A DNA stretch of 64,000 nucleotides from positions 127,214 to 191,213 of the forward strand of contig CAZEEU010000001.1 in assembly GCA_964511305.1 (NCBI GenBank), written 5' to 3'. Below, piece after piece: positions 1 to 64,000 of this stretch. Within the stretch, counting starts at the first letter, position 1. Each line of letters starts with the position of its first letter. Below the pieces are notes generated by a model, which had not been told where the DNA came from, did no database searches, and worked only from the letters and a program-made list of their open reading frames with translations. The stretch is from an uncultured Gammaproteobacteria bacterium. Lineage in GTDB: Bacteria; Patescibacteriota; Microgenomatia; Levybacterales; GWA1-39-11. The translations under genes and the position numbers were made by a program.

Positions 1-83
1 CCACACAAAAAAAGTCGGATTTCTTTTATGCAGCAAAAAAGCTAGAAATATTATAAAAATGATGTCCTGAATTTTTGGCATAT

Positions 84-1259
84 TTATCTAAGAAAGATTT
101 TAAGAATATTTTTTTTGTCTTTTTCAGTAAGTTCTGGATTGTTGCCAATATACAATCCCCTCTCATGTGCAATCTGAGCGTTCTCCATTTTGAAATTCTT
201 TTCCGCCGTATACTTTTTAAAAAATGGCTGCGCAGTAATATCGCCACCAACAATCGGACGTATCTCAATTTTACCATCACATATGCTTACTAGCTCGTCT
301 CTTAATTTTTGGCTTTTACAAATTATCGGAATTGCAAAATTTGAAAGTAAATCCATATGGTCATAATAAATTGGCAGGTAATAATCTTTTTGTTGATATA
401 TCTTAAGAGCAACTTCAAGAAAGTTCTTGTTTCTTTTTTTTATAATTTCTTCAAGAAATGACAGCTGCACATTTCCAAGAAATCCATTTATTTCAGTGGG
501 TCGTAAGTTGTAACCGAGATCATAAAATGTGTATCTTGAATAAAATGTAGAATTAACCTTATATTTATTCCTCATTTTAGTCTGTTTGGCTACTGAAAGA
601 TTCCTATCCCATCCATGAGCCCTAACAATTCGCAACTGGTGAGCTAAATCTCCATTATCAGTACAAATTGCACCTCCTTCGATTGTTGACATATGATGTC
701 CTACATAAAAAGAGTTTGTGCTCGCAAAACCATAATTTCCTAATTTCATACCTTTATAAACACTCCCCAGCGACTCACAGTTGTCCTCAAGAAGAATTAT
801 TTTTTCTTTTCTGCAAAAGTCATAAATCTTGTCGATGTCATCGCAAAAGCCTAAAGTATTGGTTAAAAAGAGGGCCTTAAGTTTATGTTTTTTTGTAGCT
901 TCAATGAATTTTGCAGAGGAGACATTTAATGTATTAAGTTCTATGTCAATTGGTATAGGCGTTAGTCCAAGCTCAATTATTGGCATTACATTGGTTGACC
1001 AAGTAAGTGCTGAAAAGGCGACGTTATCTCCTTTTCTTAACTTACCAAGATTAAGTAATGCTTGTATAAGTGCTAAGTTTGCAGAACTTCCACTATTAAC
1101 AAATACACAATATTTCCTCTCTTGGAAGTGAGCAAACTTTTTTTCAAATTTTTCACATTCTGCGCCAAAGCTTAATTGCTTGGCGCTTCCTACAAAACTC
1201 TGCAATGCTTTGATAGTTGCCGGTTCTTTATAAAAAGTAGACTTGACGAGCTTTATCAT
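84..1259 (-). CDS. DegT/DnrJ/EryC1/StrS-family PLP/PMP-dependent sugar-modifying enzyme; probable sugar 3-dehydratase (ColD/E1-like) rather than aminotransferase
   Basis: 391-aa ORF with the DegT-fold signature (…FVNSGSSANLAL…, …ILLEDNCESLGS…). At the position of the Schiff-base Lys the sequence reads 'SFYVGHHMSTIEGG'. The paralog at 15984..17144 has 'SFHAIKNMSTGDGG' there, so Lys is replaced by His, as in the PMP-dependent 3-dehydratases ColD and E1. Confidence 0.8.
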   Translation of the reverse strand: MIKLVKSTFYKEPATIKALQSFVGSAKQLSFGAECEKFEKKFAHFQERKYCVFVNSGSSANLALIQALLNLGKLRKGDNVAFSALTWSTNVMPIIELGLTPIPIDIELNTLNVSSAKFIEATKKHKLKALFLTNTLGFCDDIDKIYDFCRKEKIILLEDNCESLGSVYKGMKLGNYGFASTNSFYVGHHMSTIEGGAICTDNGDLAHQLRIVRAHGWDRNLSVAKQTKMRNKYKVNSTFYSRYTFYDLGYNLRPTEINGFLGNVQLSFLEEIIKKRNKNFLEVALKIYQQKDYYLPIYYDHMDLLSNFAIPIICKSQKLRDELVSICDGKIEIRPIVGGDITAQPFFKKYTAEKNFKMENAQIAHERGLYIGNNPELTEKDKKNILKIFLR

Positions 1260-3139
1260 GATTTCCGAATACGAACGTATGGGACAGTAACATAAGCCAA
1301 AAAGATTATGATCGAAATAATACTTATAGGCAACAGCATTTTTATATATTTTTGCGGCTCGTAATACAGTTTTGCTTTAGAGGAATCTGTTGGCAAATCA
1401 AAACTGTTAATTCCTTGGTAGTTGCTTGATTTTATAGCTTTACCATTAATATCTAGGGTCCAATATGGAGAATACGATTCTGAGAATAATAAAGTGCCGT
1501 TTTTACTATCAGCAAAATTTAACTCGTATTCTGTAGCAGTTATATTTTCTGACTTGACTTGTGAAATGCTGTTCAGGATGCTGAATCTATTTCGATATCC
1601 TGTATTTTCAAAAACGGCGATCTTACCAAAATTTTTAACCTTTTTAAGATATTTAATTTTATCTATCTTTTCAATGACATTTAAATAATTCTTCTGTGAA
1701 TATTTATGGTCATCTATAAATATTTCACCCTCACTATCAAAAGGTACAATTACATATTTTATAGAGTATAAATCGAGCTTACCATTCAGATTGGGCAATT
1801 CTTTCAGAATAGTTACTGGATCATTTTTAGAGAATAATTCCCCTCGACCAATTGCAGGACTCACTGTTGAGAAGTACCCATATCGTTGCCACTGGGGAAT
1901 CCATAATGTCCTAAATGACTCTTTCTGATCAATAATGAAATCTGAAAGCTGTTTGTATTCTTTTGGCACCTCTCTCATGCGTGGTATATTTACCTGTCCA
2001 TAAAAAATAAATCGATTCAAAAATATCCAATACATTACAAACAAAACCATAAGAATTTTAAGGCTAATAAATTTCAATTGCTTTTTTGAATGAAAATAAG
2101 AACTTATACAATTGATGCCAGAAGGGATTAATAATGAATAGGCAAAGGCAATAAGCATATAAAACTTTGTAGAATCGCGAAACGCACCAAAACCAGGAAT
2201 ACTATCGTATAAAAATTCATATACTTTTCCGAATGGCTCATTTGTTCCCTTAGCCAAAAATATGCCCACCAACGAAATCAACGTCAATACTATTATCTGA
2301 TTTCTTTCTTTTAGCTTTGCTTTCAATCCAAGCAGTGGAACGAAAGCAAGTATTGGAAGTAATAAAAATTCTGACTTTACAAAAGATACTTTCCCAAAAA
2401 TATTATCAGGCCAATTAGGATGAAGTAGAGATATAGAATTTTCAAGGTGTGCAAAGCTAAAAAAGCTAGCAGATCCAGTAACACCACTGCCTACACTCTT
2501 TTGCGCAAATAAAATAAGTGGCACTATCCAAAATAGGTGACTTAAAAATATAACTCCTATTGCAGTCAGCATCAACATGATTGTATCTTTAACTACAATT
2601 TTTCTTAAAAATATAAAAACAAAGAATAGCAGAAAAAGGCCAACTGCAAAGATACGTGGGTCAAATAGAGTGAGAAGAGACGAAACAAGTCCAAAAGTAA
2701 TCGATCTTCTCAGCGAATATTTTTCAATCGCATTTATAAATGTCAAAACCATAAAAGGAAGCAATGAATATGCAAAAGCTACGCCAAGTTGTCCTCCAAA
2801 AAATATTAAGAGAAAATACGTATTCGTTGAGAAAATGAGTCCAGCAATAATTGCTAGGTAGTTGTTGATAGAAAATATTTTTTTAAATAAATAGAAACCC
2901 CCGAGAAAAGAACTAATAGAGATAGGCAAAATCCATAATAAAATACTAGCCCAAAGCCATCCCATTCCAAGTTGTGAAATTGTTGCAGTAAGATTTAGAT
3001 AGCTTGTAATCCATAGAGTATTTATAGACTGAATTCCCAATCCGCTATTTAAAGATGAATCCCATGAAGATGGAATGCCAACAAATGAGGCTAGGCTGTC
3101 TTGCCAAAAGAATCTCCAGTCTCCTCTTATAATATCCAT
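1256..3139 (-). CDS. Polytopic membrane protein (GT-C-like) with a YfhO-type C-terminal extracytoplasmic domain and C-terminal TM anchor
   Basis: 627-aa ORF with many hydrophobic helices in the N-terminal half. The C-terminus reads '…SYSPYWTLDINGKAIKSSNYQGINSF…' followed by a hydrophobic anchor (LLPISIISIIIFLAYV), the same module seen in the YfhO-like proteins of this window. Its start codon abuts an in-frame TAA that separates it from the 104-aa ORF upstream. Confidence 0.75.
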   Translation of the reverse strand: MDIIRGDWRFFWQDSLASFVGIPSSWDSSLNSGLGIQSINTLWITSYLNLTATISQLGMGWLWASILLWILPISISSFLGGFYLFKKIFSINNYLAIIAGLIFSTNTYFLLIFFGGQLGVAFAYSLLPFMVLTFINAIEKYSLRRSITFGLVSSLLTLFDPRIFAVGLFLLFFVFIFLRKIVVKDTIMLMLTAIGVIFLSHLFWIVPLILFAQKSVGSGVTGSASFFSFAHLENSISLLHPNWPDNIFGKVSFVKSEFLLLPILAFVPLLGLKAKLKERNQIIVLTLISLVGIFLAKGTNEPFGKVYEFLYDSIPGFGAFRDSTKFYMLIAFAYSLLIPSGINCISSYFHSKKQLKFISLKILMVLFVMYWIFLNRFIFYGQVNIPRMREVPKEYKQLSDFIIDQKESFRTLWIPQWQRYGYFSTVSPAIGRGELFSKNDPVTILKELPNLNGKLDLYSIKYVIVPFDSEGEIFIDDHKYSQKNYLNVIEKIDKIKYLKKVKNFGKIAVFENTGYRNRFSILNSISQVKSENITATEYELNFADSKNGTLLFSESYSPYWTLDINGKAIKSSNYQGINSFDLPTDSSKAKLYYEPQKYIKMLLPISIISIIIFLAYVTVPYVRIRKS

Positions 3140-3454
3140 TTATTTGCTTTTAACCTCACGAAGGCATAACACAATGTATAGCACTGTAAGAAAGTATCCT
3201 AATATACTAACTTGCTCTGCATAATAAGTTTTTGAGAATGCAACAAAAAAATAATTAAGACCAAATGATATCAACCCGAAGAGCAGTATTTTCTCAGAAG
3301 AAGGTCTAAATAGAACAAGTGCGCTAATAACAAAGGAGAATAGAACTACCCCATCAAAAAAAGTACTAACAATATTTATATACGGCAATCGAATAAGGAA
3401 AGAAACAATGACTGCAATTAGAATAGATACTATGAATTTAACAACTGTTTTCAT
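3140..3454 (-). CDS. Small 4-TM membrane protein, possibly a GtrA-like polyprenyl-phosphate-sugar flippase component
   Basis: 104 aa with four hydrophobic segments and an 'SFGLNYFF' segment that loosely resembles the GtrA 'SFxxNxxxTF' region. It overlaps the upstream 1111-aa gene by 4 bp (ATGA), and the small-protein-within-GT-C-operon arrangement fits. Family assignment is weak. Confidence 0.5.
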   Translation of the reverse strand: MKTVVKFIVSILIAVIVSFLIRLPYINIVSTFFDGVVLFSFVISALVLFRPSSEKILLFGLISFGLNYFFVAFSKTYYAEQVSILGYFLTVLYIVLCLREVKSK

Positions 3455-6400
3455 TTTGCTTTTTTCTGCCTAGATATAACAAGTATTACAAGTGATGCCA
3501 AAAAAGTAGTTACAGAAATAATGCACCCGTATAAAAATAGTTCTTGAATACGGTATTCAATAGTAAGTTTTGTCGTACCAGAGGGGATGACCCAACCATT
3601 TGCATAACCATTTACTTGTATGTGCTTTGTCCCAGGCTTTGTAGCCCAATTGTCATTATATGACTGACCCATTACAAATATACTTTTCTTATCTTGGTGC
3701 ATTGGACTCATTATGTACTGCGTGTTGCTTCTTTTTACTGGCATAACACTCATACTAGACACGTTATTTTTATTGCTGACGAAAATGATGTCAGGAATTG
3801 CAACTTTACTCATAACTAAATCACTAACTTCTACGTCTGACTTGCCGTAGCCCTCTAAGCTTTCCCTATTACAAATTACTAAATGAAATCCATTATTACC
3901 AGGTGAGGCATATGTTGTTTCATATGAATTAGACTTTAGTTGAGAGGTTAATACGTCAATACTCTGAGCACTCATTACCGACTTTCCCTTAGGAACAAAC
4001 GCAACAAAGAATTTATCATCTACCTCTTTTCGCAAATGATTAAAAGTAACTTTATATATATCGTTTCTTTCGGAAAGCACCGCCTGAGAATAATAACAAC
4101 CATCTTTCATGGCTTTTAGATCTAGGGCTTTATTACCTTCAATCAAATTCTTTTTTTGCTGCTTCAGAACAACTCTATTTTTTCCCTTTTCAAGATTGTG
4201 AGATCCCAAATCGTACCAGCCATTGTATTTGTTAACGACTAGCGTACTTTTACCATCTGCATTTATACCAAGATCTACAGATTCTCCAATTTCAATATTG
4301 TCATTGGGTCGATAATAAACTTGATAAGTATTTTTTTCTGGAGAATTTACCAAAAGTCTTTTCTCTTCCTCGGTGCTTGTTCTCCAGGTTCTTGTGTCAA
4401 TCAAGTTCCAATTTATTTGAAGTGCATTGGCAAGACCCAGAAGCTTTGGCTGATAATTAGGGTACTTCTCAATAATTTGCCTGATAATAACTTGTTGCGT
4501 CCTTATGTAGCTTAGAAGATCAATTAAATTGTCGTTAGTAAAACTGTGTTTTGAATTTATCAATGTAGACGTTAATTCTTCTGAGGTTCCTGTAGCCTCA
4601 TTTATAATTCTTAAAATTATTCTATCCTCCTCAGCACTATCAAGACTTTTTTGAATACCCATAATATCTCTGAGTGTTTTTTGTGAATAAAATATGGATA
4701 ATTCTACAGGCTTTTTCTTAAGTTGAGCTTCCTGCTTTAGCTGCTGATTCTGAATATAAAAATATAAAACAGATCCTTGTGTAATTGTTGGAATATATTG
4801 CAAAGTGTTAATAAATTTCCACTGCAAGTTACAAGTGATGCACATGCTGTCTAAGTAATAATTAGTCGGGGCTAGTCCAATATTTTTGTAAGGCAAATCG
4901 TCCTTAAAGAGAACCTCAGGCTGTGATGCATTGAAATTCGGTAGGGTTACTATTTTTCCAAATGTGTTTGTATCGCCCCCGATATAAGAATACGAATCGC
5001 TGTTTGTAAAATTCCCCTCACTTTGATAAAAATCATATACTTCCCATTTACCAAAAGTTTTAACTTCCCCCAAGTTCTTTGAGCTGAGAGCTGCTTTGAA
5101 CCGATCAGGACTAACCGATGGAGAATTTGGATTATCCCAGACAAAGTCATTTCTAAGAATAAAAGATTGAATGCCCAGTATTTTTGCTAAATTTTGCCAA
5201 CCTTCTTCATTTTTTTCCATCATGCCGTACAACTTCGACAATAAAGCGTCTTCGTCCTTGGACATATAGAGACTGTTATTTAAGATGGGTGAATCAGTTA
5301 ATAAAGTAGTTATAGGCGCAAGACTCCAATAACCCCAAGCGTATTGCTCTACCTTGCCATCCGCATTAGGTGGAGGAAGCATTAACGTTTTTTTATCGCC
5401 TCTTGTTGCACTACCACTCCATTTCCCAAAATCATATATGTACTGTGGCACTTCAACCCTATTTGACTGCTTTCCTTTTATATAGTCGAAAAATGAACCA
5501 TTTAAAAATGGGTAACTATAAAGAACTATTCCACAACAAAAAATTAAGTAAAAAAGATAAGCAGCTTTTGGTTTTTTATGTGCAATTTTTACTGCAACAA
5601 AATTAACAAAAAATCCTAATAAGACTGCGTAGGCAAGCCAGAGTGAAGGGGAGAATTTATAGAAAGGGTTACGAAAGGCAATGAATCCCGGGACGTACTT
5701 CATAAGCATTATGTATAAAGCCCCAAATGGTGGATGAGCACCAGCTACAAAAACAAGACTTACGACAGCAAGAAAAGCAAAAAATAATAGGATTTTACGC
5801 TCCGTTTTTTTCTTGTACAAAAGTAATGTTATGAATGCTGCTACTGGTATTAAAGAACTTATTAAAATCAGAAACGGATTATGCAAGAATACGTTTGCAT
5901 ACGGATGACTTGGATTTTGATACCACTCTGGCACTCCCTGAAGTCTAATTAAATTGCTATATGAACTATTTTCACTTACATATTTAACCCAATCTAAAAT
6001 TCCATCCTGGCCTCCAAAAAAGTCCACTGACTGACTGTAGGAAGTTTTTAAGGAACTTCCAAATGGAATTAACCAATACGAATGCAGCAACACGCTAAAT
6101 AAAAGAACAGTTCCAAAAAGCTTTGACAACATTAAAAGTCTTTTTCCTGATGCCTCTTGAATAAAGTAATATATGACAAACACAAGCAAGGAGATAATAA
6201 CTCCTCCAAAAAGAGGAAGACTGGCAAGTCCGTTCAGAAGAAAAAATATTAACGCTATAAGAATGCCAGTTGTCAGTGTTTTTCTTTTTCCTTCATTCCA
6301 ATCCAAAAGTAGTGCAATCATGAGGGGAAGCGCTGCGTACACTGAAAATTTAGTTCTCTCAGCAACAAACCATCCCTGCAATAAAAAGTGATTTATCATG

Positions 6401-6786
6401 TAGAAAATTGCAACAGGAAGGCTGAAGAATTTTAGCTTTAGCTTGTCCTCTATCTTTGTTGCCAGGTAGTACATCGACAGACCAGGCAGCACGAACCAGA
6501 AAATAAAAGTGATTTTCTGCATAGATTGCAAGCCAAATCCAGCATATGTGACCACTGCTTCAAGTCCGTGAATGAATATTCCGGGAAGTGCGTACGTCTG
6601 ATCATTACCAAACCCGAATCTGACTGTCCATGTATAGAGTCTGTCCAGAAAATGCGGGATAGGAGCCAATGGAAGGCCAGCATCATGCCCTAAAATAACC
6701 TGTGATTGCCCAAACCAAAGCAATGGGATCAAACCCAAAAGAAGAATTATGAGTATCTCTATTCTACGTTGACTGATAAATTTCAT
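3451..6786 (-). CDS. Very large membrane protein: N-terminal ~550-aa multi-TM (GT-C-like) domain, ~500-aa extracytoplasmic domain, C-terminal TM anchor
   Basis: 1111-aa uninterrupted ORF. The N-terminus begins with 'GHDAGLPLAPIPHFLDRL…' and is followed by more than 10 hydrophobic helices. The central and C-terminal region is hydrophilic and β-rich, and the protein ends with a hydrophobic anchor '…GCIISVTTFLASLVILVISRQKKAK'. Confidence 0.8.
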   Translation of the reverse strand: MKFISQRRIEILIILLLGLIPLLWFGQSQVILGHDAGLPLAPIPHFLDRLYTWTVRFGFGNDQTYALPGIFIHGLEAVVTYAGFGLQSMQKITFIFWFVLPGLSMYYLATKIEDKLKLKFFSLPVAIFYMINHFLLQGWFVAERTKFSVYAALPLMIALLLDWNEGKRKTLTTGILIALIFFLLNGLASLPLFGGVIISLLVFVIYYFIQEASGKRLLMLSKLFGTVLLFSVLLHSYWLIPFGSSLKTSYSQSVDFFGGQDGILDWVKYVSENSSYSNLIRLQGVPEWYQNPSHPYANVFLHNPFLILISSLIPVAAFITLLLYKKKTERKILLFFAFLAVVSLVFVAGAHPPFGALYIMLMKYVPGFIAFRNPFYKFSPSLWLAYAVLLGFFVNFVAVKIAHKKPKAAYLFYLIFCCGIVLYSYPFLNGSFFDYIKGKQSNRVEVPQYIYDFGKWSGSATRGDKKTLMLPPPNADGKVEQYAWGYWSLAPITTLLTDSPILNNSLYMSKDEDALLSKLYGMMEKNEEGWQNLAKILGIQSFILRNDFVWDNPNSPSVSPDRFKAALSSKNLGEVKTFGKWEVYDFYQSEGNFTNSDSYSYIGGDTNTFGKIVTLPNFNASQPEVLFKDDLPYKNIGLAPTNYYLDSMCITCNLQWKFINTLQYIPTITQGSVLYFYIQNQQLKQEAQLKKKPVELSIFYSQKTLRDIMGIQKSLDSAEEDRIILRIINEATGTSEELTSTLINSKHSFTNDNLIDLLSYIRTQQVIIRQIIEKYPNYQPKLLGLANALQINWNLIDTRTWRTSTEEEKRLLVNSPEKNTYQVYYRPNDNIEIGESVDLGINADGKSTLVVNKYNGWYDLGSHNLEKGKNRVVLKQQKKNLIEGNKALDLKAMKDGCYYSQAVLSERNDIYKVTFNHLRKEVDDKFFVAFVPKGKSVMSAQSIDVLTSQLKSNSYETTYASPGNNGFHLVICNRESLEGYGKSDVEVSDLVMSKVAIPDIIFVSNKNNVSSMSVMPVKRSNTQYIMSPMHQDKKSIFVMGQSYNDNWATKPGTKHIQVNGYANGWVIPSGTTKLTIEYRIQELFLYGCIISVTTFLASLVILVISRQKKAK

Positions 6787-7457
6787 TTGGTACCAATAAA
6801 ATAAATTGGACTGTTAAGGTATGGGAGAGGAATTGCAAAAGGTATTATGACCTGAAACCTCTTGTTGTATCTGTAAAAAAATGGAATGAGTGTGAATCTG
6901 TGATATTGCACATTCTTAAACCCGACCTTCTTCATGATAGCTACCCATGCTTGAGGATATTTAACATTGATATGTGTAGGGTCACGAAAGTTCCATTTAT
7001 AAGGATAGGGTGTTGAGATAACTGCCTTACCTTTAGCTTCCAATGCTTCATAAATATTTTGAATTCCTTTTTCTGGATTTTCTAAATGCTCCACTACCTC
7101 AAAAGCAATAATGTAATCAAATTTAACAGGTAACGTTATCTTTTTCTGGATATCGATGACACTAAATTTTACATTTGGAGTAAGCTTTTTGGCTTTCTTA
7201 ACCGCGTATTCAGATATATCACTTGCGTAGACATCAAATCCCTTTTCGACCAACAAACTTGAGACCGCACCGATAGAGCACCCTATCTCTAAAATCTTTT
7301 TGCCATTTCCCTTTTTTAGAGGAATATATTCTCCAAGCTTTTCAATCCAAGCAAAGAACCAACGTCGAGATAATTCCAAATCTTCCTTACTAAAATTTCC
7401 AACTGCACTCTTGTACCAACCTTTAAAGTACGTCTCCTCAAATTTATTTTTCGGCAT
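6783..7457 (-). CDS. Class I SAM-dependent methyltransferase
   Basis: 224 aa with motif I 'KILEIGCSIGAVSS', an acidic motif II '…DVYASDIS…' and motif III '…DYIIAFEVVEHL…'. It overlaps the upstream gene by 4 bp. Confidence 0.85.
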   Translation of the reverse strand: MPKNKFEETYFKGWYKSAVGNFSKEDLELSRRWFFAWIEKLGEYIPLKKGNGKKILEIGCSIGAVSSLLVEKGFDVYASDISEYAVKKAKKLTPNVKFSVIDIQKKITLPVKFDYIIAFEVVEHLENPEKGIQNIYEALEAKGKAVISTPYPYKWNFRDPTHINVKYPQAWVAIMKKVGFKNVQYHRFTLIPFFYRYNKRFQVIIPFAIPLPYLNSPIYFIGTK

Positions 7458-7518
7458 ATCTTGATAAGATTATACATAATATTAACCTATTTACTATCTG
7501 TTAATTGTCGAAAATAAG

Positions 7519-9585
7519 TTAATTATTGTAGCGAAGGGTTTTAATAATAAGTTCGATAAATTCATTCTTGCCAAGACTCGCATCGTCTTTGGTACTATTT
7601 TCAAATTCATCTCCAACCGTTTCAATTCGAATATAAGAAGACCCATCGTATTGAGGAACGAAATAAACCGGGTACTTACCAGTAAGTACATATAGACAAG
7701 TGACCGTACCGTAATTCTCGTTAGTAATATTTACGAGTCTCCAATTCTGACCAATCGTTTGTCCGTCGCTATCGGTGAGCGTTTGAACAAAATCGTGAAA
7801 GTATGATTTATTATCCTTTGAGAACATTGCAACACGAATTATCGAACCTTTGGTTAGTTCTATATAGTTAAGCAATCTCGACTGTTCAGAATAGTTAGGG
7901 TCTATTTTAAATGAAAATTTCTCAAGCTCCTCTTTCTTCCAGTTTCTTGTAATGATTCTGTCACCAACCTCGTTCTTATACTCAGGCAAGAAGGTTTCCG
8001 TTATATTTATTAACCTGTTTTCTTTTCCATCCCAAGAATAAGCCTTTATATCCCCTTCACTTATGTTATTTTTTAATCCATCTTTAAATAGATCCTCACG
8101 ATTTAAATAATAACCAAATGATAGATTTTTATCTTTAAAATACCAGCTTTTATTTAATGGGATTTTCTGTAGAGATCTTGTACTAACAAATTGAGGACCA
8201 AGCTCTCCTTTATTAAAGTACTGGATTGCTAGGACCTGCCCAAGGTTAGTTTGGAATGGGGGAATCTGTGCGAATCCATAATAACCTTGATTACTTTCTA
8301 TCAAAAAAACAGTATTGGCGCTTAAGTTTTTTGAATCAGACTGAATTGAATTTATTATTTGTTTGCGCACTATGCCGGTCTGCTCGTAAGGAGTGAGTAT
8401 CTGCTGCAACGTAAAATAACTGGAAATAAGAAAAAGCATTATTACCAAACAATAAATTGCAATGACCTTCCACTTGATGTCTTTTCTTAATTTCGAATGA
8501 ATAAATTTACCAACACCTATAAATATGAAAGACCATGCTACCGAAACCAGGTATAAATATCTTGAATCTATAATTAAAAATTCGATTTTATAAGAGGAAT
8601 AAAGGGATGTTAGAAGTACGATGAAGGCATTAACAAATATCATTGCCATTCCAATAAGAATGATTTTTGACTCACTCCTTCTTCGTTCTTTAAAGCAGAA
8701 AACTGAAATCAATATGGCCATAGCGAAAATGACTATATGTACCGATTCATGAGTTGCCAAGCTAATCTGCTTATTTAGAGTCGAGTAAGACACTAAATCC
8801 TGCAACGCCATGTTTGAGAAGATTTGAATGTAGTTTTGAAAAGTATCCATCCCAATATGTAACTTATTTTGGAATATTTCCCCAGCAACAAAAAACTTTG
8901 GCAATATAAATCTAAAAAGAAAATAAACAATTGCCAAAACAGAGATTGCCTTAATAACTTTTCTGAAAGATCTAGAATCCAAAAGGTAGGTTATGAGTGG
9001 AATTAGAACAAAAAGCACTACTGCATTTTCTTTTATAAGAAGCGCGCCAACAAAGGAACCCAAAGATATAACAATTTGATTTTTTTTCTTTTGAAAACTT
9101 CCAAGAAGAGCCAGCAAAGAAATTAAAATTAGAGAGGTAGACAAAAGGTCATATATAGTAACCATAGGCCACGTTACTGCTTGAAAATGACTTACGTTAA
9201 TCGCCAGAAACAGTGAGGCAAAAAAGGCTAACCCACTACTTACTTTAAGTGCACGACAGAGCTTAAATAATAAAAGGCAGTTTAACGCATGAAGTAACAG
9301 TCCTAGAAGAATATACCAAGTAAAATTAAGCCTAAAGATTAAGATACTTACAAACCAAAGCAGGCTCTGCAAGGGGACGACGTGACCTCCGCCTGAGATC
9401 CAATAAGCATCTACTATGGATTTACTTAATGAATGAAACAGTCCAATTAAAGGATTGGTAACAAGTGGAAAGTATTCAGAAAAGTAGAACCATTCATCCC
9501 CTTGAAAATAAAATGAAAATGCTTTGTGATAGTAAATTAGAATTAGAATCAGAAAAGCAAAGAAAGAAAGTACTATTCTCTTCAT
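7519..9585 (-). CDS. Polytopic membrane protein, GT-C-like, with a C-terminal soluble domain
   Basis: 688 aa. The N-terminal 'FQGDEWFYF' acidic loop motif is followed by ~12 hydrophobic helices. The C-terminal ~280 aa are hydrophilic, with no terminal anchor. Confidence 0.75.
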   Translation of the reverse strand: MKRIVLSFFAFLILILIYYHKAFSFYFQGDEWFYFSEYFPLVTNPLIGLFHSLSKSIVDAYWISGGGHVVPLQSLLWFVSILIFRLNFTWYILLGLLLHALNCLLLFKLCRALKVSSGLAFFASLFLAINVSHFQAVTWPMVTIYDLLSTSLILISLLALLGSFQKKKNQIVISLGSFVGALLIKENAVVLFVLIPLITYLLDSRSFRKVIKAISVLAIVYFLFRFILPKFFVAGEIFQNKLHIGMDTFQNYIQIFSNMALQDLVSYSTLNKQISLATHESVHIVIFAMAILISVFCFKERRRSESKIILIGMAMIFVNAFIVLLTSLYSSYKIEFLIIDSRYLYLVSVAWSFIFIGVGKFIHSKLRKDIKWKVIAIYCLVIMLFLISSYFTLQQILTPYEQTGIVRKQIINSIQSDSKNLSANTVFLIESNQGYYGFAQIPPFQTNLGQVLAIQYFNKGELGPQFVSTRSLQKIPLNKSWYFKDKNLSFGYYLNREDLFKDGLKNNISEGDIKAYSWDGKENRLINITETFLPEYKNEVGDRIITRNWKKEELEKFSFKIDPNYSEQSRLLNYIELTKGSIIRVAMFSKDNKSYFHDFVQTLTDSDGQTIGQNWRLVNITNENYGTVTCLYVLTGKYPVYFVPQYDGSSYIRIETVGDEFENSTKDDASLGKNEFIELIIKTLRYNN

Positions 9586-10595
9586 TCTTTATATCCAACC
9601 AAGCTTTTTGCAAAAAGGTAATAGTAGTAGGTTAATCCGGGACTTCGTTTTATTTCACCTAGAAAAGCGCTATCCTTTATAACTCTTATTTTCTCTTGAA
9701 TTCTCTTTCTCTTGGCAAGAGTTGATTTCAGATTTACAACATTCCAATATATTGCCCTGTTGATGCTTAGGAAAAGGTCAAATCTACCTTTTGGAATAAA
9801 AGATAACGCTGCTGCTTCACACAATATTAAGTGCACTGGTAAGATTTTAATAAGTTCAACAGTCCCAAGGTTCTTTATATAAGAACATATTCTGTTTTTA
9901 AATGAATGAAATTGTATAAAGCCATTATTCATGGCGTTTGAAGTACCTCCAACTTTATGATGTATCACTGACTTCGGAGCATAAACAATTGAATATCCTA
10001 AAAGCCATACTCGATGACAAAAGTCGGTCTCTTCAAAATATGCAAAAAAGTCCTCATCAAATAACCCCACCCTATCGATAACTTCTTTTTTAATCATCAT
10101 GCATGCACCTTTTGCGGTATACAGATAATGAGTAGCGTCATATTTTTTCTTATCTTTTTGAAAATACCCGTAATGATAGAGAAACCCTGTACTTGTGTAA
10201 TATGCTCCAACTGAATCCAGTCTATCCGGATAATCCATGGAAAGAATTTTGCTCTGCACTACCCCTATCTTATCTTCTGCTTCAATTGCTTTAACAAGCT
10301 CAGTTACAAAATCTTTTGTGACTACCGTGTCATTGTTAAGCAACAATACATAATCCCCAGTAACCGCAGGCAGGCCCTTGTTATTACCACCAGAAAATCC
10401 TAAATTTTTCTTGCACTTTACTATTTTTATCTTTGGGAAATTCTCTTCAATATAACGTATTGAATCGTCATGGGAAGCATTATCAACAACTATCGTTTCG
10501 AGATTGGGATAGGTTACTTTCGACAATGATGGAAGACATTTTTTAAGATGAGAAAGTCCGTTCCAATTTACAATAATAATTGAGACTTTTTTCAT
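9582..10595 (-). CDS. Glycosyltransferase family 2 (rhamnosyltransferase/WbbL-like subfamily)
   Basis: 'VSIIIVNWNGLSHLKKCLPSL…IVVDNASHDDS', '…LLLNNDTVV…' and 'FDEDFFAYFEETDFCHRVWLLGY' are typical GT2 motifs (DxD region and C-terminal ED/DFC box). Confidence 0.9.
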   Translation of the reverse strand: MKKVSIIIVNWNGLSHLKKCLPSLSKVTYPNLETIVVDNASHDDSIRYIEENFPKIKIVKCKKNLGFSGGNNKGLPAVTGDYVLLLNNDTVVTKDFVTELVKAIEAEDKIGVVQSKILSMDYPDRLDSVGAYYTSTGFLYHYGYFQKDKKKYDATHYLYTAKGACMMIKKEVIDRVGLFDEDFFAYFEETDFCHRVWLLGYSIVYAPKSVIHHKVGGTSNAMNNGFIQFHSFKNRICSYIKNLGTVELIKILPVHLILCEAAALSFIPKGRFDLFLSINRAIYWNVVNLKSTLAKRKRIQEKIRVIKDSAFLGEIKRSPGLTYYYYLFAKSLVGYKE

Positions 10596-11311
10596 ATAGA
10601 TGCAGTCTTAACTGCCCGTATGTCAATTTCGGCAAACCCTTTATTTCTATAATCTCTTCTAACTAATGCGTCAATCAATCTATTCCTTGGTTCTTTTTTA
10701 CCTAATGCGTGTTTAAAAAAGTACAAAATTAAAATTGATAGTGTGGTATAAAAACCTGCATTATATTTTATGTCTTTTACAGTAAAACCAGACAGCTGTA
10801 GCAATGAGAGTAATTCTTTTTTTGAGTAATGTCTATGCCCAAAAAAGAATGCAGGGTCCAAAACATTAGAAAGCAAATTATTATTCATTGTATTTATAAA
10901 GAGTGTTCCATTTTTCTTCATAGAGCGATTGATATTTATTAAAGAGACTAATTCACTTCCTCTTGGTATATGCTCAATGACCATGAAATACAATACAACG
11001 TCAAATTCTTCTTTTTTAGGAAGAGCATCTACTATTGAATGTTTGTAGAATTTAAATTTAGGAAATTTTTTTGTTGCCGTTTTTAGTGGCGCACTTTCTA
11101 TATCTATTCCAGTGACATTGCACTTTTCTTTTATCATTAGTTCTTCCAATGGCCCACTCCAACAGCCGATATCTAACACTGCTTTATTAAGAATATAGGG
11201 ACGAATCCAGTTGAATAAAAAATAATGTCCTGGCACTAACACATTCTCTCCATCTCGAGAGGCAACATACTTCATTCTAGACTGCATATTATAATTAAAA
11301 CATTCTATCAA
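10592..11311 (-). CDS. Class I SAM-dependent methyltransferase
   Basis: 239 aa with motif I 'VLDIGCWSGPL' and '…DVVLYFMVIEHIP…'. It overlaps the upstream GT2 by 4 bp. Confidence 0.8.
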   Translation of the reverse strand: MIECFNYNMQSRMKYVASRDGENVLVPGHYFLFNWIRPYILNKAVLDIGCWSGPLEELMIKEKCNVTGIDIESAPLKTATKKFPKFKFYKHSIVDALPKKEEFDVVLYFMVIEHIPRGSELVSLININRSMKKNGTLFINTMNNNLLSNVLDPAFFFGHRHYSKKELLSLLQLSGFTVKDIKYNAGFYTTLSILILYFFKHALGKKEPRNRLIDALVRRDYRNKGFAEIDIRAVKTASI

Positions 11312-11358
11312 ACTACTCTATTGATAAAAAGGAGTTGTTTGTCTAAAATCAAGATCAT
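11312..11358. promoter_or_regulatory. Divergent intergenic region between the minus-strand methyltransferase and the plus-strand epimerase; presumed divergent promoters
   Basis: A 47-bp AT-rich spacer lies between two divergently oriented start codons and contains a 'TAAAAT' -10-like hexamer. This is positional inference only. Confidence 0.3.
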
Positions 11359-12318
11359 ATGAAAGTACTAATTACCGGAGGAAATGGATTTATTGGAAGT
11401 TCGGTCGCACACAAACTTTTAAAACGAGGCTATGAAATAGGGGTACTTGATAATGATTCAAGTTTTATAAATAAGCCTAAATACCACAAAGCAGCTCTTG
11501 AGCACAGAAAAAAACTTTTTAAAAATAAAATTTCGTATAGTCTTAAAGGTGACATCCGCAACAAATCGCATGTAAAAAGAGCCTTCGATGAATTTCAGCC
11601 AAATATAGTAGTGCATTTGGCAGCAATACCAATGGCACGACCACTGCCAGAATTTGAAGAAGAGATGATTCCAATAACCCTTTATGGCACGCTAAATGTA
11701 CTTGAAGAATTTGAAAAATGTGAGTCCGCAACTAAGATTGTCTACACATCATCAAGTATGACCTATGGACATTTCACAAAGAGTCCACAGCCTGAGGATG
11801 TAATGCTTAATCCAATAAATAGTTACGGAGCCTGCAAAGCTGCTGGTGAATATTTTGTAAAACTCTCAAAGAAAGAATGGGTAATCGTCAGACCAACCTC
11901 TGTATACGGATATGCTGATGCCGCCAACAGAGTAACACAACTACTTCTGGACGCTGCACTCAATAATAAATCCGCTTGGGTTGTAAGAGGAGAAACACTC
12001 GACTTTTCCTACATCGAAGACGTTGCAGAAGGATTTGCACTTGCTGTTGAGCGCCCAAGTGCTGTATACCAAACATTTAATATTTCAAAGGGAGAACCAA
12101 GATCTGCATCAGACTTTGCTGAGATACTTAAAAAACACTTTCCTAAATTCACATATGACGTGAAAGAACCAACTGTTCAGCAAGTTTTTCGTGGAGCACA
12201 AGATATAACAAAAGCAAAGGACTTCTTGAATTTTTCTCCGAAGTTCAACATTGAGGATGGAATTGAAGATATTCTACGCCTTGTTGAAGAGTACAACTGG
12301 AAGAAAGACGCATACTAA
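11359..12318 (+). CDS. NAD-dependent sugar epimerase/dehydratase (extended SDR)
   Basis: N-terminal Rossmann 'MKVLITGGNGFIGSSVAHKLL' and the catalytic 'YGACKAAGE' (YxxxK) motif. 319 aa. Confidence 0.9.
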   Translation: MKVLITGGNGFIGSSVAHKLLKRGYEIGVLDNDSSFINKPKYHKAALEHRKKLFKNKISYSLKGDIRNKSHVKRAFDEFQPNIVVHLAAIPMARPLPEFEEEMIPITLYGTLNVLEEFEKCESATKIVYTSSSMTYGHFTKSPQPEDVMLNPINSYGACKAAGEYFVKLSKKEWVIVRPTSVYGYADAANRVTQLLLDAALNNKSAWVVRGETLDFSYIEDVAEGFALAVERPSAVYQTFNISKGEPRSASDFAEILKKHFPKFTYDVKEPTVQQVFRGAQDITKAKDFLNFSPKFNIEDGIEDILRLVEEYNWKKDAY

Positions 12319-13808
12319 TGGTTTATTATTTAGGGGTACTCATACCTCTTCTTGGTTTTATACTTCAGGCCTACCCACGACTCATAAATAAATCCTTTGG
12401 AGTGGATGTGTGGACACGCCTCCTTGAGATTGACGCAATACGAAATGCCAACCATAGAGTTCCAGATAAAGTTGAAAAGGGATTTATTATAGAGGGACAT
12501 TTCGATTATCCTCCGGTTTTTCCTTTTATTTTTTCTTTTATCTCAAGAAAGGCTATTATTAGATTTCAAGGATACATTTCCCCTCTTATTGATTCATTTC
12601 AGACCTTTTTCGTTTTTGTTTTTTGTTATCAAATTACAAATTCACTAGCAATGTCATTGCTTGCTCAATTAATTTATATACTCACACCAATGATTGCCGT
12701 TGAGAATAGCTATCTCACTCCTCGCTCTCTCGGATACCTAACATTTACCCTAGCTTTTTATCCTCTTATCTTAAATCAACTTAATCCTTCAAACCTCACA
12801 TTATTAAGCGGCGTAATTTTCGCAGTTTTATTATTTCTCACACACAGATTCGCCTTGCAGTCTTACGTAATATTATGCCTACTCATGGGCGCACTAACGG
12901 GTTCATTGCATTTTTTTGCTATTCCCGTTGTGTCATTTATTCTCGCTGTTATTATTACCAAGGGGTACTATCTGAGGGTACTTAAAGGTCATCTATCTAA
13001 CATTTACTTCTGGGTAATAAATTATAAGTATCGCTTTGCTCATCAAATCTATGGACTCCGCGAAAGTAAAAAAAATGATTGGGTAGCGGTCGTATACAAG
13101 CTTCTTTCTGAATTCTCACCAATATTCCTTCTTTTTACAAATGTATGGGCCGCCTCTGCATTCGTTTTTATATATCTATATATTGGAACTAGCATATTCC
13201 AAGACTCTCCGATTTTAGTTTACTTTGCATTCTGGGTAGCCTTTTGCTATATCCTTGGAGCTATTATCTTAAGATTTAAAGTACTAATACCAATAGGTGA
13301 AGGTCAACGGTATCTTGAAATGGCAACGCTACCTAGTGCAATTCTCACATCATATCTTGCCTTTTACTTTTACGGCATTTACGGCACTATAGTAATTTTC
13401 CTTGGCGGATTTATACTTGCCTCCAACTTGGCCTTAATACTTTACATCCAAATAAAGGGGGTAATTAACGACAAAAATAGATCTCTTACTCCAGAACTTG
13501 AAAAAATGTATAGCTTTATTAACAGGTTGCCAGAAAAAAGACCTAGAATAATGTGCATACCTCATCAAATAACAACGATGACAGTTTTTCATACAAAGGC
13601 GGACGTATTAGTAAATGCAGACAATCCAGGTCTTATGAAACTTTCAGACTTTTACCCAATACTTAACGTAGACCTACAAACTCTTCAGAAAAAATATCAG
13701 CTAGACTATATACTTTTAAGAGAGAACTTTGCAAAGGAAAAGGATTTACCAATAAGCAAAACACAAACAATCTTTACCTCTGGGGACATTCAACTCCTTA
13801 AATTCTAA
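12318..13808 (+). CDS. Polytopic membrane protein of an uncharacterised family (paralog of 13805..15274)
   Basis: 496 aa with many TM helices. It shares with its convergent neighbour the motifs 'YPRL(I/V)N..FGVD(V/I)WT', 'YDYPP', 'TPRSLGY', 'GEGQRYLE' and 'CIPHQITT'. Confidence 0.75.
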   Translation: MVYYLGVLIPLLGFILQAYPRLINKSFGVDVWTRLLEIDAIRNANHRVPDKVEKGFIIEGHFDYPPVFPFIFSFISRKAIIRFQGYISPLIDSFQTFFVFVFCYQITNSLAMSLLAQLIYILTPMIAVENSYLTPRSLGYLTFTLAFYPLILNQLNPSNLTLLSGVIFAVLLFLTHRFALQSYVILCLLMGALTGSLHFFAIPVVSFILAVIITKGYYLRVLKGHLSNIYFWVINYKYRFAHQIYGLRESKKNDWVAVVYKLLSEFSPIFLLFTNVWAASAFVFIYLYIGTSIFQDSPILVYFAFWVAFCYILGAIILRFKVLIPIGEGQRYLEMATLPSAILTSYLAFYFYGIYGTIVIFLGGFILASNLALILYIQIKGVINDKNRSLTPELEKMYSFINRLPEKRPRIMCIPHQITTMTVFHTKADVLVNADNPGLMKLSDFYPILNVDLQTLQKKYQLDYILLRENFAKEKDLPISKTQTIFTSGDIQLLKF

Positions 13809-15274
13809 AGCGTAATCATTAGATAGTTACCAAATTTCTTTTCAACTGTATATTTTTTAAGCTTCAAATCCTGGATAGAAGCATATTCTTCATTAAGAAT
13901 GATTGCATCAAGATCATGTTTTTCCATAACTTTTGCTACATCAAGCTTCATATAAGGATACACATCAGAGATTTTTGAGATATTTGTATAATCTGCATTC
14001 ACAAAAACAGAGCAACCCGTGTGGTATATCACATTAGTTGTGATTTGATGCGGTATGCAAAGGAGTCGAGGCTTCTTTTTCTGACCACGCAAATATTTAA
14101 ATAACTCCTCAAGCTCTGGGGTAATTGTCCTTAATCTGTCTTTTATAATTGCTTTTCGTTGGATTACAACAATTGTTACTATGCAAAGGGCGATAATAAA
14201 TGAATACAGCCCAACCACAAAAGGGTTTTTTGCATTAAAAAATTCCAGGAAAAGTTGAGCTGCTACAAAGGCAGCTGGAAAAGCGGATAACTCAAGATAT
14301 CTCTGCCCCTCTCCAAGAAATCTTAGCTTATGAACCCACAATGTTAGAATTGCAAGCACATAGGATGTTAGCACCCAAACAATAAGATAATTTACAATTC
14401 CACTACGAGATCCTATGAAAAGATAAAAAATACTTGCTATAACCCAGGGGTTAGTAATAGCAAGAATAAAGGGAGGGAATTTAAGGAACTGGTTATATAA
14501 ATTGAATACAAAATCATTACTCGAATTTTTAGCAGGTGCACCTTTTATTTGGTGATAAAATCTAAAGTCAATTACGTTATACCAAAACTTTAGATTACCC
14601 AGATGACCACGCAGGACCTTTAAATAAAACTTTCGGGAAATAATTATGGCAAGAGTAAATGACAGCACAAAAGCAAAAATATAGCTTACAGTGCCAAAAA
14701 ATATTGAAAAGATAATTGAGTAAAAAAGAAATCCTTGAGACGTAAATCTGTGCGAAAGAAATATCAAAGATCCTACCAAAATTGCGCCAACTAATAAATA
14801 GTAATTCTGGCTAACTCCAAAGAAATATAAGAGCATAAAGGTAATTGTGAATAGAGTGTACCCAAGTGATCTTGGAGTCGCACTAGAGTTCTCAAGAACT
14901 ACAATCGGAGTAACTACATAAAGCAGTTGAGTAAGTAGTGCTAGATAAATGTTTTGAGTAAGTCCCAAAACTAAACCAAATATTAAAAAAAGGTGCAGTG
15001 AGTCAAAAATGGGTGAAAAAAGGAATTCATATTTTTCAACAATTGGTATTGGAATTCTTGATAGCAATGTAATAAATGCTGGAGGATAATCATATTCACC
15101 TGGTACTAAAAATCCGCCTTCGATTTTTTTTGGAATTCCCTTTTGTCGCTTGTACTCTTTTAAATATAACAGATGAGTCCATATATCCACGCCGAATTTA
15201 CGATTAACCAGTCTTGGATATGACTCAAACAGTATTGCAATTAATGGAACAATAAGGCCTAGCAAAATAATCAT
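13805..15274 (-). CDS. Polytopic membrane protein of an uncharacterised family (paralog of 12318..13808)
   Basis: 489 aa with the same conserved motifs as 12318..13808. The two genes converge and overlap by 4 bp. Confidence 0.75.
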   Translation of the reverse strand: MIILLGLIVPLIAILFESYPRLVNRKFGVDIWTHLLYLKEYKRQKGIPKKIEGGFLVPGEYDYPPAFITLLSRIPIPIVEKYEFLFSPIFDSLHLFLIFGLVLGLTQNIYLALLTQLLYVVTPIVVLENSSATPRSLGYTLFTITFMLLYFFGVSQNYYLLVGAILVGSLIFLSHRFTSQGFLFYSIIFSIFFGTVSYIFAFVLSFTLAIIISRKFYLKVLRGHLGNLKFWYNVIDFRFYHQIKGAPAKNSSNDFVFNLYNQFLKFPPFILAITNPWVIASIFYLFIGSRSGIVNYLIVWVLTSYVLAILTLWVHKLRFLGEGQRYLELSAFPAAFVAAQLFLEFFNAKNPFVVGLYSFIIALCIVTIVVIQRKAIIKDRLRTITPELEELFKYLRGQKKKPRLLCIPHQITTNVIYHTGCSVFVNADYTNISKISDVYPYMKLDVAKVMEKHDLDAIILNEEYASIQDLKLKKYTVEKKFGNYLMITL

Positions 15275-15282
15275 TTAAAGTT

Positions 15283-15984
15283 TTACCGAGAGCTTTTACT
15301 CCAGGCGAAAGTGAGATATGTTTCAATTGCTTTAAAACCACATGATGCGTATGCTCGAATTGCAGAAATATTCTGAATTTGAGTTTCAATCTTGGCATTA
15401 TCTCCTCCACTGTCCTTAATGTACGATAAGGCGGATTTGACGAGCATTTTACCAATCCCATTACCTTGAAATTCTTTACCAACAGCAATAAGCGGTATAT
15501 GCTCTCCCTTAATTGTCACATATCCAGCAATCATGCCGTTCTGTTCAAAAACTAAAACTCGGTCGGCAACATCTGAGGATACAGAATTTTCAACCCAGCG
15601 TTTATATATCTCTTGGGCTTTATTATTGCTAATAATTGGATCATTAAAAAATCTTGTTGAATCAAATGCATGTCCACTTATTTGTTTTAGCCGTTCTATA
15701 TCTTCTATTATTGCTTCTCTAACATTTTTTGACTCATATGTTTCAAGACTACTATTTTCAAAATTAATCGCACCATCTACAAGCAAAAAGCCATTTTTTT
15801 CTAAGGCATGCGCGATGTCTAACCTTTTTGAAGAAAATCTATAGGTGGCATATTCAATGCTACCTTCTATTAATGCAGCAACTAATCCCACAACGTCATT
15901 AGGAGAATTAATCTCAGTTATTTTAGCCGTAGAAAATCCAAGGATTTCAGTATCAAATGGGTCGTTATGCCAAGAAAATTGCAT
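15283..15984 (-). CDS. GNAT-family N-acetyltransferase, WecD-like (amino-sugar N-acyltransferase)
   Basis: 233 aa with the GNAT acetyl-CoA motif '…IAVGKEFQGNGIGKMLV…'. Its position immediately downstream of a sugar aminotransferase, with a 1-bp overlap, supports the role. Confidence 0.75.
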   Translation of the reverse strand: MQFSWHNDPFDTEILGFSTAKITEINSPNDVVGLVAALIEGSIEYATYRFSSKRLDIAHALEKNGFLLVDGAINFENSSLETYESKNVREAIIEDIERLKQISGHAFDSTRFFNDPIISNNKAQEIYKRWVENSVSSDVADRVLVFEQNGMIAGYVTIKGEHIPLIAVGKEFQGNGIGKMLVKSALSYIKDSGGDNAKIETQIQNISAIRAYASCGFKAIETYLTFAWSKSSR

Positions 15985-17144
15985 TATTTGCTCTTGAAGT
16001 TTGTAACAATTTCAATAAGTGTATCCGCAACGTAATTTACTTCTTCGATTGTCATTTTGGGATACAAAGGAAGTGTTAGCATTTTTTTAAATACTTTTTG
16101 GGCTACTGGGAAGTCTGACGGTTTGACTTTTAAGTCTTTTTTATAGAAACTTAGTTCATAAAGTGGCATATAGTATACATTTGCCCCTATATTGCGCTTT
16201 TTCATTTCCTCAACAATTTGGTCCCTAGTAATTGTAAGTTTTGAAATGTCAATTTGAACCGTATAGAGATTTCTGGCATGTCTATTCGATGTATCGTTAT
16301 GAGGTACTCGAATTTCTGCTATTTTTGAAAATTTCTCATCATAGATAGATGCGTATTTTTGTCTAACAGCGATAAATTTATCAAGTTTTTTGAGCTGTTG
16401 AATTCCTAACGCTGCTTGGATGTCTGTCATGTTAAATTTATATCCTGGCAAAGAAACGTCATATCGCCAACTCCCAACTGCTGAATGTCTTTTCCATGCA
16501 TCTTTACTCATTCCATGAAGTCTTAAAAGACAGAGTTTGTCGTATAAATTCTTGTTGTTCGTCGTAACCATACCACCATCCCCAGTTGACATATTTTTTA
16601 TCGCATGAAATGAGAAGACCGTCGCGTCACCAATGTTACCTATTCTTGTCCCTTTATATTCTGTGCCTACCGCAGTTGCTGCATCTTCGATAATAAGCAG
16701 CTTGTATTTTTTGGCTAAACTTTTTACTTTAGCCATATCAACTGCTTGTCCTCCATAATGCATTATCATCAAAGCCTTTGTCTTTTTTGTGATTTTTTCT
16801 TCAATCTTTGAAACATCAATATTTAACGAATCCTCCATAACGTCGACAAAAATAGGTACTCCTCCAAGCTGGACAATTGGATTTGCTGTGGCAGCAAAAG
16901 TAAGAATAGTTGTTATAACTTCATCACCTTTTGAGATACCTGATGCAAGAAGTGATAGGAATAGACCTGCGGTACACGAGGACATTGCCACTGCATACTT
17001 ACTACCAACATACTTTGCAAAATCTTCTTCAAATTGATGTGTTCTCGGGCCTAATGTTACCCAGCCCGAATCCAAAGCATCGAGAACTTCATCTTTTTCC
17101 TCTTTTCCAAAAAGTGGTTGTGCAAACGGTATAAATTTATCCAT
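15984..17144 (-). CDS. DegT/DnrJ/EryC1/StrS-family sugar aminotransferase (ArnB/WecE/PglE-like)
   Basis: 386 aa with '…DALDSGWVTLGPRTHQFEEDFAKYVGSKYAVAMSSCTAGL…' and the canonical Lys motif 'VFSFHAIKNMSTGDGG'. Confidence 0.9.
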   Translation of the reverse strand: MDKFIPFAQPLFGKEEKDEVLDALDSGWVTLGPRTHQFEEDFAKYVGSKYAVAMSSCTAGLFLSLLASGISKGDEVITTILTFAATANPIVQLGGVPIFVDVMEDSLNIDVSKIEEKITKKTKALMIMHYGGQAVDMAKVKSLAKKYKLLIIEDAATAVGTEYKGTRIGNIGDATVFSFHAIKNMSTGDGGMVTTNNKNLYDKLCLLRLHGMSKDAWKRHSAVGSWRYDVSLPGYKFNMTDIQAALGIQQLKKLDKFIAVRQKYASIYDEKFSKIAEIRVPHNDTSNRHARNLYTVQIDISKLTITRDQIVEEMKKRNIGANVYYMPLYELSFYKKDLKVKPSDFPVAQKVFKKMLTLPLYPKMTIEEVNYVADTLIEIVTNFKSK

Positions 17145-17173
17145 TTATTATTACTAATTATACATTAAATATT

Positions 17174-18298
17174 TTACTTGCCAGGTCTAATTTGACCATT
17201 TATTAGCTTGAAGCTCTCCCTACCAGCTTCTTCCCAACTAAATTTCTTTGACCACAATATTGCTTCTTTACACATTTTTTTGTACGTCAAATCATCTTCC
17301 AGTAGAGATAATGTTCCGGAGTACAAGCTTTCGATATTTTGTTCAACCAACCTTCCCGTCTTGCCATCAACAATAGAATCTACAAGTCCTGCAACTCTAT
17401 ATCCAATTGCCGGAGTTCCAACCGAGTTTGCCTCAATAACATTAAGTCCCCACCCTTCTTTAATGGATGGGTGAATGAGTAATTTGGACTTAGATAATAT
17501 ACTGAATTTTTGATCTTCAGTTACAAATCCCACAATCGTACAGTACTGACCAAGCTTCCTTTTCTTGATCATATTCACAATATGATCTTGATACTGTTCT
17601 GACTCACTTTTACCAATTATGGTCAGATGAACATTCTTATGTTTTTTGGAGATTCTATCTACAACTTCGATTGCATCTTCGATACCTTTGTCCTTTGATA
17701 TTCTTGCCAAAAAAACGAGGTTATGCGGAATTTTCTTTGCAACTAATGATCTTTTCCATGGTGTAAATCCATGATGAATGACATGTATCTTTTTTGAAGA
17801 AAGCCCTACTTTTAAAAGATCGTCTCGTGCTGACTCAGAGCCAGTTATAAAAGATTGTTTTTTGTATTTTCTAATAATAAAAGGTTCCAAAATAAATCCA
17901 ATTGCTGCAAGAGGGAAAAAAAGATTCTCAAACCAAATTTTACCGGCAACCTCATTAATAAGACCAATTACTTTAGGTTTGCCTCTATAAAAAATCGAGA
18001 AATATGGGAAGAAGTGAAAACAATCAATAATAACATCGTAATGTTTTTTGCTTCGCAAGAAGAAAATGAAAAATTGTATAAAACTTGTAAAGTGACTACC
18101 TCGACGTATATATAGAATTCCGTCCTTATTCTCCTCTCCCTTGCTCCCTTTGTAGCTTGAGGCACACCATGTAATTTGTGCCCCCTTGCTCTTCCAATAT
18201 GAAGCGTGGTGAAATAGTGATATCTCGGCGCCACCAGCTAACGGATGTTGTGGATCTCGCCAGTTGAGGATTAGTATGTTCATTTTCCTTGTAGCCAA
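17174..18298 (-). CDS. Glycosyltransferase family 4 (GT-B, retaining)
   Basis: 374 aa with the EX7E-region motif 'PSIKEGWGLNVIEANSVGTPAIG…GKTG'. Confidence 0.85.
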   Translation of the reverse strand: MATRKMNILILNWRDPQHPLAGGAEISLFHHASYWKSKGAQITWCASSYKGSKGEENKDGILYIRRGSHFTSFIQFFIFFLRSKKHYDVIIDCFHFFPYFSIFYRGKPKVIGLINEVAGKIWFENLFFPLAAIGFILEPFIIRKYKKQSFITGSESARDDLLKVGLSSKKIHVIHHGFTPWKRSLVAKKIPHNLVFLARISKDKGIEDAIEVVDRISKKHKNVHLTIIGKSESEQYQDHIVNMIKKRKLGQYCTIVGFVTEDQKFSILSKSKLLIHPSIKEGWGLNVIEANSVGTPAIGYRVAGLVDSIVDGKTGRLVEQNIESLYSGTLSLLEDDLTYKKMCKEAILWSKKFSWEEAGRESFKLINGQIRPGK

Positions 18299-19056
18299 TT
18301 TTTTTGATTACTTTTTCTATAGTATTTAATAATTCTAACTCTATAAAATACAGCGAGAGTATCCCACAGCATATGAAGAACGACCGTCCATAGAGTTGTT
18401 GAGGTTATTGTATTTGCCCCTTTAAATCGAAGCTTAATGGGAGCCTCATAGATTCTTTTGTAGCCAAGAGCATAGGCAAGTGCAAAAATTTCGACATCAA
18501 ATGCAAAAGTCTTGACTAAAAGTCTTGGAAAAACATCCCGCACTACCTTTGCTTTGTAAAACTTTATGCCTGTTTGGGTATCTCTTAATTTAAATCCGAA
18601 TAAAATACGGGTAAAAGTCCGGTATCCCCAGGAAAGAATTTTTCTGTAAAATGGGTAATCAACCTTAGAAACAGGGTGCATCTTGCTTCCAACAATAATA
18701 TCAGCATCGTACCAAATCATATGATTTAAGAGCATGGAGACACCAGTTGGATCAATATCTAACCCCGCATCCATAAAGCCTATTATGTCTCCGCTTGCCT
18801 TCAGAGCTCCATAACGCACAGCATATCCTTTCCCTTGGTTGAATTTATATTGATAAACTTTAACCCGGGACGAGGCATGTCTTTTGATTCGTTCATATGT
18901 ATCATCAAGCATGCCATCTACTACAACTATTATTTCAAATGAATAGTCTAGTTCTTCCATTACAGATACCAGCTTTTTGACATTTTGAACAATTGTCTTT
19001 TCTTGTTTGTAAGCAGGAATAATGAGGGAAATTGTTTGAAGTTTTCTTTTAGGCAT
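18280..19056 (-). CDS. GT2 polyprenyl-phosphate sugar synthase-like (DPM1/GtrB/CsbB-type)
   Basis: 'ISLIIPAYKQEKTI…IIVVVDGMLDDT…YKFNQGKGYAVRYGALKASGDIIGFMDAGLDIDP'. It is a short (258-aa) soluble-type GT2. Confidence 0.8.
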   Translation of the reverse strand: MPKRKLQTISLIIPAYKQEKTIVQNVKKLVSVMEELDYSFEIIVVVDGMLDDTYERIKRHASSRVKVYQYKFNQGKGYAVRYGALKASGDIIGFMDAGLDIDPTGVSMLLNHMIWYDADIIVGSKMHPVSKVDYPFYRKILSWGYRTFTRILFGFKLRDTQTGIKFYKAKVVRDVFPRLLVKTFAFDVEIFALAYALGYKRIYEAPIKLRFKGANTITSTTLWTVVLHMLWDTLAVFYRVRIIKYYRKSNQKNWLQGK

Positions 19057-19117
19057 TGGCTTTTTTGATATTTTAAGTTAGTGCTTGTGATTAAGCAATG
19101 GCTCAGTTAAATATAAG

Positions 19118-20404
19118 CTACTTTTGCGTTTTGAGTAAGTAGAGTGAAATACAAAGAAGTCCACCTGTAACTATAATTGAGGAGTAAATGATTTGTCCAA
19201 AATCTGCATGGAATAAATAAATTAAGACTGATTGCAACACTGTTCCTACTAAGAGTATCCAGGCAAAATTTGTCTTTTTTATAGAGAGGAAATAATATCC
19301 AAATAACGAAAGAATCGAGTATAGAGTTATAAAAACACCAAATAGTGGAAGGTACTGACTTATTGCAAGGTACTCCTTATTTTTTAGGAAGAATAATATT
19401 GCAAAATTAGGAAATAAAGCATAAAAGCCAGTAATTGCCAAACATGCTGCACCAACAATCAAAATCGAAAGATATAGTACACCTTTGTAATTCTTTTTAG
19501 ATGCATATCTATTTATCAAAATAGGGAACATAACAGTACTTATGGGAGCGCTTATATAGAAAATTACACGACCAACCAGGGAGAGCCCCGCATATTGACC
19601 TGTTTGGTAGGCGCTGAACAAATGTTTTACCAACAAAATATCATTTGAAATAAAGGCATTTAAGCAAAATATTACAACAGCTGATGGTATACCAAATGAT
19701 ATAAGCTCTTTATAAGAAATGCTTGGTATATTGGCCGATTTGTAAAATATTACATTTCTTAAATAGTAAATCCCAAATATCAACAAAACTAGGCTGGATA
19801 CTACGTATCCCGATATAGCCCCGTACAACCCCCACCCCATAATTACCAGAATGAAAGCAGATCCAACTTTTACAAAAGCCGCAACAGTATTTGAAAAGGA
19901 TAAATACCTAAATGCAAGATTTGCTTGGGCAAAAGAGTTATTGAGGGTTGTTGCGTAAGAAATAAGAACACAAATAATTGCAATGAAAAATAACAGCGGG
20001 TTTTGAATGTTAAAGAATTCCTCTGCTTGTCTTGAAAAAATAAAGAACAATACTAAGAGCAAAATTCCTGAGATGGCAAGTGGCTTGAAAAGTTTTATGT
20101 AGAAAGCATGTAGATGACTCGTATTATTATTTGCAAAATAGTCACCTGCGGCACTAACTACAGTTGGAGTTACAGCCCCTGCAGGTATGGCAAGAAGTGT
20201 TATTAGGGAGACTATGCTTGTAAGAAGTCCATACTCCTCTACCATCAGGTTCCTACTCATTAGTAGGTTGAAAAGAAAATTAAAGAAATTTGCCAACAGA
20301 CCACCAGAAAAAAGGAAAAAGGATCCTGTAAAAAGAGGGTTTTTTAGGGCGTTTTTAATGTGCTTTTGCATATAACTTTTCGTAGGCACTAACCGTACCT
20401 TCAA
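19118..20404 (-). CDS. Wzx/MOP-superfamily oligosaccharide flippase-like polysaccharide biosynthesis protein
   Basis: 428 aa, about 12 hydrophobic helices and no soluble domain, within a GT cluster. The 5' end overlaps the upstream GT4 by ~50 bp, so the true start may be the internal Met at ~20371. Confidence 0.7.
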   Translation of the reverse strand: MKVRLVPTKSYMQKHIKNALKNPLFTGSFFLFSGGLLANFFNFLFNLLMSRNLMVEEYGLLTSIVSLITLLAIPAGAVTPTVVSAAGDYFANNNTSHLHAFYIKLFKPLAISGILLLVLFFIFSRQAEEFFNIQNPLLFFIAIICVLISYATTLNNSFAQANLAFRYLSFSNTVAAFVKVGSAFILVIMGWGLYGAISGYVVSSLVLLIFGIYYLRNVIFYKSANIPSISYKELISFGIPSAVVIFCLNAFISNDILLVKHLFSAYQTGQYAGLSLVGRVIFYISAPISTVMFPILINRYASKKNYKGVLYLSILIVGAACLAITGFYALFPNFAILFFLKNKEYLAISQYLPLFGVFITLYSILSLFGYYFLSIKKTNFAWILLVGTVLQSVLIYLFHADFGQIIYSSIIVTGGLLCISLYLLKTQK

Positions 20405-21419
20405 TCATTTTCTTAATAGAAAATGATTTTGATTGCTCGAGTGCAGCTTCTGAATATTTTTCTCTCAAGGAGACATCTGAAGAAATGGTTTTCATTTTTA
20501 GTGCAATGTCATGATAGTCGTTTTGGTCTACGTAAATGCCAGCGCTCCCAGCAACCTCAGGTAAGCTACCACCATGTGAAACAATAACAGGTGCCCCGCA
20601 ACTCATTCCTTCAAGAACAGGCAGTCCAAAACCTTCATCTATTGAAGGCATGCATACTGCAAGTGCCATGTTATAAAGCAAGACCAAATCATCTTCCGGT
20701 ACAAAACCAGGCTTTATAAATAAATCAGAATTAGTTTCACTCACAACCCACGACCTATCGTTATTCCAAGGGTTTGAAGCATCAAAATCGGACACCAATG
20801 CTTTTCCTACCATAACAATAGGAATCTGAACCTCTTTTATTGCATCAACAAGTCTAGGCAAATTTTTGTTCCAGGTTACATCCCCTACATACAAAAAGAA
20901 TTTTTCAGGCAAATTATATTTCTTGGCGATAGTAAGTCGTTCTGATGCTGATATTTTTTCCTTTCGGAAGCTATCTCCAACTCCTAAAAGAACGCTCTCA
21001 ACCTGATGTCCCTTAACCCCAACAAATTTTATAATATTTTTCTTTGAAGCTTCAGAATCAGCGAGAATAAGATCTGATTGTTTTAAAATCCTTCTATTAA
21101 CTTGCCATGAGATATTGCCTTTAATACCAGCAGGAAAATGTTCAGGGTATGATATTGGAATAAGATCGTGCACAGTAATTACTGTTTTTTTCTTTTTGAA
21201 AATAGGAAATGTTACAAAAAAGGGATCAAGGTACGGATAGTGCACTATATCTGCCTCTTTGCTGTCCTCCTGTATATTAGAACTGAAGATATAGTCATTC
21301 TTTCTGTCATATTTCTCAAGATTATCTTTTAGAAGGCCTATATACATTCCTACACCACGAACTTTATGCTGACTTTTTGTCTGAGAACTAATCGGGGAAA
21401 CATCTACAGCAATTTTCAT
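20355..21419 (-). CDS. Glycosyltransferase family 4
   Basis: 354 aa with 'PSIDEGFGLPVLEGMSCGAPVIVSHGGSLPEV', the EX7E motif. Confidence 0.85.
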   Translation of the reverse strand: MKIAVDVSPISSQTKSQHKVRGVGMYIGLLKDNLEKYDRKNDYIFSSNIQEDSKEADIVHYPYLDPFFVTFPIFKKKKTVITVHDLIPISYPEHFPAGIKGNISWQVNRRILKQSDLILADSEASKKNIIKFVGVKGHQVESVLLGVGDSFRKEKISASERLTIAKKYNLPEKFFLYVGDVTWNKNLPRLVDAIKEVQIPIVMVGKALVSDFDASNPWNNDRSWVVSETNSDLFIKPGFVPEDDLVLLYNMALAVCMPSIDEGFGLPVLEGMSCGAPVIVSHGGSLPEVAGSAGIYVDQNDYHDIALKMKTISSDVSLREKYSEAALEQSKSFSIKKMIEGTVSAYEKLYAKAH

Positions 21420-21452
21420 ATAAATCTAAAAATAAAAACTTAAAACAAAAAA

Positions 21453-21818
21453 CTATATTACTTTATTTTTCCAATACTTAAGTAAACCGATCAATTGTCT
21501 ACTTACCTCTATAGTTTTATCATGAACTGATGTGTAAGTATTTTCGTCAATATAATTGAGGTCCTTTGAAAGTAAAAGATGATACTTTGTTTCTTCAAGA
21601 GATCCATTTGCGATATAAAGAAATTCGATAAATTCTTTTCTGTGACCTCTCGAATTTCCCTCAATTATATTTGTTGTAACCGATGAGGCTGATCTTCTTA
21701 TTTGACTTACCAAACCAAACCTCTCATCGATAGGAAACATGGAGGAAACTTTGTATACATCCAGGACGAGTTCATGTGCAACTTTAAATATTGGGAGTGT
21801 TGTAAATTTATCAACCAT
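21453..21818 (-). CDS. Four-helix-bundle protein (23S rRNA intervening-sequence protein family)
   Basis: 121 aa: '…FKVAHELVLDVYKVSSMFPIDERFGLVSQIRRSASSVTTNIIEG…EFIEFLYIANGSLEETKYHLLLSKDL…'. I recognise this as the typical sequence of the family, in a free-standing copy. Confidence 0.7.
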   Translation of the reverse strand: MVDKFTTLPIFKVAHELVLDVYKVSSMFPIDERFGLVSQIRRSASSVTTNIIEGNSRGHRKEFIEFLYIANGSLEETKYHLLLSKDLNYIDENTYTSVHDKTIEVSRQLIGLLKYWKNKVI

Positions 21819-21836
21819 GCGTGGACTTTTTAGTTT

Positions 21837-22820
21837 TTAGTTATCTGTTTTATTGCTCTTGCTGTGCCAAGCGTATGCACTCCTCACAATCGTTGAAAGA
21901 TCTGAATATCGAGGCTCAAAATGTAATTCATTTGTAATGCGACTTACATCAGCAACCAGAGTGTCAGCGTCTCCCGGTCTTCTCTCCTCATATCTAACTT
22001 TCAACTCAAGGCCGGTTACATCCTGAATTGTTTGTGCGATTTCTTTATTGCTTTTGCCCCTTCCCGTTCCAACATTGTACGTATACCCTCCCGGGTTCTC
22101 TATGATTTTTTGAAGCGCTAAGACATGGGCTTCAACAAGATCTAATACGTGGATATAATCTCTTACACAGGTACCGTCTGGTGTGCTGTAATCATTTCCA
22201 TATATAACAAACTCTTTTCCTTCGCGCGCAGACTTAAGCGCAATAGGAATTATATGCGTTTCGGGCATATGTTCTTCTCCAAGACTCCCATCCATCATAG
22301 CTCCACAAGCATTAAAGTACCGAAGAACAGCATAGTTAAGCCCGTATATCGTTTTATGCCAAAAAAGCATCCGCTCAACCATCAATTTGCTCTCACCATA
22401 TGGGTTTGTAGGAACCTTTCGATCATCCTCTTGTATAGGTACCCGCTCTGGGTTACCGTAAACTCCTGCTGTTGATGAGAAAATGATATTCTTTACGCCA
22501 ATTTCATGTAGGCTATCGAGGAACATTTGTGTTTGGTGAGTATTTTGTTCAAAATAAAGTCCAGGATTTTCCATGGATTCCTTCATTGATATGTAGGCTG
22601 CAAAATGAATTACAGCTTCAAATTTATTTTCGGATGAAATTTTAGAAAGTAATTCTCGATCTCCTACCTTACCTCGGTAAAACGGTACATTCTCAGGAAC
22701 TACATGTTCATTTCCGCGCTCCAAGCTATCAAGAACAATTGGTTCGTATCCTTTTTCTAAAAGAGCACGAACCATAAAACTGCCTATATATCCTGCTCCA
22801 CCTGTAACTAATATTTTCAT
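21837..22820 (-). CDS. galE: UDP-glucose 4-epimerase
   Basis: 327 aa with 'MKILVTGGAGYIGS', '…YGESKLMVERML…' (YxxxK) and a GalE-like length. Confidence 0.9.
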   Translation of the reverse strand: MKILVTGGAGYIGSFMVRALLEKGYEPIVLDSLERGNEHVVPENVPFYRGKVGDRELLSKISSENKFEAVIHFAAYISMKESMENPGLYFEQNTHQTQMFLDSLHEIGVKNIIFSSTAGVYGNPERVPIQEDDRKVPTNPYGESKLMVERMLFWHKTIYGLNYAVLRYFNACGAMMDGSLGEEHMPETHIIPIALKSAREGKEFVIYGNDYSTPDGTCVRDYIHVLDLVEAHVLALQKIIENPGGYTYNVGTGRGKSNKEIAQTIQDVTGLELKVRYEERRPGDADTLVADVSRITNELHFEPRYSDLSTIVRSAYAWHSKSNKTDN

Positions 22821-22837
22821 ATATCTATTCTACCAAT

Positions 22838-24376
22838 TTATGGCTGCTCATTGAACCACCATCTTGTCGTTGTATCAGAAATTAGCCTCAAGGAATGTTT
22901 TTGCCAGTGCATCGCGCTTATAGAAGCACTACTGTGACTTGAGAGGTCTATCATATCAGTCCCGTTTATTCGAGTGAAATTCGCCTGCTTTATTTCAAAA
23001 TCAGGAACATGGCGCACGCCAGTTGGGTAGCAATTCTCATTTTCAAAACCTACCGGTCGTCCTTTATCTGAGAGCAATTTATGGCTATCCAGTAGAAAAA
23101 GGATCGAATGAGACTCTGAAGAGTAATACGTATTGCCTGGTCCAGGGCAAAGGAATAACTTAAATTTTTCGTTAGGGTACTGAGCAATTAGATGCTGTTC
23201 TGTCTCATACATTTGTACAGTAAATTTATCCTTTGTTAGGAGGGGAATTATTCTAGGAATATTAAAAATTAAAAGCGTAACAACAACTAGCAACAGATAT
23301 AGTTTTTTTATAGTACCTTTCTTGACTAACTGATAAAAATAGAAAATGACGTATCCTTCAAATATTAATATAAAAGGCCTAATATAGTTAAGGTAACCAA
23401 AGAATCGCTCACCCCAGTAGTATCTTAGAAGAATAAAGTTAAATACAAAAGCTATTACCAATACCAACAACTCTTTTGATACTTTTCGCTTATATATGCT
23501 GTATCCAAAAATCCCTCCAAAAATAATCATTACAATTGCGCCAACCAACCCAGGAATGCCTGTTACTTCTTCTATGTATGAAGGCCAAAAATCTCGTACG
23601 TAAAATAGCCACCTGTTGGGGACATAAATTAACTTTTTCCCTTCCGTGTAGTAATACAAAATATTTCTAAAATTAAACCAATGATTATTTAAATCGAAAA
23701 AGATCATGGGCAAGAAAGTTACAAACAGGCCAGCTCCTATACATAGAATGTTAATGTACCTTTTCGGCTTAAAGACTAATAACAATAAAGGAAGGATCAT
23801 AAGACCCATCATTTGATAGTGAATATTTATTGCTATACCTAACGAGGCCCCAAGAGCAAACCCCCACCAATATGAATGATTTTTACGAATAAGCTTAATA
23901 AATATATAGATGGAAAGAAAAGCAAAAAGATTTGATAGATTAGGATTTGTTAAATGAGTTCCTGAAAGAATAAGGGATGCTGATATTGCTCCCAAAAAGG
24001 CAAGTATTATTCCAAACTTTTTGTCAAAAAACTCTCCTATTTTGTAGAGCAGAAAAATGCATAAAACCGATGCGATGCTTAAATAAATCCACGGAGCATA
24101 AGGCACTTGAAAAACTATTCTTGCCAAAGCAAGTTGGTAGTAATACCAAGGGCCAAAAGTAAAGGGACCTGCGGAAGAGAATGGCCCAACAAGGGGAAGC
24201 TGCAGGTCTCGCGCACCAATGGTCGCAACAGCGGCATCCCTAATCGGTTCATCACTTAAGTTATACCTGAACGGATAGTTATAAAATCTTAAAATAAGTG
24301 CTACTACTATAAATAATGATAGACAATACTTCTCCCAGTTTTTCAAAATATGAATTCGCACTTTTTGAATATTCAT
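22838..24376 (-). CDS. GT-C glycosyltransferase, ArnT/PMT_2-like (subfamily B)
   Basis: The first-loop acidic motif 'YNLSDEPIRDAAVATIGARDLQLPLVGPFSSAGPFTFGPWYYYQLA' matches paralogs at 26815 and 28070, followed by more than 10 TM helices. The track ORF extends to 24454, but the ATG at 24376 overlaps the upstream stop as ATGA and is the more likely start. Confidence 0.75.
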   Translation of the reverse strand: MNIQKVRIHILKNWEKYCLSLFIVVALILRFYNYPFRYNLSDEPIRDAAVATIGARDLQLPLVGPFSSAGPFTFGPWYYYQLALARIVFQVPYAPWIYLSIASVLCIFLLYKIGEFFDKKFGIILAFLGAISASLILSGTHLTNPNLSNLFAFLSIYIFIKLIRKNHSYWWGFALGASLGIAINIHYQMMGLMILPLLLLVFKPKRYINILCIGAGLFVTFLPMIFFDLNNHWFNFRNILYYYTEGKKLIYVPNRWLFYVRDFWPSYIEEVTGIPGLVGAIVMIIFGGIFGYSIYKRKVSKELLVLVIAFVFNFILLRYYWGERFFGYLNYIRPFILIFEGYVIFYFYQLVKKGTIKKLYLLLVVVTLLIFNIPRIIPLLTKDKFTVQMYETEQHLIAQYPNEKFKLFLCPGPGNTYYSSESHSILFLLDSHKLLSDKGRPVGFENENCYPTGVRHVPDFEIKQANFTRINGTDMIDLSSHSSASISAMHWQKHSLRLISDTTTRWWFNEQP

Positions 24377-25146
24377 ATTTTTTTCCCTAAATATAGGTAA
24401 TAAGAAACAGGAAATCTGAGAGCAGACATTAAAGCAAAAACAAATCCTTGCCATCCATCCATAAAACCCTTGTGACGCCCGTATGCTGTAAGCATCCAGT
24501 GTGCCGGTTTTGCTAAGACATATCCAACACCTAGAACAAATTGCTGTAAGACATTTTTTCCCTTCATATCATCTTTAATCTGTTGAGCCAAAAGATGGTT
24601 ATATCTCATCCATTTTTTACGATAAAATGCAAAGTCTTTATAGGGGTAATGCAGCAAAGCCTCCTTTAAGTATCCGACTTTTCCTTCTATCACTGCCTGC
24701 TCGTGCACATCTTTTTGAGGCAAATGTCCTCTGCCATTTCGATATAGCCTAACAGTATAGTCAGGATATTGCCCCCCCTTCAACAAAAATCTTCCAAGGA
24801 AATAATTTTTCCGGGGCATCCAAAAGCCATTCTCCTCTGGGTCTTTTGAAATAATCTTTTTTATTTCCGAAGAAAGCTCTTCGGAAACTACTTCGTCAGC
24901 ATCCATTTGTAATATCCAGTCTCCAGTTGCTCGATCAATGGCCTTCTGCTTGTTGATGTGAAAATTTGTAGGATTGGTTGTAACAAGCACCTTTGCACCA
25001 AATGCCTTAGCAATTTCAACCGTTTTATCTTTAGATGTTCCATCCACTATCACTATTTCAGAAGCTAAAGATTTGACTGATTCTAAGCATCTTGGAAGAT
25101 TCTCTTCTTCGTTATATGTCGCCAAAACAACAGAAATTTTTTTCAT
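24373..25146 (-). CDS. Glycosyltransferase family 2 (WaaE/KdtX-like subfamily)
   Basis: 'ISVVLATYNEEENLPRCLESV…IVIVDGTSKDKT…WILQMDADEVVS'. Paralogous to 41405..42157 and 47062..47961. Confidence 0.85.
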   Translation of the reverse strand: MKKISVVLATYNEEENLPRCLESVKSLASEIVIVDGTSKDKTVEIAKAFGAKVLVTTNPTNFHINKQKAIDRATGDWILQMDADEVVSEELSSEIKKIISKDPEENGFWMPRKNYFLGRFLLKGGQYPDYTVRLYRNGRGHLPQKDVHEQAVIEGKVGYLKEALLHYPYKDFAFYRKKWMRYNHLLAQQIKDDMKGKNVLQQFVLGVGYVLAKPAHWMLTAYGRHKGFMDGWQGFVFALMSALRFPVSYYLYLGKKI

Positions 25147-25170
25147 GTATTAAATTTATCTTATCACGTA

Positions 25171-26814
25171 TTACCTCTCAACTACCTCAATAACCCTATC
25201 ACCATTGAGATTTTTAATTTCTTTAAGTATATTCCCTTTTTTGTATTCAGTAGGGTCAATCACCATAAGGATCCCATCTACTTTTACTTCTTGTGGATTA
25301 GTAAAAGATATATTGTTGATTAGATGATCATAATTAAGCCAACCCGATACAGAGCCTCCATTTTTTTGATATGTGACAGGATCGTATTTTTTATAAAAGA
25401 GATAGAACATGTAGCTTGCTGTGAGGTATCCTCGATTTGAGATTATTATTTTTTTCTGTTTGTTTTTTAAAGAATCCAAATACTCAAAAGACTGAATAAC
25501 TCCATATTGAAATTGGCTAGAATACTTCTGCGGAAAAACATTGAAATACGAAAGATAAAATTGGGAAATACTGATTGTAAAAATCAGGCATACAAAAGAT
25601 GCTAAGCCCACAATGAATGCTTTGTTTTTCTTTTTATATTGCTTTATAAGTCCAAGACTAGTACCTGATAGAAGAGATAGTACTCCAATTGTTGCAAATG
25701 AACGCATAGGCTGAGGTGCACCTGTCGTTAGGGCGCTAGGAAGAATACCTATCACATACCATGCAAAAAGGAACGTAAGCCATTTCCACTTTCTCTTTAA
25801 AACAAAAAAAGTGATCCCTCCAATCAGCAAAGGCAGCTCCATCAAATACATAAGTCCAAATCCAGGTATTCGAAACTGCCCATTCTCAGCACTTTTATAT
25901 AAAAATTCAAAAGTAAAATGGGAAAGAAAAGATTGAATGAAAATTACAATTGGCACTACGTTCCTGTTATATAAAATGATATTTACATAATCACTATTCT
26001 TTTTGTACTCAATTAATTTTTGAGCATTTTGATACCCTACTTCGAACGGAATATTAAAAACATTAGTTGCCTTAAATCGAAGCATTGCTTCCGGCTGAAG
26101 CGAGACCAATAAAATTGGCGAAATGACAGCAAGACCAACAAGTGATGCTACTAAAAATTTCTTCCAGTTATTCTTTACTAGTTTAAAATAACAGACGAAT
26201 AAAAGTATGAGAAATAATGGTATAAAAATTTTGCCACTTTGATACGCGTCAAATGAAAGAGCTAGAAATAATGATGACAGAACTAATTGCACCATGCTAA
26301 CTTGCTTTTTTTTAATCGAATTAAGAAAAAGGCCTAGACCAATGATAAAAAAAGATTGAAAGGCGTTAACTTCGTGACCAAGACGAGAAATATAGATATG
26401 CCATGGAGATATAGCCAATAGGAAAACAGGCATCAATGAAAGTGCTTCTGGCTTTGATACGCCAACTTCTTTAAAAATTCTTCGGGACGCAATATAGAAA
26501 AACAAAAGCGAAACAGTGGAAAGAATAACTGAAGGCATCCTCACAGCAGCTACAGTTAAATCTAACATCCACACAAATGGTATTACTAAATACACGTATA
26601 GTGCTGGCCTATAATCGTCGTATGCTCTTAATAATATTGGCCAACGATTGCCGAATTCATCTTTTCCCGTATGTAAAATCGAATAAGCATTATATCCAAT
26701 GGTTGCTTCGTCAAGAGATGGATGGGGAGGAATAGAATCAATTCTGTATACTCTCAGGAAAAGTCCAAAGAGAATAATAAAACATAGGAAAAAAATAACT
26801 GTTCTTTTATACAT
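25171..26814 (-). CDS. GT-C glycosyltransferase, GT39/ArnT-PMT-like (subfamily A)
   Basis: '…SLDEATIGYNAYSILHTGKDEFGNRWPILLRAYDDYRPALYVYLVIPFV…', i.e. the DE loop motif plus a 'KPPLYxYL'-type motif, then more than 10 TMs. 547 aa. Confidence 0.85.
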   Translation of the reverse strand: MYKRTVIFFLCFIILFGLFLRVYRIDSIPPHPSLDEATIGYNAYSILHTGKDEFGNRWPILLRAYDDYRPALYVYLVIPFVWMLDLTVAAVRMPSVILSTVSLLFFYIASRRIFKEVGVSKPEALSLMPVFLLAISPWHIYISRLGHEVNAFQSFFIIGLGLFLNSIKKKQVSMVQLVLSSLFLALSFDAYQSGKIFIPLFLILLFVCYFKLVKNNWKKFLVASLVGLAVISPILLVSLQPEAMLRFKATNVFNIPFEVGYQNAQKLIEYKKNSDYVNIILYNRNVVPIVIFIQSFLSHFTFEFLYKSAENGQFRIPGFGLMYLMELPLLIGGITFFVLKRKWKWLTFLFAWYVIGILPSALTTGAPQPMRSFATIGVLSLLSGTSLGLIKQYKKKNKAFIVGLASFVCLIFTISISQFYLSYFNVFPQKYSSQFQYGVIQSFEYLDSLKNKQKKIIISNRGYLTASYMFYLFYKKYDPVTYQKNGGSVSGWLNYDHLINNISFTNPQEVKVDGILMVIDPTEYKKGNILKEIKNLNGDRVIEVVER

Positions 26815-28089
26815 TTAATGCTTTAACGTTGTATATAAATAATACAAATACGATTGGGGATCACCCTGAACAAATTCAATTTTTTCACCTTTTGCCATTT
26901 TATCTTTAACTATTTTTTTATGCATTGACAAACTTTGTGGCCCTTGATCGATAAAAATGATAGTGTTTATGTAAATATAGTAAATTCCAACAATTCCTAA
27001 AAGACAATACACATAGATTTTCTTTGTATTTATCAATCGAAGAATGATGTAAGAAAATATTAAAATCGCAATTGGCCTAGTAATGGCAAAGTAATAATTA
27101 GTCAACTCTCCTGAATATGTTGAGAATGCAAACCATGGAACAACAATCCATATGAGTGATAAATAAAGGAACAATACATTTTTTCTCTCAATTTTCCCTT
27201 TCAAAAATAAATAGACTGCAATTGGAATAGATGCAAAAGAAACAAAATGAGCATAAGGTATAGTCAAAATCGAATTGAATTCTATAACCGCGTCTTTTAT
27301 TAACTGAGCAACACGCCTAAGATGAAATCCATGAAACGTACTTCCTAAATATGTAGTTGCAGTAGCTGCCTGCTTCGTCAAAATGTAGTTGAGAATGATT
27401 GGAAATACGAAGAAGATAAAAATTGGAACTGATATAAGAAATGGTTTTAACAATTTTTTTGTCCTTGGAAAAAAAGGCAATGCAAGTAAGATTAAAAGTC
27501 CATAAAAGACAGAGGTAAAGTGAATATGTAGCGAAAAACCGACAGACGCCGCTAAAAGAATTAAGTATTTTGGCTTATTGTTGAGAATTTGATATAGACT
27601 AAAAAGCACAAGAAAAGAAATCGGAACTATAAAATCAACTGGCCACTGGACCCGATCAAGAATCAATATATATGATGAAAAGGTATTAATAAAAATTGCT
27701 ATAAGTGCAGCCTTTTCTCCAAACATACTTTTGGTCACAAAATATACAACAAAGAATGTGAAGATAGAGACAACCAAGGCTGCTATTGGAGAAGCGATTG
27801 GGTCCATTGCTGTTACGAAATAAAATGGGGCAAGAAAGTAATAATAATATGGTCCAATATAAAATCCTGTGTTACCCTTTGCCTGCATTCCTACAAGAGG
27901 CAGCTTCCCATCTATTAAAATGTCTTTTGCTGCCCATGCATTATCTACTTGGTCATACCCAAATCCGCTTTTAGTTTCGGGCATGATAAATCTTGTAACA
28001 ATAAGCACTAAAAAAAGAACACAAAATAATAAAAGGTATAACTTACTTGAAAAATATTTTTTGATTAATTTATTGGCTTTCTTTTTCAT
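26815..28089 (-). CDS. GT-C glycosyltransferase, ArnT/PMT_2-like (subfamily B)
   Basis: 424 aa: '…FGYDQVDNAWAAKDILIDGKLPLVGMQAKGNTGFYIGPYYYYFLAPFYFV…', multi-TM. Confidence 0.75.
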   Translation of the reverse strand: MKKKANKLIKKYFSSKLYLLLFCVLFLVLIVTRFIMPETKSGFGYDQVDNAWAAKDILIDGKLPLVGMQAKGNTGFYIGPYYYYFLAPFYFVTAMDPIASPIAALVVSIFTFFVVYFVTKSMFGEKAALIAIFINTFSSYILILDRVQWPVDFIVPISFLVLFSLYQILNNKPKYLILLAASVGFSLHIHFTSVFYGLLILLALPFFPRTKKLLKPFLISVPIFIFFVFPIILNYILTKQAATATTYLGSTFHGFHLRRVAQLIKDAVIEFNSILTIPYAHFVSFASIPIAVYLFLKGKIERKNVLFLYLSLIWIVVPWFAFSTYSGELTNYYFAITRPIAILIFSYIILRLINTKKIYVYCLLGIVGIYYIYINTIIFIDQGPQSLSMHKKIVKDKMAKGEKIEFVQGDPQSYLYYLYTTLKH

Positions 28090-29584
28090 AGGATCTTTTT
28101 TGGATAATTACACCACTGGGCCTTTTAATAGTACTCACTACTTTACCATCTTTTATCACAGTCTGAAGCCAACCCTCATATGACCATGGCTTGTAAGGGT
28201 CAACTTCTATTATAAGATATGTTACTTTCTTCTTTTCATATGGCGGTATGTACCCATACTTTTGTTTTCCTCTCCAATAAAATAGGTAGTCGTATGGATA
28301 TGTATATACAGGCGGGTTAAATATGAGCACTCCAAAGTCTTTTGACTTAGCATCCTTATATACATAGTCAACCGCATCAAGCTTACCCTTTATTTTTGCG
28401 TCTCCTCCGTAGTCAGCTATGTCATAGGTAATCATTTTGAAAAACTTTGGAACAGATAGCAGCACGCTCACTGTTAGCAGTAAAACAAATGGTAGTAATG
28501 CGTACTGACGAATTATAGTTTTTAGTTTGATTTTTTGAAGTATAAAAACGAAAAGAATATTGTAAGCAACAACCAGGTGAAATAAATAATATTGATAAAC
28601 TGTATTTCTGAGCATGAATAACGATAGGAATGTTACTAAAGGCAACAATAGTAAATAAATAATGAATGAATCAACTTTTTTGTTTTTATATAACGAGTAC
28701 ATAAGTGCAATCAAAAATGTAGTCAAAAATAAAAGAGCTGGGATGTTGTCATGAAAAGGGAGCGAATCAACAACATTAAAAAGAAAACTTCCTAAATGGT
28801 CAATTTGATAGGTTAGGATATTGGCACTTTCATTTCTTCCAGGTGTTTTTATATATGAAATTACCCCATGAATAGCCATAAAATTATGCTTAATCTCAAA
28901 AATGATCATAGGAAGTGCTGCTGTAATAAATCCCGAAAATATTAAAGCGTAGTACTTTACAGATTTCTCTTTAAGAACAAGAATCGAATAAACCAGAAGA
29001 GTAATTACTAGAGGCACTGCAATTGCAAATTCGAAATGATAAACAAGAGCTGAGAAAAATGCAGATAAAAATACCCAAATCTTTTTTTCACGAATTCTTA
29101 CAATACAATAAAATGCAATCAAAGAAAAAAGGGTTGAAGGATACGGACTCCAAATAAACCTTGATTGTGCAATGAGTGGCGGTGAAATTGCCAACAATGA
29201 AGTAAGAACTATGGCCCAGTTAGTCGTAAATAATCTTTTCCCAAGAAGAAATGACACTCCCAGAGCACATAGCCCAAAGAAAAACATCAGAACAACACCC
29301 CCATATGGATCTCCACGAAAAAGAACATATGGTATGGCCAGCAAATAATAATAAAGAGGTCCATGGAATATACCTTGAAAACCGGCCGAGCCGGCACCCA
29401 GTGGCGTGCCTATGAGGCGTAGATCGTGATAATCAACTATATCCCTTGTCATCAAGTACTCTCGTCCGTGATCAAATCCAAATATATAATTACCGTTTAA
29501 AATTTCTATTCCACGACTTAATATGCCAATTGTTAGGCATACTGCAAAAAAAGCAACTAAAGCTATTTTTTTAAAGTTCTTCAT
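28070..29584 (-). CDS. GT-C glycosyltransferase, ArnT/PMT_2-like (subfamily B)
   Basis: 504 aa: '…FGFDHGREYLMTRDIVDYHDLRLIGTPLGAGSAGFQGIFHGPLYYYLLAIPYV…', multi-TM. Confidence 0.75.
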   Translation of the reverse strand: MKNFKKIALVAFFAVCLTIGILSRGIEILNGNYIFGFDHGREYLMTRDIVDYHDLRLIGTPLGAGSAGFQGIFHGPLYYYLLAIPYVLFRGDPYGGVVLMFFFGLCALGVSFLLGKRLFTTNWAIVLTSLLAISPPLIAQSRFIWSPYPSTLFSLIAFYCIVRIREKKIWVFLSAFFSALVYHFEFAIAVPLVITLLVYSILVLKEKSVKYYALIFSGFITAALPMIIFEIKHNFMAIHGVISYIKTPGRNESANILTYQIDHLGSFLFNVVDSLPFHDNIPALLFLTTFLIALMYSLYKNKKVDSFIIYLLLLPLVTFLSLFMLRNTVYQYYLFHLVVAYNILFVFILQKIKLKTIIRQYALLPFVLLLTVSVLLSVPKFFKMITYDIADYGGDAKIKGKLDAVDYVYKDAKSKDFGVLIFNPPVYTYPYDYLFYWRGKQKYGYIPPYEKKKVTYLIIEVDPYKPWSYEGWLQTVIKDGKVVSTIKRPSGVIIQKRSYEKESQ

Positions 29585-31261
29585 TTATTTTTCAAATACG
29601 GATATTGCTTCCTGCCCGTTTGGATAACGTACTTTATATTTAACCTGGTGTAAGGAAGCTTCCTGTGGTCTGCCGACATATAGCACTCTTCCCGTATAAT
29701 TTGCGCCTGAAGTAGGCTCAAATGTGTAGTTATCAAAACCCTTATGCCTTTCTTTCCATCCGCCACTTAAAGTGCCACCAAGCTTTTGATACTTGGCAGG
29801 ATCAATATTTAGATAAAATAAGAAGAACATATATGACTGGTCGAAAGGGATTTCATTTTCAACAACTATTTTGTCGTATTTATTTGCGTTCACAGATACA
29901 TACTTTATTGCCTGCTTGTATCCATACAACCAGTCTTGAGCAGTAAAGTAATTCATCTGAGAAAAGTACTGATTAAAATAATAAGAAATATTAAGAAGGG
30001 CCAATGCGCAGTATAAGCCTGAAATAGCGAGAAATAGATACTTTAACAATCCTTTCTTTCGGGTCTTAACAAAAATAATAATTGCAAAAATTCCTAGTGC
30101 AATCATTAATTCATAGGTCCACGCAAAATTTAGAGTTCTTACGGCGTGAGGAACCCCACTTGTAATGGATGCAGGCACAGGCACTAACAAGAAGTATGCA
30201 AAAAAAGACATCTTATGTCTCTTGTCAATTTTTAGAAACACTAATGTATATATGCCAACTAACAGTAGCGGGAACTCAAATATATACAAGAGTCCCATGA
30301 ATGGCGCGTGATGACGAGTTATGTCTCCAGTTATAAATAGCCAGTTGAGGTCAAAGTGAGAAATATAGCCATATCCTACAGCCTTAACATACTCTACCCG
30401 TCTGTTATCCAGTATTTTTCCAATAATATTTCCTTCCGCTTCATCTCTTAATAATTTTTCGGATGACCTTTTGACAATTGATTGCTCTGCAAAAATACTT
30501 ACACCCTTTGCTCTCATAAGAGCATTGTTGTTAGATAAAATGTACACACCAAGAGGAAGAGCAACAAGTACTGCTGTGACAATTGAAAGTGCAAGAATTT
30601 TCTTGTTGTCGATCACTTTCTTTATGAAAATTATCGACAAAACTATTACAAGAAGCGGAGAAAAAACTCTCTCGCTCTGGTACATGTGGAGATTTAATGC
30701 TGCAAGCCCAAATGCAAAAGGAAGATATGCGGGCTTTTTAAGACCTTTGAGAAAAAACAAAAAAACAGCAATATTAATAGTAAGTCCAACGTTAGATTCA
30801 AAAGCAATTCGAGAGAACTGGATATGCCATGGAGAAATACTTAACAACAGTGAAACTAAAAGCGCGACGTACTCTGATTTTATTTCAACTTCCCCTATAG
30901 AAATCTTTTTAGTACCAAGCAGCAAACGTGCTAAAAAGTAAACGAGCGCAACAGCGATGACTCCTGCAATTGATGAAGGAAGCCTTACGGCTTGCTCAGT
31001 CAAACCTAAAATTGCGACAAATGGAATATCAAGATATGCATAAAGAGCTGGCTTGTAATCATCGTAAGATCTTAAAACTACCGGTAGAAATGCGCCGTAT
31101 TCGTCCCTACCTGTTGTGAGAATCGATTTTGCGTTGTATCCAAGAGCAACTTCATCCCAATTGAGACTAAGTGGCGTTATTCCTAAATCATATGTCCTTA
31201 GAAATCCAGCAAAAACTAAAATCGCAAAAAGTATAATTAATGGTTTTTGGAAAATTCTCAT
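29585..31261 (-). CDS. GT-C glycosyltransferase, GT39/ArnT-PMT-like (subfamily A)
   Basis: 558 aa: '…SLNWDEVALGYNAKSILTTGRDEYGAFLPVVLRSYDDYKPALYAYLDIPFV…'. Confidence 0.85.
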   Translation of the reverse strand: MRIFQKPLIILFAILVFAGFLRTYDLGITPLSLNWDEVALGYNAKSILTTGRDEYGAFLPVVLRSYDDYKPALYAYLDIPFVAILGLTEQAVRLPSSIAGVIAVALVYFLARLLLGTKKISIGEVEIKSEYVALLVSLLLSISPWHIQFSRIAFESNVGLTINIAVFLFFLKGLKKPAYLPFAFGLAALNLHMYQSERVFSPLLVIVLSIIFIKKVIDNKKILALSIVTAVLVALPLGVYILSNNNALMRAKGVSIFAEQSIVKRSSEKLLRDEAEGNIIGKILDNRRVEYVKAVGYGYISHFDLNWLFITGDITRHHAPFMGLLYIFEFPLLLVGIYTLVFLKIDKRHKMSFFAYFLLVPVPASITSGVPHAVRTLNFAWTYELMIALGIFAIIIFVKTRKKGLLKYLFLAISGLYCALALLNISYYFNQYFSQMNYFTAQDWLYGYKQAIKYVSVNANKYDKIVVENEIPFDQSYMFFLFYLNIDPAKYQKLGGTLSGGWKERHKGFDNYTFEPTSGANYTGRVLYVGRPQEASLHQVKYKVRYPNGQEAISVFEK

Positions 31262-32883
31262 ATTGTATACGCAACTAATATAGTTCTGCCATTGAGCAAT
31301 TTAAATTCCTTAAGTCTCCTACTCCCATTAGGCAGCTCGTCAGGATGCACGATATATAAAGCATTTTTCTTTTTAGCCTGTTGAGGTTTTTCTGAAAAAT
31401 ATATTTTGTCAAAACTTCGTACATGCACAAATCCTAAAGGTTCTCTGTATATATCTGCGCTTAGTCTAAATTTTTCAGGATTGTATTTTAAATAGAAAAG
31501 ATAATAAATATACGGCCTTCCTAAAGCTTCTGTCATATAAATCTCGTCGTATGTATTAAAGTTATTCTGAACATACGAAATTGCCTCTTTGTACCCATAC
31601 TGCCATTCCCCAGAATATTCTTTAGGATATTGGAAGAAAAGATTATGTCCAAAATAAATCACAGAAAACAAAATTACTATTGAAAGGGCAATTTTGGAGA
31701 ATATTTGGACTTTACCTCTAAGCATTCCTATCGCAACACAGGCTCCGATTGCGCTAACTATTTGGAAGAAAGGTACCGCACTCTCTGTACGTAATGCATG
31801 AGGCGTTTCACGAGCAAATCCTGCAGGAATGAGAGCTACACCAATCATAAAAGGAACTACCCACCAATGCTTAGTTCTTTTCCGAAACAGAACTAAAAAA
31901 CCAATAATAAGAAATGGCAGCTCCCATAAATACATCTGGCCAACATCCTGTACCGAAAATTTAGGATTCCCATCACCAGTAACAAAGAGGTATTTTGGTG
32001 TTAAGTTGTCGAAATAATGTTTGAGGTACTCTACTCCATATGCAAATCTTCTGTTATGAATTATTTTCGAATAAGCGGAATTATTATCATTAGCCACTTC
32101 TTGATTTGTCCTGTTAATAACTGAAATATCAGAAAATATATTAACTTCGGCAAATCGTAATTTAGCTTGAGGTGATTGAAGGAATATAAATAAGGGAAGA
32201 AACAAAGTAACGCCAATTACAGCAGCAGTTATTGTTACAGTTAAATTTTTAAGCAAGAATTTGAAATGAACTATTAAAAGTACGGCAATAATTATGGGGA
32301 CCGTTACTCTTGCCGAATTAAACGTATACATTGAAGCAACAAACGAAAGGACTGATAGAGGTAAATACCATTTTTTTTCATTAATGCTTTTGAAAAAGAA
32401 CAGAAGACCCAGAACAATAAGCATTGTCGAAACATTTGCCTCAAAAGCGGCTCTTGAAAGCATAATGTGCCACGGAGAAATTGCAACAATAAAAGAAGCA
32501 ACTAATGCTTCTTTCTGTCTATCTTTTCCGAATAACTGAATGACAAGCAAGTATGTTAGAAAAACAGTTATAACCCCAGCTACAGCTGACGGCAACCTCA
32601 CAGCCAATTCAGTCATACCAAGAATTTTTACTGGCAATATATCCAGATAAGCATATAGTGGAGGCTTAAAGTCACCGAATGATTCCAGATATAAAATAGG
32701 CAAAAAAACTCCAAATTCATCCTTACCATCAAGACCAAGTGAATACGCATTATATCCCCATGCAACCTCGTCCCACGTCAAAGAAGGTGGATTTACTGAA
32801 AGATGAAACAGCCTAAAGAAGGTAGCTACCAATAATATTCCTAGAAGAATTAATACGACCTTATTTTTCATATATTTTGTCAT
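31258..32883 (-). CDS. GT-C glycosyltransferase, GT39/ArnT-PMT-like (subfamily A)
   Basis: 541 aa: '…SLTWDEVAWGYNAYSLGLDGKDEFGVFLPILYLESFGDFKPPLYAYLDILPV…'. Tandem paralog of 29585..31261 with a 4-bp overlap. Confidence 0.85.
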   Translation of the reverse strand: MTKYMKNKVVLILLGILLVATFFRLFHLSVNPPSLTWDEVAWGYNAYSLGLDGKDEFGVFLPILYLESFGDFKPPLYAYLDILPVKILGMTELAVRLPSAVAGVITVFLTYLLVIQLFGKDRQKEALVASFIVAISPWHIMLSRAAFEANVSTMLIVLGLLFFFKSINEKKWYLPLSVLSFVASMYTFNSARVTVPIIIAVLLIVHFKFLLKNLTVTITAAVIGVTLFLPLFIFLQSPQAKLRFAEVNIFSDISVINRTNQEVANDNNSAYSKIIHNRRFAYGVEYLKHYFDNLTPKYLFVTGDGNPKFSVQDVGQMYLWELPFLIIGFLVLFRKRTKHWWVVPFMIGVALIPAGFARETPHALRTESAVPFFQIVSAIGACVAIGMLRGKVQIFSKIALSIVILFSVIYFGHNLFFQYPKEYSGEWQYGYKEAISYVQNNFNTYDEIYMTEALGRPYIYYLFYLKYNPEKFRLSADIYREPLGFVHVRSFDKIYFSEKPQQAKKKNALYIVHPDELPNGSRRLKEFKLLNGRTILVAYTI

Positions 32884-34849
32884 TGGACTCGTCTTTTAAT
32901 ATAGTATCAATTTTTTGATGATTGGCCTTAAGCACATTCACTTCTTTATTCTTATATATGGTATCTAAAAATATTGCAGAATTTGTAGCAAAAAGACTAG
33001 TTTTAGGACCAAGAACGATATAGGAAATATTATTTGTTTTGATTGCACGGGCAACATCCGAAAGTCCGCCGTCCATAATTATTGTTTGTACCGAAATAGG
33101 CTTAGTCACTTTCACATTATGACTTTCAAGAATTTGAATTCCCGATAAAAACATTGGCTGATTTGAAAAATATGCGATATATGGACTCGATTTATCCAAA
33201 GCAAAATATGTATGGTCAACAACAACCAATCCCTTAGGCTGCGCTGAAAGAAATGAAAATGCGTTCAGCTGGTTATTGCTTAATGTCAGCATTTGATGAG
33301 TTGTTAATCTTCTTACATTTTGTTTAGTTTCAAAAAACACTCTAGGAATTGTCAGTCCAATAATAACAACAGCTATAAGAAAACCTACTTTCTTAAATGA
33401 CGTGAGCCAGAAAACCGTTGCGGCAGTATAAATACTTCCAAAAACAAAAACATTCACAAGAAAGTTAAAAGTATTTGAACCCCCAGAAGTCTGCTGAAAA
33501 AAGAAGCCAACAATAAGACTTGGGATAATGCCAGCAATAAGAAAGATGTGCAATTCAACAGGAAATAAATTCAAACTTTTTCTTGATTGTATAAGCCCAA
33601 GTAATTTAGTACCAAATAACGCAAACACGGTAATTCCGACATAGAGTACTTCAAATGCAAATGCCTTTAGTGGTTTGGAGTCTTCAGCAAATATCCGTCT
33701 TGCCAACTCTAACCTTTCAAGTTGTAAATATGGTTGCACTATAAAATTTTCAAAAAACCAAAATGATGTGAAATACAAACCACCCGCACCACGATTTACC
33801 GGAAGGTAAATGATGGCAACGACTGCTGCGCAAATACAAACAAGTAACAGATTAAAATATTGCCTCTTAATAATCCACCAGATGCTTAGCGCGCCAAGGC
33901 CTGCTATTGCAAATATCCCAACGTACACTTTAAAACCTATTAGGGTTCCAAAAACCACTCCCAAAATTAAGGTTGTTGCTATATTCCGCTTATTTGAAAG
34001 CCAATGACTCAACAATATTAGACCACCAAATAATTGCACGGTTGCGAATGCACGGGGAGGATTACTAAGAAATTTTGCTCCATCCTCTAAAGAACTCATG
34101 CTGAAGAAGTTAGTTCCCTTCTGAAGAAATATCATAAGCATCCATATAAAATCTCCACCAAAATAAACAAATATTAGCAACCAGAATGCATATCGTATTT
34201 TTTTTGTATAACTTAAGCTAAATACTAATACAACAAGTCCTAAAAGAGCCGGAAGATAGACTGCAGATACTTGGTACTGCAAAATATTGACCGGAATCAT
34301 AAAAACCCGACTTAGGTCGGCAATAAATACATTCGATAAATAATGATAATTTTTAACTATGACTCCTGAAAGACCTGGTTCATAGGGAGGAATATTTTTG
34401 ATAATTTCATGGCTTAAGGAGAGAAAATACAAATTGTCGCTTGCATCTATGCAACAGAATGAAATACCCTGAGTCTCTTTTACACCCATGAATATTCCAA
34501 ATGACATTTGCATCAATATTCCAAGAATAATAATGCCAACGATAGGAAATAACGATTTTGGGATACCCAAATGAATCTTTATATTTCGGAATTTGACAAT
34601 CCAAATTGCCAGTGCTCCTATTATATAAAGGTGTGATACAAACCTTATGTTAAGAAATCCTATTATAAAGCCGAGTAATACCCACGAAGCGGTACCTATG
34701 ACAAAAGAAGACACTATAGAACTAAGTGGAGACAGGGAGAGCTTGGAGGAGCGCAACATAACTGCTCCCGGAATAAAAATTGCCAAAAAGATAGCTAAAA
34801 AAGAATAGGAAAAGTAAAAAATAAATTCAACGGAGAGTAAATTGTACAT
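32861..34849 (-). CDS. Polytopic membrane protein (GT-C-like, family unassigned) with a C-terminal ~190-aa soluble domain
   Basis: 662 aa with about 14 hydrophobic helices. It carries the loop motif '…CCIDASDNLYFLSLSHEIIKNIPPYEPGLSG…' and a hydrophilic C-terminal domain. Confidence 0.7.
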   Translation of the reverse strand: MYNLLSVEFIFYFSYSFLAIFLAIFIPGAVMLRSSKLSLSPLSSIVSSFVIGTASWVLLGFIIGFLNIRFVSHLYIIGALAIWIVKFRNIKIHLGIPKSLFPIVGIIILGILMQMSFGIFMGVKETQGISFCCIDASDNLYFLSLSHEIIKNIPPYEPGLSGVIVKNYHYLSNVFIADLSRVFMIPVNILQYQVSAVYLPALLGLVVLVFSLSYTKKIRYAFWLLIFVYFGGDFIWMLMIFLQKGTNFFSMSSLEDGAKFLSNPPRAFATVQLFGGLILLSHWLSNKRNIATTLILGVVFGTLIGFKVYVGIFAIAGLGALSIWWIIKRQYFNLLLVCICAAVVAIIYLPVNRGAGGLYFTSFWFFENFIVQPYLQLERLELARRIFAEDSKPLKAFAFEVLYVGITVFALFGTKLLGLIQSRKSLNLFPVELHIFLIAGIIPSLIVGFFFQQTSGGSNTFNFLVNVFVFGSIYTAATVFWLTSFKKVGFLIAVVIIGLTIPRVFFETKQNVRRLTTHQMLTLSNNQLNAFSFLSAQPKGLVVVDHTYFALDKSSPYIAYFSNQPMFLSGIQILESHNVKVTKPISVQTIIMDGGLSDVARAIKTNNISYIVLGPKTSLFATNSAIFLDTIYKNKEVNVLKANHQKIDTILKDESNDKIYEK

Positions 34850-34851
34850 TG

Positions 34852-36090
34852 CTATTTACCTTCACTTTCATCTGGCCAAAAGTAAGCTGTTAAAAATACC
34901 ATAGTAAGATACCCTACGTGACTATTATTAAAATATCGAGACATATACCAATATACAAATACCAAAAGGCCATAGGAAAGAATTAAGATTTTTACTTTAG
35001 GATACTTACGTAAAAAGCCCAGCAAAATCACCAACACAGGAACCACAAAAAGCACTTGCCACAGAACGAATGGATAAGAGGAATTCAAGTCTTTAATAAA
35101 ACCTAATTGATGAAGTAGCATTCCCAAACCATAACCGGATATTGGATAGCTATGTGCAGTATTTCCTGATAGGTAAAAAACAGTACTATCAAGAAAAGCA
35201 CCCGGATTCCATAGAAAAAAGGGAATAACTAGGATGGCAAATGTTACAAAAAAAGAACTTAAACGAATCGTTGTACGACGAAGATTATCAGATACAAAAT
35301 ATATATAAGCAACATACAGCGGTATGAAAGGCCATATAGACTGCTTAACTGCAAAAGCAAGTGCTAGAAGAATTCCCGAAATGAGGTACTTCTTACGTGA
35401 TAATAGGATCATTGACAGAAAAAAGAATGCAAACATAAAAACGTCACTTCTGCCCTCTAAGGTATAAGCAAACATCGCAGGATTAAGCGCTAAAATACCT
35501 GTAAAAATAAGTTTTTGCTCTTTATCTTTTATGAAGTAAAAGGCACTAATACAAAGAGAAAGGTACAAAAAGAATAATGGAATACGACCATCAAAATACC
35601 CAATTGTATGATTTGAAATGTAATAAAACGGAAGTGAAAAGAGCAAATAAAATGGCATCATCACAAAATGGTACAGGGCTGGGTTAACTGCGGTATCACT
35701 ATAGTGCCACTGCGCCATAAACGTGTTGTGATATGTAGCTGCCCAAGGATTGATACCATCTAGGAAAAACCTTATTGCAGCCTCGAGTTGTAAGATAATA
35801 TCGTGGATCTGAAAAAGAGGTGCAACTTTGTGACGCACCATAATTGCTGAGATAAATGTACCCCCTACAACGAGTGCAAGAAGAGTCCAAAAAACAATGT
35901 ATTTAAAAAAGTAATACCTTTTTTCAGGCATCGGGACTATATCAAGTAAAAAATTGATAAATATTCCTGCAAATATCAAACCGAACTGGATGTAATTTGT
36001 GTCACCAGGAAAAATCTGATATGTCATTATCACGGGGATAAGAAGTGCCGCCAATATTACGCTGGACAAAGAAAGGCGCTGGTTTTTCAT
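34852..36090 (-). CDS. Polytopic membrane protein, possibly DUF2029/GT87-like GT-C
   Basis: 412 aa, about 10-11 TMs and no large soluble domain. It sits between the GT-C gene 32861..34849 downstream and a DPM1-like GT2 upstream. The family call is tentative. Confidence 0.65.
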   Translation of the reverse strand: MKNQRLSLSSVILAALLIPVIMTYQIFPGDTNYIQFGLIFAGIFINFLLDIVPMPEKRYYFFKYIVFWTLLALVVGGTFISAIMVRHKVAPLFQIHDIILQLEAAIRFFLDGINPWAATYHNTFMAQWHYSDTAVNPALYHFVMMPFYLLFSLPFYYISNHTIGYFDGRIPLFFLYLSLCISAFYFIKDKEQKLIFTGILALNPAMFAYTLEGRSDVFMFAFFFLSMILLSRKKYLISGILLALAFAVKQSIWPFIPLYVAYIYFVSDNLRRTTIRLSSFFVTFAILVIPFFLWNPGAFLDSTVFYLSGNTAHSYPISGYGLGMLLHQLGFIKDLNSSYPFVLWQVLFVVPVLVILLGFLRKYPKVKILILSYGLLVFVYWYMSRYFNNSHVGYLTMVFLTAYFWPDESEGK

Positions 36091-36815
36091 GAAGTAAATC
36101 GGTATTTAATAAGTGTCCACAGTGCTATTGTTCCATCATGTACAGGGCGAATCTTTTTACCCTCGTCGTATCCTCTTGGATTTGTTGTAATATCAAGTTC
36201 TAAAATGTGTATTCCTTTTTTTAGGATCTTCGCTGTAATTTCTGGCTCAAAGTCAAACGACCTTGATTTTAACTTAATCCCATCCAAAGCTGATTTTAAG
36301 AATAGTTTATATCCTGTTTCCATATCAGTAATGCTTTCACCATATAGAACTGAAGTGGCCATACTTAAGAATTTGTTCCCTATGTAATGAAATGGTAGAG
36401 GTGTCCTTCCTTTTCCGAATAAAACAACGTCTTGTCTAAGCCTTGTACCATAGACAACCTTTTCTTTACCATCAAGTATTGGCTTAAGAAGCATTGGAAT
36501 TTCAGTCGGATCATATTCAAGATCAGCGTCTTGAATAAGAAGAACAGATCCTTTAGCATTTTCAAAACCTGTAATAACAGCAGCGCCTTTCCCTTGATTT
36601 ACTTTGTGCTGGATGAATTTGATATTGGTTATTTTCTTCTTTTTCTCAGTAATCACCTGTGCAGATTTGTCTTTAGAACCATCATCTACCACGACAATTT
36701 CTATTTCTAGTTGCGGAATATTAAGCTTGTTCAGCTTATCAAGAACAATGCCAATTGTCTTCTCTTCGTTATATACAGGAATGACAATGGAAAGGAGTTT
36801 TATTGATGAATTCAT
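36087..36815 (-). CDS. GT2 polyprenyl-phosphate sugar synthase-like (DPM1/GtrB/CsbB-type)
   Basis: 'LSIVIPVYNEEKTIGIVLDKL…IVVVDDGSKDKS…HKVNQGKGAAVITGFENAKGSVLLIQDADLEYDPTEIP'. 242 aa, soluble. Confidence 0.9.
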   Translation of the reverse strand: MNSSIKLLSIVIPVYNEEKTIGIVLDKLNKLNIPQLEIEIVVVDDGSKDKSAQVITEKKKKITNIKFIQHKVNQGKGAAVITGFENAKGSVLLIQDADLEYDPTEIPMLLKPILDGKEKVVYGTRLRQDVVLFGKGRTPLPFHYIGNKFLSMATSVLYGESITDMETGYKLFLKSALDGIKLKSRSFDFEPEITAKILKKGIHILELDITTNPRGYDEGKKIRPVHDGTIALWTLIKYRFTS

Positions 36816-37741
36816 GCGATGTGATGTAAGAGCTCAACATCAGAACGTTGATATAATTTCTGCTGTATCTTACGTCTTTTCATTATAGCAGGTAACTTAA
36901 TCAGGGCAAGGAATAATCCTTTCAAAAAAGCTCTATCTCCACCCTTTATAGCCCGTAATATATGCAGTGGGAGTCTAATAATATGGCTTACTATTAGACT
37001 TGAGGAAGTGATATTTTTCCATGTAAATATGAATTGATTTCTATATGCTGCCGTTGTTATTCTCTCCTTTTTAAAGCCTGTAAGTATTGCACCCTCACCG
37101 TGATAGTGCTCAACAACTGACTCCTTATCAAAACAAATTCTATAACCAGATTTAACAGCTCTATATGAAAGGTCTATATCTTCCCAATAAAATGGGTTAA
37201 ATAGTATATCCATACCTCCAATTTTTACAAAAAGTTCTCTCCTTAAGATACAACTACCGCCGGATATCCAAAAGGTATCGGGACTCTCCTCATCGCCCTT
37301 ACTATGAACAATCATCCCACCTCTCCAGGAACCTATCCCACGGCCACGCTTTACCACCCTCTCCCCTTCATGACTCTCATCCATACACCCTATACCAAAA
37401 TATAAAGGGTCTGATTTCATCTTGTTCAAAAGACTCTCAAGAAAGTCCCGCTTAGGAACCACATCACTATTGAGAAGGACCACAAATTCTGCATGTGAAT
37501 GTGATACTCCCGTGTTAATTGCAGATGAAAAACCTTTGTTGTGCGCATGCTCAACAAGCATTATTTTTTTGCTTTTGAGGGAGCTTACAATTTCTCTGAG
37601 CTTTTTCTTATCTTCAAGGGTAGAACCATCATCTATTACTATAATTTTGCCTGTATAGTTCTCGTGCGCCAATAATACTTTTGGTAAGTTCTTTGCAAAG
37701 AGATGGGCTCCGTTATAGTTAGGTATTACAATATCAACCAT
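36812..37741 (-). CDS. Glycosyltransferase family 2 (rhamnosyltransferase-like subfamily)
   Basis: 'MVDIVIPNYNGAHLF…IIVIDDGSTLED…VVLLNSDVV…FYWEDIDLSYRAVKSGY'. The track ORF extends to 37810 and overlaps the YfhO-like gene by 68 bp. The internal Met at 37741 sits just before the 'IVIPNYN' motif and is the more plausible start. Confidence 0.8.
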   Translation of the reverse strand: MVDIVIPNYNGAHLFAKNLPKVLLAHENYTGKIIVIDDGSTLEDKKKLREIVSSLKSKKIMLVEHAHNKGFSSAINTGVSHSHAEFVVLLNSDVVPKRDFLESLLNKMKSDPLYFGIGCMDESHEGERVVKRGRGIGSWRGGMIVHSKGDEESPDTFWISGGSCILRRELFVKIGGMDILFNPFYWEDIDLSYRAVKSGYRICFDKESVVEHYHGEGAILTGFKKERITTAAYRNQFIFTWKNITSSSLIVSHIIRLPLHILRAIKGGDRAFLKGLFLALIKLPAIMKRRKIQQKLYQRSDVELLHHIA

Positions 37742-37742
37742 T

Positions 37743-40007
37743 TTAAAAAAGACTGTCCTTAAATAGTACAGTATGATTCCCGGCTTGAATATATACGCCC
37801 CGAAAAGCATGATTTGTCTTATAAATTTTTGTCAAATTACCGTCAATATACATTTTCCATGTAGGATAAAACGCGTCAGATAGAACTAAAAATCCAGCTC
37901 CTTTATTATAGGTATTAATCTCCACACTATTTTCAGAGTACTTTGTTATTATGGCGTCTCCAACGCTAAGATCTGCTTTATCTTCAAGACCTTCAACAAC
38001 AGCAGAGGATTTAAGATCACTTGAAAATATCTGCTTGATAGATTCATTAGCCCTAACAGTATTTTTAACAAAATAAGCTCGTGGATATGCATTAAGGTTT
38101 TTATATATCTTAGTCTCGCCTTCTTCAAAAACCTTTACAAGCTTAGGTGAATCAATTGGATCAATGGATAGAACAAAAGTCACGTTCATAAAGTCAAACA
38201 TTTGAGAATTGTAATTATGTGGGGTAATTATTCTATTAAATCCAAATGGCGGTGAGCTATTAGGTTTGTCTCTTTCCATTGAGGCAATATACTCAGCATA
38301 AGAATTAAGATATAAAGGATCATACCCCTCGATAGATTGGATTTTGTAATGCGTCAAAAAATTTGGAGCAAGTATTCTGTGATCCATCACAGCAACCCTA
38401 AATATTCCTTGCTGCGATTGTAAAAAATTTAACGATTTTGTTGTTGGATATAAATATTGAGCTTGAGAAAATGGAGTAAATTTTTGAGCAAACCTTAACA
38501 TATCAAATGATGTTAAAAGAAAGAGCACGCAAATTATAGAAAATCTTACTTTTTTGCTTTTTGTCAAAAAATTTATACTAATAATAATTGCACTGACCAA
38601 AAACAGACCAAATGGCAACATAAGATTTCTTAATGCAACCTTCGCCTGTTCTACGTGTCCAAGGAAAAATGAATTAGGAAAAATTACAAAATAAAATAAC
38701 ACGATAAAGCAAAGACCTACAAGCAGTATGGGAATAGAAGCCCTTTTTATTTGTAATCGCTCCGTTGTGATGTTGTTAAGCCCATACGCAGACAGCACCG
38801 CTAATCCAAAACATGCTAGAAATATCAGTCGTGTGGGTTGTGCACTAGAAAGGAATGGGATTGACGCAATAAAAGGCAATGCGGAAACCCCGGTCGGAAG
38901 ACTGAATACCAAACTAAGCAGAATTACTAACCCCATGAAAATGGTAGTTTTATTCTTTTTTGTGAATGCAAAAAATGCTAAAAGAAGAGGAATAATTCCA
39001 ATATACCCAACGAATTCTGCATAGTTAAAAACACCTACATAATTAAGGGTTGCAGGATTACCGAAATAGTCGGGAGCTATAAATTGAGCCAAATTTCTCC
39101 ATGGAATGAACCATCCTTCAATTTCATAAAATTGACGATCCGTCGCTCGAGCTGAATTTACAACAAACAATAACGCCGGATACCACTGAATAAAAGTTAC
39201 AATCCCAAAACCAAGGCAAATAAGAAGATACACCAACAAGGTCTTTACGTCCCTTCTCCATTTCAGAATAAAATAAGCGCATGCTACAAGAAATACATAT
39301 AAAAAAGATTGAGTATGTCCAGCAAGAAATGAGCTTGAGAAAGCCACAGTTATTACAAAGGCCCACATGTTCCTATTTTTGCGTGATGTAAGATGGTCTA
39401 TGCCTAAGAGAATAAGAGGCAGCCACAAAGCCGTATGCACTACGTTCCCCCATGTCAGCCAACTAACACAAAAGCCACAAAAGGAAAAAGCTAAAGAACC
39501 AAGCGCACAGGATGGCGAATTTAACTTTAAGTTCTTAAGGTATAAATACATAAAAAGACAAGCAAGTACTGTCTGAAGAACAATAAATACACCCCACGAA
39601 ATAGATATTGGGAAAATAAAGAACAATATATTAAGTGGGTAAAATGCTGAAGACTGTATATTGCCAACCAATGGCTTTCCTGTCATTTCATATGGGTTCC
39701 ATGATGGAAGCTCTCCTTTTTTAAGAATATTTACAGATAGTTCCTTCCATACATAAGTTTGTCTAACAGGGTCTGTTATAAGAAAGTTTTTAAAAGGAAT
39801 ACCTCGGGGATAATCACTGCTATAAAAATCTCTGAAGGGGTGATATAAACCAACTAATGAATCGGTAGGAATAGGTGCCCTGTTAAAAATTAAAAACGGA
39901 GAATAAAAAACAATAATAATAGCAGCTAGCAAAATGGGGAAGATTATTTTCTTTACTCTTACAAGAGTATCCTTAGTTACCATATAAGATGACTTAGCTC
40001 TTCGCAA
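37743..40007 (-). CDS. YfhO-family polytopic membrane glycosyltransferase-like protein
   Basis: 754 aa. N-terminal '…LPSWNPYEMTGKPLVGNIQSSAFYPLNILFFIFP…', then multi-TM, then the C-terminal '…DAFYPTWKMYIDGNLTKIYKTNHAFRGVYIQAGNHTV…' motif. Confidence 0.8.
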   Translation of the reverse strand: MRRAKSSYMVTKDTLVRVKKIIFPILLAAIIIVFYSPFLIFNRAPIPTDSLVGLYHPFRDFYSSDYPRGIPFKNFLITDPVRQTYVWKELSVNILKKGELPSWNPYEMTGKPLVGNIQSSAFYPLNILFFIFPISISWGVFIVLQTVLACLFMYLYLKNLKLNSPSCALGSLAFSFCGFCVSWLTWGNVVHTALWLPLILLGIDHLTSRKNRNMWAFVITVAFSSSFLAGHTQSFLYVFLVACAYFILKWRRDVKTLLVYLLICLGFGIVTFIQWYPALLFVVNSARATDRQFYEIEGWFIPWRNLAQFIAPDYFGNPATLNYVGVFNYAEFVGYIGIIPLLLAFFAFTKKNKTTIFMGLVILLSLVFSLPTGVSALPFIASIPFLSSAQPTRLIFLACFGLAVLSAYGLNNITTERLQIKRASIPILLVGLCFIVLFYFVIFPNSFFLGHVEQAKVALRNLMLPFGLFLVSAIIISINFLTKSKKVRFSIICVLFLLTSFDMLRFAQKFTPFSQAQYLYPTTKSLNFLQSQQGIFRVAVMDHRILAPNFLTHYKIQSIEGYDPLYLNSYAEYIASMERDKPNSSPPFGFNRIITPHNYNSQMFDFMNVTFVLSIDPIDSPKLVKVFEEGETKIYKNLNAYPRAYFVKNTVRANESIKQIFSSDLKSSAVVEGLEDKADLSVGDAIITKYSENSVEINTYNKGAGFLVLSDAFYPTWKMYIDGNLTKIYKTNHAFRGVYIQAGNHTVLFKDSLF

Positions 40008-41062
40008 AAACGTTCTTTGGTAAATCTTTTTGAAGAATCTATAGCATTTTGTTGAATTTTTACAAACAAATCGTGGTCAACGGCCACCTTATGGGTAGCT
40101 TTTATTAACTCTTCTTGAGTAGACCACAAAAATCCATTCTCATTATCCTTTACGATCTCCGGTTGCCCACCTGCATTTATTACGACGGGGACTTGCCCAT
40201 ATGACATTGCCTCAACAGTAGATATGCCAAAGTGTTCCGCCCTCTCTGGATATTTTGATAAATCTTCGCCAAAACCTGATGCATGCCAATAAATAGTGGC
40301 TTTTTTATATAGATCAACAATCTGCTTGTGATCTGCATTTCTGAAAAGTGTAATGTAGGAGCTTTTAATATCGGACTCAAATTTCTTATATGAATCGAGG
40401 TCCTCATCCTGAACGCTTGTAACAATTGCCATTTTCCAACCTTTTAAGCGCTTTTTTTGAAAAAGCTTAAATGACTCCACAAGCATTGCTAGCTTTTTAA
40501 AGTCAGTACCATTCGGAAGGATGCTAAATCTTCCTACTGTCAGAATAAGCTTTTCTTTATCGCCTAACTTTTCTCTATTTGTTGAAGCAGGTGGATATAG
40601 AACAAAACTACTTGCATTGAACTTCTTGTCAATAAAGCGCTTGGTAAAGTGAGAATTGCATATTATTTTTGAAATTCGCGATTTCCTAAATAAGAAAACA
40701 AAACTATTGGTATTTAACCATTCGACCGGGAATTGAAAATGGATAAGTAACTTGCAGGCGACAATAGGAATACTACCGTCAGAAAGGTATAGTATGCGAT
40801 CATATTTGAAGGTAGAAATAAAACGTTTTAAAAATGAGTTTTGCTTTGCAAAGATATTTGGAACAACTGTGACTTTTGAAAGATCCAAATCAAACTTTTT
40901 AGAAGCCATCTCCAAAATGCCAGGGTCATCCCAAAATATTGAGACTTTATGCTCAGATGAAAGACATGAAGCAGCAGTAAAAATATACTTCTCACCACCA
41001 GTTAATGTTTTTAAATATGGTGAATAAATTCCTATATTCATATTGCGAGAATTAAGTATCAA
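39977..41062 (-). CDS. Glycosyltransferase family 4
   Basis: 361 aa with '…AEHFGISTVEAMSYGQVPVVINAGGQPEIV…ENGFL', the EX7E motif. Confidence 0.8.
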   Translation of the reverse strand: MILNSRNMNIGIYSPYLKTLTGGEKYIFTAASCLSSEHKVSIFWDDPGILEMASKKFDLDLSKVTVVPNIFAKQNSFLKRFISTFKYDRILYLSDGSIPIVACKLLIHFQFPVEWLNTNSFVFLFRKSRISKIICNSHFTKRFIDKKFNASSFVLYPPASTNREKLGDKEKLILTVGRFSILPNGTDFKKLAMLVESFKLFQKKRLKGWKMAIVTSVQDEDLDSYKKFESDIKSSYITLFRNADHKQIVDLYKKATIYWHASGFGEDLSKYPERAEHFGISTVEAMSYGQVPVVINAGGQPEIVKDNENGFLWSTQEELIKATHKVAVDHDLFVKIQQNAIDSSKRFTKERFCEELSHLIW

Positions 41063-41162
41063 GAAGTAAGTATAAAGAGCTTAATACTTTATTCTTATTG
41101 CTTAATTCTTCATATATTCTATCAACATTGCGCAAGAAAAGCTCATGTGCTAGAGTTGATAT
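41063..41162. promoter_or_regulatory. Longest intergenic spacer in the window (100 bp, AT-rich); probable promoter region for the GT4 gene and/or the plus-strand small ORF
   Basis: It is the only spacer of about 100 bp in an otherwise tightly packed locus. I did not identify a specific motif with confidence. Confidence 0.25.
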
Positions 41163-41408
41163 ATGAAAAATCCTGATCCACTTAGTTTTGCTCTTATCAT
41201 TCTTATTTCGGTTATACAGTTAACGATTAAAGGTTTTGCATTATGGAGAGCTTCGCAAGGCAAGCAAAGGAACTGGTTCCTTGTTCTTTTCGTACTTCTT
41301 CCAATCAACGAGTTTGGGATTGTAGAGATACTGTTCCTCTTTAAATTTGCCAAGAAAAAACTCACGCTTGCTGAAATCCAATCCTGGTTGAAGTTTGGAA
41401 AAAACTAA
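41163..41408 (+). CDS. Small 2-TM membrane protein (hypothetical)
   Basis: 81 aa with two clear hydrophobic helices (LSFALIILISVIQLTIKGFALW and WFLVLFVLLPINEFGIVEILFLF) and a Lys-rich amphipathic tail. It converges on the GT2 at 41405 with a 4-bp overlap. The competing antisense ORF 41241..41567 has no membrane or domain features. Confidence 0.45.
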   Translation: MKNPDPLSFALIILISVIQLTIKGFALWRASQGKQRNWFLVLFVLLPINEFGIVEILFLFKFAKKKLTLAEIQSWLKFGKN

Positions 41409-42157
41409 ACCTTCCTCTGTTGAAGCTCCCAAAGCTTTGCGTAAGTAATAAATATCGAAAATGCTTGGTACATACCCTCTATTAATCCGTATACGCCATT
41501 TTTGTATCCTTTGTTTTTTACATAAGAATTGATAAATTCTGTTCCCATGACTCTTAAAAAGCGCCATGGAGCAAGTTGTGGGTGCTTTGATTCAAGACGT
41601 AGCTTTGCTTCAAAAAGAGACCATTCGTTTGTTTTTCTTACCATTTGAGATAAATTTCTGTGCGTAAAGTGTTGTATAGGAGACTCAATTTGATCCATGG
41701 TCCCTTTAACTTTAGGTGTTTCATGAACAACACCTGACCACTCTATAAATTTTTTCCTATAAAATAACCGCTGAACGCGATCTCTAAAATTCCAATCTTT
41801 TCCATAGTAAAAAGTTTTTCGGTGAATAAAGTAGCCAGCTATTTCACTCGTTGGATCATATTGCTTAATTTTTAGAAGTGCTTCTTTTTTAAAAGCATCA
41901 GTTAGCCTTTCGTCTGAATCTAAAAAAAGTACCCATTCCGATGTGGCATGATACATCCCAAAATTCCTTTGATCTGAAAAGTCCTTAAATGCATGCCTAA
42001 CACTCTTAACTTTGTATGAGGTGCATATTTTTTCTGTATCGTGACTATTGCTGCCATCAATCACAATTACCTCCCCAAATCCACGACAAGAGGCTATGGC
42101 ATCTGGCAGAACATCTTCATCATTTCTTGAAATTACTACAACTGTTATATTATTCAT
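41405..42157 (-). CDS. Glycosyltransferase family 2 (WaaE/KdtX-like subfamily)
   Basis: 'ITVVVISRNDEDVLPDAIASC…VIVIDGSNSHDT…WVLFLDSDERLTD'. Confidence 0.85.
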   Translation of the reverse strand: MNNITVVVISRNDEDVLPDAIASCRGFGEVIVIDGSNSHDTEKICTSYKVKSVRHAFKDFSDQRNFGMYHATSEWVLFLDSDERLTDAFKKEALLKIKQYDPTSEIAGYFIHRKTFYYGKDWNFRDRVQRLFYRKKFIEWSGVVHETPKVKGTMDQIESPIQHFTHRNLSQMVRKTNEWSLFEAKLRLESKHPQLAPWRFLRVMGTEFINSYVKNKGYKNGVYGLIEGMYQAFSIFITYAKLWELQQRKV

Positions 42158-44472
42158 TTTTTAAAAGCTCTTATTACCTCAATAATTATTATACCCAATA
42201 TTCCAACCATAAAAAGATAGGTGCCAATAATAAAACTCTCTGGCATATAAGAGAAAACGATTGTACTGTCCCCTTTGGGTACTACAACTCCTCTGAAAGA
42301 ATAGTCTGTTCTAAATATCTTTGAAACCCTACCATTTATTGTCGCTTTCCAGCCTGGATAGTAATTGTCAGTTAGAACTAAAAAGCTTTTTCCAGATGAA
42401 TTAACATTAATTTCAATCCTGTTTGGTTCGTACTTCTTAATTTTTGTAGTTGTCTTTGCATTGAGATCAAGTTGCTCGATCTCCTCCTCAACGAAAGCAT
42501 TATTTTTTGTATCAACAGAAAATAAAGCATCTAACATTTTCTTTTTATCTTGCATGACCATTACATTATTTACAGTAAAAGCTTTGTTCTGGGCATTATT
42601 ATTTTTGTAGGCTCTATAAGAGCTATCTTCATATACTTTTGTGAACTGAGGTAGTGGATACTTGTCGAAGGGAAATGCCCAAGGAAAAGTGCCATCCGAT
42701 ATTTTATGAACGATTGTTTTAACACCAAGAAGAGATATCGCACGTGGTGTGAGATCCGAAGATAATGGGAAATTTACAACAGATCTTTCCGGAAACTGTA
42801 ACTTTCCACTTGAAACATACCCTACGAATTCCCCGTATCTTCCGATGTATAAGGGGTCGTACCCTCGCGGTATTGGTACCCGGTAGTATACAGAATCTTC
42901 TCCCCCCGATAAACCAATTGCTCTATCGTAGTGATTAAGAGAGTTATAGAACTTTGTAATTGGTACCGATACATACACAAGCTTTGGGTCATTAAATGAC
43001 TGCCACTTTGAAGAAAACCTAAGCATTTCAAATATTGATATAAGAAGAACACCAATTATTAAAGCCGTGTATATTCTTTTTTTGTTCATCACATAACCCA
43101 ACACTAATAGTGTTATTGCAACTAATGAAAAACCTACTGGCAGGATCATGTTCTTTTTAGCAATAAGTGCTTTGTCTTGTGACATTAATCCAATAAATGG
43201 AACAACAGAAACAATTAATATGCAGCCAATCAAAATGCACAAAGGTAAAAATACTTTTTTGTTTTTCTTAACAATCAGCTTATTAATTGCATCAAAACCA
43301 AAGCCGCTCAACATAGCAACGGAAAAACTGAAAAGAACTATAATCCTGCTTGCTGCACTTGTCGAGAGAACTGGTACCTTCAGATTTACCAACAAAGTCA
43401 AAAGAGGCGTATCATACGCAAGAAGTAGCGAAAGAAATAAAAGTATAACAAAAAATATCACATGCTTATTCCTAATAACAAATGCTGAACTAATTGCAAA
43501 AAGTAATGTTATTGCTCCTGCATACCCATTCCATTCAGCATAATGCCCGAACCAATCATTGCGAGTTACTGGATTTCCATAGTAATCAGGCGCTATAAGG
43601 GTTGGTAAATATGCCCATGGAATTGCCTCAAACTTCTGAAAAAGCCCACTTCGCACACTTTGCGTGTAAAATTCTATTGAGGGCAAGACCTGTGGAGCGC
43701 AGAGTAATATCCCGAAAAAAACATATTGAAATAAATAAAGGTATCTCCTCTTTTCTTTTTGAAACAACGATCCAAACAGTAAATACATGGATAATCCCAA
43801 TAAGAAGTATAAGCTTGTCTGAAAATGACCACTGAAAAAAGACAGGGGGATGCACAAAGACATAATCGCAGCATATCTGTGCTTTTGAGAGGCCACATAT
43901 TTTTCAATGGCAAAAAGACTTAGAGGTAACGGGAGTATGGCGTAAGCAAGAGTCGCATAACCCATCCATGTAACAATAAATCCACAGAACATGAATGCAA
44001 CAGCTGCCTGAAGACTACCCTTTTCAGATATTTTTAGGGTTCTTGAGAAAATATATGCAAATAGTCCAGCAAGAAGTGGCTGTAACACAACAAGAATTCC
44101 CCACGCAGTAATAAATTTAACAGGAAGAAAGAAGAAAATATTATAAAAAGAAAGAACAGCAGACTGGTAATTAGCTAAATGAGGTGTTCCGGAAAAACTA
44201 AATGGATTCCAAAATGGTATCGATCCGTGCTTTAACTCTTCTATTGCAAAATATCTCCATGGATAAATTTGCCCAATAATATCAGGTTGTGCGTTGTTCT
44301 TTACTGGACCTGCCATGCCTTCGTATTGAGTCCATGGCTGAAAAAAATTGACTTGATAGTCAGATGGATATGGTGTCTTACCGAAAAGAAGGAAAGGGGA
44401 TGCAAAGATTCCCCAAATAAGCAAAATGAAAAGAAAATACTTTAGCCGTATTATGTTTTTTAAATAATCCAT
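42154..44472 (-). CDS. YfhO-family polytopic membrane glycosyltransferase-like protein
   Basis: 772 aa: '…IPFWNPFSFSGTPHLANYQSAVLSFYNIFFFLP…' and the C-terminal '…DNYYPGWKATINGRVSKIFRTDYSFRGVVVPKGDSTIVFSYMPESF' with a terminal TM. Confidence 0.8.
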   Translation of the reverse strand: MDYLKNIIRLKYFLFILLIWGIFASPFLLFGKTPYPSDYQVNFFQPWTQYEGMAGPVKNNAQPDIIGQIYPWRYFAIEELKHGSIPFWNPFSFSGTPHLANYQSAVLSFYNIFFFLPVKFITAWGILVVLQPLLAGLFAYIFSRTLKISEKGSLQAAVAFMFCGFIVTWMGYATLAYAILPLPLSLFAIEKYVASQKHRYAAIMSLCIPLSFFSGHFQTSLYFLLGLSMYLLFGSLFQKEKRRYLYLFQYVFFGILLCAPQVLPSIEFYTQSVRSGLFQKFEAIPWAYLPTLIAPDYYGNPVTRNDWFGHYAEWNGYAGAITLLFAISSAFVIRNKHVIFFVILLFLSLLLAYDTPLLTLLVNLKVPVLSTSAASRIIVLFSFSVAMLSGFGFDAINKLIVKKNKKVFLPLCILIGCILIVSVVPFIGLMSQDKALIAKKNMILPVGFSLVAITLLVLGYVMNKKRIYTALIIGVLLISIFEMLRFSSKWQSFNDPKLVYVSVPITKFYNSLNHYDRAIGLSGGEDSVYYRVPIPRGYDPLYIGRYGEFVGYVSSGKLQFPERSVVNFPLSSDLTPRAISLLGVKTIVHKISDGTFPWAFPFDKYPLPQFTKVYEDSSYRAYKNNNAQNKAFTVNNVMVMQDKKKMLDALFSVDTKNNAFVEEEIEQLDLNAKTTTKIKKYEPNRIEINVNSSGKSFLVLTDNYYPGWKATINGRVSKIFRTDYSFRGVVVPKGDSTIVFSYMPESFIIGTYLFMVGILGIIIIEVIRAFKK

Positions 44473-44487
44473 TTTTTTAGAAAAAGT

Positions 44488-46176
44488 CTATTTTTTAATT
44501 CTTGAACTATATTTTTTATAGATAAGAGAACTGACAATTCCTGTTAGAAATATAAAAGCTACTAGTGAAAGAGCGTTTGAAAGCATCCTCAATTTTGTAT
44601 CAGTAAAAACTATTGAAATCTTATGAACCCCCGGATTCAATTGATAGGTTATAAGCCCTCTATTTGCAGGGTCTTGAAATTCAATATCAAGCTTCTTTCC
44701 ATTGTCAAATACTGACCACCCAGGAAAGTACAATGTGTTTTCCCGAATTCTACCCCCTGAGGTAGTGGTAATTAAATATTCATGATTTATCGATGTTCTT
44801 TTTATTTCTTGTATACTGCCAGTCCCCTCGATAACTTCGGCATTGGCCTTGGCCTCCCTCTCCATAAATCTAACGGACCAAATTGGGGAACTTTCTCCAG
44901 TGTCGGTCGTACCGTGGTAAATATTTTCGTAGAATGAATCCGGAATTACTTTGTATTCTTTTGCCTTCCAATAAGAGAACGTTGGCAAGATAGCAAATAG
45001 CATGAGGCATACAATAACCAACGTTCGCATTTTTCCCTTTTTAACAAAAAGCAAAGTGGAAGGGGTTATAACAGCACAAAGAAAAACCGATAAGCTTAAA
45101 AATCGCCAGGGGAACTGAAATTTCTTAAAAGTGGTAATTACGTCATATAAAAAGTTTGAATACGATAAAGTTAAAAATAATGATGCTGCCAACATAATAA
45201 GCAGACCCATAAAAAATGCCCGATATTCTTTTGACTTACTTCTTATAAATAACAATGGTACCAAAAGGATCCCAAGAACATTTACTAAGCCTATTTGTGT
45301 TGTAAATTGCCCTGTAATTCCATAGCTCCATGGTCCATACAGCAAAGACAACGGGCTAGTGATGAATCGAGTTTTATATTCATCCCCAGTTACGATATCT
45401 CTAAGGGTGAATTTGCCCTCTAAAAATGCAGGAATTACAAAAAAAGAAGAAAGTAAAAATCCTATTAAAAATGCTGAGAAGATAGGTATAAGCCTCTTGT
45501 ACTTTTGCTTACTTACGGCTAGAAAAAGTACGTACAATAAAAATACAGGACAGAACATTAAGCTAATCGCATTATGAGCTAGCAACAATAAACCAAATGC
45601 GCCACTTACACCCACAAGAGACCCACTTAGATATCTTTTATCAGAAAAGTATCTATGAATAAAAAACATTATCAAGGGAGGAAAGATAAATGCCATATGT
45701 TCTCCAATAGCACCTCTCACATAAAGGTCTATGAATCTATATGGCGCATACATGTATATTACGGAACTTATCAATGCATATTCCTCTCCAAACTGCTCCT
45801 TTACCCATAGATACATCGTTAAACCGCTTGCTACAAAGCCTAATGCAAAAATTATTTTCAACGAATCTACAAAAGAAAAACCAATTAGATGAAAAACGGA
45901 AGCAAAATAAGAAGAAAAAGGGTACAAAAACATGAGTACCGGGTGTCCATAACCCCAATTTAAATTTGCTCCCCAACGGGGGAACCATACTCCATCTGTA
46001 AGTCCCAGATAGAAATTAGCAATACGAGCCACATGATCAGTACCATCATGCGTAATAGGTAAACCCGGGGTTAATAGGTTAAATAAAGGTAGTAGACCCA
46101 ATAAAATAATAAGAAGCAAGGATTTATTTTTCATTCTTGATATATTATTTCCCAGGCATATAACTTCCCTTTCCAA
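44488..46176 (-). CDS. Polytopic membrane protein of the uncharacterised GT-C-like 'family X' (paralogs at 50178, 51879, 55215)
   Basis: 562 aa. N-terminal 'HDGTDHVARIANFYLGLTDGVWFPRWGANLNWGYGHPVLMFLYPFSSY…MYLWVKEQFG…YMYAPYRFIDLYVRGAIGEHMAF'. C-terminal 'TLYFPGWSVFDNGKKLDIEFQDPANRGLITYQLNPGVHKISIVF' with a terminal TM. Confidence 0.8.
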   Translation of the reverse strand: MEREVICLGNNISRMKNKSLLLIILLGLLPLFNLLTPGLPITHDGTDHVARIANFYLGLTDGVWFPRWGANLNWGYGHPVLMFLYPFSSYFASVFHLIGFSFVDSLKIIFALGFVASGLTMYLWVKEQFGEEYALISSVIYMYAPYRFIDLYVRGAIGEHMAFIFPPLIMFFIHRYFSDKRYLSGSLVGVSGAFGLLLLAHNAISLMFCPVFLLYVLFLAVSKQKYKRLIPIFSAFLIGFLLSSFFVIPAFLEGKFTLRDIVTGDEYKTRFITSPLSLLYGPWSYGITGQFTTQIGLVNVLGILLVPLLFIRSKSKEYRAFFMGLLIMLAASLFLTLSYSNFLYDVITTFKKFQFPWRFLSLSVFLCAVITPSTLLFVKKGKMRTLVIVCLMLFAILPTFSYWKAKEYKVIPDSFYENIYHGTTDTGESSPIWSVRFMEREAKANAEVIEGTGSIQEIKRTSINHEYLITTTSGGRIRENTLYFPGWSVFDNGKKLDIEFQDPANRGLITYQLNPGVHKISIVFTDTKLRMLSNALSLVAFIFLTGIVSSLIYKKYSSRIKK

Positions 46177-47062
46177 GTCTTCGAATAAGAAAATCCTTAA
46201 CTGCTATTTTTTGCCATGGGCGTCCGGTCAGCAAAATCCTGCCAGCCTCTTTTAGCAGCAACGCTTTTACTTTTGGACTGGCATATTTCATTCCAAAAAT
46301 TAATTTGTTTCGAGTTAGATAGTAATCGTGAAGCGTAGAACCTGAGCCTGAAGATCCTGCGTTATTGTGCCATACAATACCCTTTGGGGCGTATATAAGA
46401 TCGTAACCTTTTCTTATTAATTTCGTACTTAAATCTGCATCTTCATAGTATAAGAAGTAACGTTTATCAAATAACCCTACCTCATTAATGATATTTCTCT
46501 TCAAGAGTAAGCATGCTCCGGTCGCAAATGTAATTTTGCTTTTTTTGTCAAATTGACCCGCATCAACATCGTCTAATCCTATATGCGTTGAAACAACATT
46601 TCCCCAATCAATTTTTCCTCCTGCATACCATATAACCTTTCCGAGTTCTGTTTGCTTATAACGGTCTTTGTGATATTCTCTTCCTTTCGTAAAATAAATT
46701 TTTGGAACGACCCCGGCGATATTGTCAGGTATAATTTCATCAACCAAAACTTGGATGCAACTCATCTCTAACAAACTATCGTTATTCAGTAACAGAAAAA
46801 GGTCGCTGCCATCATTTCGAGTCCTCTCGTAAATCAAGTTATGTCCGCCTGTAAAACCTAGGTTTGTCTCGATTCGTTCGACAACAAGACCAATTTTTTT
46901 ATATTTAGAAACATTTATATCAAGCCTCTCCTTTGAACCGTTATCAAGGACATAAACACTCATTTCAAAACCATCAATTTTTGATTTAAGAAGCGTTTCA
47001 AGGCAATCAACCGTGTCTTGAGAGCTATTATAGTGAAGAATCGAAACGGTAACTTTATGCAT
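46145..47062 (-). CDS. Glycosyltransferase family 2 (rhamnosyltransferase-like subfamily)
   Basis: 'VTVSILHYNSSQDTVDCLETL…YVLDNGS…LLLNNDSLL…FDKRYFLYYEDADLSTKLIRKGY'. Confidence 0.85.
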   Translation of the reverse strand: MHKVTVSILHYNSSQDTVDCLETLLKSKIDGFEMSVYVLDNGSKERLDINVSKYKKIGLVVERIETNLGFTGGHNLIYERTRNDGSDLFLLLNNDSLLEMSCIQVLVDEIIPDNIAGVVPKIYFTKGREYHKDRYKQTELGKVIWYAGGKIDWGNVVSTHIGLDDVDAGQFDKKSKITFATGACLLLKRNIINEVGLFDKRYFLYYEDADLSTKLIRKGYDLIYAPKGIVWHNNAGSSGSGSTLHDYYLTRNKLIFGMKYASPKVKALLLKEAGRILLTGRPWQKIAVKDFLIRRLGKGSYMPGK

Positions 47063-47961
47063 TACGGTAGTACCTTTCGTTGGATTTTGTATATGTTTTT
47101 CTTCAATGAATTTTTTTCTTCTGTTATTTTTTTATCATACTTCCAATACCTAAATTCCCTTCCGATCATCTTTTGGCCCTCTATTAAAATTTTATGAGTA
47201 TTCTTATCCTCAGGATAATTGTTAGCCTCCCAAAGCCTTAGAAAAACTACAAAATGATAAAATGCCTGAAGTAAAGACAAGATAAGACCATGCATCCCAT
47301 CTCGGTAACCCTGTTTTGCAAAATATCGAGTTATAAATTCAGAAAGCGGCATCTTAACAGCATCAATTGATTTATATGCATATCCATTTGAAAGCAAGTT
47401 CTCTGCTTCAGAAACGGTATAAGTCTTGACCATTTTGTTCAAAAATTGTGAGATATTCTCGTAATTTAGATGAAGCATTGGATTTTCAAGCTGTGCCGTA
47501 GCCCCTTCTACTCGTAAAAATTCATGAACATGCTTTTCTTCAAATTTTCCTTTATCTTTCTTAAAAAGTCGAAGCTGTGGATCTGGATACCACCCAGTGT
47601 GCTCAATCCATTTTCCAAATATAATATTTTTTCTTGGTATGAAATATCCATTGACTGTTGACTCATTATCTAAGTGCTCAATTTCTTGTGAAAGCTCATG
47701 AGTAACCCTCTCGTCAGCATCCAAACAAAGTATCCAGCTGTTTGTGGCTTTTGTAAAACCATAATTTTTATTTACATTAAGCATTGGATTATTTGCTCGA
47801 GTAAATACAATCGCACCATTCTTTTTTGCAATTGATGCTGTATCATCGGCAGACGTGTTATCAACAACAATTATCTCTGCGGCAATTTTTTTGACAGAGC
47901 TGATACATTCCTCTATTTTTTTCTCTTCATTAAAGGCTGAAATAACAACAGAAACTTTCAT
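47062..47961 (-). CDS. Glycosyltransferase family 2 (WaaE/KdtX-like subfamily)
   Basis: 'VSVVISAFNEEKKIEECISSV…IIVVDNTSADDT…WILCLDADERVT'. Confidence 0.85.
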   Translation of the reverse strand: MKVSVVISAFNEEKKIEECISSVKKIAAEIIVVDNTSADDTASIAKKNGAIVFTRANNPMLNVNKNYGFTKATNSWILCLDADERVTHELSQEIEHLDNESTVNGYFIPRKNIIFGKWIEHTGWYPDPQLRLFKKDKGKFEEKHVHEFLRVEGATAQLENPMLHLNYENISQFLNKMVKTYTVSEAENLLSNGYAYKSIDAVKMPLSEFITRYFAKQGYRDGMHGLILSLLQAFYHFVVFLRLWEANNYPEDKNTHKILIEGQKMIGREFRYWKYDKKITEEKNSLKKNIYKIQRKVLP

Positions 47962-48009
47962 AATATTAGTGTATCAAAAATAGCTTTCTCTATAATAACA
48001 ATCCCATGC

Positions 48010-49467
48010 TCATTTTTTGGCTCTTATTGCTTTTACCACAAATACAAGAGTCTTAGTCAATTCTTCTCTTGCCATAAAGAACATTGCCCCGGCATACACT
48101 CCCAAAGACAGAATTCCAAAAATAACCATCATAAGAAAAGACGTAACAAAGACACTTGTGACATATGAAAATCCAAACATAAGAATGGCGGCTAAAAATT
48201 GCTTATAGGTTGTTGATATAGCTGAAAATTCAACATAACGTCTTGCAACAAAAAATACCCCAACTGAAGTAAGAGCAACTGCAAATGAAGCAGCAGCAAC
48301 ACCGTTATACCCCATGAGTGGGATGAGAATAAGCGTTGTGCCCCATATCATAATTGTCCAGAAGATCATGAAATACAACGTGACCTTGACCTTGCCAATA
48401 GCATTCAAAAAGTTAGTAAGAGGTGTAGAGACAGATGAAATTACGCTACCAAGAGAGAAGAACATTATTGACATAATTGCAGGTTCCCATTTGTGATAAC
48501 GCGGAATGAAATCTATCAGATAAGGCGAATAGGCAATGATTCCGGCAGCAACCGGAAAGATTGCAAAAGCTATCAGAAAGATTGACTTTTCGATAGCTAT
48601 TTTCAGAGCTGCTCTATCATCTTGTAGTCTAGCAAAAGATGGAAATGTGATTTTTATAATATTATCCATAACTAACCTAAGAGGAAGATAGGCTACCCGT
48701 TGAGCAAACCCGATATATCCAAGTTGTGCTTTTGGAAGTAGACCTCCCAAAAATATTGTTAAAAAATCATCCTTAAAAAGAGCTAGTATGCTGTTTGTCT
48801 GAAAAGGTATTCCAAATGAAATAAGACTTTTAAAAGATTTTTTGTCGAAGCCAAGACCTATCGGCCACGATTGCACCCCATAAGTCGCTACCAATCCGAC
48901 AATGCTTCTAAAAAGAACTGCCAGGATAAAGCTTGTTACACCAAGTCCTGAAATAGCGCATATTACGAGAGTTGCATTATATGTAATATTCTCAAGCACT
49001 TGAGGAACTACTAGTCTATTGTAGTCTAGTTTTCTTTCTAAAATAATGGTTGGAATTGTTCTGAGTGAGGTTAGGAAAAATGAAATGAGAAGTACAACAA
49101 GTAGGATATGCCCAGATTCACCCAACTTGTAAAAGGATGCAAGATTTCCAGACAAAAGGATTGCCGGTACTACAAGGCACAAAACGAGTGCCTGTTGAAT
49201 AGTAAAAACTGTTCGAAGATCTGTCTTGGTAGGCTCTTCTTTCTTCTGTATTAATGAAGCAGCAAGGCCTATATCCTGAAAGTAATTAAAGAAAACAATA
49301 ATTGAAGATACTACAAAAAATGTTCCGAAAGTCTCTGGCTCAAGATAAAGAGTGAGAACTACACTTGAGGCTACACCTAAAAGCTGTATAAGAAATGATC
49401 TGGAAACTAAAGCAAAAACCCCTTTTACAGATTTCGTCGCGATGGCATGCAATTCATTTTCGTCCAT
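48010..49467 (-). CDS. Wzx/MOP-superfamily flippase-like polysaccharide biosynthesis protein
   Basis: About 485 aa with about 14 hydrophobic helices. The track ORF extends to 49539 but would overlap the upstream GT2 by 56 bp. The internal start 'MDENELHAIATK…' at 49467 removes the overlap. Confidence 0.75.
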   Translation of the reverse strand: MDENELHAIATKSVKGVFALVSRSFLIQLLGVASSVVLTLYLEPETFGTFFVVSSIIVFFNYFQDIGLAASLIQKKEEPTKTDLRTVFTIQQALVLCLVVPAILLSGNLASFYKLGESGHILLVVLLISFFLTSLRTIPTIILERKLDYNRLVVPQVLENITYNATLVICAISGLGVTSFILAVLFRSIVGLVATYGVQSWPIGLGFDKKSFKSLISFGIPFQTNSILALFKDDFLTIFLGGLLPKAQLGYIGFAQRVAYLPLRLVMDNIIKITFPSFARLQDDRAALKIAIEKSIFLIAFAIFPVAAGIIAYSPYLIDFIPRYHKWEPAIMSIMFFSLGSVISSVSTPLTNFLNAIGKVKVTLYFMIFWTIMIWGTTLILIPLMGYNGVAAASFAVALTSVGVFFVARRYVEFSAISTTYKQFLAAILMFGFSYVTSVFVTSFLMMVIFGILSLGVYAGAMFFMAREELTKTLVFVVKAIRAKK

Positions 49468-49483
49468 ATGTACTCTTCTTCTA

Positions 49484-50197
49484 TCATATCCTTTTATTGA
49501 GGATGTCAAACCACAAAATAAAACTTTCAAGTACTGCACGGACGACTACAGCTATATTTGCTCCGCTTTGAGCGCCATATTCACGAGGAAAGTGATTAAC
49601 TTCAACTTCTTTTATCTTCAACTTTTTCCTTGTTGCTTTTGCGAGTATTTCAGTTGTAATCATAGCCCCTTCAGAACGCAACGGCATAATTTGCAAAAGG
49701 GCTTCACGCTTGAACATTTTAAATCCACAGTCGATATCTTTAAAATAAAATCTGAAAAAAATGTAATCCCAAATCTTCAACATGTGCATAAGCATATGTC
49801 TGGACATACTGTCGCGTCTCTTTTTTCTAAAACCTATAACAATATCAGAGCCGGGAAGAGCCGCAATAAGTTTTTTAACCTCCGCGAAATCAAATTGTCT
49901 ATCACCATCCGTGAATACAACATACTTATATTTTGCATTTTCAAAGCCTTCCTTAAGAGCTGCCCCATACCCTCTATTTGGGGTGTGGCTGATAACACGC
50001 ACGTTCTTATATTTTTTTGAAAGCTCGAGGCCAATTTGATACGTCTTGTCTGATGAACCATCATCAATAATAAGAATTTCCCAATTTGTAGCAACTTCTT
50101 TAATAATCGGCATGGCATTCTCTACCACATGCTTTACGTTTTTTTCCTCGTTCCAAAAGGGGAAGAATACTGAGAGCTCAGGAAGTTTTTTTTCCAT
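49484..50197 (-). CDS. GT2 polyprenyl-phosphate sugar synthase-like (DPM1/GtrB/CsbB-type)
   Basis: 'LSVFFPFWNEEKNV…ILIIDDGSSDKT…HTPNRGYGAALKEGFENAKYKYVVFTDGDRQFD'. 237 aa. Confidence 0.85.
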   Translation of the reverse strand: MEKKLPELSVFFPFWNEEKNVKHVVENAMPIIKEVATNWEILIIDDGSSDKTYQIGLELSKKYKNVRVISHTPNRGYGAALKEGFENAKYKYVVFTDGDRQFDFAEVKKLIAALPGSDIVIGFRKKRRDSMSRHMLMHMLKIWDYIFFRFYFKDIDCGFKMFKREALLQIMPLRSEGAMITTEILAKATRKKLKIKEVEVNHFPREYGAQSGANIAVVVRAVLESFILWFDILNKRI

Positions 50198-51872
50198 ACG
50201 ATTTAGGTAACATTATACCAAGTAATATAGCAAAAAAAGCAAGTATTGATAGCACATTTCCGACCTTTTCTATGGTGGTTTGTCTGAAAGAAATATCTAT
50301 AATACCCTCCCCTTTTTGGACATTTATATCCATGCCGCGAGGAGCTTGGGTAATTATCCCAGTCTTACCATTTATAGTAGCGTACCATGCAGGAAAGAAA
50401 GCCTGATTGATATGTAAAATTCCATTGGTTAAAAATTTATATTTAATCTGGGTCCCCATTGTCTTCTTTGGAACCTCGGCAATGTATCCCGTGCCAACTA
50501 GTATCTCAAGTTTGGAAGAAGGAAGATCTTCGATGTTTTTTGGTTTGTTAAAGTCCTTTGGCATATATTCATCAGATATTTTTGAGGCAGTATATCGAAT
50601 ATAACTTTGATTTGTATAATATGAAGAATCAAAACTCGTATACTCTTGGGGATTAAATAGCTTCAAATTTAAGAGGATAGTCAAACAACAAATAGCAACA
50701 ACTACTAGAAGTCTTATATTCTGTGAACTTTTAACTACTATATAGGTTGTTCCATACCCTGAAATAATTGCTATTGCCAACGCTATAAAATTTATAAATC
50801 TCCACGGATACTGAATATACGCCATCAGCGGAAAATTTTCCCATACAGGTCCTGAAATAGATAAGCAAAAAAATGATGCAAGAGTCAAAATAACCAGAGC
50901 AACAATTGTTACCTTTTCATGTTTTTCAAATCTATGTTTTGTAAATCTATAACCTAACAGCAAAACTCCCAGCAGCAACAAAACAAGGTTTATTTTCCCT
51001 AATTTAAAACTAAGACCATCCAGACAGCCTGGCACTGATCCACCAAATCCCCACTGACTTTCCCAAAATTGAGAAATACAGACATAGTGATCCGCAAAAT
51101 AAGCGCCTCCACCAAGTTGGGACGAAACATTCGTATAACCCATCTCAAGAAAAGCTGGAATTACGTAAAATGAACTTAAAGCTATTCCCAAAACAATACC
51201 CCCAACAACAAGCAGTAGAAATCTTTTTTTATCTTGAGCAAAAAAAGTCATTGCTATAATTACAAATGGCAGAATTATAAAAAGCATGAGCAATGTGAGA
51301 TTGTGAGAAATTGCTACAAGAAAAATACCAAACGCAAGAACAAAAATTGCTGGAAACGAACGGAAAAAAGATTTACTTTTCTCAGAAAAGAGCATAAAAA
51401 GACCTAAAAGAATCATAGGCAGGAATGCATACGCAAATATCTCTCCAACTGCCCCTCTAACATATAGATTAAGCGCATGATAAGGAAAATAAGCATAAAC
51501 AATTGCACTTACAACACCTGCTGAATTCCCGAATAGTTTTCTACTCAATAAAAACATCGTAATTGGGGCCGCAAGCATTCCCGCAATAAGCATCACTTTC
51601 GTTGCAAAAAGAGAATCAAATCCAATTAGATTAATTAAGCCCCCAAAATAATAAGGAAAAGGTCCGTAAAAATTGAAGATTGGGTATCCATATCCATAAC
51701 CAAGATTTTCAACCCATCTTACCGGAAACATTCCGTGCAAAAGCGAGTTAGACATTTCATAGACTCGCACAACAGTAGTGTTATCGTGAAATGTAAAAAA
51801 ACCTGACTGAAATAACGGAAGGATAGTACCCAACGATAGCAAAATTACTCCGATTATTATTAGTTTTTTCAT
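50178..51872 (-). CDS. Polytopic membrane protein, uncharacterised GT-C-like 'family X'
   Basis: 564 aa: 'FHDNTTVVRVYEMSNSLLHGMFPVRWVENLGYGYGYPIFNFYGPFPYYFGG…YAYFPYHALNLYVRGAVGEIFAY' and the C-terminal '…FFPAWYATINGKTGII…' with a terminal TM. Confidence 0.8.
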   Translation of the reverse strand: MKKLIIIGVILLSLGTILPLFQSGFFTFHDNTTVVRVYEMSNSLLHGMFPVRWVENLGYGYGYPIFNFYGPFPYYFGGLINLIGFDSLFATKVMLIAGMLAAPITMFLLSRKLFGNSAGVVSAIVYAYFPYHALNLYVRGAVGEIFAYAFLPMILLGLFMLFSEKSKSFFRSFPAIFVLAFGIFLVAISHNLTLLMLFIILPFVIIAMTFFAQDKKRFLLLVVGGIVLGIALSSFYVIPAFLEMGYTNVSSQLGGGAYFADHYVCISQFWESQWGFGGSVPGCLDGLSFKLGKINLVLLLLGVLLLGYRFTKHRFEKHEKVTIVALVILTLASFFCLSISGPVWENFPLMAYIQYPWRFINFIALAIAIISGYGTTYIVVKSSQNIRLLVVVAICCLTILLNLKLFNPQEYTSFDSSYYTNQSYIRYTASKISDEYMPKDFNKPKNIEDLPSSKLEILVGTGYIAEVPKKTMGTQIKYKFLTNGILHINQAFFPAWYATINGKTGIITQAPRGMDINVQKGEGIIDISFRQTTIEKVGNVLSILAFFAILLGIMLPKSYGKKTS

Positions 51873-51878
51873 GATAAT

Positions 51879-53534
51879 TTACCTGAATTTCAAAAGAGGC
51901 CTTAAAAGCACAAACAATAAAACTAAAAACGTTAAAATGCTAACTCCGTTAGCTATTGCTCGTGGAAATGTTTCAATGAAAAATAGTTCAACAGAATCCG
52001 CATACTTGCCTGCGCTTATAGTCATAACCCCTTGAGGATTTTGGTAATCTATTTTTGTTTCTACCCCATTTATATATGCTCTCCATCCTGGATAAAATAT
52101 TGTGTTGATTTTAAATACCGTATCGCTCGTAGCAGTAAATTTGAATTTCACTGAATTTGAATTATAAACAGTATTGGAAATTGTAGCATTCCCACTCAGC
52201 ACTTCGACTTTGTCAGTAAAATGTTTGGTTGGCCTGTCTGTTACCCAAAGCGGCATCAATTCTTGCGAGCTTGTAGTCGTTGCTTCATTTGTTAAATAAT
52301 ATTGGTCCGAATAATAACTATATTTCACTGGCCGCGCATAAGGATACACCTGCGCAACAGCAACTATTGCCATGATAAATACTATTATCTTAATTTCTCT
52401 ACCTTCTATTACTAAAAACCCAGCGAGCAGAGAAGACAAAAATCCGAGTTGTGACAATAATGTCCACGGGTAATTAATTTCGGACAGAAGTGGCGTATTG
52501 GTCCAAATAAGCGATGATATTGAGAAAGTCCCAAGAAGGCAAATTACATAACTAAAAAGAATTATTATCGCAAACTTCTTAATAGGAGTCTGTATAAATT
52601 TAGACTTTATAAATGAGAATAAAAGAATAAAAAATGAGACGATAATAACCCCAATCTGTCCCAGTCCAAGCTGATAAGTAAATGCACCTTTTTCTGTCGG
52701 TGTACCATAGTCCCAAGACGGAATGATTAATTTATCAAATGGTACAAAATAGAGATTTCTGTCAGCAATAGGAATTTTTGAAAGTAAAATATTACTTTTT
52801 TCGTACAAAGCCGGGAACCAAAAAAAGAAAGAGAGCCCTGCTCCAAAAAATAAACACAATAAAAAAGTCTGCAGTACGTCAAATCTTTTTTCTATAAATA
52901 TTCGAATACCAATAAATAAAACAAGAACAGGCAGGAAGAGGATGGTCATAATATTATGAGTCATGACCAAAGCACCAATACTAACTGACAACATAAGGAC
53001 TGTAATTCGGGAGAAAGGGGACTCAAATAATCGTAAGGCAAAAAGTAATATGAACGGAAATAAAATCATAGCAATACTCTCCCCCACCGACCCTCTAACA
53101 TACAAATCTACCATTCTATAGGGTAGATATATGTAAAGAATAGAAGATACAATTCCCGACCATTTATTACTCCATAACTTACTGGATGCTAAATACATAA
53201 AGACAGAAGATAGCAGAACACTAAGTATAAAAAGTAATTTAATACTTAATATAAAACTATGAAGAAAAAGATTAAAAATAACGCCAATATAATAAGGCAT
53301 CGGATATGCGAAATTAAAAAGAGGATATCCATATCCAAAATTTAAAGCGCCGCTGTAACGAGGTGGGAACTGCATGTCTCGTAGGGTTCTGAACATATCG
53401 CCAAGCCTAACAACGGCCCACTCCCCATCGTGTGTTGGAAAATATCCTGAATTAAAATATGGAAGAATAACCGGCACGCAGAGAAGAAGAATTATTAAAA
53501 AAGGTAATGTCTGGAATAATAACTTTTTCAACAT
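51879..53534 (-). CDS. Polytopic membrane protein, uncharacterised GT-C-like 'family X'
   Basis: 551 aa: 'THDGEWAVVRLGDMFRTLRDMQFPPRYSGALNFGYGYPLFNFAYPMPYYIG…YIYLPYRMVDLYVRGSVGESIAM' and the C-terminal 'IFYPGWRAYINGVETKIDYQNPQGVMTI' with a terminal TM. Confidence 0.8.
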   Translation of the reverse strand: MLKKLLFQTLPFLIILLLCVPVILPYFNSGYFPTHDGEWAVVRLGDMFRTLRDMQFPPRYSGALNFGYGYPLFNFAYPMPYYIGVIFNLFLHSFILSIKLLFILSVLLSSVFMYLASSKLWSNKWSGIVSSILYIYLPYRMVDLYVRGSVGESIAMILFPFILLFALRLFESPFSRITVLMLSVSIGALVMTHNIMTILFLPVLVLFIGIRIFIEKRFDVLQTFLLCLFFGAGLSFFFWFPALYEKSNILLSKIPIADRNLYFVPFDKLIIPSWDYGTPTEKGAFTYQLGLGQIGVIIVSFFILLFSFIKSKFIQTPIKKFAIIILFSYVICLLGTFSISSLIWTNTPLLSEINYPWTLLSQLGFLSSLLAGFLVIEGREIKIIVFIMAIVAVAQVYPYARPVKYSYYSDQYYLTNEATTTSSQELMPLWVTDRPTKHFTDKVEVLSGNATISNTVYNSNSVKFKFTATSDTVFKINTIFYPGWRAYINGVETKIDYQNPQGVMTISAGKYADSVELFFIETFPRAIANGVSILTFLVLLFVLLRPLLKFR

Positions 53535-53535
53535 A

Positions 53536-55170
53536 TTAATTTCCTACAATTCTATATGCAATTCTTCCATCCGGAAAGCGAATCTCTCTTAGCGGGGCCG
53601 CTACCGGAATTTCTTGCTCAGTGCCAATAAGCAACGTTTTTGGCAGCTTTTCATCACTTATAAAGTTAATATTTCTAAATTCATACTTACCTATTTTTCT
53701 AGAGAAGCGATCGACCTGACCATTTCCGTTTGTATCCCAATTTTTTTGATACCACGAGGGATCTATCTTGTTATAGAAAAGATAGTAAATATAAGGCTGA
53801 TCATATATATATGTCATAATTACTCTGTCATAGTTATCTTCAAGCCCATGAGCAGCAATAATAACTTCCTTATTTCCGTATTGCCAAAAGTAGCCTACTT
53901 CTCGAGGTGTAACTGAATAATATTGATTCAAATAATAGGTAAAATTAATTGCAAAAATTAGAAATCCAAAACTAATCGCAATAGCCCTGTAATTGGCCTT
54001 CTTAATCTTATTGATTATTCCGTAAAGAGATGCAGCTCCATTTGCCACTAAAAATATAAGACCAGGTACCATTCCGATTGCTCTTACTCCATGAGGTGTA
54101 CCAGTAGTTACTGCTGCTGGCAGTGGTGCAATTATCAAAAGGGCTAGCATTGCAATTATCTTTTTTGAGGGGTTCTTAAATACTGAAATAAGACCCCAAA
54201 TCAAAAGAGGCAATTCAAAAAGATACATCATGCCCATGTCTTTTGCATGGTGATGCAGGCTTCCAGCACCTATGGTAAATAGATAATTGAAATCAAAATG
54301 TGTTAGATAATTCTTTTCAGCCGTGTATAGGTAATAAAATCTTCTATTATGAAATACTTGCCCAATAACATTCCCAGTGCTCTTGTCATTCTGCAATTGT
54401 GCAAGTTGATTTTGCAATCCTTCTGATTCTCCAAAAATTGAAACCATAGAAAGTCGTGCTTTGGAACCCTCAGGATTTAAGAAGCCTATATATATAGGTA
54501 GAGAGAATATAAAAATTATTAGTGCAGAGATAATAAGCTGTTTTTTGTAGACAAGTAGTTTTTTTATAAACAAACTTATTAATACCAGAAGAAAAATAGG
54601 AACTACCAATCTAAAACTGTGGTAAGAATACAAGCAGATTACAAATGATATCGAAGAAAGTACAAGGTACCACCTACTTTCTAGTCCTTTAATAAATAGA
54701 TAAAAGGCAAGTAAAAGAAAGAACAATCCCACATTCCCCTCATATGCTGCTCTAGAAAATTGAAGATGCCAGGGTGATATAGAAAGAAAAAAAGCTGAAA
54801 ATAGAGCTACTATCAGTCCTAACTTATGATCTTCTTTATCAAAAAGTTTTTTTACCAAATAGAACATCACAATTACAGATAAAAATCCGAAAAGGGCTGA
54901 GGGAAAACGGACCGCAAATTCAGTAAGTCCGAAAATAGCAACTGGCAAGACATCTAAGTAAATATATACTGGGGGCTTGTAGTCATCAAATGAGCGAAAC
55001 TCTATCGGAAAAGAAGTTCCGTATTCGTCTTTTCCGGTTTTTAATATTGAATATGCATTGTACCCGATGCTTGTTTCGTCCCAATTAAGACTTGGAGGGT
55101 TTTGTCCTAACATGAAAAATCTGAGAATAAATGCAAGGACAACAATCCCTATAAGGTATTTGCTTTTCAC
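53536..55170 (-). CDS. GT-C glycosyltransferase, GT39/ArnT-PMT-like (subfamily A)
   Basis: 544 aa: '…SLNWDETSIGYNAYSILKTGKDEYGTSFPIEFRSFDDYKPPVYIYLDVLPV…'. Confidence 0.85.
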   Translation of the reverse strand: MKSKYLIGIVVLAFILRFFMLGQNPPSLNWDETSIGYNAYSILKTGKDEYGTSFPIEFRSFDDYKPPVYIYLDVLPVAIFGLTEFAVRFPSALFGFLSVIVMFYLVKKLFDKEDHKLGLIVALFSAFFLSISPWHLQFSRAAYEGNVGLFFLLLAFYLFIKGLESRWYLVLSSISFVICLYSYHSFRLVVPIFLLVLISLFIKKLLVYKKQLIISALIIFIFSLPIYIGFLNPEGSKARLSMVSIFGESEGLQNQLAQLQNDKSTGNVIGQVFHNRRFYYLYTAEKNYLTHFDFNYLFTIGAGSLHHHAKDMGMMYLFELPLLIWGLISVFKNPSKKIIAMLALLIIAPLPAAVTTGTPHGVRAIGMVPGLIFLVANGAASLYGIINKIKKANYRAIAISFGFLIFAINFTYYLNQYYSVTPREVGYFWQYGNKEVIIAAHGLEDNYDRVIMTYIYDQPYIYYLFYNKIDPSWYQKNWDTNGNGQVDRFSRKIGKYEFRNINFISDEKLPKTLLIGTEQEIPVAAPLREIRFPDGRIAYRIVGN

Positions 55171-55214
55171 TAGTTTATTGTAGCTTTTTTATTCGTTTTG
55201 GTATAGTAGTTATA
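55171..55214. promoter_or_regulatory. Divergent intergenic region (strand switch); presumed divergent promoters
   Basis: 44-bp AT-rich spacer between a minus-strand GT39-like gene and a plus-strand family-X gene. A 'TATAGT' -10-like hexamer lies about 7 nt upstream of the plus-strand ATG. Positional inference only. Confidence 0.3.
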
Positions 55215-56864
55215 ATGAAAAAAATTAAACCCTACCTGGCAATTATCCTCCTATCCCTTCCTCCATTAATTTACATTTTTCTGAATCCAAATTTACCACA
55301 TACCAGTGATGGACTCATGCATGTGGCAAGGTCTGCTGCGTATCTCAACGAGATCCAGGCTGGTCAGTTCCCCATAAGATGGGCGCATCAATTTGATTAT
55401 GGCTATGGCACTCCAATCTTTAACTTTTTCAATCCTTTGCCATATGCTTTTGGGGCTCTTCTGCTCTCTATCGGAATAAATCTTGCAACAACTCTTAAAA
55501 TAGGTTTTGTTGTAACACAGCTTCTTTCCGGAATTTTTATCCTTCTTTTTGCAAGAACATTTTTTAAAAATTCCAAGACGGCGTTTTTAGTTGCTGTCAT
55601 GTATCAATATGTACCTTTTAGACTCGTTGAGATGCATACACGTGGCGACATAGGATGCTTATACTCGTACATGACTTTTCCATTACTAATGTATGCAATA
55701 ACGGTTTTTTTGAAAAAAAATACAATACCCGGATTTTTACTCTTAGGTCTAGCGTCGGCTTTACTACCTTTAGGGCACAATATTAATGGGTTTGTTTTCT
55801 TCTGTCTCGGCTCTTTATACGTACTATTTGCTACAAAAGACGTCAAAAAAATTCTTGTAACTTTTTTGGCAATGGGATTTGGATTACTTTCTATTTCGTA
55901 TTTCTTGCTCCCAGCCCTTACAGAGCTTAAGTACCTCAATGGCTACATATTCAGTAAGCACCTGTTCTATATGCATTTTCCGGCAATTTACAAATTGCTA
56001 CTTCCGAATATCACAAATAACCCCTCTTTAAGAGTTGCTGAAGTATCTGTTCAGGTTGGATTATTTAATGTAGCTTCCCTCATTGGCTTTATATACCTTT
56101 TTGCTAAAAAAAGAATCGCAAAGGAAAATTGGAAAATGAGCTCCTATCTTCTTGTTGTAGGACTTCTCACTTTTCTTATAATGCTCCCAATAACAAAACC
56201 TCTCTGGGAACATATTGAGTACCTCAGGCAATTTCAATTTCCTTGGCGCTTTCTAGGAATACTGATTTTTGTAACTCCAATGGCCGGCGGAATAGTATTT
56301 GAAAAATTAGATTTTATAAAAAAGTCCAATATAAAATATTACGTACTTTTGGCTCTTATTATACTAAGCACTGTTTTTTATTGGGGCCCATATCAAGGCT
56401 TTCAGAAGATTGACGAGAACTACTATAGGAATTTTCCGGGATCGACAAACTACTTTGCTGAGGTAAATACGATATGGATGGAAAAGGAACCACAAGAGTA
56501 TCCCAAAAAACGTGTTGAAATTGCAGCAGGGAATGCACAAATTTCAAATATAACTATATTACCAGAACGACATACATATACTGTTTTGTCAAAAGAGGAA
56601 AGTACAGTTATCGACAAGACGTACTTTTATCCAGGGTGGAAAGCGTACGTGAATGGGATCGATACTCCAATAGAGTTTCAGGATGCAAACTATAGAGGGC
56701 AGATCACTTTCAAAGTTCCAACAGGCAACAACAATGTAGTTGTTGCTTTTGAACAAAACAAAATAATGAAGACCGGAAATATAATAACACTAACTTCTAT
56801 TGCCTCTGTTATATTAATGCTAGGATATTACTTCATCAAAAAATATGGCAAAAGGAAAAAATGA
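55215..56864 (+). CDS. Polytopic membrane protein, uncharacterised GT-C-like 'family X'
   Basis: 549 aa: 'HTSDGLMHVARSAAYLNEIQAGQFPIRWAHQFDYGYGTPIFNFFNPLPYAFG…YQYVPFRLVEMHTRGDIGCLYSY' and the C-terminal 'TYFYPGWKAYVNGIDTPIEFQDANYRGQITFKVPTGNNNVVVAF' with a terminal TM. Confidence 0.8.
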   Translation: MKKIKPYLAIILLSLPPLIYIFLNPNLPHTSDGLMHVARSAAYLNEIQAGQFPIRWAHQFDYGYGTPIFNFFNPLPYAFGALLLSIGINLATTLKIGFVVTQLLSGIFILLFARTFFKNSKTAFLVAVMYQYVPFRLVEMHTRGDIGCLYSYMTFPLLMYAITVFLKKNTIPGFLLLGLASALLPLGHNINGFVFFCLGSLYVLFATKDVKKILVTFLAMGFGLLSISYFLLPALTELKYLNGYIFSKHLFYMHFPAIYKLLLPNITNNPSLRVAEVSVQVGLFNVASLIGFIYLFAKKRIAKENWKMSSYLLVVGLLTFLIMLPITKPLWEHIEYLRQFQFPWRFLGILIFVTPMAGGIVFEKLDFIKKSNIKYYVLLALIILSTVFYWGPYQGFQKIDENYYRNFPGSTNYFAEVNTIWMEKEPQEYPKKRVEIAAGNAQISNITILPERHTYTVLSKEESTVIDKTYFYPGWKAYVNGIDTPIEFQDANYRGQITFKVPTGNNNVVVAFEQNKIMKTGNIITLTSIASVILMLGYYFIKKYGKRKK

Positions 56865-59181
56865 TCTCTTGATTCGTTTTGCAAAAACAAAAAACAATCT
56901 CTTTCTTGTCATTGCAGTTATTCTAACGGTATTATTTTTTTATCCCGTATTTTTGAAAGGATATACTCCATTTCCTGGCGACCTACTTCTTGCAGAATAT
57001 CAACCATGGAGGTCATATTCGTATGGTGGGATGAATCCAGGGGCGGTACCAAATAAAGCTCAGTACTTTGACTCAATACGCCAAATTTATCCATGGAAGA
57101 CGGAGGTTATTAGTCAAATAAAAAATGGTTCTTTTCCATTATGGAATCCTTATAATTTTAGTGGCGCCCCATTATTTGCAAATTTCCAATCTGCCGTCTT
57201 ATATCCATTAAATGTAGTTTATTTCTTTCTTCCGCAACACGCAGGCTGGAGCTTGCTAGTAATGATACAACCTCTCTTTTCCTTCCTAATGCTTTTTCTC
57301 TTCGCAAGAAAAATGGACATATCAAAAATAGGAAGTGTATTTGCTTCCATTGGATATGCATTCTCACTCTACATGACAACTTTTCTTGAGTACAATACCA
57401 TTGGTCACTTCCTCTACTTATTACCATTAAGCCTATTGCTCTTTGAATATTGCCTAGATGGAAAAAAATTGGCACTGCCTGCTCTTTCATTTATAATCGC
57501 CTCTACTCTTTTCGCAGGACACCTTCAACTTTTTGGAGGAAATCTTATGTTCTTAATTTTGTATATGGCTATAAGATTCGCACATACCCGAAAGAGCAAA
57601 ACCTTAAATTTGAAGATTCTATTTTTTGTAATTCTTGGGATTGGAATAGGGTGCATTCAACTCATACCAGGCATCGAGTTAATTTCTAACTCCGCAAGAA
57701 ACGCTCACAGTACTGAATTCTTTTACGATAATCTACTAATTCGGCCTGATCAGATTATTCTCTATTTAACTCCGGATATTTTTGGCAATCCAGCCGTTAA
57801 GAATTATCTTTTGCCCTTCTCCTACCCTTCAAAAGCCCTTTACGTCGGGATTACTACGATCGTACTATTTGCATTTGGTTTACTCTCAAAAAAAGGTCCG
57901 CTTCTCACAGCTGTCTCTATTTGCTCTCTTATTTTTGCCCTTTTAGTGTTCTTAAATCCGGTTTCTTTTCTTCTTTACAAACTTAATCTTCCAATCATTT
58001 CATCAAGCAGTCCGTCAAATTATATTTACCTTGTATCGATTGGTATTTGCTTAATTGCTGGCAGTGGATACGATTCTTTCGTTAAAGCAAATCTAAAAAA
58101 AGTAATTATTATTCTTTGTATTTTCCTTACATTTGTTGTTGGAATATATACTGCAACTACTTTTTTTCATATACCCATAATTAAAAATGGACTTATTCTA
58201 TCAATTGGAATATTTTTAGCCTCATCTTTCGCCTTTTTACTGATAAGAATTATCAAACTTCAAAAAATTGGAATCACGTTATCATTGCTAATACTTACTT
58301 TAGATTTATTCTATTTCTTTCATAAATTTAATTCATTCGTACCCTCTTCGTATATATATCCTTCAACTGCTATTAATACATGGATCAAAAAAAATGCACA
58401 ACTTGATAGATACTGGGGATTTAAGAGCGGACATATAGAGCCAAATTTTCAAACGCAAACTCAAACCTATTCGCTTGAAGGATATGATCCTCTTTTCCCA
58501 AAAACATATCATGACTTTGTAGCCCTTGCATCGAAAGAATCATCACGATCCGATGCTCTTTTAGATCACGATCTAACTGACACTAATTTAAAAATTCTAT
58601 CAACTACAAGCACTCGATATGTTATTGATAAATTCGAAAACGCATCGACTCAGGATACATTTCCTAGTAAGTATTTTCAGAAAGTATTAAGTCTAAACGA
58701 TTTTTCTGTTCAAGAAAACCTTAAATCAGCACCACGACTATTTCTTACAAAATCTTATTCGATTTATTCTAATCTTAAGGAATTTAAAAAAGAATTTGAA
58801 AAAAAATCGTTTGAGCCTGCTCATAGTATATTGTTAGAAAAAAATCCGTCACTTTCCAAAATTCAACTATCTGATTCAAAATTAGACATACGAACTTATT
58901 CTCCTTCTTATATAAAAGCAAATTCGATAACCAATACAGATTCTTTACTGTATTTGTCAGATACCTACTACCCTGGGTGGAACGCATATATTGATAATGT
59001 AAAAACCGAAATATATAAAGCCAATTACACTTTTCGTGCAGTAAAAGTCCCGGAAGGCACACACACAATAGACTTCAAATATGAGCCTAAATCATTTCAA
59101 TATGGATTGTGGATTTCTATTATTAGTATAATAACAGCAACAAGTTACGCCTTAAAATCACTATATGTTAAAAAAAAGTAA
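56845..59181 (+). CDS. YfhO-family polytopic membrane glycosyltransferase-like protein
   Basis: 778 aa: '…GSFPLWNPYNFSGAPLFANFQSAVLYPLNVVYFFLP…' and the C-terminal 'DTYYPGWNAYIDNVKTEIYKANYTFRAVKVPEGTHTIDFKYEPKSF' with a terminal TM. Confidence 0.8.
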   Translation: MAKGKNDLLIRFAKTKNNLFLVIAVILTVLFFYPVFLKGYTPFPGDLLLAEYQPWRSYSYGGMNPGAVPNKAQYFDSIRQIYPWKTEVISQIKNGSFPLWNPYNFSGAPLFANFQSAVLYPLNVVYFFLPQHAGWSLLVMIQPLFSFLMLFLFARKMDISKIGSVFASIGYAFSLYMTTFLEYNTIGHFLYLLPLSLLLFEYCLDGKKLALPALSFIIASTLFAGHLQLFGGNLMFLILYMAIRFAHTRKSKTLNLKILFFVILGIGIGCIQLIPGIELISNSARNAHSTEFFYDNLLIRPDQIILYLTPDIFGNPAVKNYLLPFSYPSKALYVGITTIVLFAFGLLSKKGPLLTAVSICSLIFALLVFLNPVSFLLYKLNLPIISSSSPSNYIYLVSIGICLIAGSGYDSFVKANLKKVIIILCIFLTFVVGIYTATTFFHIPIIKNGLILSIGIFLASSFAFLLIRIIKLQKIGITLSLLILTLDLFYFFHKFNSFVPSSYIYPSTAINTWIKKNAQLDRYWGFKSGHIEPNFQTQTQTYSLEGYDPLFPKTYHDFVALASKESSRSDALLDHDLTDTNLKILSTTSTRYVIDKFENASTQDTFPSKYFQKVLSLNDFSVQENLKSAPRLFLTKSYSIYSNLKEFKKEFEKKSFEPAHSILLEKNPSLSKIQLSDSKLDIRTYSPSYIKANSITNTDSLLYLSDTYYPGWNAYIDNVKTEIYKANYTFRAVKVPEGTHTIDFKYEPKSFQYGLWISIISIITATSYALKSLYVKKK

Positions 59182-60874
59182 AATTATAATACTTGCTGTC
59201 ATTTTTCTCCTTGCCTTTGCATTACGATTTCACAAATTAGATTCAATCCCAAATGGATACAGAGAAGATGAAACATCCATTGGATACAATGCCTATTCCG
59301 TACTTAAAACCGGCATGGATGAGCATGGAAATAAATATCCACAAAATTTCAAGGCATTCGGGGAATATAAACTCCCTGGATACGTGTATGCAACAGTTCC
59401 TTCTGTTGCAATATTTGGCCTAAATCCTTTTGGCGTAAGATTTATCTCTGCAATTTCTGGATTTCTTATTGTCATTGTTTCTTTCTTTCTTTCAAAAGAA
59501 ATACTTAAAAATCAAAAACATTTATCAGAATGGGGGCCTATCGCCATTTCACTTCTTTTGGCAGTTAACCCTTGGCTTATTTTCTTTTCAAGATCAGCAT
59601 TTGAAGTAACGCTTGCAAATCTTTTTATTATTTCAGGGATATTACTTTTTTTGAAAGGAAAAGAAAGTCAGAAGATGGTCTACTTCATGGTTTCTGCAAT
59701 TCTACTAGCCTTTTCTATATACACATACAATATAGCTCGCCTTTTTACACCAATCCTTTTATTATCTTTAATCCTGATTTATTGGAAAAAAGGCAACTCT
59801 ATTAATGCAAGGACCGCAATTTACTCCTTGGGTACTTTTGCAATAATATTAATTCCTTTTATTTATGGTGCTATTGCAAAAGGTGGAGCTGACTCAACTC
59901 TTGGTACCCTTATTTTTAGTAGTGCGAAAATTCAGGCACCATTACAGGAATTTAGAAGTTATTTTACTGAGATAAGTCCGCTTATGTCAAAGTTATTATT
60001 TAACTACTACTTTATGACATTTTGGCTGTATATCAATAATGTAGTCTCGCATTTTTCTGTTAGTTATTATTTTGTGAATGGAGATGTTTTAGGCAGTTCT
60101 ACTTCCGGGAATGTTGGCCAGTGGTATATTTTTGAACTTCCACTTATAGTCTTGGGAGGAATATTATTCTTCAAATCCAAAACAAAAGAGTCATTGCTAA
60201 TACTTTTATGGGTTGTTGAGCTTATTTTAGTAAGTAGCATTACAAGGGATCCACCTCAGGGCACCCGGACATTCTTTTTGTTATTTCCGATATCTCTACT
60301 TTCATCTATAGGACTAGTTGCAGCAATCGGTTACTTTTCAAAGCTTAAGCAACAAAAAACTAAATACGCAATAAGCCTTTTTGCCAGCGCTATCTGTCTT
60401 TACTATGTAATCTATTTTTTGGCATCGTACTTTGTAAGATTTCCTATTTTTTATGCAAAATATTGGAATACGGCAGATCGTGAGGTTGGGAAATTTATTA
60501 AAGAAAATGGCAGCAAATATAAGACGGTTGTTATTGATCGGGATTCAAGTATAAACTACTCTATAATACTTGCAGAGCTTTTGTATCCTCCTGAAAAATT
60601 TATTAAAGAAGCTGTATGGTCACCTGATGACTCAGAAGGTTTTTCATATCCAACTAAATTTTCAAATATTGAAATTCGTCCAATCGACTGGGAAAAGGAT
60701 ATCAATATGAAAAATCAGCTACTTATCACCTCCCCTGACGGAAAAAAAGCTGACACGGGAATACTTAAAACGATAACTTATCCAAAGCGTCCGGTGGTCT
60801 TTAATAAAGGTCAAGAAATTATGCGCTACCCAATCGAAGAACCTGCTTACTTAATAATTGAAACTAATCGTTAG
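59165..60874 (+). CDS. GT-C glycosyltransferase, GT39/ArnT-PMT-like (subfamily A)
   Basis: 569 aa: '…YREDETSIGYNAYSVLKTGMDEHGNKYPQNFKAFGEYKLPGYVYATVPSV…'. It overlaps the upstream YfhO-like gene by 17 bp. Confidence 0.85.
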   Translation: MLKKSKIIILAVIFLLAFALRFHKLDSIPNGYREDETSIGYNAYSVLKTGMDEHGNKYPQNFKAFGEYKLPGYVYATVPSVAIFGLNPFGVRFISAISGFLIVIVSFFLSKEILKNQKHLSEWGPIAISLLLAVNPWLIFFSRSAFEVTLANLFIISGILLFLKGKESQKMVYFMVSAILLAFSIYTYNIARLFTPILLLSLILIYWKKGNSINARTAIYSLGTFAIILIPFIYGAIAKGGADSTLGTLIFSSAKIQAPLQEFRSYFTEISPLMSKLLFNYYFMTFWLYINNVVSHFSVSYYFVNGDVLGSSTSGNVGQWYIFELPLIVLGGILFFKSKTKESLLILLWVVELILVSSITRDPPQGTRTFFLLFPISLLSSIGLVAAIGYFSKLKQQKTKYAISLFASAICLYYVIYFLASYFVRFPIFYAKYWNTADREVGKFIKENGSKYKTVVIDRDSSINYSIILAELLYPPEKFIKEAVWSPDDSEGFSYPTKFSNIEIRPIDWEKDINMKNQLLITSPDGKKADTGILKTITYPKRPVVFNKGQEIMRYPIEEPAYLIIETNR

Positions 60875-62507
60875 GTCTGAATGCTACAAAAAGCACATCT
60901 CCCTTAAGATCTTTTAATTCTTTAACAATTTTAGCTTTTCTTGGAACCTCTTTTACTGATGCTATAAAAAGAGTGTCCTTTGTCAAAAGCGCATCATCTG
61001 GAATTTTATTGAGAAAGTAAACATTATCCACTCTTCGTACTCTAATCCAATTATCATTTTCTTTTATAATTTGTTGCGTTCCCGGTCTTTGATATTTATA
61101 AGGATCATATTTTGAATAGAACAGATAGTACGCATACTGCTTGGTATCATTGATTCTGCTTGAAATAATAATTTTGTCATAATTATTTTTCTGAGTATCA
61201 ATATACTTCATTGTTGCTTCATATCCAGACATCTCAAATCGTGAGTAGAAAACTTTAAAATAAGAAAAATAGGTTATACCAAAAAACATAACTTCATATA
61301 TTATCAAGATTAATGGGAATGCTAGAATAAATTTCTTTCTTCTGATCTTATCTACTAAATACACTAAGCCGTATGCGCCTGCGATTTGTGCTGAAGGAAG
61401 AAGTAATAAATATCTTGAATAATGTCCTCCCCCAGTTATGCTATCTGGAATTGGAGACAGAAAAATCCACAACAAAATGAGGACTCCGCCTTTATTTTTC
61501 TTAATAATAAGAATTGCTACTCCAATAATAAAGATTAAATATTCAAATATGTAAAAAAGTCCTCTTTGTGGGAGCGTTGAATACTGTGTTGAAGTTCCAT
61601 TTATGGCAAGTAATTCTGGAGAAAAATGACTAACATAATTTGTCGAAAACTTAGTTGCAAAAACGGAATATTTATTTATGGATATTTTACAAATTATTGA
61701 AGGCAAAACTTTTTGACATTCCCCTCTTTGTTCATTTATTACAGTAATTGTACCGCTGTCCTTTGTTAAATTTACTTGAGAAGATCTTGTTCCTGCTGTC
61801 TTAAGTCCACCAAATATAATTGCAGGCAGCAGTGCAATCACAAAAACGATCAGCGTAATAATTATTTTTCTTTTGGAAACTGTATCTCTGTAGGCAAAAA
61901 TGCAGGCTATTATAAGTAGGGGAGCAAATAATGTGTATGCTGCATATGTATAAATCGATAACGCAAAAAATACCATTGATATATACAAAAATCTTGAAGA
62001 TTTAGTTCCAGTAACAAAAAGGGTGACTGCCAAAAGGGATATGAATACACCAACAATTGACTCAATACCAATCCTACTCATCCCAATATGCCAGGGGTTA
62101 ACCGCAAGCAAAAACATTGAAGCTATGCTTATCCATGATTTTTTCCACAAAATGTAAGATAGAATTCCAGCAAGAAGTATGGTTAAGGATCCGATAGCTG
62201 CTGCAGGATACCGCACTGCATAAGCGGTGAAATCGAAAGCAGCAATGCTTGGTATAACAAGATATGTATACAGAGATGGTCTGTAGTCGCCAAAACCTCT
62301 AAGATATGGGGAAGGCTGCATTTGCCCCCATTGATCTCGTCCGGTAATTAAAATTGAATATGCATCATACCCAGTATCTACTTCGTCATTAGAAAGACCT
62401 GATGGAGTTATTCCTAGATCGTAAAACCTAAAGAATATTCCGATAAAGAAAATTATTACAATCAGTAGAATCTGATACTTTGTAAAAATCCTACTTACTC
62501 TTTGCAT
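60864..62507 (-). CDS. GT-C glycosyltransferase, GT39/ArnT-PMT-like (subfamily A)
   Basis: 547 aa: '…GLSNDEVDTGYDAYSILITGRDQWGQMQPSPYLRGFGDYRPSLYTYLVIPSI…'. Convergent with 59165..60874, with an 11-bp overlap. Confidence 0.85.
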   Translation of the reverse strand: MQRVSRIFTKYQILLIVIIFFIGIFFRFYDLGITPSGLSNDEVDTGYDAYSILITGRDQWGQMQPSPYLRGFGDYRPSLYTYLVIPSIAAFDFTAYAVRYPAAAIGSLTILLAGILSYILWKKSWISIASMFLLAVNPWHIGMSRIGIESIVGVFISLLAVTLFVTGTKSSRFLYISMVFFALSIYTYAAYTLFAPLLIIACIFAYRDTVSKRKIIITLIVFVIALLPAIIFGGLKTAGTRSSQVNLTKDSGTITVINEQRGECQKVLPSIICKISINKYSVFATKFSTNYVSHFSPELLAINGTSTQYSTLPQRGLFYIFEYLIFIIGVAILIIKKNKGGVLILLWIFLSPIPDSITGGGHYSRYLLLLPSAQIAGAYGLVYLVDKIRRKKFILAFPLILIIYEVMFFGITYFSYFKVFYSRFEMSGYEATMKYIDTQKNNYDKIIISSRINDTKQYAYYLFYSKYDPYKYQRPGTQQIIKENDNWIRVRRVDNVYFLNKIPDDALLTKDTLFIASVKEVPRKAKIVKELKDLKGDVLFVAFRPND

Positions 62508-64000
62508 CTGGGGTTTTTACTTTATATATAGTAAGCGTAGTATTTCCTATTCCCTTTTTATAACTGGCAATTTTTTCGATAGGCCATGTGGTTGGTGCAA
62601 CGCCTGGTAAAGCGCAATGCAAACAGTCTTGGTAAAAGACTACATAGACAGGCTTTATCTCAGCTTCTTTGGCAATTTCTTCAGGGATAGTTTCGTTGAT
62701 TGGCCAATAGCCTTTAAGGGTTATATTGCTGTTGTTAAGAAAATATGTCTCATATGCATGTGGCAATAAGCCGAATGTACCTTGGGTTGCTACATAAATC
62801 GGACCTTTTTTAGACTCATTATTGAAAAATTCGACGCTCTCACCTATTCCACCCCCAGCAGGCCAACCATTTATAAATTGCTCAAGATCAAGTCTTGGAA
62901 TTGGAGCATTAGCAAAATCAAAAATAACATAGTACATCATACGCAGTGGCAATATAGCGATGATTACAATAAAAGCAGCTCTTAACGCTATGTTTTTATA
63001 ACGAACAAATAATTCATATATGCTATACGCTACCAATGGAATTAATGGCAGGGTCATAAATAATATGTATCGTGGATATAGGGTTTTGCCGAGCACACAC
63101 AGTCCTAAGAATGGAATTACAAACCAAGCAACAAGTAGTATTTTTTCTTTCAAAAAGCGTTTTGAAATGAAAAATGAGACAACGGCTAAAAGAACGTATG
63201 GAGGCGTAAAGTAGATCATGAACCAATCCCAGAGACCCATAAAGTTACGCTGAAAATTTGATACCTTATCCATTGGCTGCAGTTTCAACCACTCCCCAAT
63301 CGGATGAACAAAGATTGTATTTTTTTCTGCAATGATATGAAAGAATGGTGAAAGTCGTTGTACTGAATACATTCCATAAGCAATCACTGCACTAACAATT
63401 ACAAGAACCATAAATTTTATCAATTTTTGTTTTCTTACTTTGTCAGAAAAATTAAAAAGTAACAGAAGAACTGGTGTTAGATATAGTGATAAAAATCCAG
63501 ACGATTTAGTAAGAACTGACCCACCAAGTATAAAACCCAAAATCATCGCAAGGTCCAATCTCAACCTTCTTACAAGCAATATTTGAAAATAAAGAGACCA
63601 CACAAAAAATGCAGCAGTCATGCTTTCATAAATTGCTAATCTGTCATATACCAATAGAAAGGGAAATAGAACGGTAAGGGCAACTGCAATTAAAGAGATT
63701 ACTCGCATACTATTCTTCTCCTTTGATGCAAATATTTCTCTCGTTAAGAAATAGATGCCAACACAAACTAAAAATCCAGCAAATACAGAAACTAGTCTCC
63801 CCGCAAGCAATGGGTCATCAATAAGCTTCATCATAATGCTATCCGCCCAGATAAAAGATGGATTTTTTCCGTCGGTAAGTGAAATAAATCTCCAGTTGGA
63901 GTCAGATTTGGCAATTTGTGCCCATCTCGTGTATATGGCCTCATCCGTAAAAATCGGAAGGGAGGTTATGTTAAGAAGTCTGGTTGCAACAAAAACCACT
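62491..64000 (-). CDS. GT-C glycosyltransferase, ArnT/PMT-like; 5' end probably truncated by the window edge
   Basis: '…LPIFTDEAIYTRWAQIAKSDSNWRFISLTDGKNPSFIWADS…' followed by multi-TM. The DE motif lies only about 18 residues from the first Met at 63999, whereas paralogs have a TM helix before it, so the N-terminus likely extends past 64000. Confidence 0.7.
   Translation of the reverse strand, partial: VVFVATRLLNITSLPIFTDEAIYTRWAQIAKSDSNWRFISLTDGKNPSFIWADSIMMKLIDDPLLAGRLVSVFAGFLVCVGIYFLTREIFASKEKNSMRVISLIAVALTVLFPFLLVYDRLAIYESMTAAFFVWSLYFQILLVRRLRLDLAMILGFILGGSVLTKSSGFLSLYLTPVLLLLFNFSDKVRKQKLIKFMVLVIVSAVIAYGMYSVQRLSPFFHIIAEKNTIFVHPIGEWLKLQPMDKVSNFQRNFMGLWDWFMIYFTPPYVLLAVVSFFISKRFLKEKILLVAWFVIPFLGLCVLGKTLYPRYILFMTLPLIPLVAYSIYELFVRYKNIALRAAFIVIIAILPLRMMYYVIFDFANAPIPRLDLEQFINGWPAGGGIGESVEFFNNESKKGPIYVATQGTFGLLPHAYETYFLNNSNITLKGYWPINETIPEEIAKEAEIKPVYVVFYQDCLHCALPGVAPTTWPIEKIASYKKGIGNTTLTIYKVKTPDAKSK

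Follow-up and report, generated by a model that had tools for sequence, protein, structure and literature searches.

An AftD-like GT-C membrane protein from a glycan-synthesis island of a Microgenomates-type Patescibacterium

An AftD-like membrane enzyme

The 1111-aa protein encoded on the minus strand (positions 3451..6786) of the stretch of DNA analysed here, a window of 64 kb, is AftD-like in design, but it is a distant relative that is built differently and not an orthologue of AftD. It is a genuine membrane enzyme of an uncultured ultra-small bacterium (Patescibacteria), and is likely to be an integral-membrane glycosyltransferase of GT-C fold, belonging to the AftD superfamily, that moves a lipid-linked sugar onto surface polysaccharide at the outer face of the membrane. 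The annotation is based on the ORF, its homologues, an AF2 model and AftD as the top structural match. The reading frame extends from ATG to stop and is the longest in the window (runner-up, 778 aa), as had been noted before. Hundreds of full-length homologues with identities down to ~30% (E = 0 to 1e-150) were found, hence the ORF is not a chance product.

Domain architecture and predicted structure

The AF2 model of the protein is confident rather than disordered (pLDDT 88.6, pTM 0.83). The N-terminal multi-TM region of the original prediction is present in the first ~430 residues, and the motif quoted there, GHDAGLPLAPIPHFLDRL, is located at residues 33-50. This GT-C core (residues 1-433; 5488..6786, minus strand, as for all segments below) is the best-conserved part of the protein and was delimited by hydropathy, the model, conservation and PF11847. 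Nine strongly hydrophobic segments are recognized by hydropathy, and the model contains additional helices. The first outside loop (EL1, residues 28-63; 6598..6705) is followed, at the end of the core, by an extracytoplasmic alpha/beta domain that completes the GT-C module (residues 434-660; 4807..5487), as outlined by secondary structure and by alignments with AftD and a paralogue. Next is a bundle of long alpha-helices, or stalk, at about residues 661-800 (4387..4806; modelled secondary structure). The beta-sandwich region (residues 801-1078; 3553..4386) comprises one or more CBM-like jelly rolls and a terminal sandwich carrying W1047 and the motif G1060-x-x-N1063-x-W1065. A single C-terminal TM helix with the cytoplasmic tail RQKKAK (residues 1079-1111; 3454..3552) ends the protein. 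The hydrophobic helix spans residues 1087-1105 by hydropathy and 1079-1110 in the model, in agreement with the predicted terminal anchor.

The extracytoplasmic domain had been described as ~500 aa of beta-rich sequence. Its actual extent is ~650 aa (429-1086), and only the sandwiches at 801-1078 fit the beta-rich description, whereas the alpha/beta domain and the long-helix bundle do not. The protein would have a cytoplasmic N-terminus, an odd number of TM helices (about 11-13) and ~650 residues outside, with one helix at the C-terminal end leading back through the membrane to a short basic tail inside. Besides CBM-type structures, the jelly-roll outer modules also match GOLD and ephrin-receptor domains, and for this reason "CBM" is a statement about the fold and not about demonstrated sugar binding.

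Comparison with mycobacterial AftD

The proposed resemblance to AftD-type giant GT-C enzymes, with CBM-like domains and a terminal anchor, is supported. In Foldseek, the model matches Mycobacterium AftD (PDB 6W98, 6WBX, 6WBY; PF11847, GT-C_AftD) with E 1e-18 and probability 1.0; AftA follows with E 2e-4. The identity in the structural alignments is only 10-14%. At the sequence level, AftD is likewise the sole meaningful match in the PDB, the E-value being 0.29 when the single sequence is searched and 0.006 with the family profile, whose match falls into three collinear pieces. No Pfam match at E<0.1, PF11847 included, is obtained with the 1111-aa query. Among eight homologues, two pass the PF11847 cut-off of 26 bits (40.6 and 45.3 bits), four score below it and two are unmatched. 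The match in the two passing homologues covers residues 38-585, almost the whole GT-C domain. Judged by these scores, the family appears to be a divergent fringe of the PF11847 model.

AftD contains three carbohydrate-binding modules, proposed to hold the glycan acceptor, and a structural beta-sandwich, while its TM13-16 bundle binds acyl carrier protein (ACP). Residues K39/D41 in the first outside loop and D474 in the outside domain are essential (bioRxiv 10.1101/2019.12.22.885152). Both proteins share the GT-C fold, that is, an N-terminal multi-TM core with an outside alpha/beta domain, and a conserved acidic residue in EL1. In two HMMER alignments, D35 is placed opposite AftD D37 or K39; the register of this loop is ambiguous by 2-4 residues. 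The alpha/beta domain aligns with AftD chain residues 439-569, has an R-x-D motif at D547 in common with it and is followed in both proteins by CBM-type beta-sandwich modules. A final sandwich with a W...NGxxxGW-type motif and a subsequent TM helix are also found in both. The C-terminal sandwich and helix align in sequence with the AftD segment taken as the last beta-sandwich and TM12, which suggests that the terminal helix corresponds to AftD TM12. The conserved basic loop with R372/K377 may be equivalent to the AftD TM9-TM10 loop with R357/K361, judged from its location and from matches of this region to PF11847 and MmpA rather than from a direct alignment.

The differences are equally clear. 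The 1111-aa protein is ~300 residues shorter than AftD and stops 6 residues past its single terminal TM helix, leaving no counterpart of the TM13-16 bundle; because of this, ACP binding is presumably missing. In the profile alignment, AftD D474/E475 lie opposite L489/A490 in the family motif W484-G-Y-W-S-L-A-P, and neither position is among the conserved charged residues of the family. Since the four-helix ACP-binding bundle and the D474/E475 pair are both absent, the protein is not an AftD orthologue. Further, it seems to have fewer CBM-like modules, and the 140-residue helical stalk is an insertion with none described for AftD. The hosts also differ, a Microgenomates-type CPR Patescibacterium in one case and an actinobacterium in the other.

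Conservation and candidate catalytic residues

The per-column frequency of the commonest residue averages 0.72 in EL1, 0.61 in the TM core and 0.33-0.42 in the outer modules. In the GT-C core, 91 positions are ≥90% conserved among sequences sharing only ~30% identity. Such a profile would be expected if the catalytic machinery is kept constant while the outer parts are specific to the acceptor. EL1, with the invariant residues G33-H34-D35, D48-R49 and W53, is the probable catalytic loop, as suggested by these invariant columns, the alignment with the AftD loop and a corresponding GDW motif in a paralogue. The invariant charged residues are H34, D35, D48, R49, H73, E143, R144, K146, R372, K377 and D547, with R372 and K377 located in the loop P366-G-F-x-A-F-R-x-x-x-x-K-F.

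Genomic context

The 1111-aa gene does not head its operon as proposed, but is the fifth of eight co-directional genes on the minus strand (from 11311 to 84) that mostly overlap, with one 61-nt gap. The run starts with a 239-aa SAM-dependent methyltransferase (10592..11311; Methyltransf_23, E 4e-15), which is conserved in related loci. The second gene encodes a 337-aa cytoplasmic GT2 glycosyltransferase similar to rhamnosyltransferases and GlfT1 (9582..10595; Glycos_transf_2, E 8e-26; NCBIfam rhamnosyltransferase, E 1e-20), whose upstream position is conserved in related loci as well. It is followed by a 688-aa membrane protein with 11 predicted TM helices and a ~290-aa C-terminal domain (7519..9585), which also occupies this place in the nearer related loci. 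Searches of Pfam, NCBIfam and PDB sequences gave no match for it; hhalign aligns it with the family of the 627-aa paralogue described below (probability 88.7%, E 2.6e-6), and it probably is another GT-C-type enzyme. The fourth gene, a 224-aa SAM-dependent methyltransferase (6783..7457; Methyltransf_23, E 4e-21), overlaps the start of the AftD-like gene with its stop (ATGA); a homologue ends at this start in ~26 of 70 related loci.

Downstream, the predicted translational coupling is present: the stop of the 1111-aa ORF overlaps the start of a 104-aa ORF (ATGA at 3454-3451), and the TAA of the latter is directly followed by the ATG of a 627-aa ORF in the same frame. The idea that the two downstream ORFs form one 732-aa protein, hidden by read-through of the in-frame TAA or by a sequencing error, was rejected, since they occupy different frames in 15 of 19 related loci and mostly overlap there by 4 nt. 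The last gene of the run overlaps the 627-aa gene and encodes a 391-aa DegT/RfbH-like PLP-dependent sugar aminotransferase or dehydratase (84..1259; Pfam DegT_DnrJ_EryC1, E 2e-58; NCBIfam RfbH, E 5e-67, below its cut-off). Promoter-like and terminator-like matches in the region 1-12500 are not more frequent than in shuffled sequence; one promoter-like site lies within the 61-nt gap, before the 224-aa methyltransferase gene.

The 104-aa product (3140..3454, minus strand) is a small membrane protein with four TM helices and a P24-Y25-x-N27 motif after TM1. Of 70 related loci, 54 have a gene of this kind following the AftD-like one, and such a separate neighbor is a further difference from AftD. 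The protein has no Pfam or PDB sequence match and no similarity to AftD 3' regions. Membership in GtrA, SMR or another known family was rejected, as none of 44 family members gave a meaningful Pfam match. An 11-sequence alignment served as input for its structure prediction.

The 627-aa product (1256..3139, minus strand) is a shorter AftD-family paralogue consisting of a TM core, the alpha/beta domain and a terminal TM helix, as identified by PF11847 (27.2 bits, just over the cut-off) and by hhalign against the 1111-aa family (probability 99.9%, E 3e-33). It begins at the GDW motif that is the counterpart of EL1, aligns to the 1111-aa protein up to residue 629 and lacks TM1, the stalk and the CBM-like region. 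The EL1 G-D motif and the PGFxAFRxxxKF loop are common to both families. A shorter paralogue of this type also lies downstream of the AftD-like gene in ~34 of 70 related loci. Both the small 4-TM protein, which is co-translated, and the shorter paralogue are probably functional partners of the AftD-like enzyme, presumably in a complex with it.

The window as a whole is a glycan-synthesis island encoding GT2 and GT4 enzymes, Wzx-like flippases, sugar aminotransferases, an acetyltransferase, epimerases and many GT-C paralogues. The N-terminal 244 residues of the 1111-aa protein match a PTPS_related paralogue in the window (profile-profile probability 96.9%, E 2e-10), and its terminal beta-sandwich and TM helix match the C-terminus of a YfhO paralogue (probability 73.5%). 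These paralogues, in contrast, have 550-780 aa and neither a helical stalk nor a CBM-like region; the best structural match of the 1111-aa protein overall is AftD. A further weak match concerns MmpA (NCgl2761/Rv0226c family), a trehalose-lipid delivery protein of Corynebacterineae. It covers the PGFxAFRxxxKF loop, with E 1.3e-4 and 20.7 bits for residues 310-426 of the 1111-aa protein and E 7e-10 and 38.1 bits for the 627-aa paralogue. These scores are far under the family cut-off of 210 bits, and size, domains and host group differ.

Proposed function

In addition to the observed fold, family relationship, conservation pattern and gene linkage, we infer for the enzyme the type of donor and a glycan, as opposed to a protein, as acceptor. 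A GT2 similar to ArnC, GtrB or AglJ would place a sugar on polyprenyl phosphate at the cytoplasmic face, and the lipid-linked sugar would then flip across the membrane. The active site may be formed at the interface between membrane and outside by EL1 (H34, D35, D48, R49), the R372/K377 loop and the alpha/beta domain, and would attach the sugar to a surface polysaccharide as this grows. As has been proposed for AftD, the glycan acceptor could be held by the distal part of the protein, a variable region of CBM-like jelly-roll sandwiches carried on the helical stalk. GT2 enzymes of the type required for the initial step are encoded in the island; several related loci have them within the cassette itself. 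In the window, AglJ/ArnC/PpgS-like GT2 domains are encoded at 36087-36815 and 49484-50197; no polyprenyl-phosphate sugar synthase (GtrB/ArnC-type GT2) is located next to the 1111-aa gene, the GT2 of the cassette being soluble and rhamnosyltransferase-like. In at least 7 related loci, an ArnC-like GT2 (~310 aa, two C-terminal TM helices) is encoded right after the 627-like gene (one tested, ArnC E 1.4e-54).

This organization resembles three-component systems such as GtrA/GtrB/Gtr*, CsbB/GtcA/YfhO, ArnC/ArnEF/ArnT and pentofuranose systems (PMC11127046), in which the GT-C gene also adjoins a small 4-TM gene. The likeness extends to the ArnC/GtrB-like GT2 in the cassette of the at least 7 related loci and, for the pentofuranose systems, to a CBM-like module on the GT-C enzyme. 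In contrast, the small 4-TM protein here matches neither GtrA nor another Pfam family, and no GtrB-type GT2 adjoins in the window's own cassette, which, with two or three GT-C proteins and two methyltransferases, exceeds a simple side-chain modification module.

The AftD match also raises the question of a true functional orthologue, which would build or branch arabinan in the CPR envelope by transferring arabinofuranose from decaprenyl-phosphate-arabinose. No other solved structure comes nearly as close as AftD, homologues are named alpha-(1->3)-arabinofuranosyltransferase family proteins at NCBI, and GT-C enzymes with CBM domains add pentofuranose well beyond mycobacteria (PMC11127046). We nevertheless regard this as very unlikely. 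In the window ORFs scanned (≥150 aa) and in the genes called for two related loci, neither a UbiA-type phosphoribosyltransferase gene nor DprE1/DprE2-like genes are found; the absence of the D474/E475 pair and of the ACP-binding bundle and the low identity also speak against it, and AftD homologues were reported across the class Actinobacteria only (bioRxiv 10.1101/2019.12.22.885152). Transfer to a surface protein, for example an S-layer protein or pilin, in the manner of an oligosaccharyltransferase or PMT, is unlikely as well: the AftD match scores clearly higher and spans over twice as many residues, the outer modules have a CBM-type jelly-roll fold, and the neighbors (Wzx-like flippases, GT4s, nucleotide-sugar modification enzymes) resemble a polysaccharide repeat-unit pathway.

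The loss of the acidic pair, including the essential AftD residue D474, and the weak MmpA match would also fit a mainly non-catalytic scaffold or lipid/glycolipid delivery factor, in the manner of MmpA, in which the GT-C fold was kept and transfer lost. AftD itself interacts with TmaT, a link to mycolate transport (bioRxiv 10.64898/2026.07.31.741767). However, the EL1 His-Asp and ~90 further core positions conserved to ≥90% at ~30% identity represent a preserved active-site signature, and the MmpA match is short and confined to the common PGFxAFR loop. Moreover, mycolate synthesis is not known from CPR bacteria, and this role appears highly improbable.

Beyond the favored reading as a polysaccharide-directed glycosyltransferase, a more specific scenario can be put forward tentatively, though it is rather doubtful. 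The AftD-like enzyme, the P-Y-x-N 4-TM protein and the TM1-less paralogue might be subunits of a single heteromeric machine that only Microgenomates-type CPR bacteria possess. In this machine, the small protein could be a lipid-linked-sugar flippase of a new family or an in-trans substitute for the TM13-16 bundle, and the two GT-C subunits could polymerise and branch a wall glycan carrying methyl groups and amino sugars, a CPR counterpart of the actinobacterial arabinan scaffold.

Distribution and relevance

AftD-type enzymes, placed in Actinobacteria by the AftD study, help to build the arabinan of the mycobacterial wall (bioRxiv 10.1101/2019.12.22.885152). The family described here comprises 1,914 cluster representatives at E<=1e-30, and the best 150 hits of the representative search are all CPR-type. 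Most of this large clade belongs to Microgenomates-type Patescibacteria (CPR); as a sister group of AftD with its own architecture and a conserved gene cassette in ultra-small, host-dependent bacteria, it is not discussed in the papers searched. The surfaces of Patescibacteria mediate host attachment and are chemically almost unstudied; the AftD-like protein and its partners offer concrete handles on their complex glycans. The value is mostly that of a lead, as the AftD-family naming is partly present at NCBI already and the fold assignment is unsurprising. Among the literature matches listed, none pairs "arabinofuranosyltransferase" or "DUF3367" with CPR/Patescibacteria, and those for GT-C and Patescibacteria deal exclusively with mycobacteria and Gram-positive bacteria. 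All sequences retrieved with a 131-aa AftD fragment as query were themselves fragments (98-225 aa), and the two long contigs examined are full of frameshifts.

Gene organization and predicted structure

The 1111-aa ORF (3451-6786, minus strand) runs from ATG to stop and is the largest in the window, the runner-up encoding 778 aa. The motif quoted in the original prediction is located at residues 33-50 of the encoded protein. In agreement with the proposed multi-TM N-terminus and terminal TM helix, hydropathy analysis places nine strongly hydrophobic segments within residues 1-430 and a tenth at residues 1087-1105, which is followed by the tail RQKKAK. The stop codon overlaps the start of the 104-aa ORF (3140-3454, minus strand) in an ATGA, and the terminal TAA of the latter abuts the ATG of the 627-aa ORF (1256-3139, minus strand) in the same frame. 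Both junctions had been described correctly. The 1111-aa gene is, however, not the head of the operon as had been assumed, since its own start is overlapped (ATGA) by the gene of a 224-aa methyltransferase. A 688-aa membrane protein, a GT2 and a second methyltransferase are encoded 5' of a 61-nt gap, each gene overlapping its successor, and on the downstream side the 627-aa gene overlaps a DegT-type gene. Promoter- and terminator-like matches around this gene run are not more frequent than in shuffled sequence. The G+C content of the window is about 35%.

An AlphaFold2 model of the 1111-aa protein, based on an alignment of 45 sequences, has a mean pLDDT of 88.6 and a pTM of 0.83, with values below 50 in two short segments only. 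Its secondary structure comprises a helical membrane core (residues 1-433), an alpha/beta domain (434-660), five long helices (about 661-800) that form a stalk, beta strands (801-1078) and one helix (1079-1110). The outer domain, for which disorder or low complexity would have counted against the original prediction, is neither disordered nor of low complexity in the model.

As anticipated from the architecture, a Foldseek search against the PDB returned three entries of the mycobacterial arabinofuranosyltransferase AftD on top (E 1.2e-18 to 4.4e-17, about 1400 alignment columns), followed by AftA (E 2e-4) and, at rank 22, PglB (E 5e-3). The GT-C scores below AftD are 18.6 for ALG12, 18.1 for STT3B, 18.0 for AftA, 17.8 for Pmt4, 15.4 for PglB, 13.4 for ArnT and 12.3 for AftB. 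Local matches comprise CBM4 modules and a Bacteroides surface glycan-binding protein, and the helical part matches FlgN, FliT and Sso2-type bundles.

Comparison with AftD

AftD is also the sole meaningful PDB match at the sequence level (E 0.29 with the single sequence, 0.006 with a profile), in three collinear pieces. The third of these aligns the final beta-sandwich and C-terminal helix of the 1111-aa protein with a late AftD segment, which is taken to be the last beta-sandwich and TM12 of AftD. In AftD, 11 N-terminal TM helices and a GT-C outside domain are followed by three CBMs, a structural sandwich and TM12; a separate bundle after TM12 (TM13-16) binds acyl carrier protein, and five residues are essential, namely K39, D41, E251, K361 and D474 (bioRxiv 10.1101/2019.12.22.885152).

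Conservation in the 1111-aa family, measured per region as the mean frequency of the most common residue, decreases from 0.72 in the first outside loop (EL1, residues 28-63) to 0.61 in the TM core, 0.46 in the alpha/beta domain and 0.33-0.42 in the stalk and beta modules. Invariant charged residues include H34, D35, D48, R49, H73, E143, R144, K146, R372, K377 and D547, and the cysteine pairs 649/652 and 897/972 are likewise invariant. D35 sits in the loop that matches the K39/D41 loop of AftD, where two alignments disagree in register by 2-4 residues. For the numbering of the AftD chain we infer an offset of 3 from the publication, which agrees at both the K39/D41 and the D474/E475 sites. The acidic pair D474/E475 is not kept, as it aligns to L489/A490 in the family. 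The 1111-aa chain stops six residues past its single C-terminal helix, so that TM13-16 are absent. The protein has the design of AftD without two of the features that define it, and is therefore not filed as an AftD orthologue.

Family and distribution

A Pfam scan of the 1111-aa protein itself gave no match at E<0.1. A word-indexed search found 292 relatives, nearly all of 1100-1190 aa and alignable end to end. Identity is 98% in one of them and about 56% in three, and ranges from 44% down to about 30% in the others. Many of them carry a precomputed match to PF11847 (GT-C_AftD), and some are titled 'alpha-(1->3)-arabinofuranosyltransferase family protein [Patescibacteria group bacterium]' at NCBI. 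The core finding is thus unsurprising, since some NCBI records already state the AftD-family fold assignment. When eight homologues were rescanned with PF11847, two passed the cut-off of 26 bits over residues 38-585 (40.6 and 45.3 bits), four stayed under it and two had no match; DUF5667 matches three of the eight in the region 667-772. When 1.84 billion cluster representatives were searched exhaustively with a profile, 9,899 matched at E<=1e-3; the number falls to 6,006 with a threshold of E<=1e-10 and to 1,914 with E<=1e-30. The 150 top matches are all below E 1e-205, almost all with lengths of 1,000-1,200 aa.

A scan with one genome per species gave 79 loci. Named hosts are Levybacteria (the top named matches, 41-43% identity), Daviesbacteria, Roizmanbacteria, Woesebacteria, Gottesmanbacteria and Microgenomates, more rarely Parcubacteria and Dojkabacteria (a few each), and one labelled Omnitrophota. 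That CPR bacteria (Patescibacteria) have a large clade of AftD-like proteins is not described in the literature searched, nor is its distinct architecture, with a helical stalk, one terminal helix and no counterpart of D474, nor its conserved gene linkage, in which the partners are an uncharacterised 4-TM protein and a shorter paralogue.

The Patescibacteria-type cassette is found in dozens of TPA records with the title 'uncultured Gammaproteobacteria bacterium' (loci L005, L006, L009, L012-L016 and many others), and some of these contigs are identical to contigs that other sources list without that name. The Gammaproteobacteria names look like placeholders or mislabels. The window is most likely derived from a Microgenomates bacterium of the Levybacteria-like type, in keeping with its G+C content. 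A 146-aa AftD fragment (P0260), 75% identical to AftD of M. abscessus and titled 'partial [Escherichia coli]', lies on a 439-bp NCBI contig and is probably a contamination of an E. coli assembly.

Conserved neighborhood and companion genes

The 79 loci were compared for synteny by tblastn and ORF calling. Among the 70 loci with enough downstream sequence, 54 have an ORF of 100-135 aa with 3-4 TM helices that overlaps or abuts the AftD-like stop, and a 627-like gene comes next in about 34. A methyltransferase gene ends at the AftD-like start in about 26 loci, and the full order (methyltransferase, GT2, membrane protein, methyltransferase, AftD-like) is kept in nearer relatives. In at least seven loci, a GT2 of about 310 aa with two C-terminal TM helices directly follows the 627-like gene. 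One of these was tested and aligned with ArnC over its full length (E 1.4e-54), which identifies it as a polyprenyl-phosphate sugar synthase.

The 627-aa and the 1111-aa protein are paralogues, the former being the shorter (hhalign probability 99.9%, E 3e-33; residues 22-555 against 49-629). The 627-aa protein shares the terminal TM helix and lacks the stalk and the CBM-like part. Its N-terminus, M-D-I-I-R-G-D-W-R-F-F-W, begins at the first-outside-loop motif, and TM1 is missing here and in its closest relatives; in a GT-C enzyme without TM1, an N-terminal tail of about 60 residues would need export. Distant 627-like relatives (e.g. L032, L037, L052, L062, L075 and L080) have TM1 about 10 residues before the same motif (G/H/N-D-W). 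A single in-frame TAA (3137-3142, minus strand) splits the 104-aa and 627-aa ORFs, and four related loci are also in frame, with gaps of 3-93 nt. A single read-through gene was rejected: 15 of 19 related loci are out of frame, mostly with a 4-nt overlap, and the two are therefore regarded as separate genes. The 688-aa membrane protein (7519-9585, minus strand) has no family match and no PDB sequence match. Its family profile shows a weak relationship to the 627-aa family in the TM core (probability 88.7% by hhalign, E 2.6e-6), and the operon probably has in this protein a third enzyme of the GT-C type.

In the family of the small 4-TM protein, P-Y-x-N is nearly invariant after TM1 and A-E/D-x-x-G is semi-conserved before TM4. 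From the distribution of K/R, we read both termini of the 104-aa protein as probably cytoplasmic. The protein matched neither a Pfam family nor a PDB chain, its model is of low confidence (pLDDT 69), and comparison with two actinobacterial aftD loci gave no sequence signal for a separately encoded TM13-16. A function as flippase for a lipid-linked donor would fit, by analogy with the three-component logic of the Gtr, CsbB/GtcA/YfhO, Arn and pentofuranose systems (PMC11127046). A role as structural subunit is equally allowed. The identical 104-aa sequence occurs in 69 blocks of public assemblies, one of them a 460-kb contig, and the organism therefore recurs in many metagenomes.

Proposed function

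A polyprenyl-phosphate sugar would be synthesized inside, flipped across the membrane and then serve, on the outer side, as donor for the GT-C active site of the 1111-aa protein. EL1 (H34, D35) and the R372/K377 loop would form this site jointly with the alpha/beta domain, and variable jelly-roll modules on the helical stalk would hold the acceptor glycan. The data show the fold, the family, the pattern of conservation and the linkage of the genes; the class of donor, the glycan nature of the acceptor, the topology and the formation of a complex are inferred from them. A non-catalytic scaffold is unlikely because the loop residues are conserved, and transfer to protein instead of a glycan is considered improbable. 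That the enzyme is a true arabinofuranosyltransferase is also unlikely, because AftD features are missing and donor-pathway genes are absent nearby; UbiA-type and DprE-type genes were not found among the scanned window ORFs. AglJ/ArnC/PpgS-like GT2 domains are present farther along the window. Some cassette versions offer hints of a possible pentose or 4-keto-pentose nucleotide sugar supply. A gene for an NAD-dependent epimerase/dehydratase of about 315-345 aa lies one to two genes past the 627-like gene in L014, L054, L060, L061, L065 and L071, and the L014 and L060 sequences, read by eye, resemble UDP-glucuronate decarboxylases.

Glycan-biosynthesis island

The whole window (1-64000) is one glycan-biosynthesis island. 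GT-C-type Pfam families match 12 ORFs: PMT_2 at 22838-24454, 26815-28089, 29585-31261, 31258-32883, 53536-55170 and 59165-60874, YfhO at 37743-40007, 42154-44472 and 56845-59181, and PTPS_related at 44488-46176, 50178-51872 and 55215-56864. Several membrane proteins of similar size without a family are interspersed among them. Such a density of GT-C paralogues is unusual for a small-genome bacterium. About ten GT2s, three GT4s and two Wzx-like flippases are also encoded, together with a PseC/ArnB-like aminotransferase with a WecD-like acetyltransferase, GalE and another epimerase/dehydratase as sugar-modifying enzymes.

Two paralogous proteins of 496 and 489 aa (12318-13808, plus strand; 13805-15274, minus strand), without a Pfam or NCBIfam match, have 8-9 TM helices, a C-terminal domain of about 130 aa and the common N-terminal motif Y-P-R-L-x-N-x-x-F-G-V-D-x-W-T. 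The pair is kept beside the cassette in many related loci, at 50-78% identity.

Follow-up and report, generated by a model that had tools for sequence, protein, structure and literature searches.

Gene content of the array

The window, that is, the whole 64-kb stretch of DNA analysed here, originates from a genome of Candidatus Levybacteria (CPR/Patescibacteria), an uncultured bacterium with a tiny genome. At least 19 genes for related membrane enzymes of the GT-C type occupy about half of it, six of them at positions 22838–32883 and at least 13 others elsewhere. The six, all on the minus strand, were recovered as open reading frames, and independent gene calls on near-identical contigs gave the same lengths (512, 547, 424, 504, 558 and 541 aa, in order of position). 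They belong to two subfamilies. Subfamily B is represented by 22838–24376 (with an ATG at 24376, the longest ORF reaching 24454), by 26815–28089, a short form without the C-terminal domain, and by 28070–29584. Subfamily A comprises 25171–26814 and a pair formed by 31258–32883 (upstream) and 29585–31261 (downstream). The earlier note had described six consecutive genes; they are not strictly so, because a GT2 gene (24373–25146, minus strand) intervenes between the first two. Its product matches Pfam Glycos_transf_2, with GmaR (E 4e-18) and then SunS as best PDB matches, and it has paralogs at 41405–42157 and 47062–47961.

The six genes are part of a 13-gene operon-like run extending from 41062 to 22838, with intergenic gaps of −31 to +24 nt. 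Two uncharacterised membrane proteins are encoded in the same run. The first (32861–34849, minus strand, 662 aa, polytopic) is syntenic with the array in L006–L010 and L020, and yielded no Pfam, NCBIfam or PDB match; hhalign did not connect it with any of the GT-C families. The second (34852–36090, minus strand, 412 aa) is also array-syntenic, with orthologs 71–84% identical; it lacks a Pfam match and reaches an hhalign probability of only 47–54% against the A and B profiles. A GT2 enzyme of the rhamnosyltransferase-like class (36812–37741, minus strand, 309 aa; Pfam and NCBIfam matches) is found a little further along.

Four additional genes at the other end of the window had been assigned to the same set. 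All are GT-C genes; one of them lies on the plus strand and another falls in neither subfamily. Subfamily A includes 53536–55170 (minus strand, 544 aa), whose product is 36% identical to those of 29585 and 31258, 59165–60874 (plus strand, 569 aa; BLAST to A members E 1e-42 to 1e-56) and 60864–62507 (minus strand, 547 aa; E 1e-52 to 1e-65). The last gene, 62491–64000 (minus strand), is truncated where the window stops; its full length, seen in L080 and L081, is 520 aa, and it represents a separate PMT_2 lineage (hhalign 84.6% to A, 50.7% to B).

In addition to these ten paralogs, at least nine GT-C genes of further families, missed by the earlier note, are located between and around the two groups. 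Three encode YfhO-family proteins: 37743–40007 (minus strand, 754 aa, Pfam YfhO 89.5 bits) and its paralogs 42154–44472 (minus strand, 772 aa, 77.1 bits) and 56845–59181 (plus strand, 778 aa, 64.4 bits). Four are PTPS_related genes: 44488–46176 (minus strand, 562 aa, PF10131 47.6 bits; hhalign 94.9% to family A and 98% to YfhO), 50178–51872 (minus strand, 564 aa, 44 bits), 55215–56864 (plus strand, 549 aa, 39.3 bits) and, by paralogy, 51879–53534 (minus strand, 551 aa), which has no Pfam match and is 26–29% identical over its full length to the other three (BLAST E 1e-45 to 1e-62). Two are AftD-like: 1256–3139 (minus strand, 627 aa; PF11847 GT-C_AftD 27.2 bits; hhalign 95.4% to the PTPS_related profile) and its paralog 3451–6786 (minus strand, 1111 aa; 25–28% identity, BLAST E 2e-12), a large membrane protein and probable GT-C whose N-terminus aligns with the PTPS_related profile (hhalign 87.7%).

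Fold, catalytic loop and age of the paralogs

All six genes at 22838–32883 encode polytopic membrane proteins of the GT-C fold, and each of the ten PMT_2-type, A or B proteins has 9–13 hydrophobic segments. The AF2 models of A and B form a helical bundle (pTM 0.91–0.92) followed in the C-terminal part by a small alpha/beta domain, and both match ArnT, STT3, ALG12 and PMT structures; for the 28070 protein (pLDDT 90) the best Foldseek match is ArnT (E 7e-8). With each of the solved GT-Cs, identity amounts to just 10–15%. The Pfam PMT_2 gathering cut-off (26.1 bits) is exceeded by 22838 (33.7 bits), 26815 (31 bits), 31258, 53536 (49.4 bits) and 62491 (36.4 bits), and narrowly missed by 29585 (25.8 bits) and 59165 (22.8 bits). 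PMT_2 finds no match in 25171, 28070 and 60864, which we count as GT-C because of BLAST, hhalign and the AF2 model of 28070. Neither 25171 nor 28070 has any Pfam match, and most orthologs of the latter carry PF13231.

Within subfamily A, six members share 27–36% identity, and BLAST links its members without a PMT_2 match with E values of 1e-43 to 1e-104; the 25171 protein, which has its own ortholog clade, aligns with the others over its full length at 29–32% identity (E 1e-43 to 1e-76). The three members of subfamily B had been grouped by a shared motif, which indeed occurs in all of them (D...LPLVG...GP.YYY.LA in 22838, 26815 and 28070) and is absent from 62491, but they form a looser group, 23–27% identical over 150–260 aa. 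The profile of 28070 orthologs recovers 22838 (hhalign 97.8%, E 1e-12) and 26815 (98.5%, E 1.6e-15; its ortholog in L006 is 72% identical). Subfamilies A and B are themselves homologous over about 420 columns (hhalign 98–98.7%).

The motifs proposed for the two subfamilies proved to be real and conserved in position, both falling in the first loop after TM1. In an alignment of 47 family A sequences, 26 columns are invariant, among them D38, E39, D55, G58, Y77 and Y79. In family B, D38 is at least 90% conserved. The hhalign alignment of A and B places D38 on D38 and KPPLY on HGPLY; relative to family A, E39 is replaced in B by Q, H or another residue and K73 by H. The family A profile aligns with ArnT (5EZM) over 165 residues (E 0.005), KPP motif included. 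This putative catalytic loop is the most conserved region both within and between ortholog clades, whereas the second large loop is conserved inside clades and differs between them. Judging from the K-rich N-terminus, loop 1 is probably extracytoplasmic.

The paralogy is old. In related genomes every one of these genes has a syntenic partner, 54–84% identical, that groups with it in a separate ortholog clade, and the differences in gene content among these genomes are only partial. The same arrays occur in more than 70 loci of Levybacteria, Gottesmanbacteria and other Microgenomates. A translationally coupled A-pair, a 31258-type gene and then a 29585-type gene, is conserved in 58 of 61 related loci, the second directly following the first in 46 of the 61.

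A possible role in surface glycan assembly

The window is one large glycan-biosynthesis island. Besides the GT-C genes, it encodes polymer-type functions such as DegT aminotransferases, epimerases/dehydratases, a GNAT protein, methyltransferases and GT4 and GT2 enzymes; the search of the window revealed neither an initiating phosphoglycosyltransferase nor an LCP ligase nor a recognisable Wzy polymerase. Three short GT2 proteins, all encoded on the minus strand, are DPMS-like candidates for polyprenyl-phosphate-sugar synthases, and one more candidate lies just beyond the window. The 36087–36815 protein matches dolichol-phosphate mannose synthase 5MLZ best (E 1.6e-16, residues 8–220, covering the entire catalytic domain), then ArnC and GtrB, with sub-threshold NCBIfam matches to AglJ, ArnC, PpgS and a Dol-P-hexose transferase. 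The second (49484–50197) is 32% identical to it and matches the NCBIfam models AglJ, ArnC and PpgS, the last over nearly its full length, below the cut-off. The third (18280–19056) is 30% identical to the 36087 protein (E 4e-21), with PgfS, AglJ, ArnC and PpgS as sub-threshold matches. None of the three has a TM anchor. GT-C genes flank 36087 and 49484 with operon-like spacing. The only flippase candidates in the window are two minus-strand Wzx-type genes, 48010–49539 (Polysacc_synt; PF13440 166.9 bits) and 19118–20404 (PF01943 and PF13440), for which export of repeat units is an equally possible role. No GtrA-family match was detected among window ORFs of at least 100 aa.

On the basis of sequence and gene context, we consider it probable (about 0.6) that the array encodes a set of transferases which depend on lipid-phosphate sugars and which, outside the membrane, build up a glycopolymer of the cell surface or possibly modify surface proteins. 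On the cytoplasmic side of the membrane, the soluble DPMS-like GT2 enzymes would use nucleotide sugars to charge polyprenyl phosphate with monosaccharides, and the lipid-linked sugars would then be flipped, possibly by the two Wzx-type transporters. Each GT-C paralog would finally move its sugar outside the membrane to a specific acceptor position, making one linkage, with the help of first-loop residues that may be D38/E39, D55 and K73-P-P in family A and D38 and H-G-P in family B. The most likely acceptor would be a cell-envelope glycopolymer whose backbone may come from the Wzx-dependent GT4/GT2 genes of the island; with such an acceptor, the array would be an extracytoplasmic assembly and decoration line. 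There are precedents in Gram-positive bacteria, where teichoic acids and rhamnans are the targets of the PMT_2-type GT-Cs GtlB, GacL, CsdD/F and GtsC, and where the Wzx-type protein GacK has been proposed to flip C55-P-sugars (PMC8035078). Three-component systems of this kind are widespread (PMC11127046).

The six genes had been called ArnT/PMT-like. This holds for the fold and the structural matches; membership in either family does not follow. As for ArnT (CAZy GT83), no NCBIfam ArnT model was matched by any of the ten proteins, and identity to ArnT (undecaprenyl-phosphate-L-Ara4N:lipid A transferase; 5EZM/5F15) is only 10–13%. ArnT is a single-copy enzyme, whereas ten copies are present here. 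The Ara4N partners ArnA (formyltransferase/decarboxylase), ArnD (deformylase) and ArnE/F (flippase) are absent from the 57 window ORFs scanned, among which there are just generic DegT aminotransferases and GT2 genes. The window also contains no lipid A genes; CPR bacteria are generally regarded as lacking lipid A. As for GT39 proper, neither the MIR domain nor the C-terminal PMT_4TMC module was found with Pfam, and identity to PMTs (yeast Pmt1-Pmt2 6P25, Pmt4, actinobacterial Pmt) is 14–15%. The DE dipeptide of PMTs is invariant in family A, whereas the E is missing from family B. The N-terminal PMT domain of Pfam (PF02366) appears in the precomputed annotation of most 31258 orthologs, but at E ≤ 0.01 none of the window proteins matched it. 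No candidate for a Ser/Thr protein acceptor is encoded in the window.

Alternative readings and known systems

The array could instead be a protein O-glycosylation battery, in which PMT-like enzymes attach sugars carried on polyprenyl phosphate to Ser/Thr residues of secreted proteins (such as S-layer proteins, pilins or adhesins), each paralog or pair recognising its own set of acceptors. Such a division of protein acceptors among paralogs is known in eukaryotes (Pmt1–6, TMTC1–4), and the GT2 protein encoded inside the array resembles the protein- or peptide-glycosylating GmaR and SunS, which favours this explanation. We nevertheless hold it to be rather unlikely: no MIR or PMT_4TMC domain was found, the matches to ArnT, ALG12 and STT3 are at least as good as those to PMTs, and the surrounding island has the look of polysaccharide biosynthesis. 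Moreover, the characterised PMT_2-type enzymes of monoderms mostly act on polymers (PMC8035078). Still less probable is that part or even the whole of the set consists of GT-C-fold proteins with a function other than transfer, for example Agl23-like flipping of lipid-linked glycans or scaffolding, or of catalytically dead paralogs acting as partners. Agl23 (TIGR03663), a haloarchaeal PMT_2-like protein annotated as flippase activity-associated and not a proven transferase, is the sole NCBIfam model to match family A and 28070, family B lacks the E39 and K73 of family A, and the 26815 protein is without the C-terminal domain. However, the Agl23 scores (23–50 bits) lie far under the cut-off of 126 bits, so that membership was rejected; the loop-1 Asp is kept in nine of nine A and B proteins within a motif strongly conserved in orthologs, and every matched solved GT-C with this loop is a transferase.

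The earlier note had also suggested repeated duplication and diversification leading to a surface glycan 'code'. This interpretation is supported in part. A fast-evolving island of recent duplicates, under diversifying selection for phage escape or host recognition and with strain-specific copy numbers, seems improbable to us, though less so than a function other than transfer. It would be consistent with the differences in content among related genomes (the 28070 ortholog is missing in L007; additional A and B genes are present in L008, L009, L010 and L020), with a nonsense SNP in 28070 in one near-identical population, and with the left third of the window being matched on only one other contig. 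Copy number does vary, from 1 to 7 family A genes per 21 kb, but the A-pair is fixed in 58 of 61 loci. Against recent duplication, the paralogs are just 23–36% identical and have the syntenic orthologs described above; over 19.7 kb, a second population shows 99.985% identity, and no simple-sequence tracts able to drive phase variation were found. Finally, the low GC content of the window (33–37%) and the several members without a Pfam match could suggest that the motifs are compositional artefacts in unrelated hydrophobic proteins. This can practically be dismissed in view of the full-length BLAST matches, the invariant columns, the high-confidence AF2 models matching GT-C structures and the alignment with the ArnT KPP motif.

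Elaboration of a surface glycopolymer is the reading we prefer, and it can be compared with two kinds of system. Multi-component transmembrane glycosylation, as in GtrA/GtrB/Gtr(type), CsbB/GtcA/YfhO and GacI/GacK/GacL (PMC8035078, PMC11127046), likewise combines a GT2 polyprenyl-phosphate-sugar synthase (here a candidate) and flippase candidates with PMT_2/YfhO-type GT-C enzymes. Known systems pair one GT2 with one GT-C, and a genome has only a few such pairs (B. subtilis has three; PMC8035078). The present locus differs in having about four donor synthase candidates alongside 19 or more GT-C genes within about 67 kb, and in that no GtrA-type flippase was seen.

A second parallel may be offered by mycobacteria, whose GT-C set for arabinogalactan, LAM and PIM (EmbA/B/C, AftA–D, MptA/B, PimE) works with Ppm1, PpgS and DPA synthesis. 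By analogy, many GT-Cs fed by few polyprenyl-phosphate-sugar donors could assemble a complex glycan of the cell envelope outside the membrane. Parts of mycobacterial type are present here, namely the AftD-like genes, the PpgS/DPMS-like GT2 genes and, a short way outside the window, a gene of the MptA_B family, and the conserved A-pair might correspond to the EmbA–EmbB heterodimer. The type of enzyme is already known; what is unusual in this bacterium is how many of them sit packed together.

Content and extent of the island

According to Pfam and NCBIfam scans of 57 ORFs, the whole 64 kb is a glycan-biosynthesis island. It has a GC content of 33-37% and is nearly all coding, mostly on the minus strand. 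At least 19 GT-C genes occupy about 11,500 codons (about 35 kb, or about 54% of the 64 kb). They are accompanied by three GT4 and nine GT2 glycosyltransferase genes, two Wzx-type (Polysacc_synt) transporter genes, very many genes for polytopic membrane proteins, and sugar-modifying genes encoding DegT-type aminotransferases, NAD-dependent epimerases/dehydratases, a GNAT acetyltransferase and two methyltransferases. To the right of the window edge lie the rest of gene 62491, an MptA_B-family GT-C gene, another short GT2 gene and then housekeeping genes. No tRNA gene and no Rfam match was found in the window, which therefore has no obvious integration site or riboswitch. Midway along the island, flanked by an epimerase and a GT4 gene, a minus-strand gene (21453-21818) that is kept in near-identical contigs encodes a 121-aa four-helix bundle of the '23S rRNA intervening sequence protein' family (PF05635) with a weak bAvd-like match.

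Exact copies of the 31258-32883 protein are present on 11 public metagenome contigs, and 60864 is on at least 23. The leftmost gene (84-1259) occurs on one other public contig only, and its neighbour 1256-3139 had no exact match in the public contigs searched. The left, O-antigen-like part of the island (1-22800), as opposed to 22800-64000, may be strain-specific. The nearest genomes are MAGs of Candidatus Levybacteria/Levyibacteriota; remoter matches fall in Gottesmanbacteria, Roizmanbacteria and other Patescibacteria. Related MAGs are single contigs of 0.84-0.95 Mb, which fits a genome of about 1 Mb. Counterparts of the array at 40-73% identity (L006-L077 in our set of related loci) occur in dozens of TPA MAG records whose titles, 'uncultured Gammaproteobacteria' or 'Pseudomonadales', look like taxonomic mislabels.

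Two diverged GT-C families

The earlier note described six consecutive minus-strand GT-C genes (22838-24376, 25171-26814, 26815-28089, 28070-29584, 29585-31261 and 31258-32883). The ORFs are as described, and their product lengths (512, 547, 424, 504, 558 and 541 aa) agree with independent gene calls on near-identical contigs, but a GT2 gene (24373-25146) separates the first GT-C gene from the second. The division into two subfamilies holds for nine of the ten paralogs that the note had listed. Family A (25171, 29585, 31258, 53536, 59165 and 60864) is held together by 27-36% full-length identity in BLAST (E 1e-42 to 1e-104). Family B (22838, 26815 and 28070) shows 23-27% identity across 150-260 aa in BLAST, together with profile matches: a profile of 28070 orthologs built without 22838 and 26815 matches the former at 97.8% (hhalign, E 1e-12) and the latter at 98.5% (E 1.6e-15). 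All ten proteins are GT-C, although 62491, which is cut by the window end and measures 520 aa in full, belongs to neither family (hhalign 84.6% to A and 50.7% to B); 59165 lies on the plus strand.

The list of ten was also too short, as it omitted at least nine further GT-C genes of the window: three of the YfhO family (37743, 42154 and 56845), four PTPS_related (44488, 50178, 51879 and 55215) and two AftD-like (1256 and 3451). The latter of these AftD-like paralogs (3451-6786, minus strand) encodes a 1111-aa membrane protein. Some 650 aa of it form a non-membrane region that matches no family, and the protein has a weak, sub-threshold match to the trehalose-lipid delivery protein MmpA. The Pfam PMT_2 gathering score is passed by five of the ten listed proteins and narrowly missed by 29585 and 59165; 25171, 28070 and 60864 have no match to this model.

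The loop-1 motifs that define the two families, which the earlier note had considered might be compositional, proved to be positional homologs in profile-profile alignment. In a 47-sequence alignment of family A, D38, E39, D55, G58, P62, Y77 and Y79 are invariant and W37, G53, E56, K73, P74 and P75 are at least 90% conserved. Each of the three B proteins carries motif B. The A and B profiles are homologous across about 420 columns (hhalign 98.7%, E 2e-16; still 98.0% with the window paralogs left out of the B profile). W-D38-E of A is aligned with F-D38-H/Q of B, and F-K-P-P-L-Y with F-H-G-P-L-Y, so that the two motifs represent one structural element in two diverged families. More remotely, the family A profile matches PTPS_related at 94.9%, and PTPS_related matches YfhO at 98% (hhalign).

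Searches of PDB sequences with a six-sequence family A profile returned nothing relevant; the 47-sequence profile found only ArnT (E 0.005), placing KPPLYAYL on ArnT KPPFHMW, presumably the loop-1 Lys-Pro-Pro region that touches undecaprenyl phosphate. As these matches were nil or weak, a fold comparison was required. AF2 models built from deep alignments were of high confidence for both 31258 (pLDDT 93.3, pTM 0.92) and 28070 (pLDDT 90.0, pTM 0.91). Comparison with solved GT-C enzymes gave values for ALG12 (25.3), ArnT (24.0), STT3B (23.8), AglB (22.8), Pmt4 (22.2), Pmt2 (21.0) and PglB (19.1), which indicates a generic GT-C_A fold about equidistant from the solved families; identity of families A and B to any solved GT-C is 10-15%.

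The proteins belong to the GT-C superfamily, each testable feature of which was found. None of the listed proteins matches the curated ArnT models of GT83, and the Arn pathway partners are absent from the window. The evidence for PMT/GT39 is mixed to negative: the DE motif occurs in family A and not in B, no window protein matches PF02366 at E <= 0.01, and the MIR and PMT_4TMC modules are absent as well. Among NCBIfam models, only TIGR03663 reaches both families; this model, for the haloarchaeal 'flippase activity-associated protein Agl23', scores 23-50 bits with 31258, 53536, 59165, 60864 and 28070, far under its cut-off of 126. Since orthologs are already annotated in public records as 'glycosyltransferase family 39 protein' or 'ArnT-like', the assignment is imprecise rather than new.

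Synteny, old duplications and a fixed gene pair

In the closest genome locus (L006), gene order is as in the window (YfhO, GT2, GT2, 34852, 32861, 31258, 29585, 28070, 26815, 25171), with 54-84% protein identity. Gene content differs among more distant relatives: one locus (L007) is missing the 28070 ortholog, in four (L008, L009, L010 and L020) additional A and B genes have been inserted upstream of 31258, and Gottesmanbacteria loci hold seven family A genes within 21 kb. Gain and loss between genomes are moderate. Every window paralog falls in a separate ortholog clade of a neighbour-joining tree, and some of these clades are older than the split between Levybacteria and Gottesmanbacteria, which implies that the duplications are old and the copies individually retained.

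Of 61 related loci with sufficient sequence, 58 have a 31258-type gene directly followed by a 29585- or 53536-type gene (median gap -4 nt); the 31258- and 29585-type genes overlap by 4 nt in most related loci. Two distinct family A paralogs thus form a fixed, translationally coupled pair, and their products possibly form a heterodimer. The two large loops differ in conservation. The first extracytoplasmic loop (26-91 in 31258 numbering) has a within-clade conservation of 0.78 and the same consensus residue across three clades at 48% of positions, as against 0.67 and 18% for the second (236-320). This pattern is compatible with a shared donor/catalytic site combined with clade-specific acceptor recognition.

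The nearest population (ERZ794922) is 99.985% identical across 19.7 kb, with three SNPs. A T-to-A nonsense SNP there (L083, 10678-11904) shortens the 28070 product from 504 to 408 aa; as contig coverage is only about 5.7x, the stop may be a sequencing error, or it may be a true null allele. Phase variation by simple repeats was rejected, as A/T runs stay below 9 nt and a C7 at 24772 is the lone G/C run to reach 7.

Upstream of the pair, 32861-34849 (minus strand) encodes a 662-aa polytopic membrane protein. The gene overlaps the 31258 start by 23 nt, with conserved synteny in Levybacteria. Pfam, NCBIfam and PDB searches with the protein found no match, and profile comparison did not connect it with any GT-C family of the window. 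Only 150 homologs, all 'hypothetical' or unnamed, were found in a database of 5.8 billion proteins, and the invariant charged residues are D138, R181, D233, E255, R266, K307, E367, K415 and R503. The adjacent gene (34852-36090, minus strand) encodes a 412-aa membrane protein without a family, 71-84% identical in related loci, that reaches families A and B with only 47-54% probability (hhalign). In the left part of the island, two convergent genes (12318-13808, plus; 13805-15274, minus) encode paralogous membrane proteins, 37% identical and with 10-12 hydrophobic segments, that have no Pfam or NCBIfam family and no GT-C profile link; they could be Wzy-type polymerases or ligases. A GT-C relationship was sought by Pfam, NCBIfam, PDB profile and hhalign for these four proteins and for 7519-9585, and none was convincing.

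A putative extracytoplasmic assembly line and its meaning

From 41062 to 22838, 13 genes are separated by -31 to +24 nt, a spacing that suggests a single operon; in a scan of 21450-41440 for promoters and terminators, counts did not exceed the shuffled expectation, which speaks neither for nor against it. The sole sizeable intergenic gap of this region (41062-41405) holds a candidate 81-aa ORF with two hydrophobic segments on the opposite strand (41163-41408, plus). The GT2 genes fall into three classes: short soluble, GmaR/SunS-like and rhamnosyltransferase-like. The short soluble enzymes (18280, 36087, 49484 and one past the window) are candidate polyprenyl-phosphate-sugar synthases that would supply the donors; 36087-36815 has dolichol-phosphate mannose synthase as its best solved relative (E 1.6e-16 across the entire catalytic domain), with ArnC and GtrB next in rank. 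The Wzx-type genes are the sole flippase candidates; in Streptococcus, the Wzx-type protein GacK has been proposed to flip C55-P-GlcNAc (PMC8035078).

We consider it probable (roughly 60%) that the array is an extracytoplasmic line for the assembly and decoration of a cell-envelope glycopolymer. The chief alternative, O-glycosylation of surface proteins in the manner of PMTs, would agree with the DE motif, the GT39 annotation of orthologs and the conserved pair of A genes, as well as with the GmaR/SunS-like GT2 genes; yet the polysaccharide-type gene context and the missing MIR and PMT_4TMC domains make it rather unlikely. Three paralogous GT2 genes (24373-25146, 41405-42157 and 47062-47961, all minus strand) resemble protein- or peptide-glycosylating enzymes; the first has its best solved relative in GmaR (E 4e-18), which transfers O-GlcNAc to Listeria flagellin, and also matches SunS.

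These candidate parts match the inventory of three- and multi-component transmembrane glycosylation (PMC8035078; PMC11127046). Unlike those systems, the island combines about four candidate donor synthases with at least 19 GT-C genes. Such a ratio resembles mycobacterial arabinan and mannan assembly, of which an AftD-like gene (in the window) and an MptA_B-family gene (just past its edge) are seen here too. A bolder combined reading, which we regard as a long shot, is a Microgenomates-type CPR factory for a complex envelope glycan or lipoglycan, in which some 20 GT-C enzymes devoted to the task would draw on about four lipid-linked sugar donors and build the glycan almost wholly outside the membrane. 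Such an assembly line, mycobacterium-like and of independent origin in a 1-Mb genome, would centre on an obligate heterodimer of two ancient family A paralogs, the 31258- and 29585-type proteins, analogous to Pmt1-Pmt2 or EmbA-EmbB, and 32861-34849 and 34852-36090 would be new enzyme families of the same pathway. If it were true, the glycan would rank among the main determinants of attachment to hosts or of phage resistance.

Both the enzymes and the logic of the pathway have precedents in other bacteria, so the type of system is not new. Its striking features are how densely GT-C genes are packed in a genome of about 1 Mb, how the arrays are conserved across the lineage, the fixed pairing of two paralogs and the two syntenic membrane-protein families (32861-34849 and 34852-36090) without detectable relatives. 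The literature searched, with many subscription papers outside its reach, held no description of GT-C arrays in Microgenomates; one Microgenomates genome has 29 glycosyltransferase genes (PMC7143001), and Peribacteria carry about eight genes annotated as Dol-P-Man transferases (PMC4736985). At 10-15% identity to solved GT-C enzymes, families A and B offer material for the definition of CAZy families.

CPR/Patescibacteria, with genomes of about 1 Mb, are missing many biosynthetic pathways, and the members cultivated to date grow attached to host cells. The same arrays were found again in Levybacteria, Gottesmanbacteria and relatives, and this recurrence, together with the GT-C share of the window, suggests that an elaborate surface glycan, assembled extracellularly, is a core trait of this lineage. 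The array thereby gives targets for studies of glycan chemistry and of host and phage recognition.

Follow-up and report, generated by a model that had tools for sequence, protein, structure and literature searches.

Our analyses support, with a probability of about 0.6, a super-cluster in which a few lipid-sugar donor synthases, Wzx flippases and many GT-C enzymes build a surface glycan, i.e. a known logic (lipid-P-sugar synthase, flippase, GT-C) on an unusual scale. The window, meaning the whole 64,000-nt stretch of DNA analysed, belongs to an uncultured ultra-small bacterium of the Levybacteria (Microgenomates, CPR) with a genome of about 1 Mb, and represents most of one large conserved cell-surface glycan super-cluster of Levybacteria, in which 27 of 31 junctions overlap or leave a gap of at most 30 bp. 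An earlier note had described this region as iterated three-component modules. All open reading frames it named were found where it had placed them, on the minus strand, but the cluster holds three short GT2 genes, two Wzx genes and at least 20 GT-C genes, and the "modules" are therefore not iterated 1:1:1 units but set portions of a single conserved super-cluster whose genes run co-directionally.

Among the nine GT2 genes of the window, only three short ones, here called dA, dB and dC, resemble polyprenyl-phosphate (Pren-P) GT2s across the whole catalytic domain:

49484..50197, minus strand: dA, ArnC/DPMS-like GT2 of 237 aa, predicted TM-less, candidate polyprenyl-phosphate-sugar synthase (Pfam GT2; best PDB relative ArnC)
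36087..36815, minus strand: dB, DPMS/ArnC-like GT2 of 242 aa, predicted TM-less, candidate polyprenyl-phosphate-sugar synthase (Pfam GT2; AlphaFold model)
18280..19056, minus strand: dC, DPMS-like GT2 of 258 aa with DAG(L/M)D instead of DXD (Pfam GT2; best PDB relative PfDPMS)

All three matched Pfam Glycos_transf_2 well over threshold. A Kyte-Doolittle scan (19-residue window) detected no TM segment in dB and a single above-threshold peak in each of the others, around residue 179 of dC, within the catalytic domain, and around residue 212 of dA, in the C-terminal interface-helix region; we do not read these peaks as membrane spans, and all three enzymes are predicted to be devoid of TM helices. 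Truncated PfDPMS that lacks the TM domain remains active and is still directed to the membrane (PMC5526996).

The closest relatives of known structure are PfDPMS, ArnC and GtrB. Residues 6-210 of dA align with ArnC, and the dA family profile aligns to ArnC 7-211; ArnC R128, R131, D133, R137 and R205, whose roles are given in PMC12690121, correspond to dA R124, R127, D129, R133 and R205, invariant in 24 homologues, and the DGDxQ motif is conserved in the dA family. Similarly, residues 8-229 of dC align with PfDPMS, and its FYRKILS resembles FYRKLIS, the motif holding PfDPMS R131 and S135 (roles in PMC5526996). The AlphaFold model of dB has PfDPMS and ArnC as its best matches, and the A-loop arginine is kept by all three proteins. 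Ordinary GT2 structures align with them over only about the first 100 residues, whereas the alignment with Pren-P GT2s continues across the acceptor half in these three of the nine GT2s only. Both sequence and predicted fold thus support grouping dA, dB and dC with the polyprenyl-phosphate glycosyltransferases, and the possibility raised earlier, that the DPM1-like GT2s would model as ordinary transferases, was not borne out. None of the three reached an NCBIfam equivalog cut-off; for dA and dB the highest-ranking model was AglJ, below its cut-off. Clear equivalents of PfDPMS R131 and S135 were not found in dB, and in dC the metal-binding Asp of the DXD is replaced by Gly, a D-A-G-(L/M)-(D/E) pattern occupying this site in about 100 of 120 homologues.

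The two flippase partners proposed in the earlier note are real, and by sequence both are of the Wzx/MOP type:

48010..49467, minus strand: Wzx/MOP-family flippase immediately downstream of dA (Polysacc_synt_3, E 8e-49; NCBIfam PRK10459, E 3e-38, full length)
19118..20404, minus strand: Wzx-like flippase, upstream neighbour of dC (Polysacc_synt, 38.6 bits; Polysacc_synt_3, 37.2 bits)

In the window, Pfam identified neither a flippase of the GtrA family or ArnE/F type nor a GacJ (DUF2304) partner. Wzx proteins classically flip Und-PP-oligosaccharides, and the flipping of monosaccharide lipids by GacK and AglR is itself only proposed. Further cytoplasmic glycosyltransferases accompany these genes:

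36812..37810, minus strand: ordinary GT2 of 332 aa, upstream neighbour of dB (Pfam GT2; rhamnosyltransferase/EpsD-like NCBIfam matches)
39977..41062, minus strand: GT4 glycosyltransferase (Glycos_transf_1)
41405..42157, minus strand: GmaR/SunS-like GT2, not of the Pren-P type (best PDB relatives GmaR, SunS)
46145..47961, minus strand: pair of ordinary GT2 genes (products of 305 and 299 aa), downstream of Wzx gene 48010 (Pfam GT2)

The latter two and this Wzx gene keep the order W-2s-2 in most loci. Such surroundings could reflect a conventional Wzx pathway, in which the short GT2s would be ordinary cytoplasmic transferases extending an Und-PP-linked repeat unit with the GT4s and other GT2s, Wzx would flip the oligosaccharide, and the GT-C-like proteins would be polymerases, ligases or transferases of the unit, or users of donors made elsewhere in the genome. 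Both Wzx genes do lie among GT4 and GT2 genes, and this pathway also accommodates the lack of a GtrA-type flippase and the atypical residues of dC and dB; for dC, the conserved GT4-Wzx-GT2-GT4 block around it agrees just as well with an ordinary repeat-unit pathway dependent on Wzx. For the cluster as a whole we consider it unlikely, given the homology of dA, dB and dC to Pren-P GT2s, which extends over the acceptor half and includes conserved arginines that bind phosphate, the best fold matches of the short GT2s, which in the predicted models are Pren-P GT2s, and the known use by PMT_2, YfhO, GT87 and AftD-type enzymes of lipid-P-monosaccharide donors (review PMC8035078), for which there must be a source. 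Moreover, neither a priming phosphoglycosyltransferase (PF00953, PF02397) nor a Wzy or O-antigen ligase family match occurs in the window or in Pfam-annotated related 20-kb loci.

Polytopic membrane proteins number 24, and 20 of them could be tied to GT-C families (PMT_2, YfhO, PTPS_related, AftD-like, GT87-like):

1256..6786, minus strand: two AftD-like GT-Cs, 1256 and 3451 (GT-C_AftD, 27.2 bits)
3140..3454, minus strand: ORF of 104 aa with four TM segments (TM count), flanked by the AftD-like GT-Cs
22838..34849, minus strand: array downstream of dB, with GT-C families A and E at 22838, 25171, 26815, 28070, 29585 and 31258 (PMT_2 matches; blastp paralogy), a probable GT-C at 32861 (hhalign to family E, 76.5%) and one GT2 inside the array at 24373
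34852..36090, minus strand: GT87/PIG-M-like GT-C of 412 aa, 4-nt overlap with dB (homologue Pfam matches; PDB profile; hhalign)
37743..40007, minus strand: YfhO-family GT-C (Pfam YfhO, 89.5 bits)
42154..44472, minus strand: YfhO-family GT-C (Pfam YfhO, 77.1 bits)
44488..46176, minus strand: PTPS_related GT-C, family C (PTPS_related, 47.6 bits; YfhO, 29.6 bits)
50178..51872, minus strand: PTPS_related/YfhO-like GT-C, family C, 20-nt overlap with dA (Pfam PTPS_related, 44 bits)
51879..53534, minus strand: family C paralogue (blastp to 50178, 29% identical over 550 aa)
53536..55170, minus strand: PMT_2-like GT-C, family A (PMT_2, 49.4 bits; WDE motif after TM1)
From 55215, plus strand: PTPS_related GT-C (Pfam, blastp, hhalign)
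From 56845, plus strand: YfhO GT-C (Pfam, blastp, hhalign)
From 59165 (plus strand) and 60864 (minus strand): family A GT-Cs (Pfam, blastp, hhalign)
62491..63999, minus strand: PMT_2 GT-C running past the window end (Pfam, blastp, hhalign)

Twelve gave GT-C Pfam matches above threshold, profile-profile (hhalign) links united 19 in one GT-C network (family A with E, 99.6%; family C with YfhO, 99.7%; AftD-like with family C, 97.7%), 34852 being the 20th, and each of the 20 carries an Asp motif just after TM1. The two YfhO-like proteins were correctly recognised earlier, and the former "family X" is family C, namely PTPS_related 50178-51872, homologous to YfhO by hhalign, and its paralogue 51879-53534, which itself has no Pfam match. 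The predicted direct partner of dB is 34852-36090, previously left unclassified; it has no Pfam match of its own, but 23 of 42 aligned homologues match GT87 and the others PMT_2, ALG3, Alg6_Alg8 or PIG-U, its PDB profile matches GPI mannosyltransferase 1 (E 4e-7), and hhalign links it to family A (93.6%).

Because 24 of the 47 genes of the window are GT-C-like, a GT-C next to a short GT2 carries little weight (permutation p about 0.45), although both Wzx genes would rarely lie beside Pren-P-type GT2s by chance (p about 0.013, window only). The claim of coupling must consequently rest on cross-genome conservation, for which we used 80 species-level Levybacteria genomes (dA identity 60-92%). The gene directly downstream of dA is Wzx in 79 of 79 loci, and the one directly upstream encodes a PTPS_related (family C) GT-C in 77 of 78, while cluster parts outside this triad vary. 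In all nine loci that show a gene downstream of dB, this gene encodes a GT-C of family A or E, and in nine of 11 loci an ordinary GT2 of the 36812 type precedes dB; the order GT4-Wzx-dC-GT4 is kept in loci L012-L014. Although synteny within one phylum partly reflects common descent, conservation of the GT2, GT-C and flippase neighbourhood across diverged genomes is supported. The earlier statement that each short GT2 adjoins a flippase or GT-C gene holds, dA having both, dB a GT-C and dC a Wzx gene but no adjacent GT-C in the window.

The tight, nearly invariant dA triad, and likewise dC with its adjacent Wzx, might be taken as independent modules, each short GT2 having a flippase and a GT-C to itself in a unit repeated three times. 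This is quite improbable given the stoichiometry, the lack of a flippase next to dB in any locus examined, and the fact that the units are always found jointly and in a fixed order within one co-directional cluster. Furthermore, dA, dB and dC share only about 30% identity with each other, against 60-90% between each and its own orthologues, which indicates ancient distinct families rather than recent iterations. GT-Cs outnumber synthases about 6:1; in the super-cluster, three to four donor synthases would supply the 20 or more GT-Cs.

In the favoured explanation, dA, dB and dC would sit at the cytoplasmic membrane face via two interface helices and move sugar from a nucleotide sugar onto polyprenyl phosphate, the presumed lipid acceptor. 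The lipid-linked sugars would then reach the outer face, the two Wzx/MOP flippases being the only candidates in the cluster for this putative cargo, and lipid-linked oligosaccharides made by the cluster GT4 and ordinary GT2 enzymes probably cross in the same way. Outside, at least 20 GT-Cs of five or six families would draw on the few donors in building or decorating a polymer or glycoproteins, each donor being common to many GT-Cs differing in acceptor or linkage.

As to the final acceptor, the PMT_2-like GT-Cs might be protein O-mannosyltransferase-like enzymes mainly decorating S-layer, pilin or other surface proteins, a possible but rather doubtful reading that alters the acceptor, not the donor logic. 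All six family A paralogues carry (W/L/N/E)DE just after TM1, where enzymes of the PMT/ArnT type have a similar Asp-Glu motif; relatives match Pfam PMT, the Wzx protein 48010 gives a match below cut-off (E 3e-22) to an O-glycosylation flippase model of NCBIfam, and three GT2s of the window are similar to GmaR and SunS, which glycosylate proteins or peptides. However, lipid A and polysaccharide transferases also belong to the broad PMT_2 family, the presence of AftD-like, GT87-like and MptA_B-like members favours the building of a polysaccharide, and no acceptor protein was identified.

Among known systems, the synthase, flippase and GT-C logic of CsbB/GtcA/YfhO, GtrA/B/C and ArnC/ArnE-F/ArnT, invoked earlier, fits in part: YfhO-family and PMT_2 (ArnT-like) enzymes occur here and dA is closest in sequence to ArnC, but the GT2s CsbB, GtrB and ArnC carry two C-terminal TM helices, predicted to be lacking in dA, dB and dC, and those flippases are of the GtrA family or SMR-like ArnE/F rather than MOP/Wzx. 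By analogy, GacI/GacJ/GacK/GacL of the Streptococcus pyogenes group A carbohydrate side chain, a "type b" multi-component transmembrane glycosylation system (PMC8035078), appears a better precedent, with adjacent genes for a cytoplasmic GT2 without TM anchor producing C55-P-sugar, a Wzx-type proposed flippase and a polytopic GT-C acting outside. It differs in having GacJ and one synthase and one GT-C, against three to four and at least 20 in this CPR host. In Haloferax volcanii, the Dol-P-mannose synthase AglD (GT2), Wzx-like AglR, proposed as Dol-P-Man flippase or its helper, and AglS, an outside Dol-P-Man-dependent transferase, are comparable (PMC3871713), but this archaeal system relies on a dolichol carrier, attaches one final sugar to an N-glycan and is not fully clustered. 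Lactococcus lactis CsdAB/CsdCD/CsdEF with shared CflA likewise combines several GT2 and GT-C pairs with fewer flippases, although the pairs are dispersed and 1:1, with a GtrA-type flippase.

The layout seems closer to mycobacterial arabinogalactan/LAM/LM assembly than to 1:1:1 modules: there, few polyprenyl-P-monosaccharide donors (DPA, PPM; Ppm1) feed many GT-Cs (Emb, Aft, Mpt, PimE, GT87) differing in acceptor or linkage, and the soluble Ppm1-type synthase domain is the counterpart of a TM-less synthase. AftD-like and GT87-like proteins occur here and MptA_B-like ones in relatives, a likeness of logic and family, not orthology; in the present cluster, GT-Cs are packed co-directionally, YfhO and PTPS_related dominate and Wzx is embedded.

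The sole large gap of the cluster holds its only conserved small membrane gene, which is found antisense at this position in no fewer than 53 of 80 related loci:

41163..41408, plus strand: DUF5652 small protein with two TM segments, antisense (Pfam DUF5652, E 7e-14)

The window has a G+C content of 35% and its glycan genes are densely packed. We took 47 open reading frames (ORFs) of at least 100 aa as genes and scanned all of them with Pfam and NCBIfam, which returned nine GT2 and three GT4 glycosyltransferase genes, two Wzx/MOP flippases (19118 and 48010; genes are named by start coordinate) and sugar-nucleotide tailoring enzymes (DegT, GNAT, epimerases and methyltransferases); polytopic membrane proteins number 24. 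Judged by the names of its homologues, the organism belongs to Candidatus Levyibacteriota (Microgenomates, Patescibacteria/CPR). Every gene listed in the earlier note was found in its place and with the family character ascribed to it. The features discussed here are the following, in window positions:

49484-50197, minus strand: dA, short GT2 gene, candidate polyprenyl-phosphate-sugar synthase
48010-49467, minus strand: Wzx/MOP flippase gene directly downstream of dA
36087-36815, minus strand: dB, short GT2 gene, candidate polyprenyl-phosphate-sugar synthase
18280-19056, minus strand: dC, short GT2 gene, candidate polyprenyl-phosphate-sugar synthase
19118-20404, minus strand: Wzx/MOP flippase gene beside dC
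41405-42157, 47062-47961 and 24373-25146: separate group of three short GT2 genes
41163-41408, plus strand: DUF5652 gene
3140-3454, minus strand: gene for a small membrane protein
12318-13808, plus strand, and 13805-15274, minus strand: convergent pair of genes for polytopic proteins (family D)
55215-60874, plus strand: block of PTPS_related, YfhO and family A GT-C genes
21453-21818, minus strand: PF05635 gene

From 55170 down to 13805, 32 genes are co-directional on the minus strand, and 27 of the 31 junctions between them overlap or leave a gap of 30 bp or less; the single large gap of this run is 342 bp (41062-41405), with the antisense DUF5652 gene inside it. Operon boundaries cannot be claimed from the promoter and terminator scans of 36000-55400, because their counts showed no excess over shuffled expectation. 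Neither Rfam families nor tRNA genes were detected when the window was scanned for them.

The proteins encoded by dA, dB and dC share about 30% pairwise identity. When compared with all solved structures, each found PfDPMS or ArnC as its best match, with GtrB close behind, and the alignments span almost the entire protein (residues 8-220 in dB, 6-210 in dA and 8-229 in dC); other GT2 structures align to them only over the nucleotide-binding first ~100 residues. Homology to DPMS, GtrB and ArnC covers the acceptor half as well, both interface (juxtamembrane) helices included. In the AlphaFold model of dB (pLDDT 85.5, from a 56-sequence alignment), two predicted helices stand at the position of the PfDPMS interface helices, and a Foldseek search with this model returned ArnC, DPMS or GtrB structures as all of its top 23 matches.

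The donor/metal motif reads DGDxQ in dA and DADLE in dB, each conserved across 120 homologues, while dC carries DAG(L/M)D at the DXD site, where about 100 of 120 homologues match the pattern D-A-G-(L/M)-(D/E), and is the only one of the three missing the canonical second Asp. In the dC family a Gly occupies the position of the PfDPMS metal-binding Asp D91, and a conserved acidic residue lies two positions on, at PfDPMS Q93. Residues contacting the acceptor phosphate are known from PfDPMS (R117, R131 and S135) and correspond to ArnC R128, R137 and S141, together with an A-loop Arg, R202/R205 (PMC5526996, PMC12690121). In dA, R124, R133 and R205 are invariant and the Ser position is Met; across 24 sequences of its family the equivalents of ArnC R128, R131, D133, R137 and R205 are invariant. 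dC has Lys for R117 and retains R131, S135 and the A-loop Arg, and its FYRK(I/V)LS is near-identical to FYRKLIS, the PfDPMS motif that holds R131 and S135. In dB the R117 and A-loop Arg equivalents are retained, the R131 and S135 positions not clearly so (H/N, with K147 and S150 nearby).

A C-terminal transmembrane (TM) anchor of the kind present in GtrB, ArnC, CsbB and PfDPMS was not read in dA, dB or dC by a hydropathy scan; dB shows no peak, and dA and dC show one each, located in the catalytic domain or an interface helix and not read as a membrane span. Human DPM1 is a TM-less member of this enzyme type. GacI and PpgS are likewise on record without a TM domain, the activity of the latter being stimulated by Rv3632, a GacJ homologue. 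Furthermore, PfDPMS deprived of its TM domain is still membrane-targeted and active (PMC5526996). Considering sequence, residues and predicted fold together, we conclude that dA, dB and dC probably belong to the polyprenyl-phosphate glycosyltransferase clade, most securely in the case of dA, with dC as a motif variant, and we infer a lipid acceptor for all three.

Singling out these three among the GT2s is justified, since 41405, the one further short GT2 compared with solved structures, has its nearest relatives in GmaR and SunS, and the remaining GT2s look ordinary by NCBIfam. The candidacy of 41405 as a further synthase had been raised by its 4-nt overlap with the YfhO gene 42154, and it was rejected on its structural relatives: the solved structures closest to it are those of GmaR (flagellin O-GlcNAc) and SunS/ThuS, which glycosylate proteins or peptides. 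The order of YfhO and then a 41405-type GT2 recurs among relatives. The other two members of the separate group, 24373 and 47062, were set aside with 41405 on their NCBIfam match profile alone.

Among the polytopic proteins, 12 scored above the Pfam gathering thresholds of PMT_2, YfhO, PTPS_related or GT-C_AftD, and eight more were joined to them as GT-Cs by paralogy or profiles, giving 20 GT-C-type proteins; the remaining four (7519, 12318, 13805 and 32861) have no firm GT-C link, 32861 reaching 76.5% hhalign probability. All-versus-all blastp resolved groups A (PMT_2-like, six paralogues), B (three YfhO), C (four PTPS_related) and E (three), as well as an AftD-like pair (1256 and 3451), at identities of 25-37%, and these paralogue groups are old duplications. 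In profile-profile comparison, for which the alignments were enriched with sequences from related loci, probabilities of 93-99.7% link families A, B, C and E with one another, with the AftD-like pair and with 62491. The protein 34852 has no Pfam match of its own; of its 42 aligned homologues, 23 match GT87 and others PMT_2, ALG3, Alg6_Alg8 or PIG-U, and a PDB search with its profile returned GPI mannosyltransferase 1. The polytopic proteins have 8-14 predicted TM segments, and all 24 carry an Asp-containing motif directly after TM1. Pfam (E-values up to 10) and NCBIfam yielded nothing usable for 3140, 7519, 12318, 13805, 32861, 34852, 51879, 25171 and 28070, and PDB profile searches with families A and C found no solved relative.

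The convergent pair 12318 and 13805 encodes polytopic proteins of ~490 aa, 37% identical to each other and free of Pfam matches, and a similar pair (~495 aa, no Pfam match) occurs in the related locus L012 and probably also in L013. These proteins may be GT-Cs or Wzy-like: alignment with GT-C family E reached an hhalign probability of 51%, and an AlphaFold model built on a two-sequence alignment had a pLDDT of 45, too low for a fold search. The block 55215-60874 runs against the direction of the remaining cluster, an arrangement also seen in L015, L018 and L019, and a co-directional PTPS_related-YfhO-A block stands at the equivalent place in L016, L017 and L021; this difference between relatives suggests an inversion or duplication within the GT-C array.

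Both flippases, 48010 and 19118, are of the Polysacc_synt/MOP type, and the arrangement corresponds to the GacK-type variant, in which a Wzx protein adjoins a GT-A enzyme. No Pfam or NCBIfam match to a GtrA-family or ArnE/F-type small flippase was obtained among the window ORFs of at least 100 aa and the DUF5652 ORF, nor was there any DUF2304 match in the window indicative of a GacJ-type small activator of a TM-less GT-A. Two small membrane proteins are worth describing in this context. The DUF5652 protein has 81 aa and two TM helices, and among 80 related loci at least 53 keep the position and orientation of its antisense gene; the protein may serve the TM-less GT2s as a partner in the membrane, or the gene may mark an internal promoter region. 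The product of 3140-3454 has 104 aa, is predicted to form four TM helices and matched no family; its gene abuts the AftD-like 1256 without a gap and overlaps the AftD-like 3451 by 4 nt, and in size and topology it resembles small lipid-sugar flippases or GacJ-like activators.

In this stretch, dB and the GT87-like gene 34852 share an overlap of 4 nt. Within the window a GT-C neighbour is what chance predicts (p ~0.45), and in-window GT-C adjacency was therefore discarded as evidence of pairing; that both Wzx genes adjoin a polyprenyl-phosphate-type GT2 is less likely by chance (p ~0.013). On whether the pairing is meaningful, it is the comparison with other genomes that gives the decisive evidence. 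Diverged contigs share an order that begins with a GT2 (251 aa), an MptA_B GT-C, PMT_2, ..., PTPS_related, dA and Wzx, continues with GT2, GT2, (PTPS_related, YfhO), GT2, DUF5652 (antisense), GT4, YfhO, GT2 and dB, and ends with a PMT_2-like array, ..., GT4, Wzx, dC and GT4. Among the species genomes of GTDB, at least 337 dA relatives were identified, the closest species-level genome having 92% identity for the dA protein, and HMMs made from the families of the window were applied to the best 80 loci (L015-L094). Among these best 80 of at least 337, the gene following dA is Wzx in 79 of 79 loci and the gene preceding it is a PTPS_related GT-C in 77 of 78, with gaps of 100 bp or less in 74 loci; other segments of the cluster have been inserted, lost or inverted. 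The gene before dB is a 36812-type GT2 in 9/11 loci and the gene after it a family A or E GT-C in 9/9, a GT-C also lying downstream in L007, L008 and L010. Wzx adjoins dC in all three diverged loci examined. The pairing of GT2 and GT-C genes proposed in the earlier note is accordingly kept in related genomes, upstream of dA and downstream of dB.

The cluster opens with a further short DPM1-like GT2, the fourth (251 aa), in L009-L011 and in many of L015-L094. An MptA_B-family GT-C comes directly after it, and both stand upstream of the region that matches window positions 62491-63999; in the present genome they would be located past position 64000, where the window ends.

In its logic the cluster matches multi-component transmembrane glycosylation systems already known. 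Closest among their variants is GacI/J/K/L, which combines a TM-less GT2 with a Wzx-type flippase as here, and AglD/R/S is an archaeal counterpart with a GT2 and a Wzx-type flippase. Of the logic put forward in the earlier note, the combination of GT2, flippase and GT-C stands, with dA, dB, dC, Wzx and the GT-Cs all present, and the GtrA or ArnE/F type of flippase falls away, Wzx taking its place. Its picture of iterated 1:1:1 modules gives way to another: three to four synthases for at least 20 GT-Cs fit mycobacterial arabinan and mannan assembly better, a likeness that includes AftD-, GT87- and MptA_B-like families. An ordinary Wzx/Wzy pathway was considered through its markers, and PF00953, PF02397, Wzy and O-antigen ligase gave no matches, neither in the window nor in those related loci that had Pfam tables; a priming transferase, Wzy or ligase could be encoded elsewhere in the genome. 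The final acceptor may be a polysaccharide or a protein.

The most far-reaching reading, held to be less likely than not with a probability of roughly 0.3, is that a conserved Levybacteria super-operon of more than 64 kb, in genomes of roughly 1 Mb, would constitute a glycan assembly line that resembles the mycobacterial one and works almost wholly outside the cytoplasm, in which TM-less synthases supply three to four lipid-phosphate-monosaccharide donors to at least 20 GT-Cs and the Wzx/MOP protein beside dA acts as a dedicated polyprenyl-phosphate-monosaccharide flippase. Such flipping by the MOP proteins GacK and AglR is so far a proposal only, and the present cluster, if so read, would be the clearest comparative-genomic case for it; the fixed unit of GT-C, TM-less synthase and Wzx offers a clean test bed for MOP/Wzx flipping of these lipids. 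The mechanism is ordinary in principle; what is unusual is the scale, the fixed synthase-Wzx-GT-C triad and the host lineage. As epibiotic cells, CPR/Patescibacteria rely on surface contact with hosts, yet their cell envelopes are all but uncharacterised. If the reading of the cluster is right, a single cluster taking up about 6-7% of a reduced genome would build surface glycans on the outer side of the cell, using a few lipid-linked sugars and an unusually large GT-C set.

We found no published description of this cluster and no papers on CPR/Patescibacteria with YfhO or GT-C; CPR genome papers contain only mentions of multiple 'dolichol-phosphate mannosyltransferase' copies or of GT87. As regards annotation, three widespread CPR families that so far bear just the label 'glycosyltransferase family 2' become candidate polyprenyl-phosphate-sugar synthases, and the Pfam-less families of 34852-like proteins, 51879, 25171 and 28070 become candidate GT-Cs.

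Two minor observations concern the cluster and its relatives. A '23S rRNA intervening sequence protein' (PF05635, a bAvd-like four-helix bundle) is encoded at 21453-21818 within the glycan cluster, and its gene is found at the matching place in L012. Of the 80 related MAG records, about half bear the title 'uncultured Gammaproteobacteria bacterium', which looks like a labelling error of bulk submission, since gene content and similarity to named Levybacteria records identify them as Levyibacteriota.
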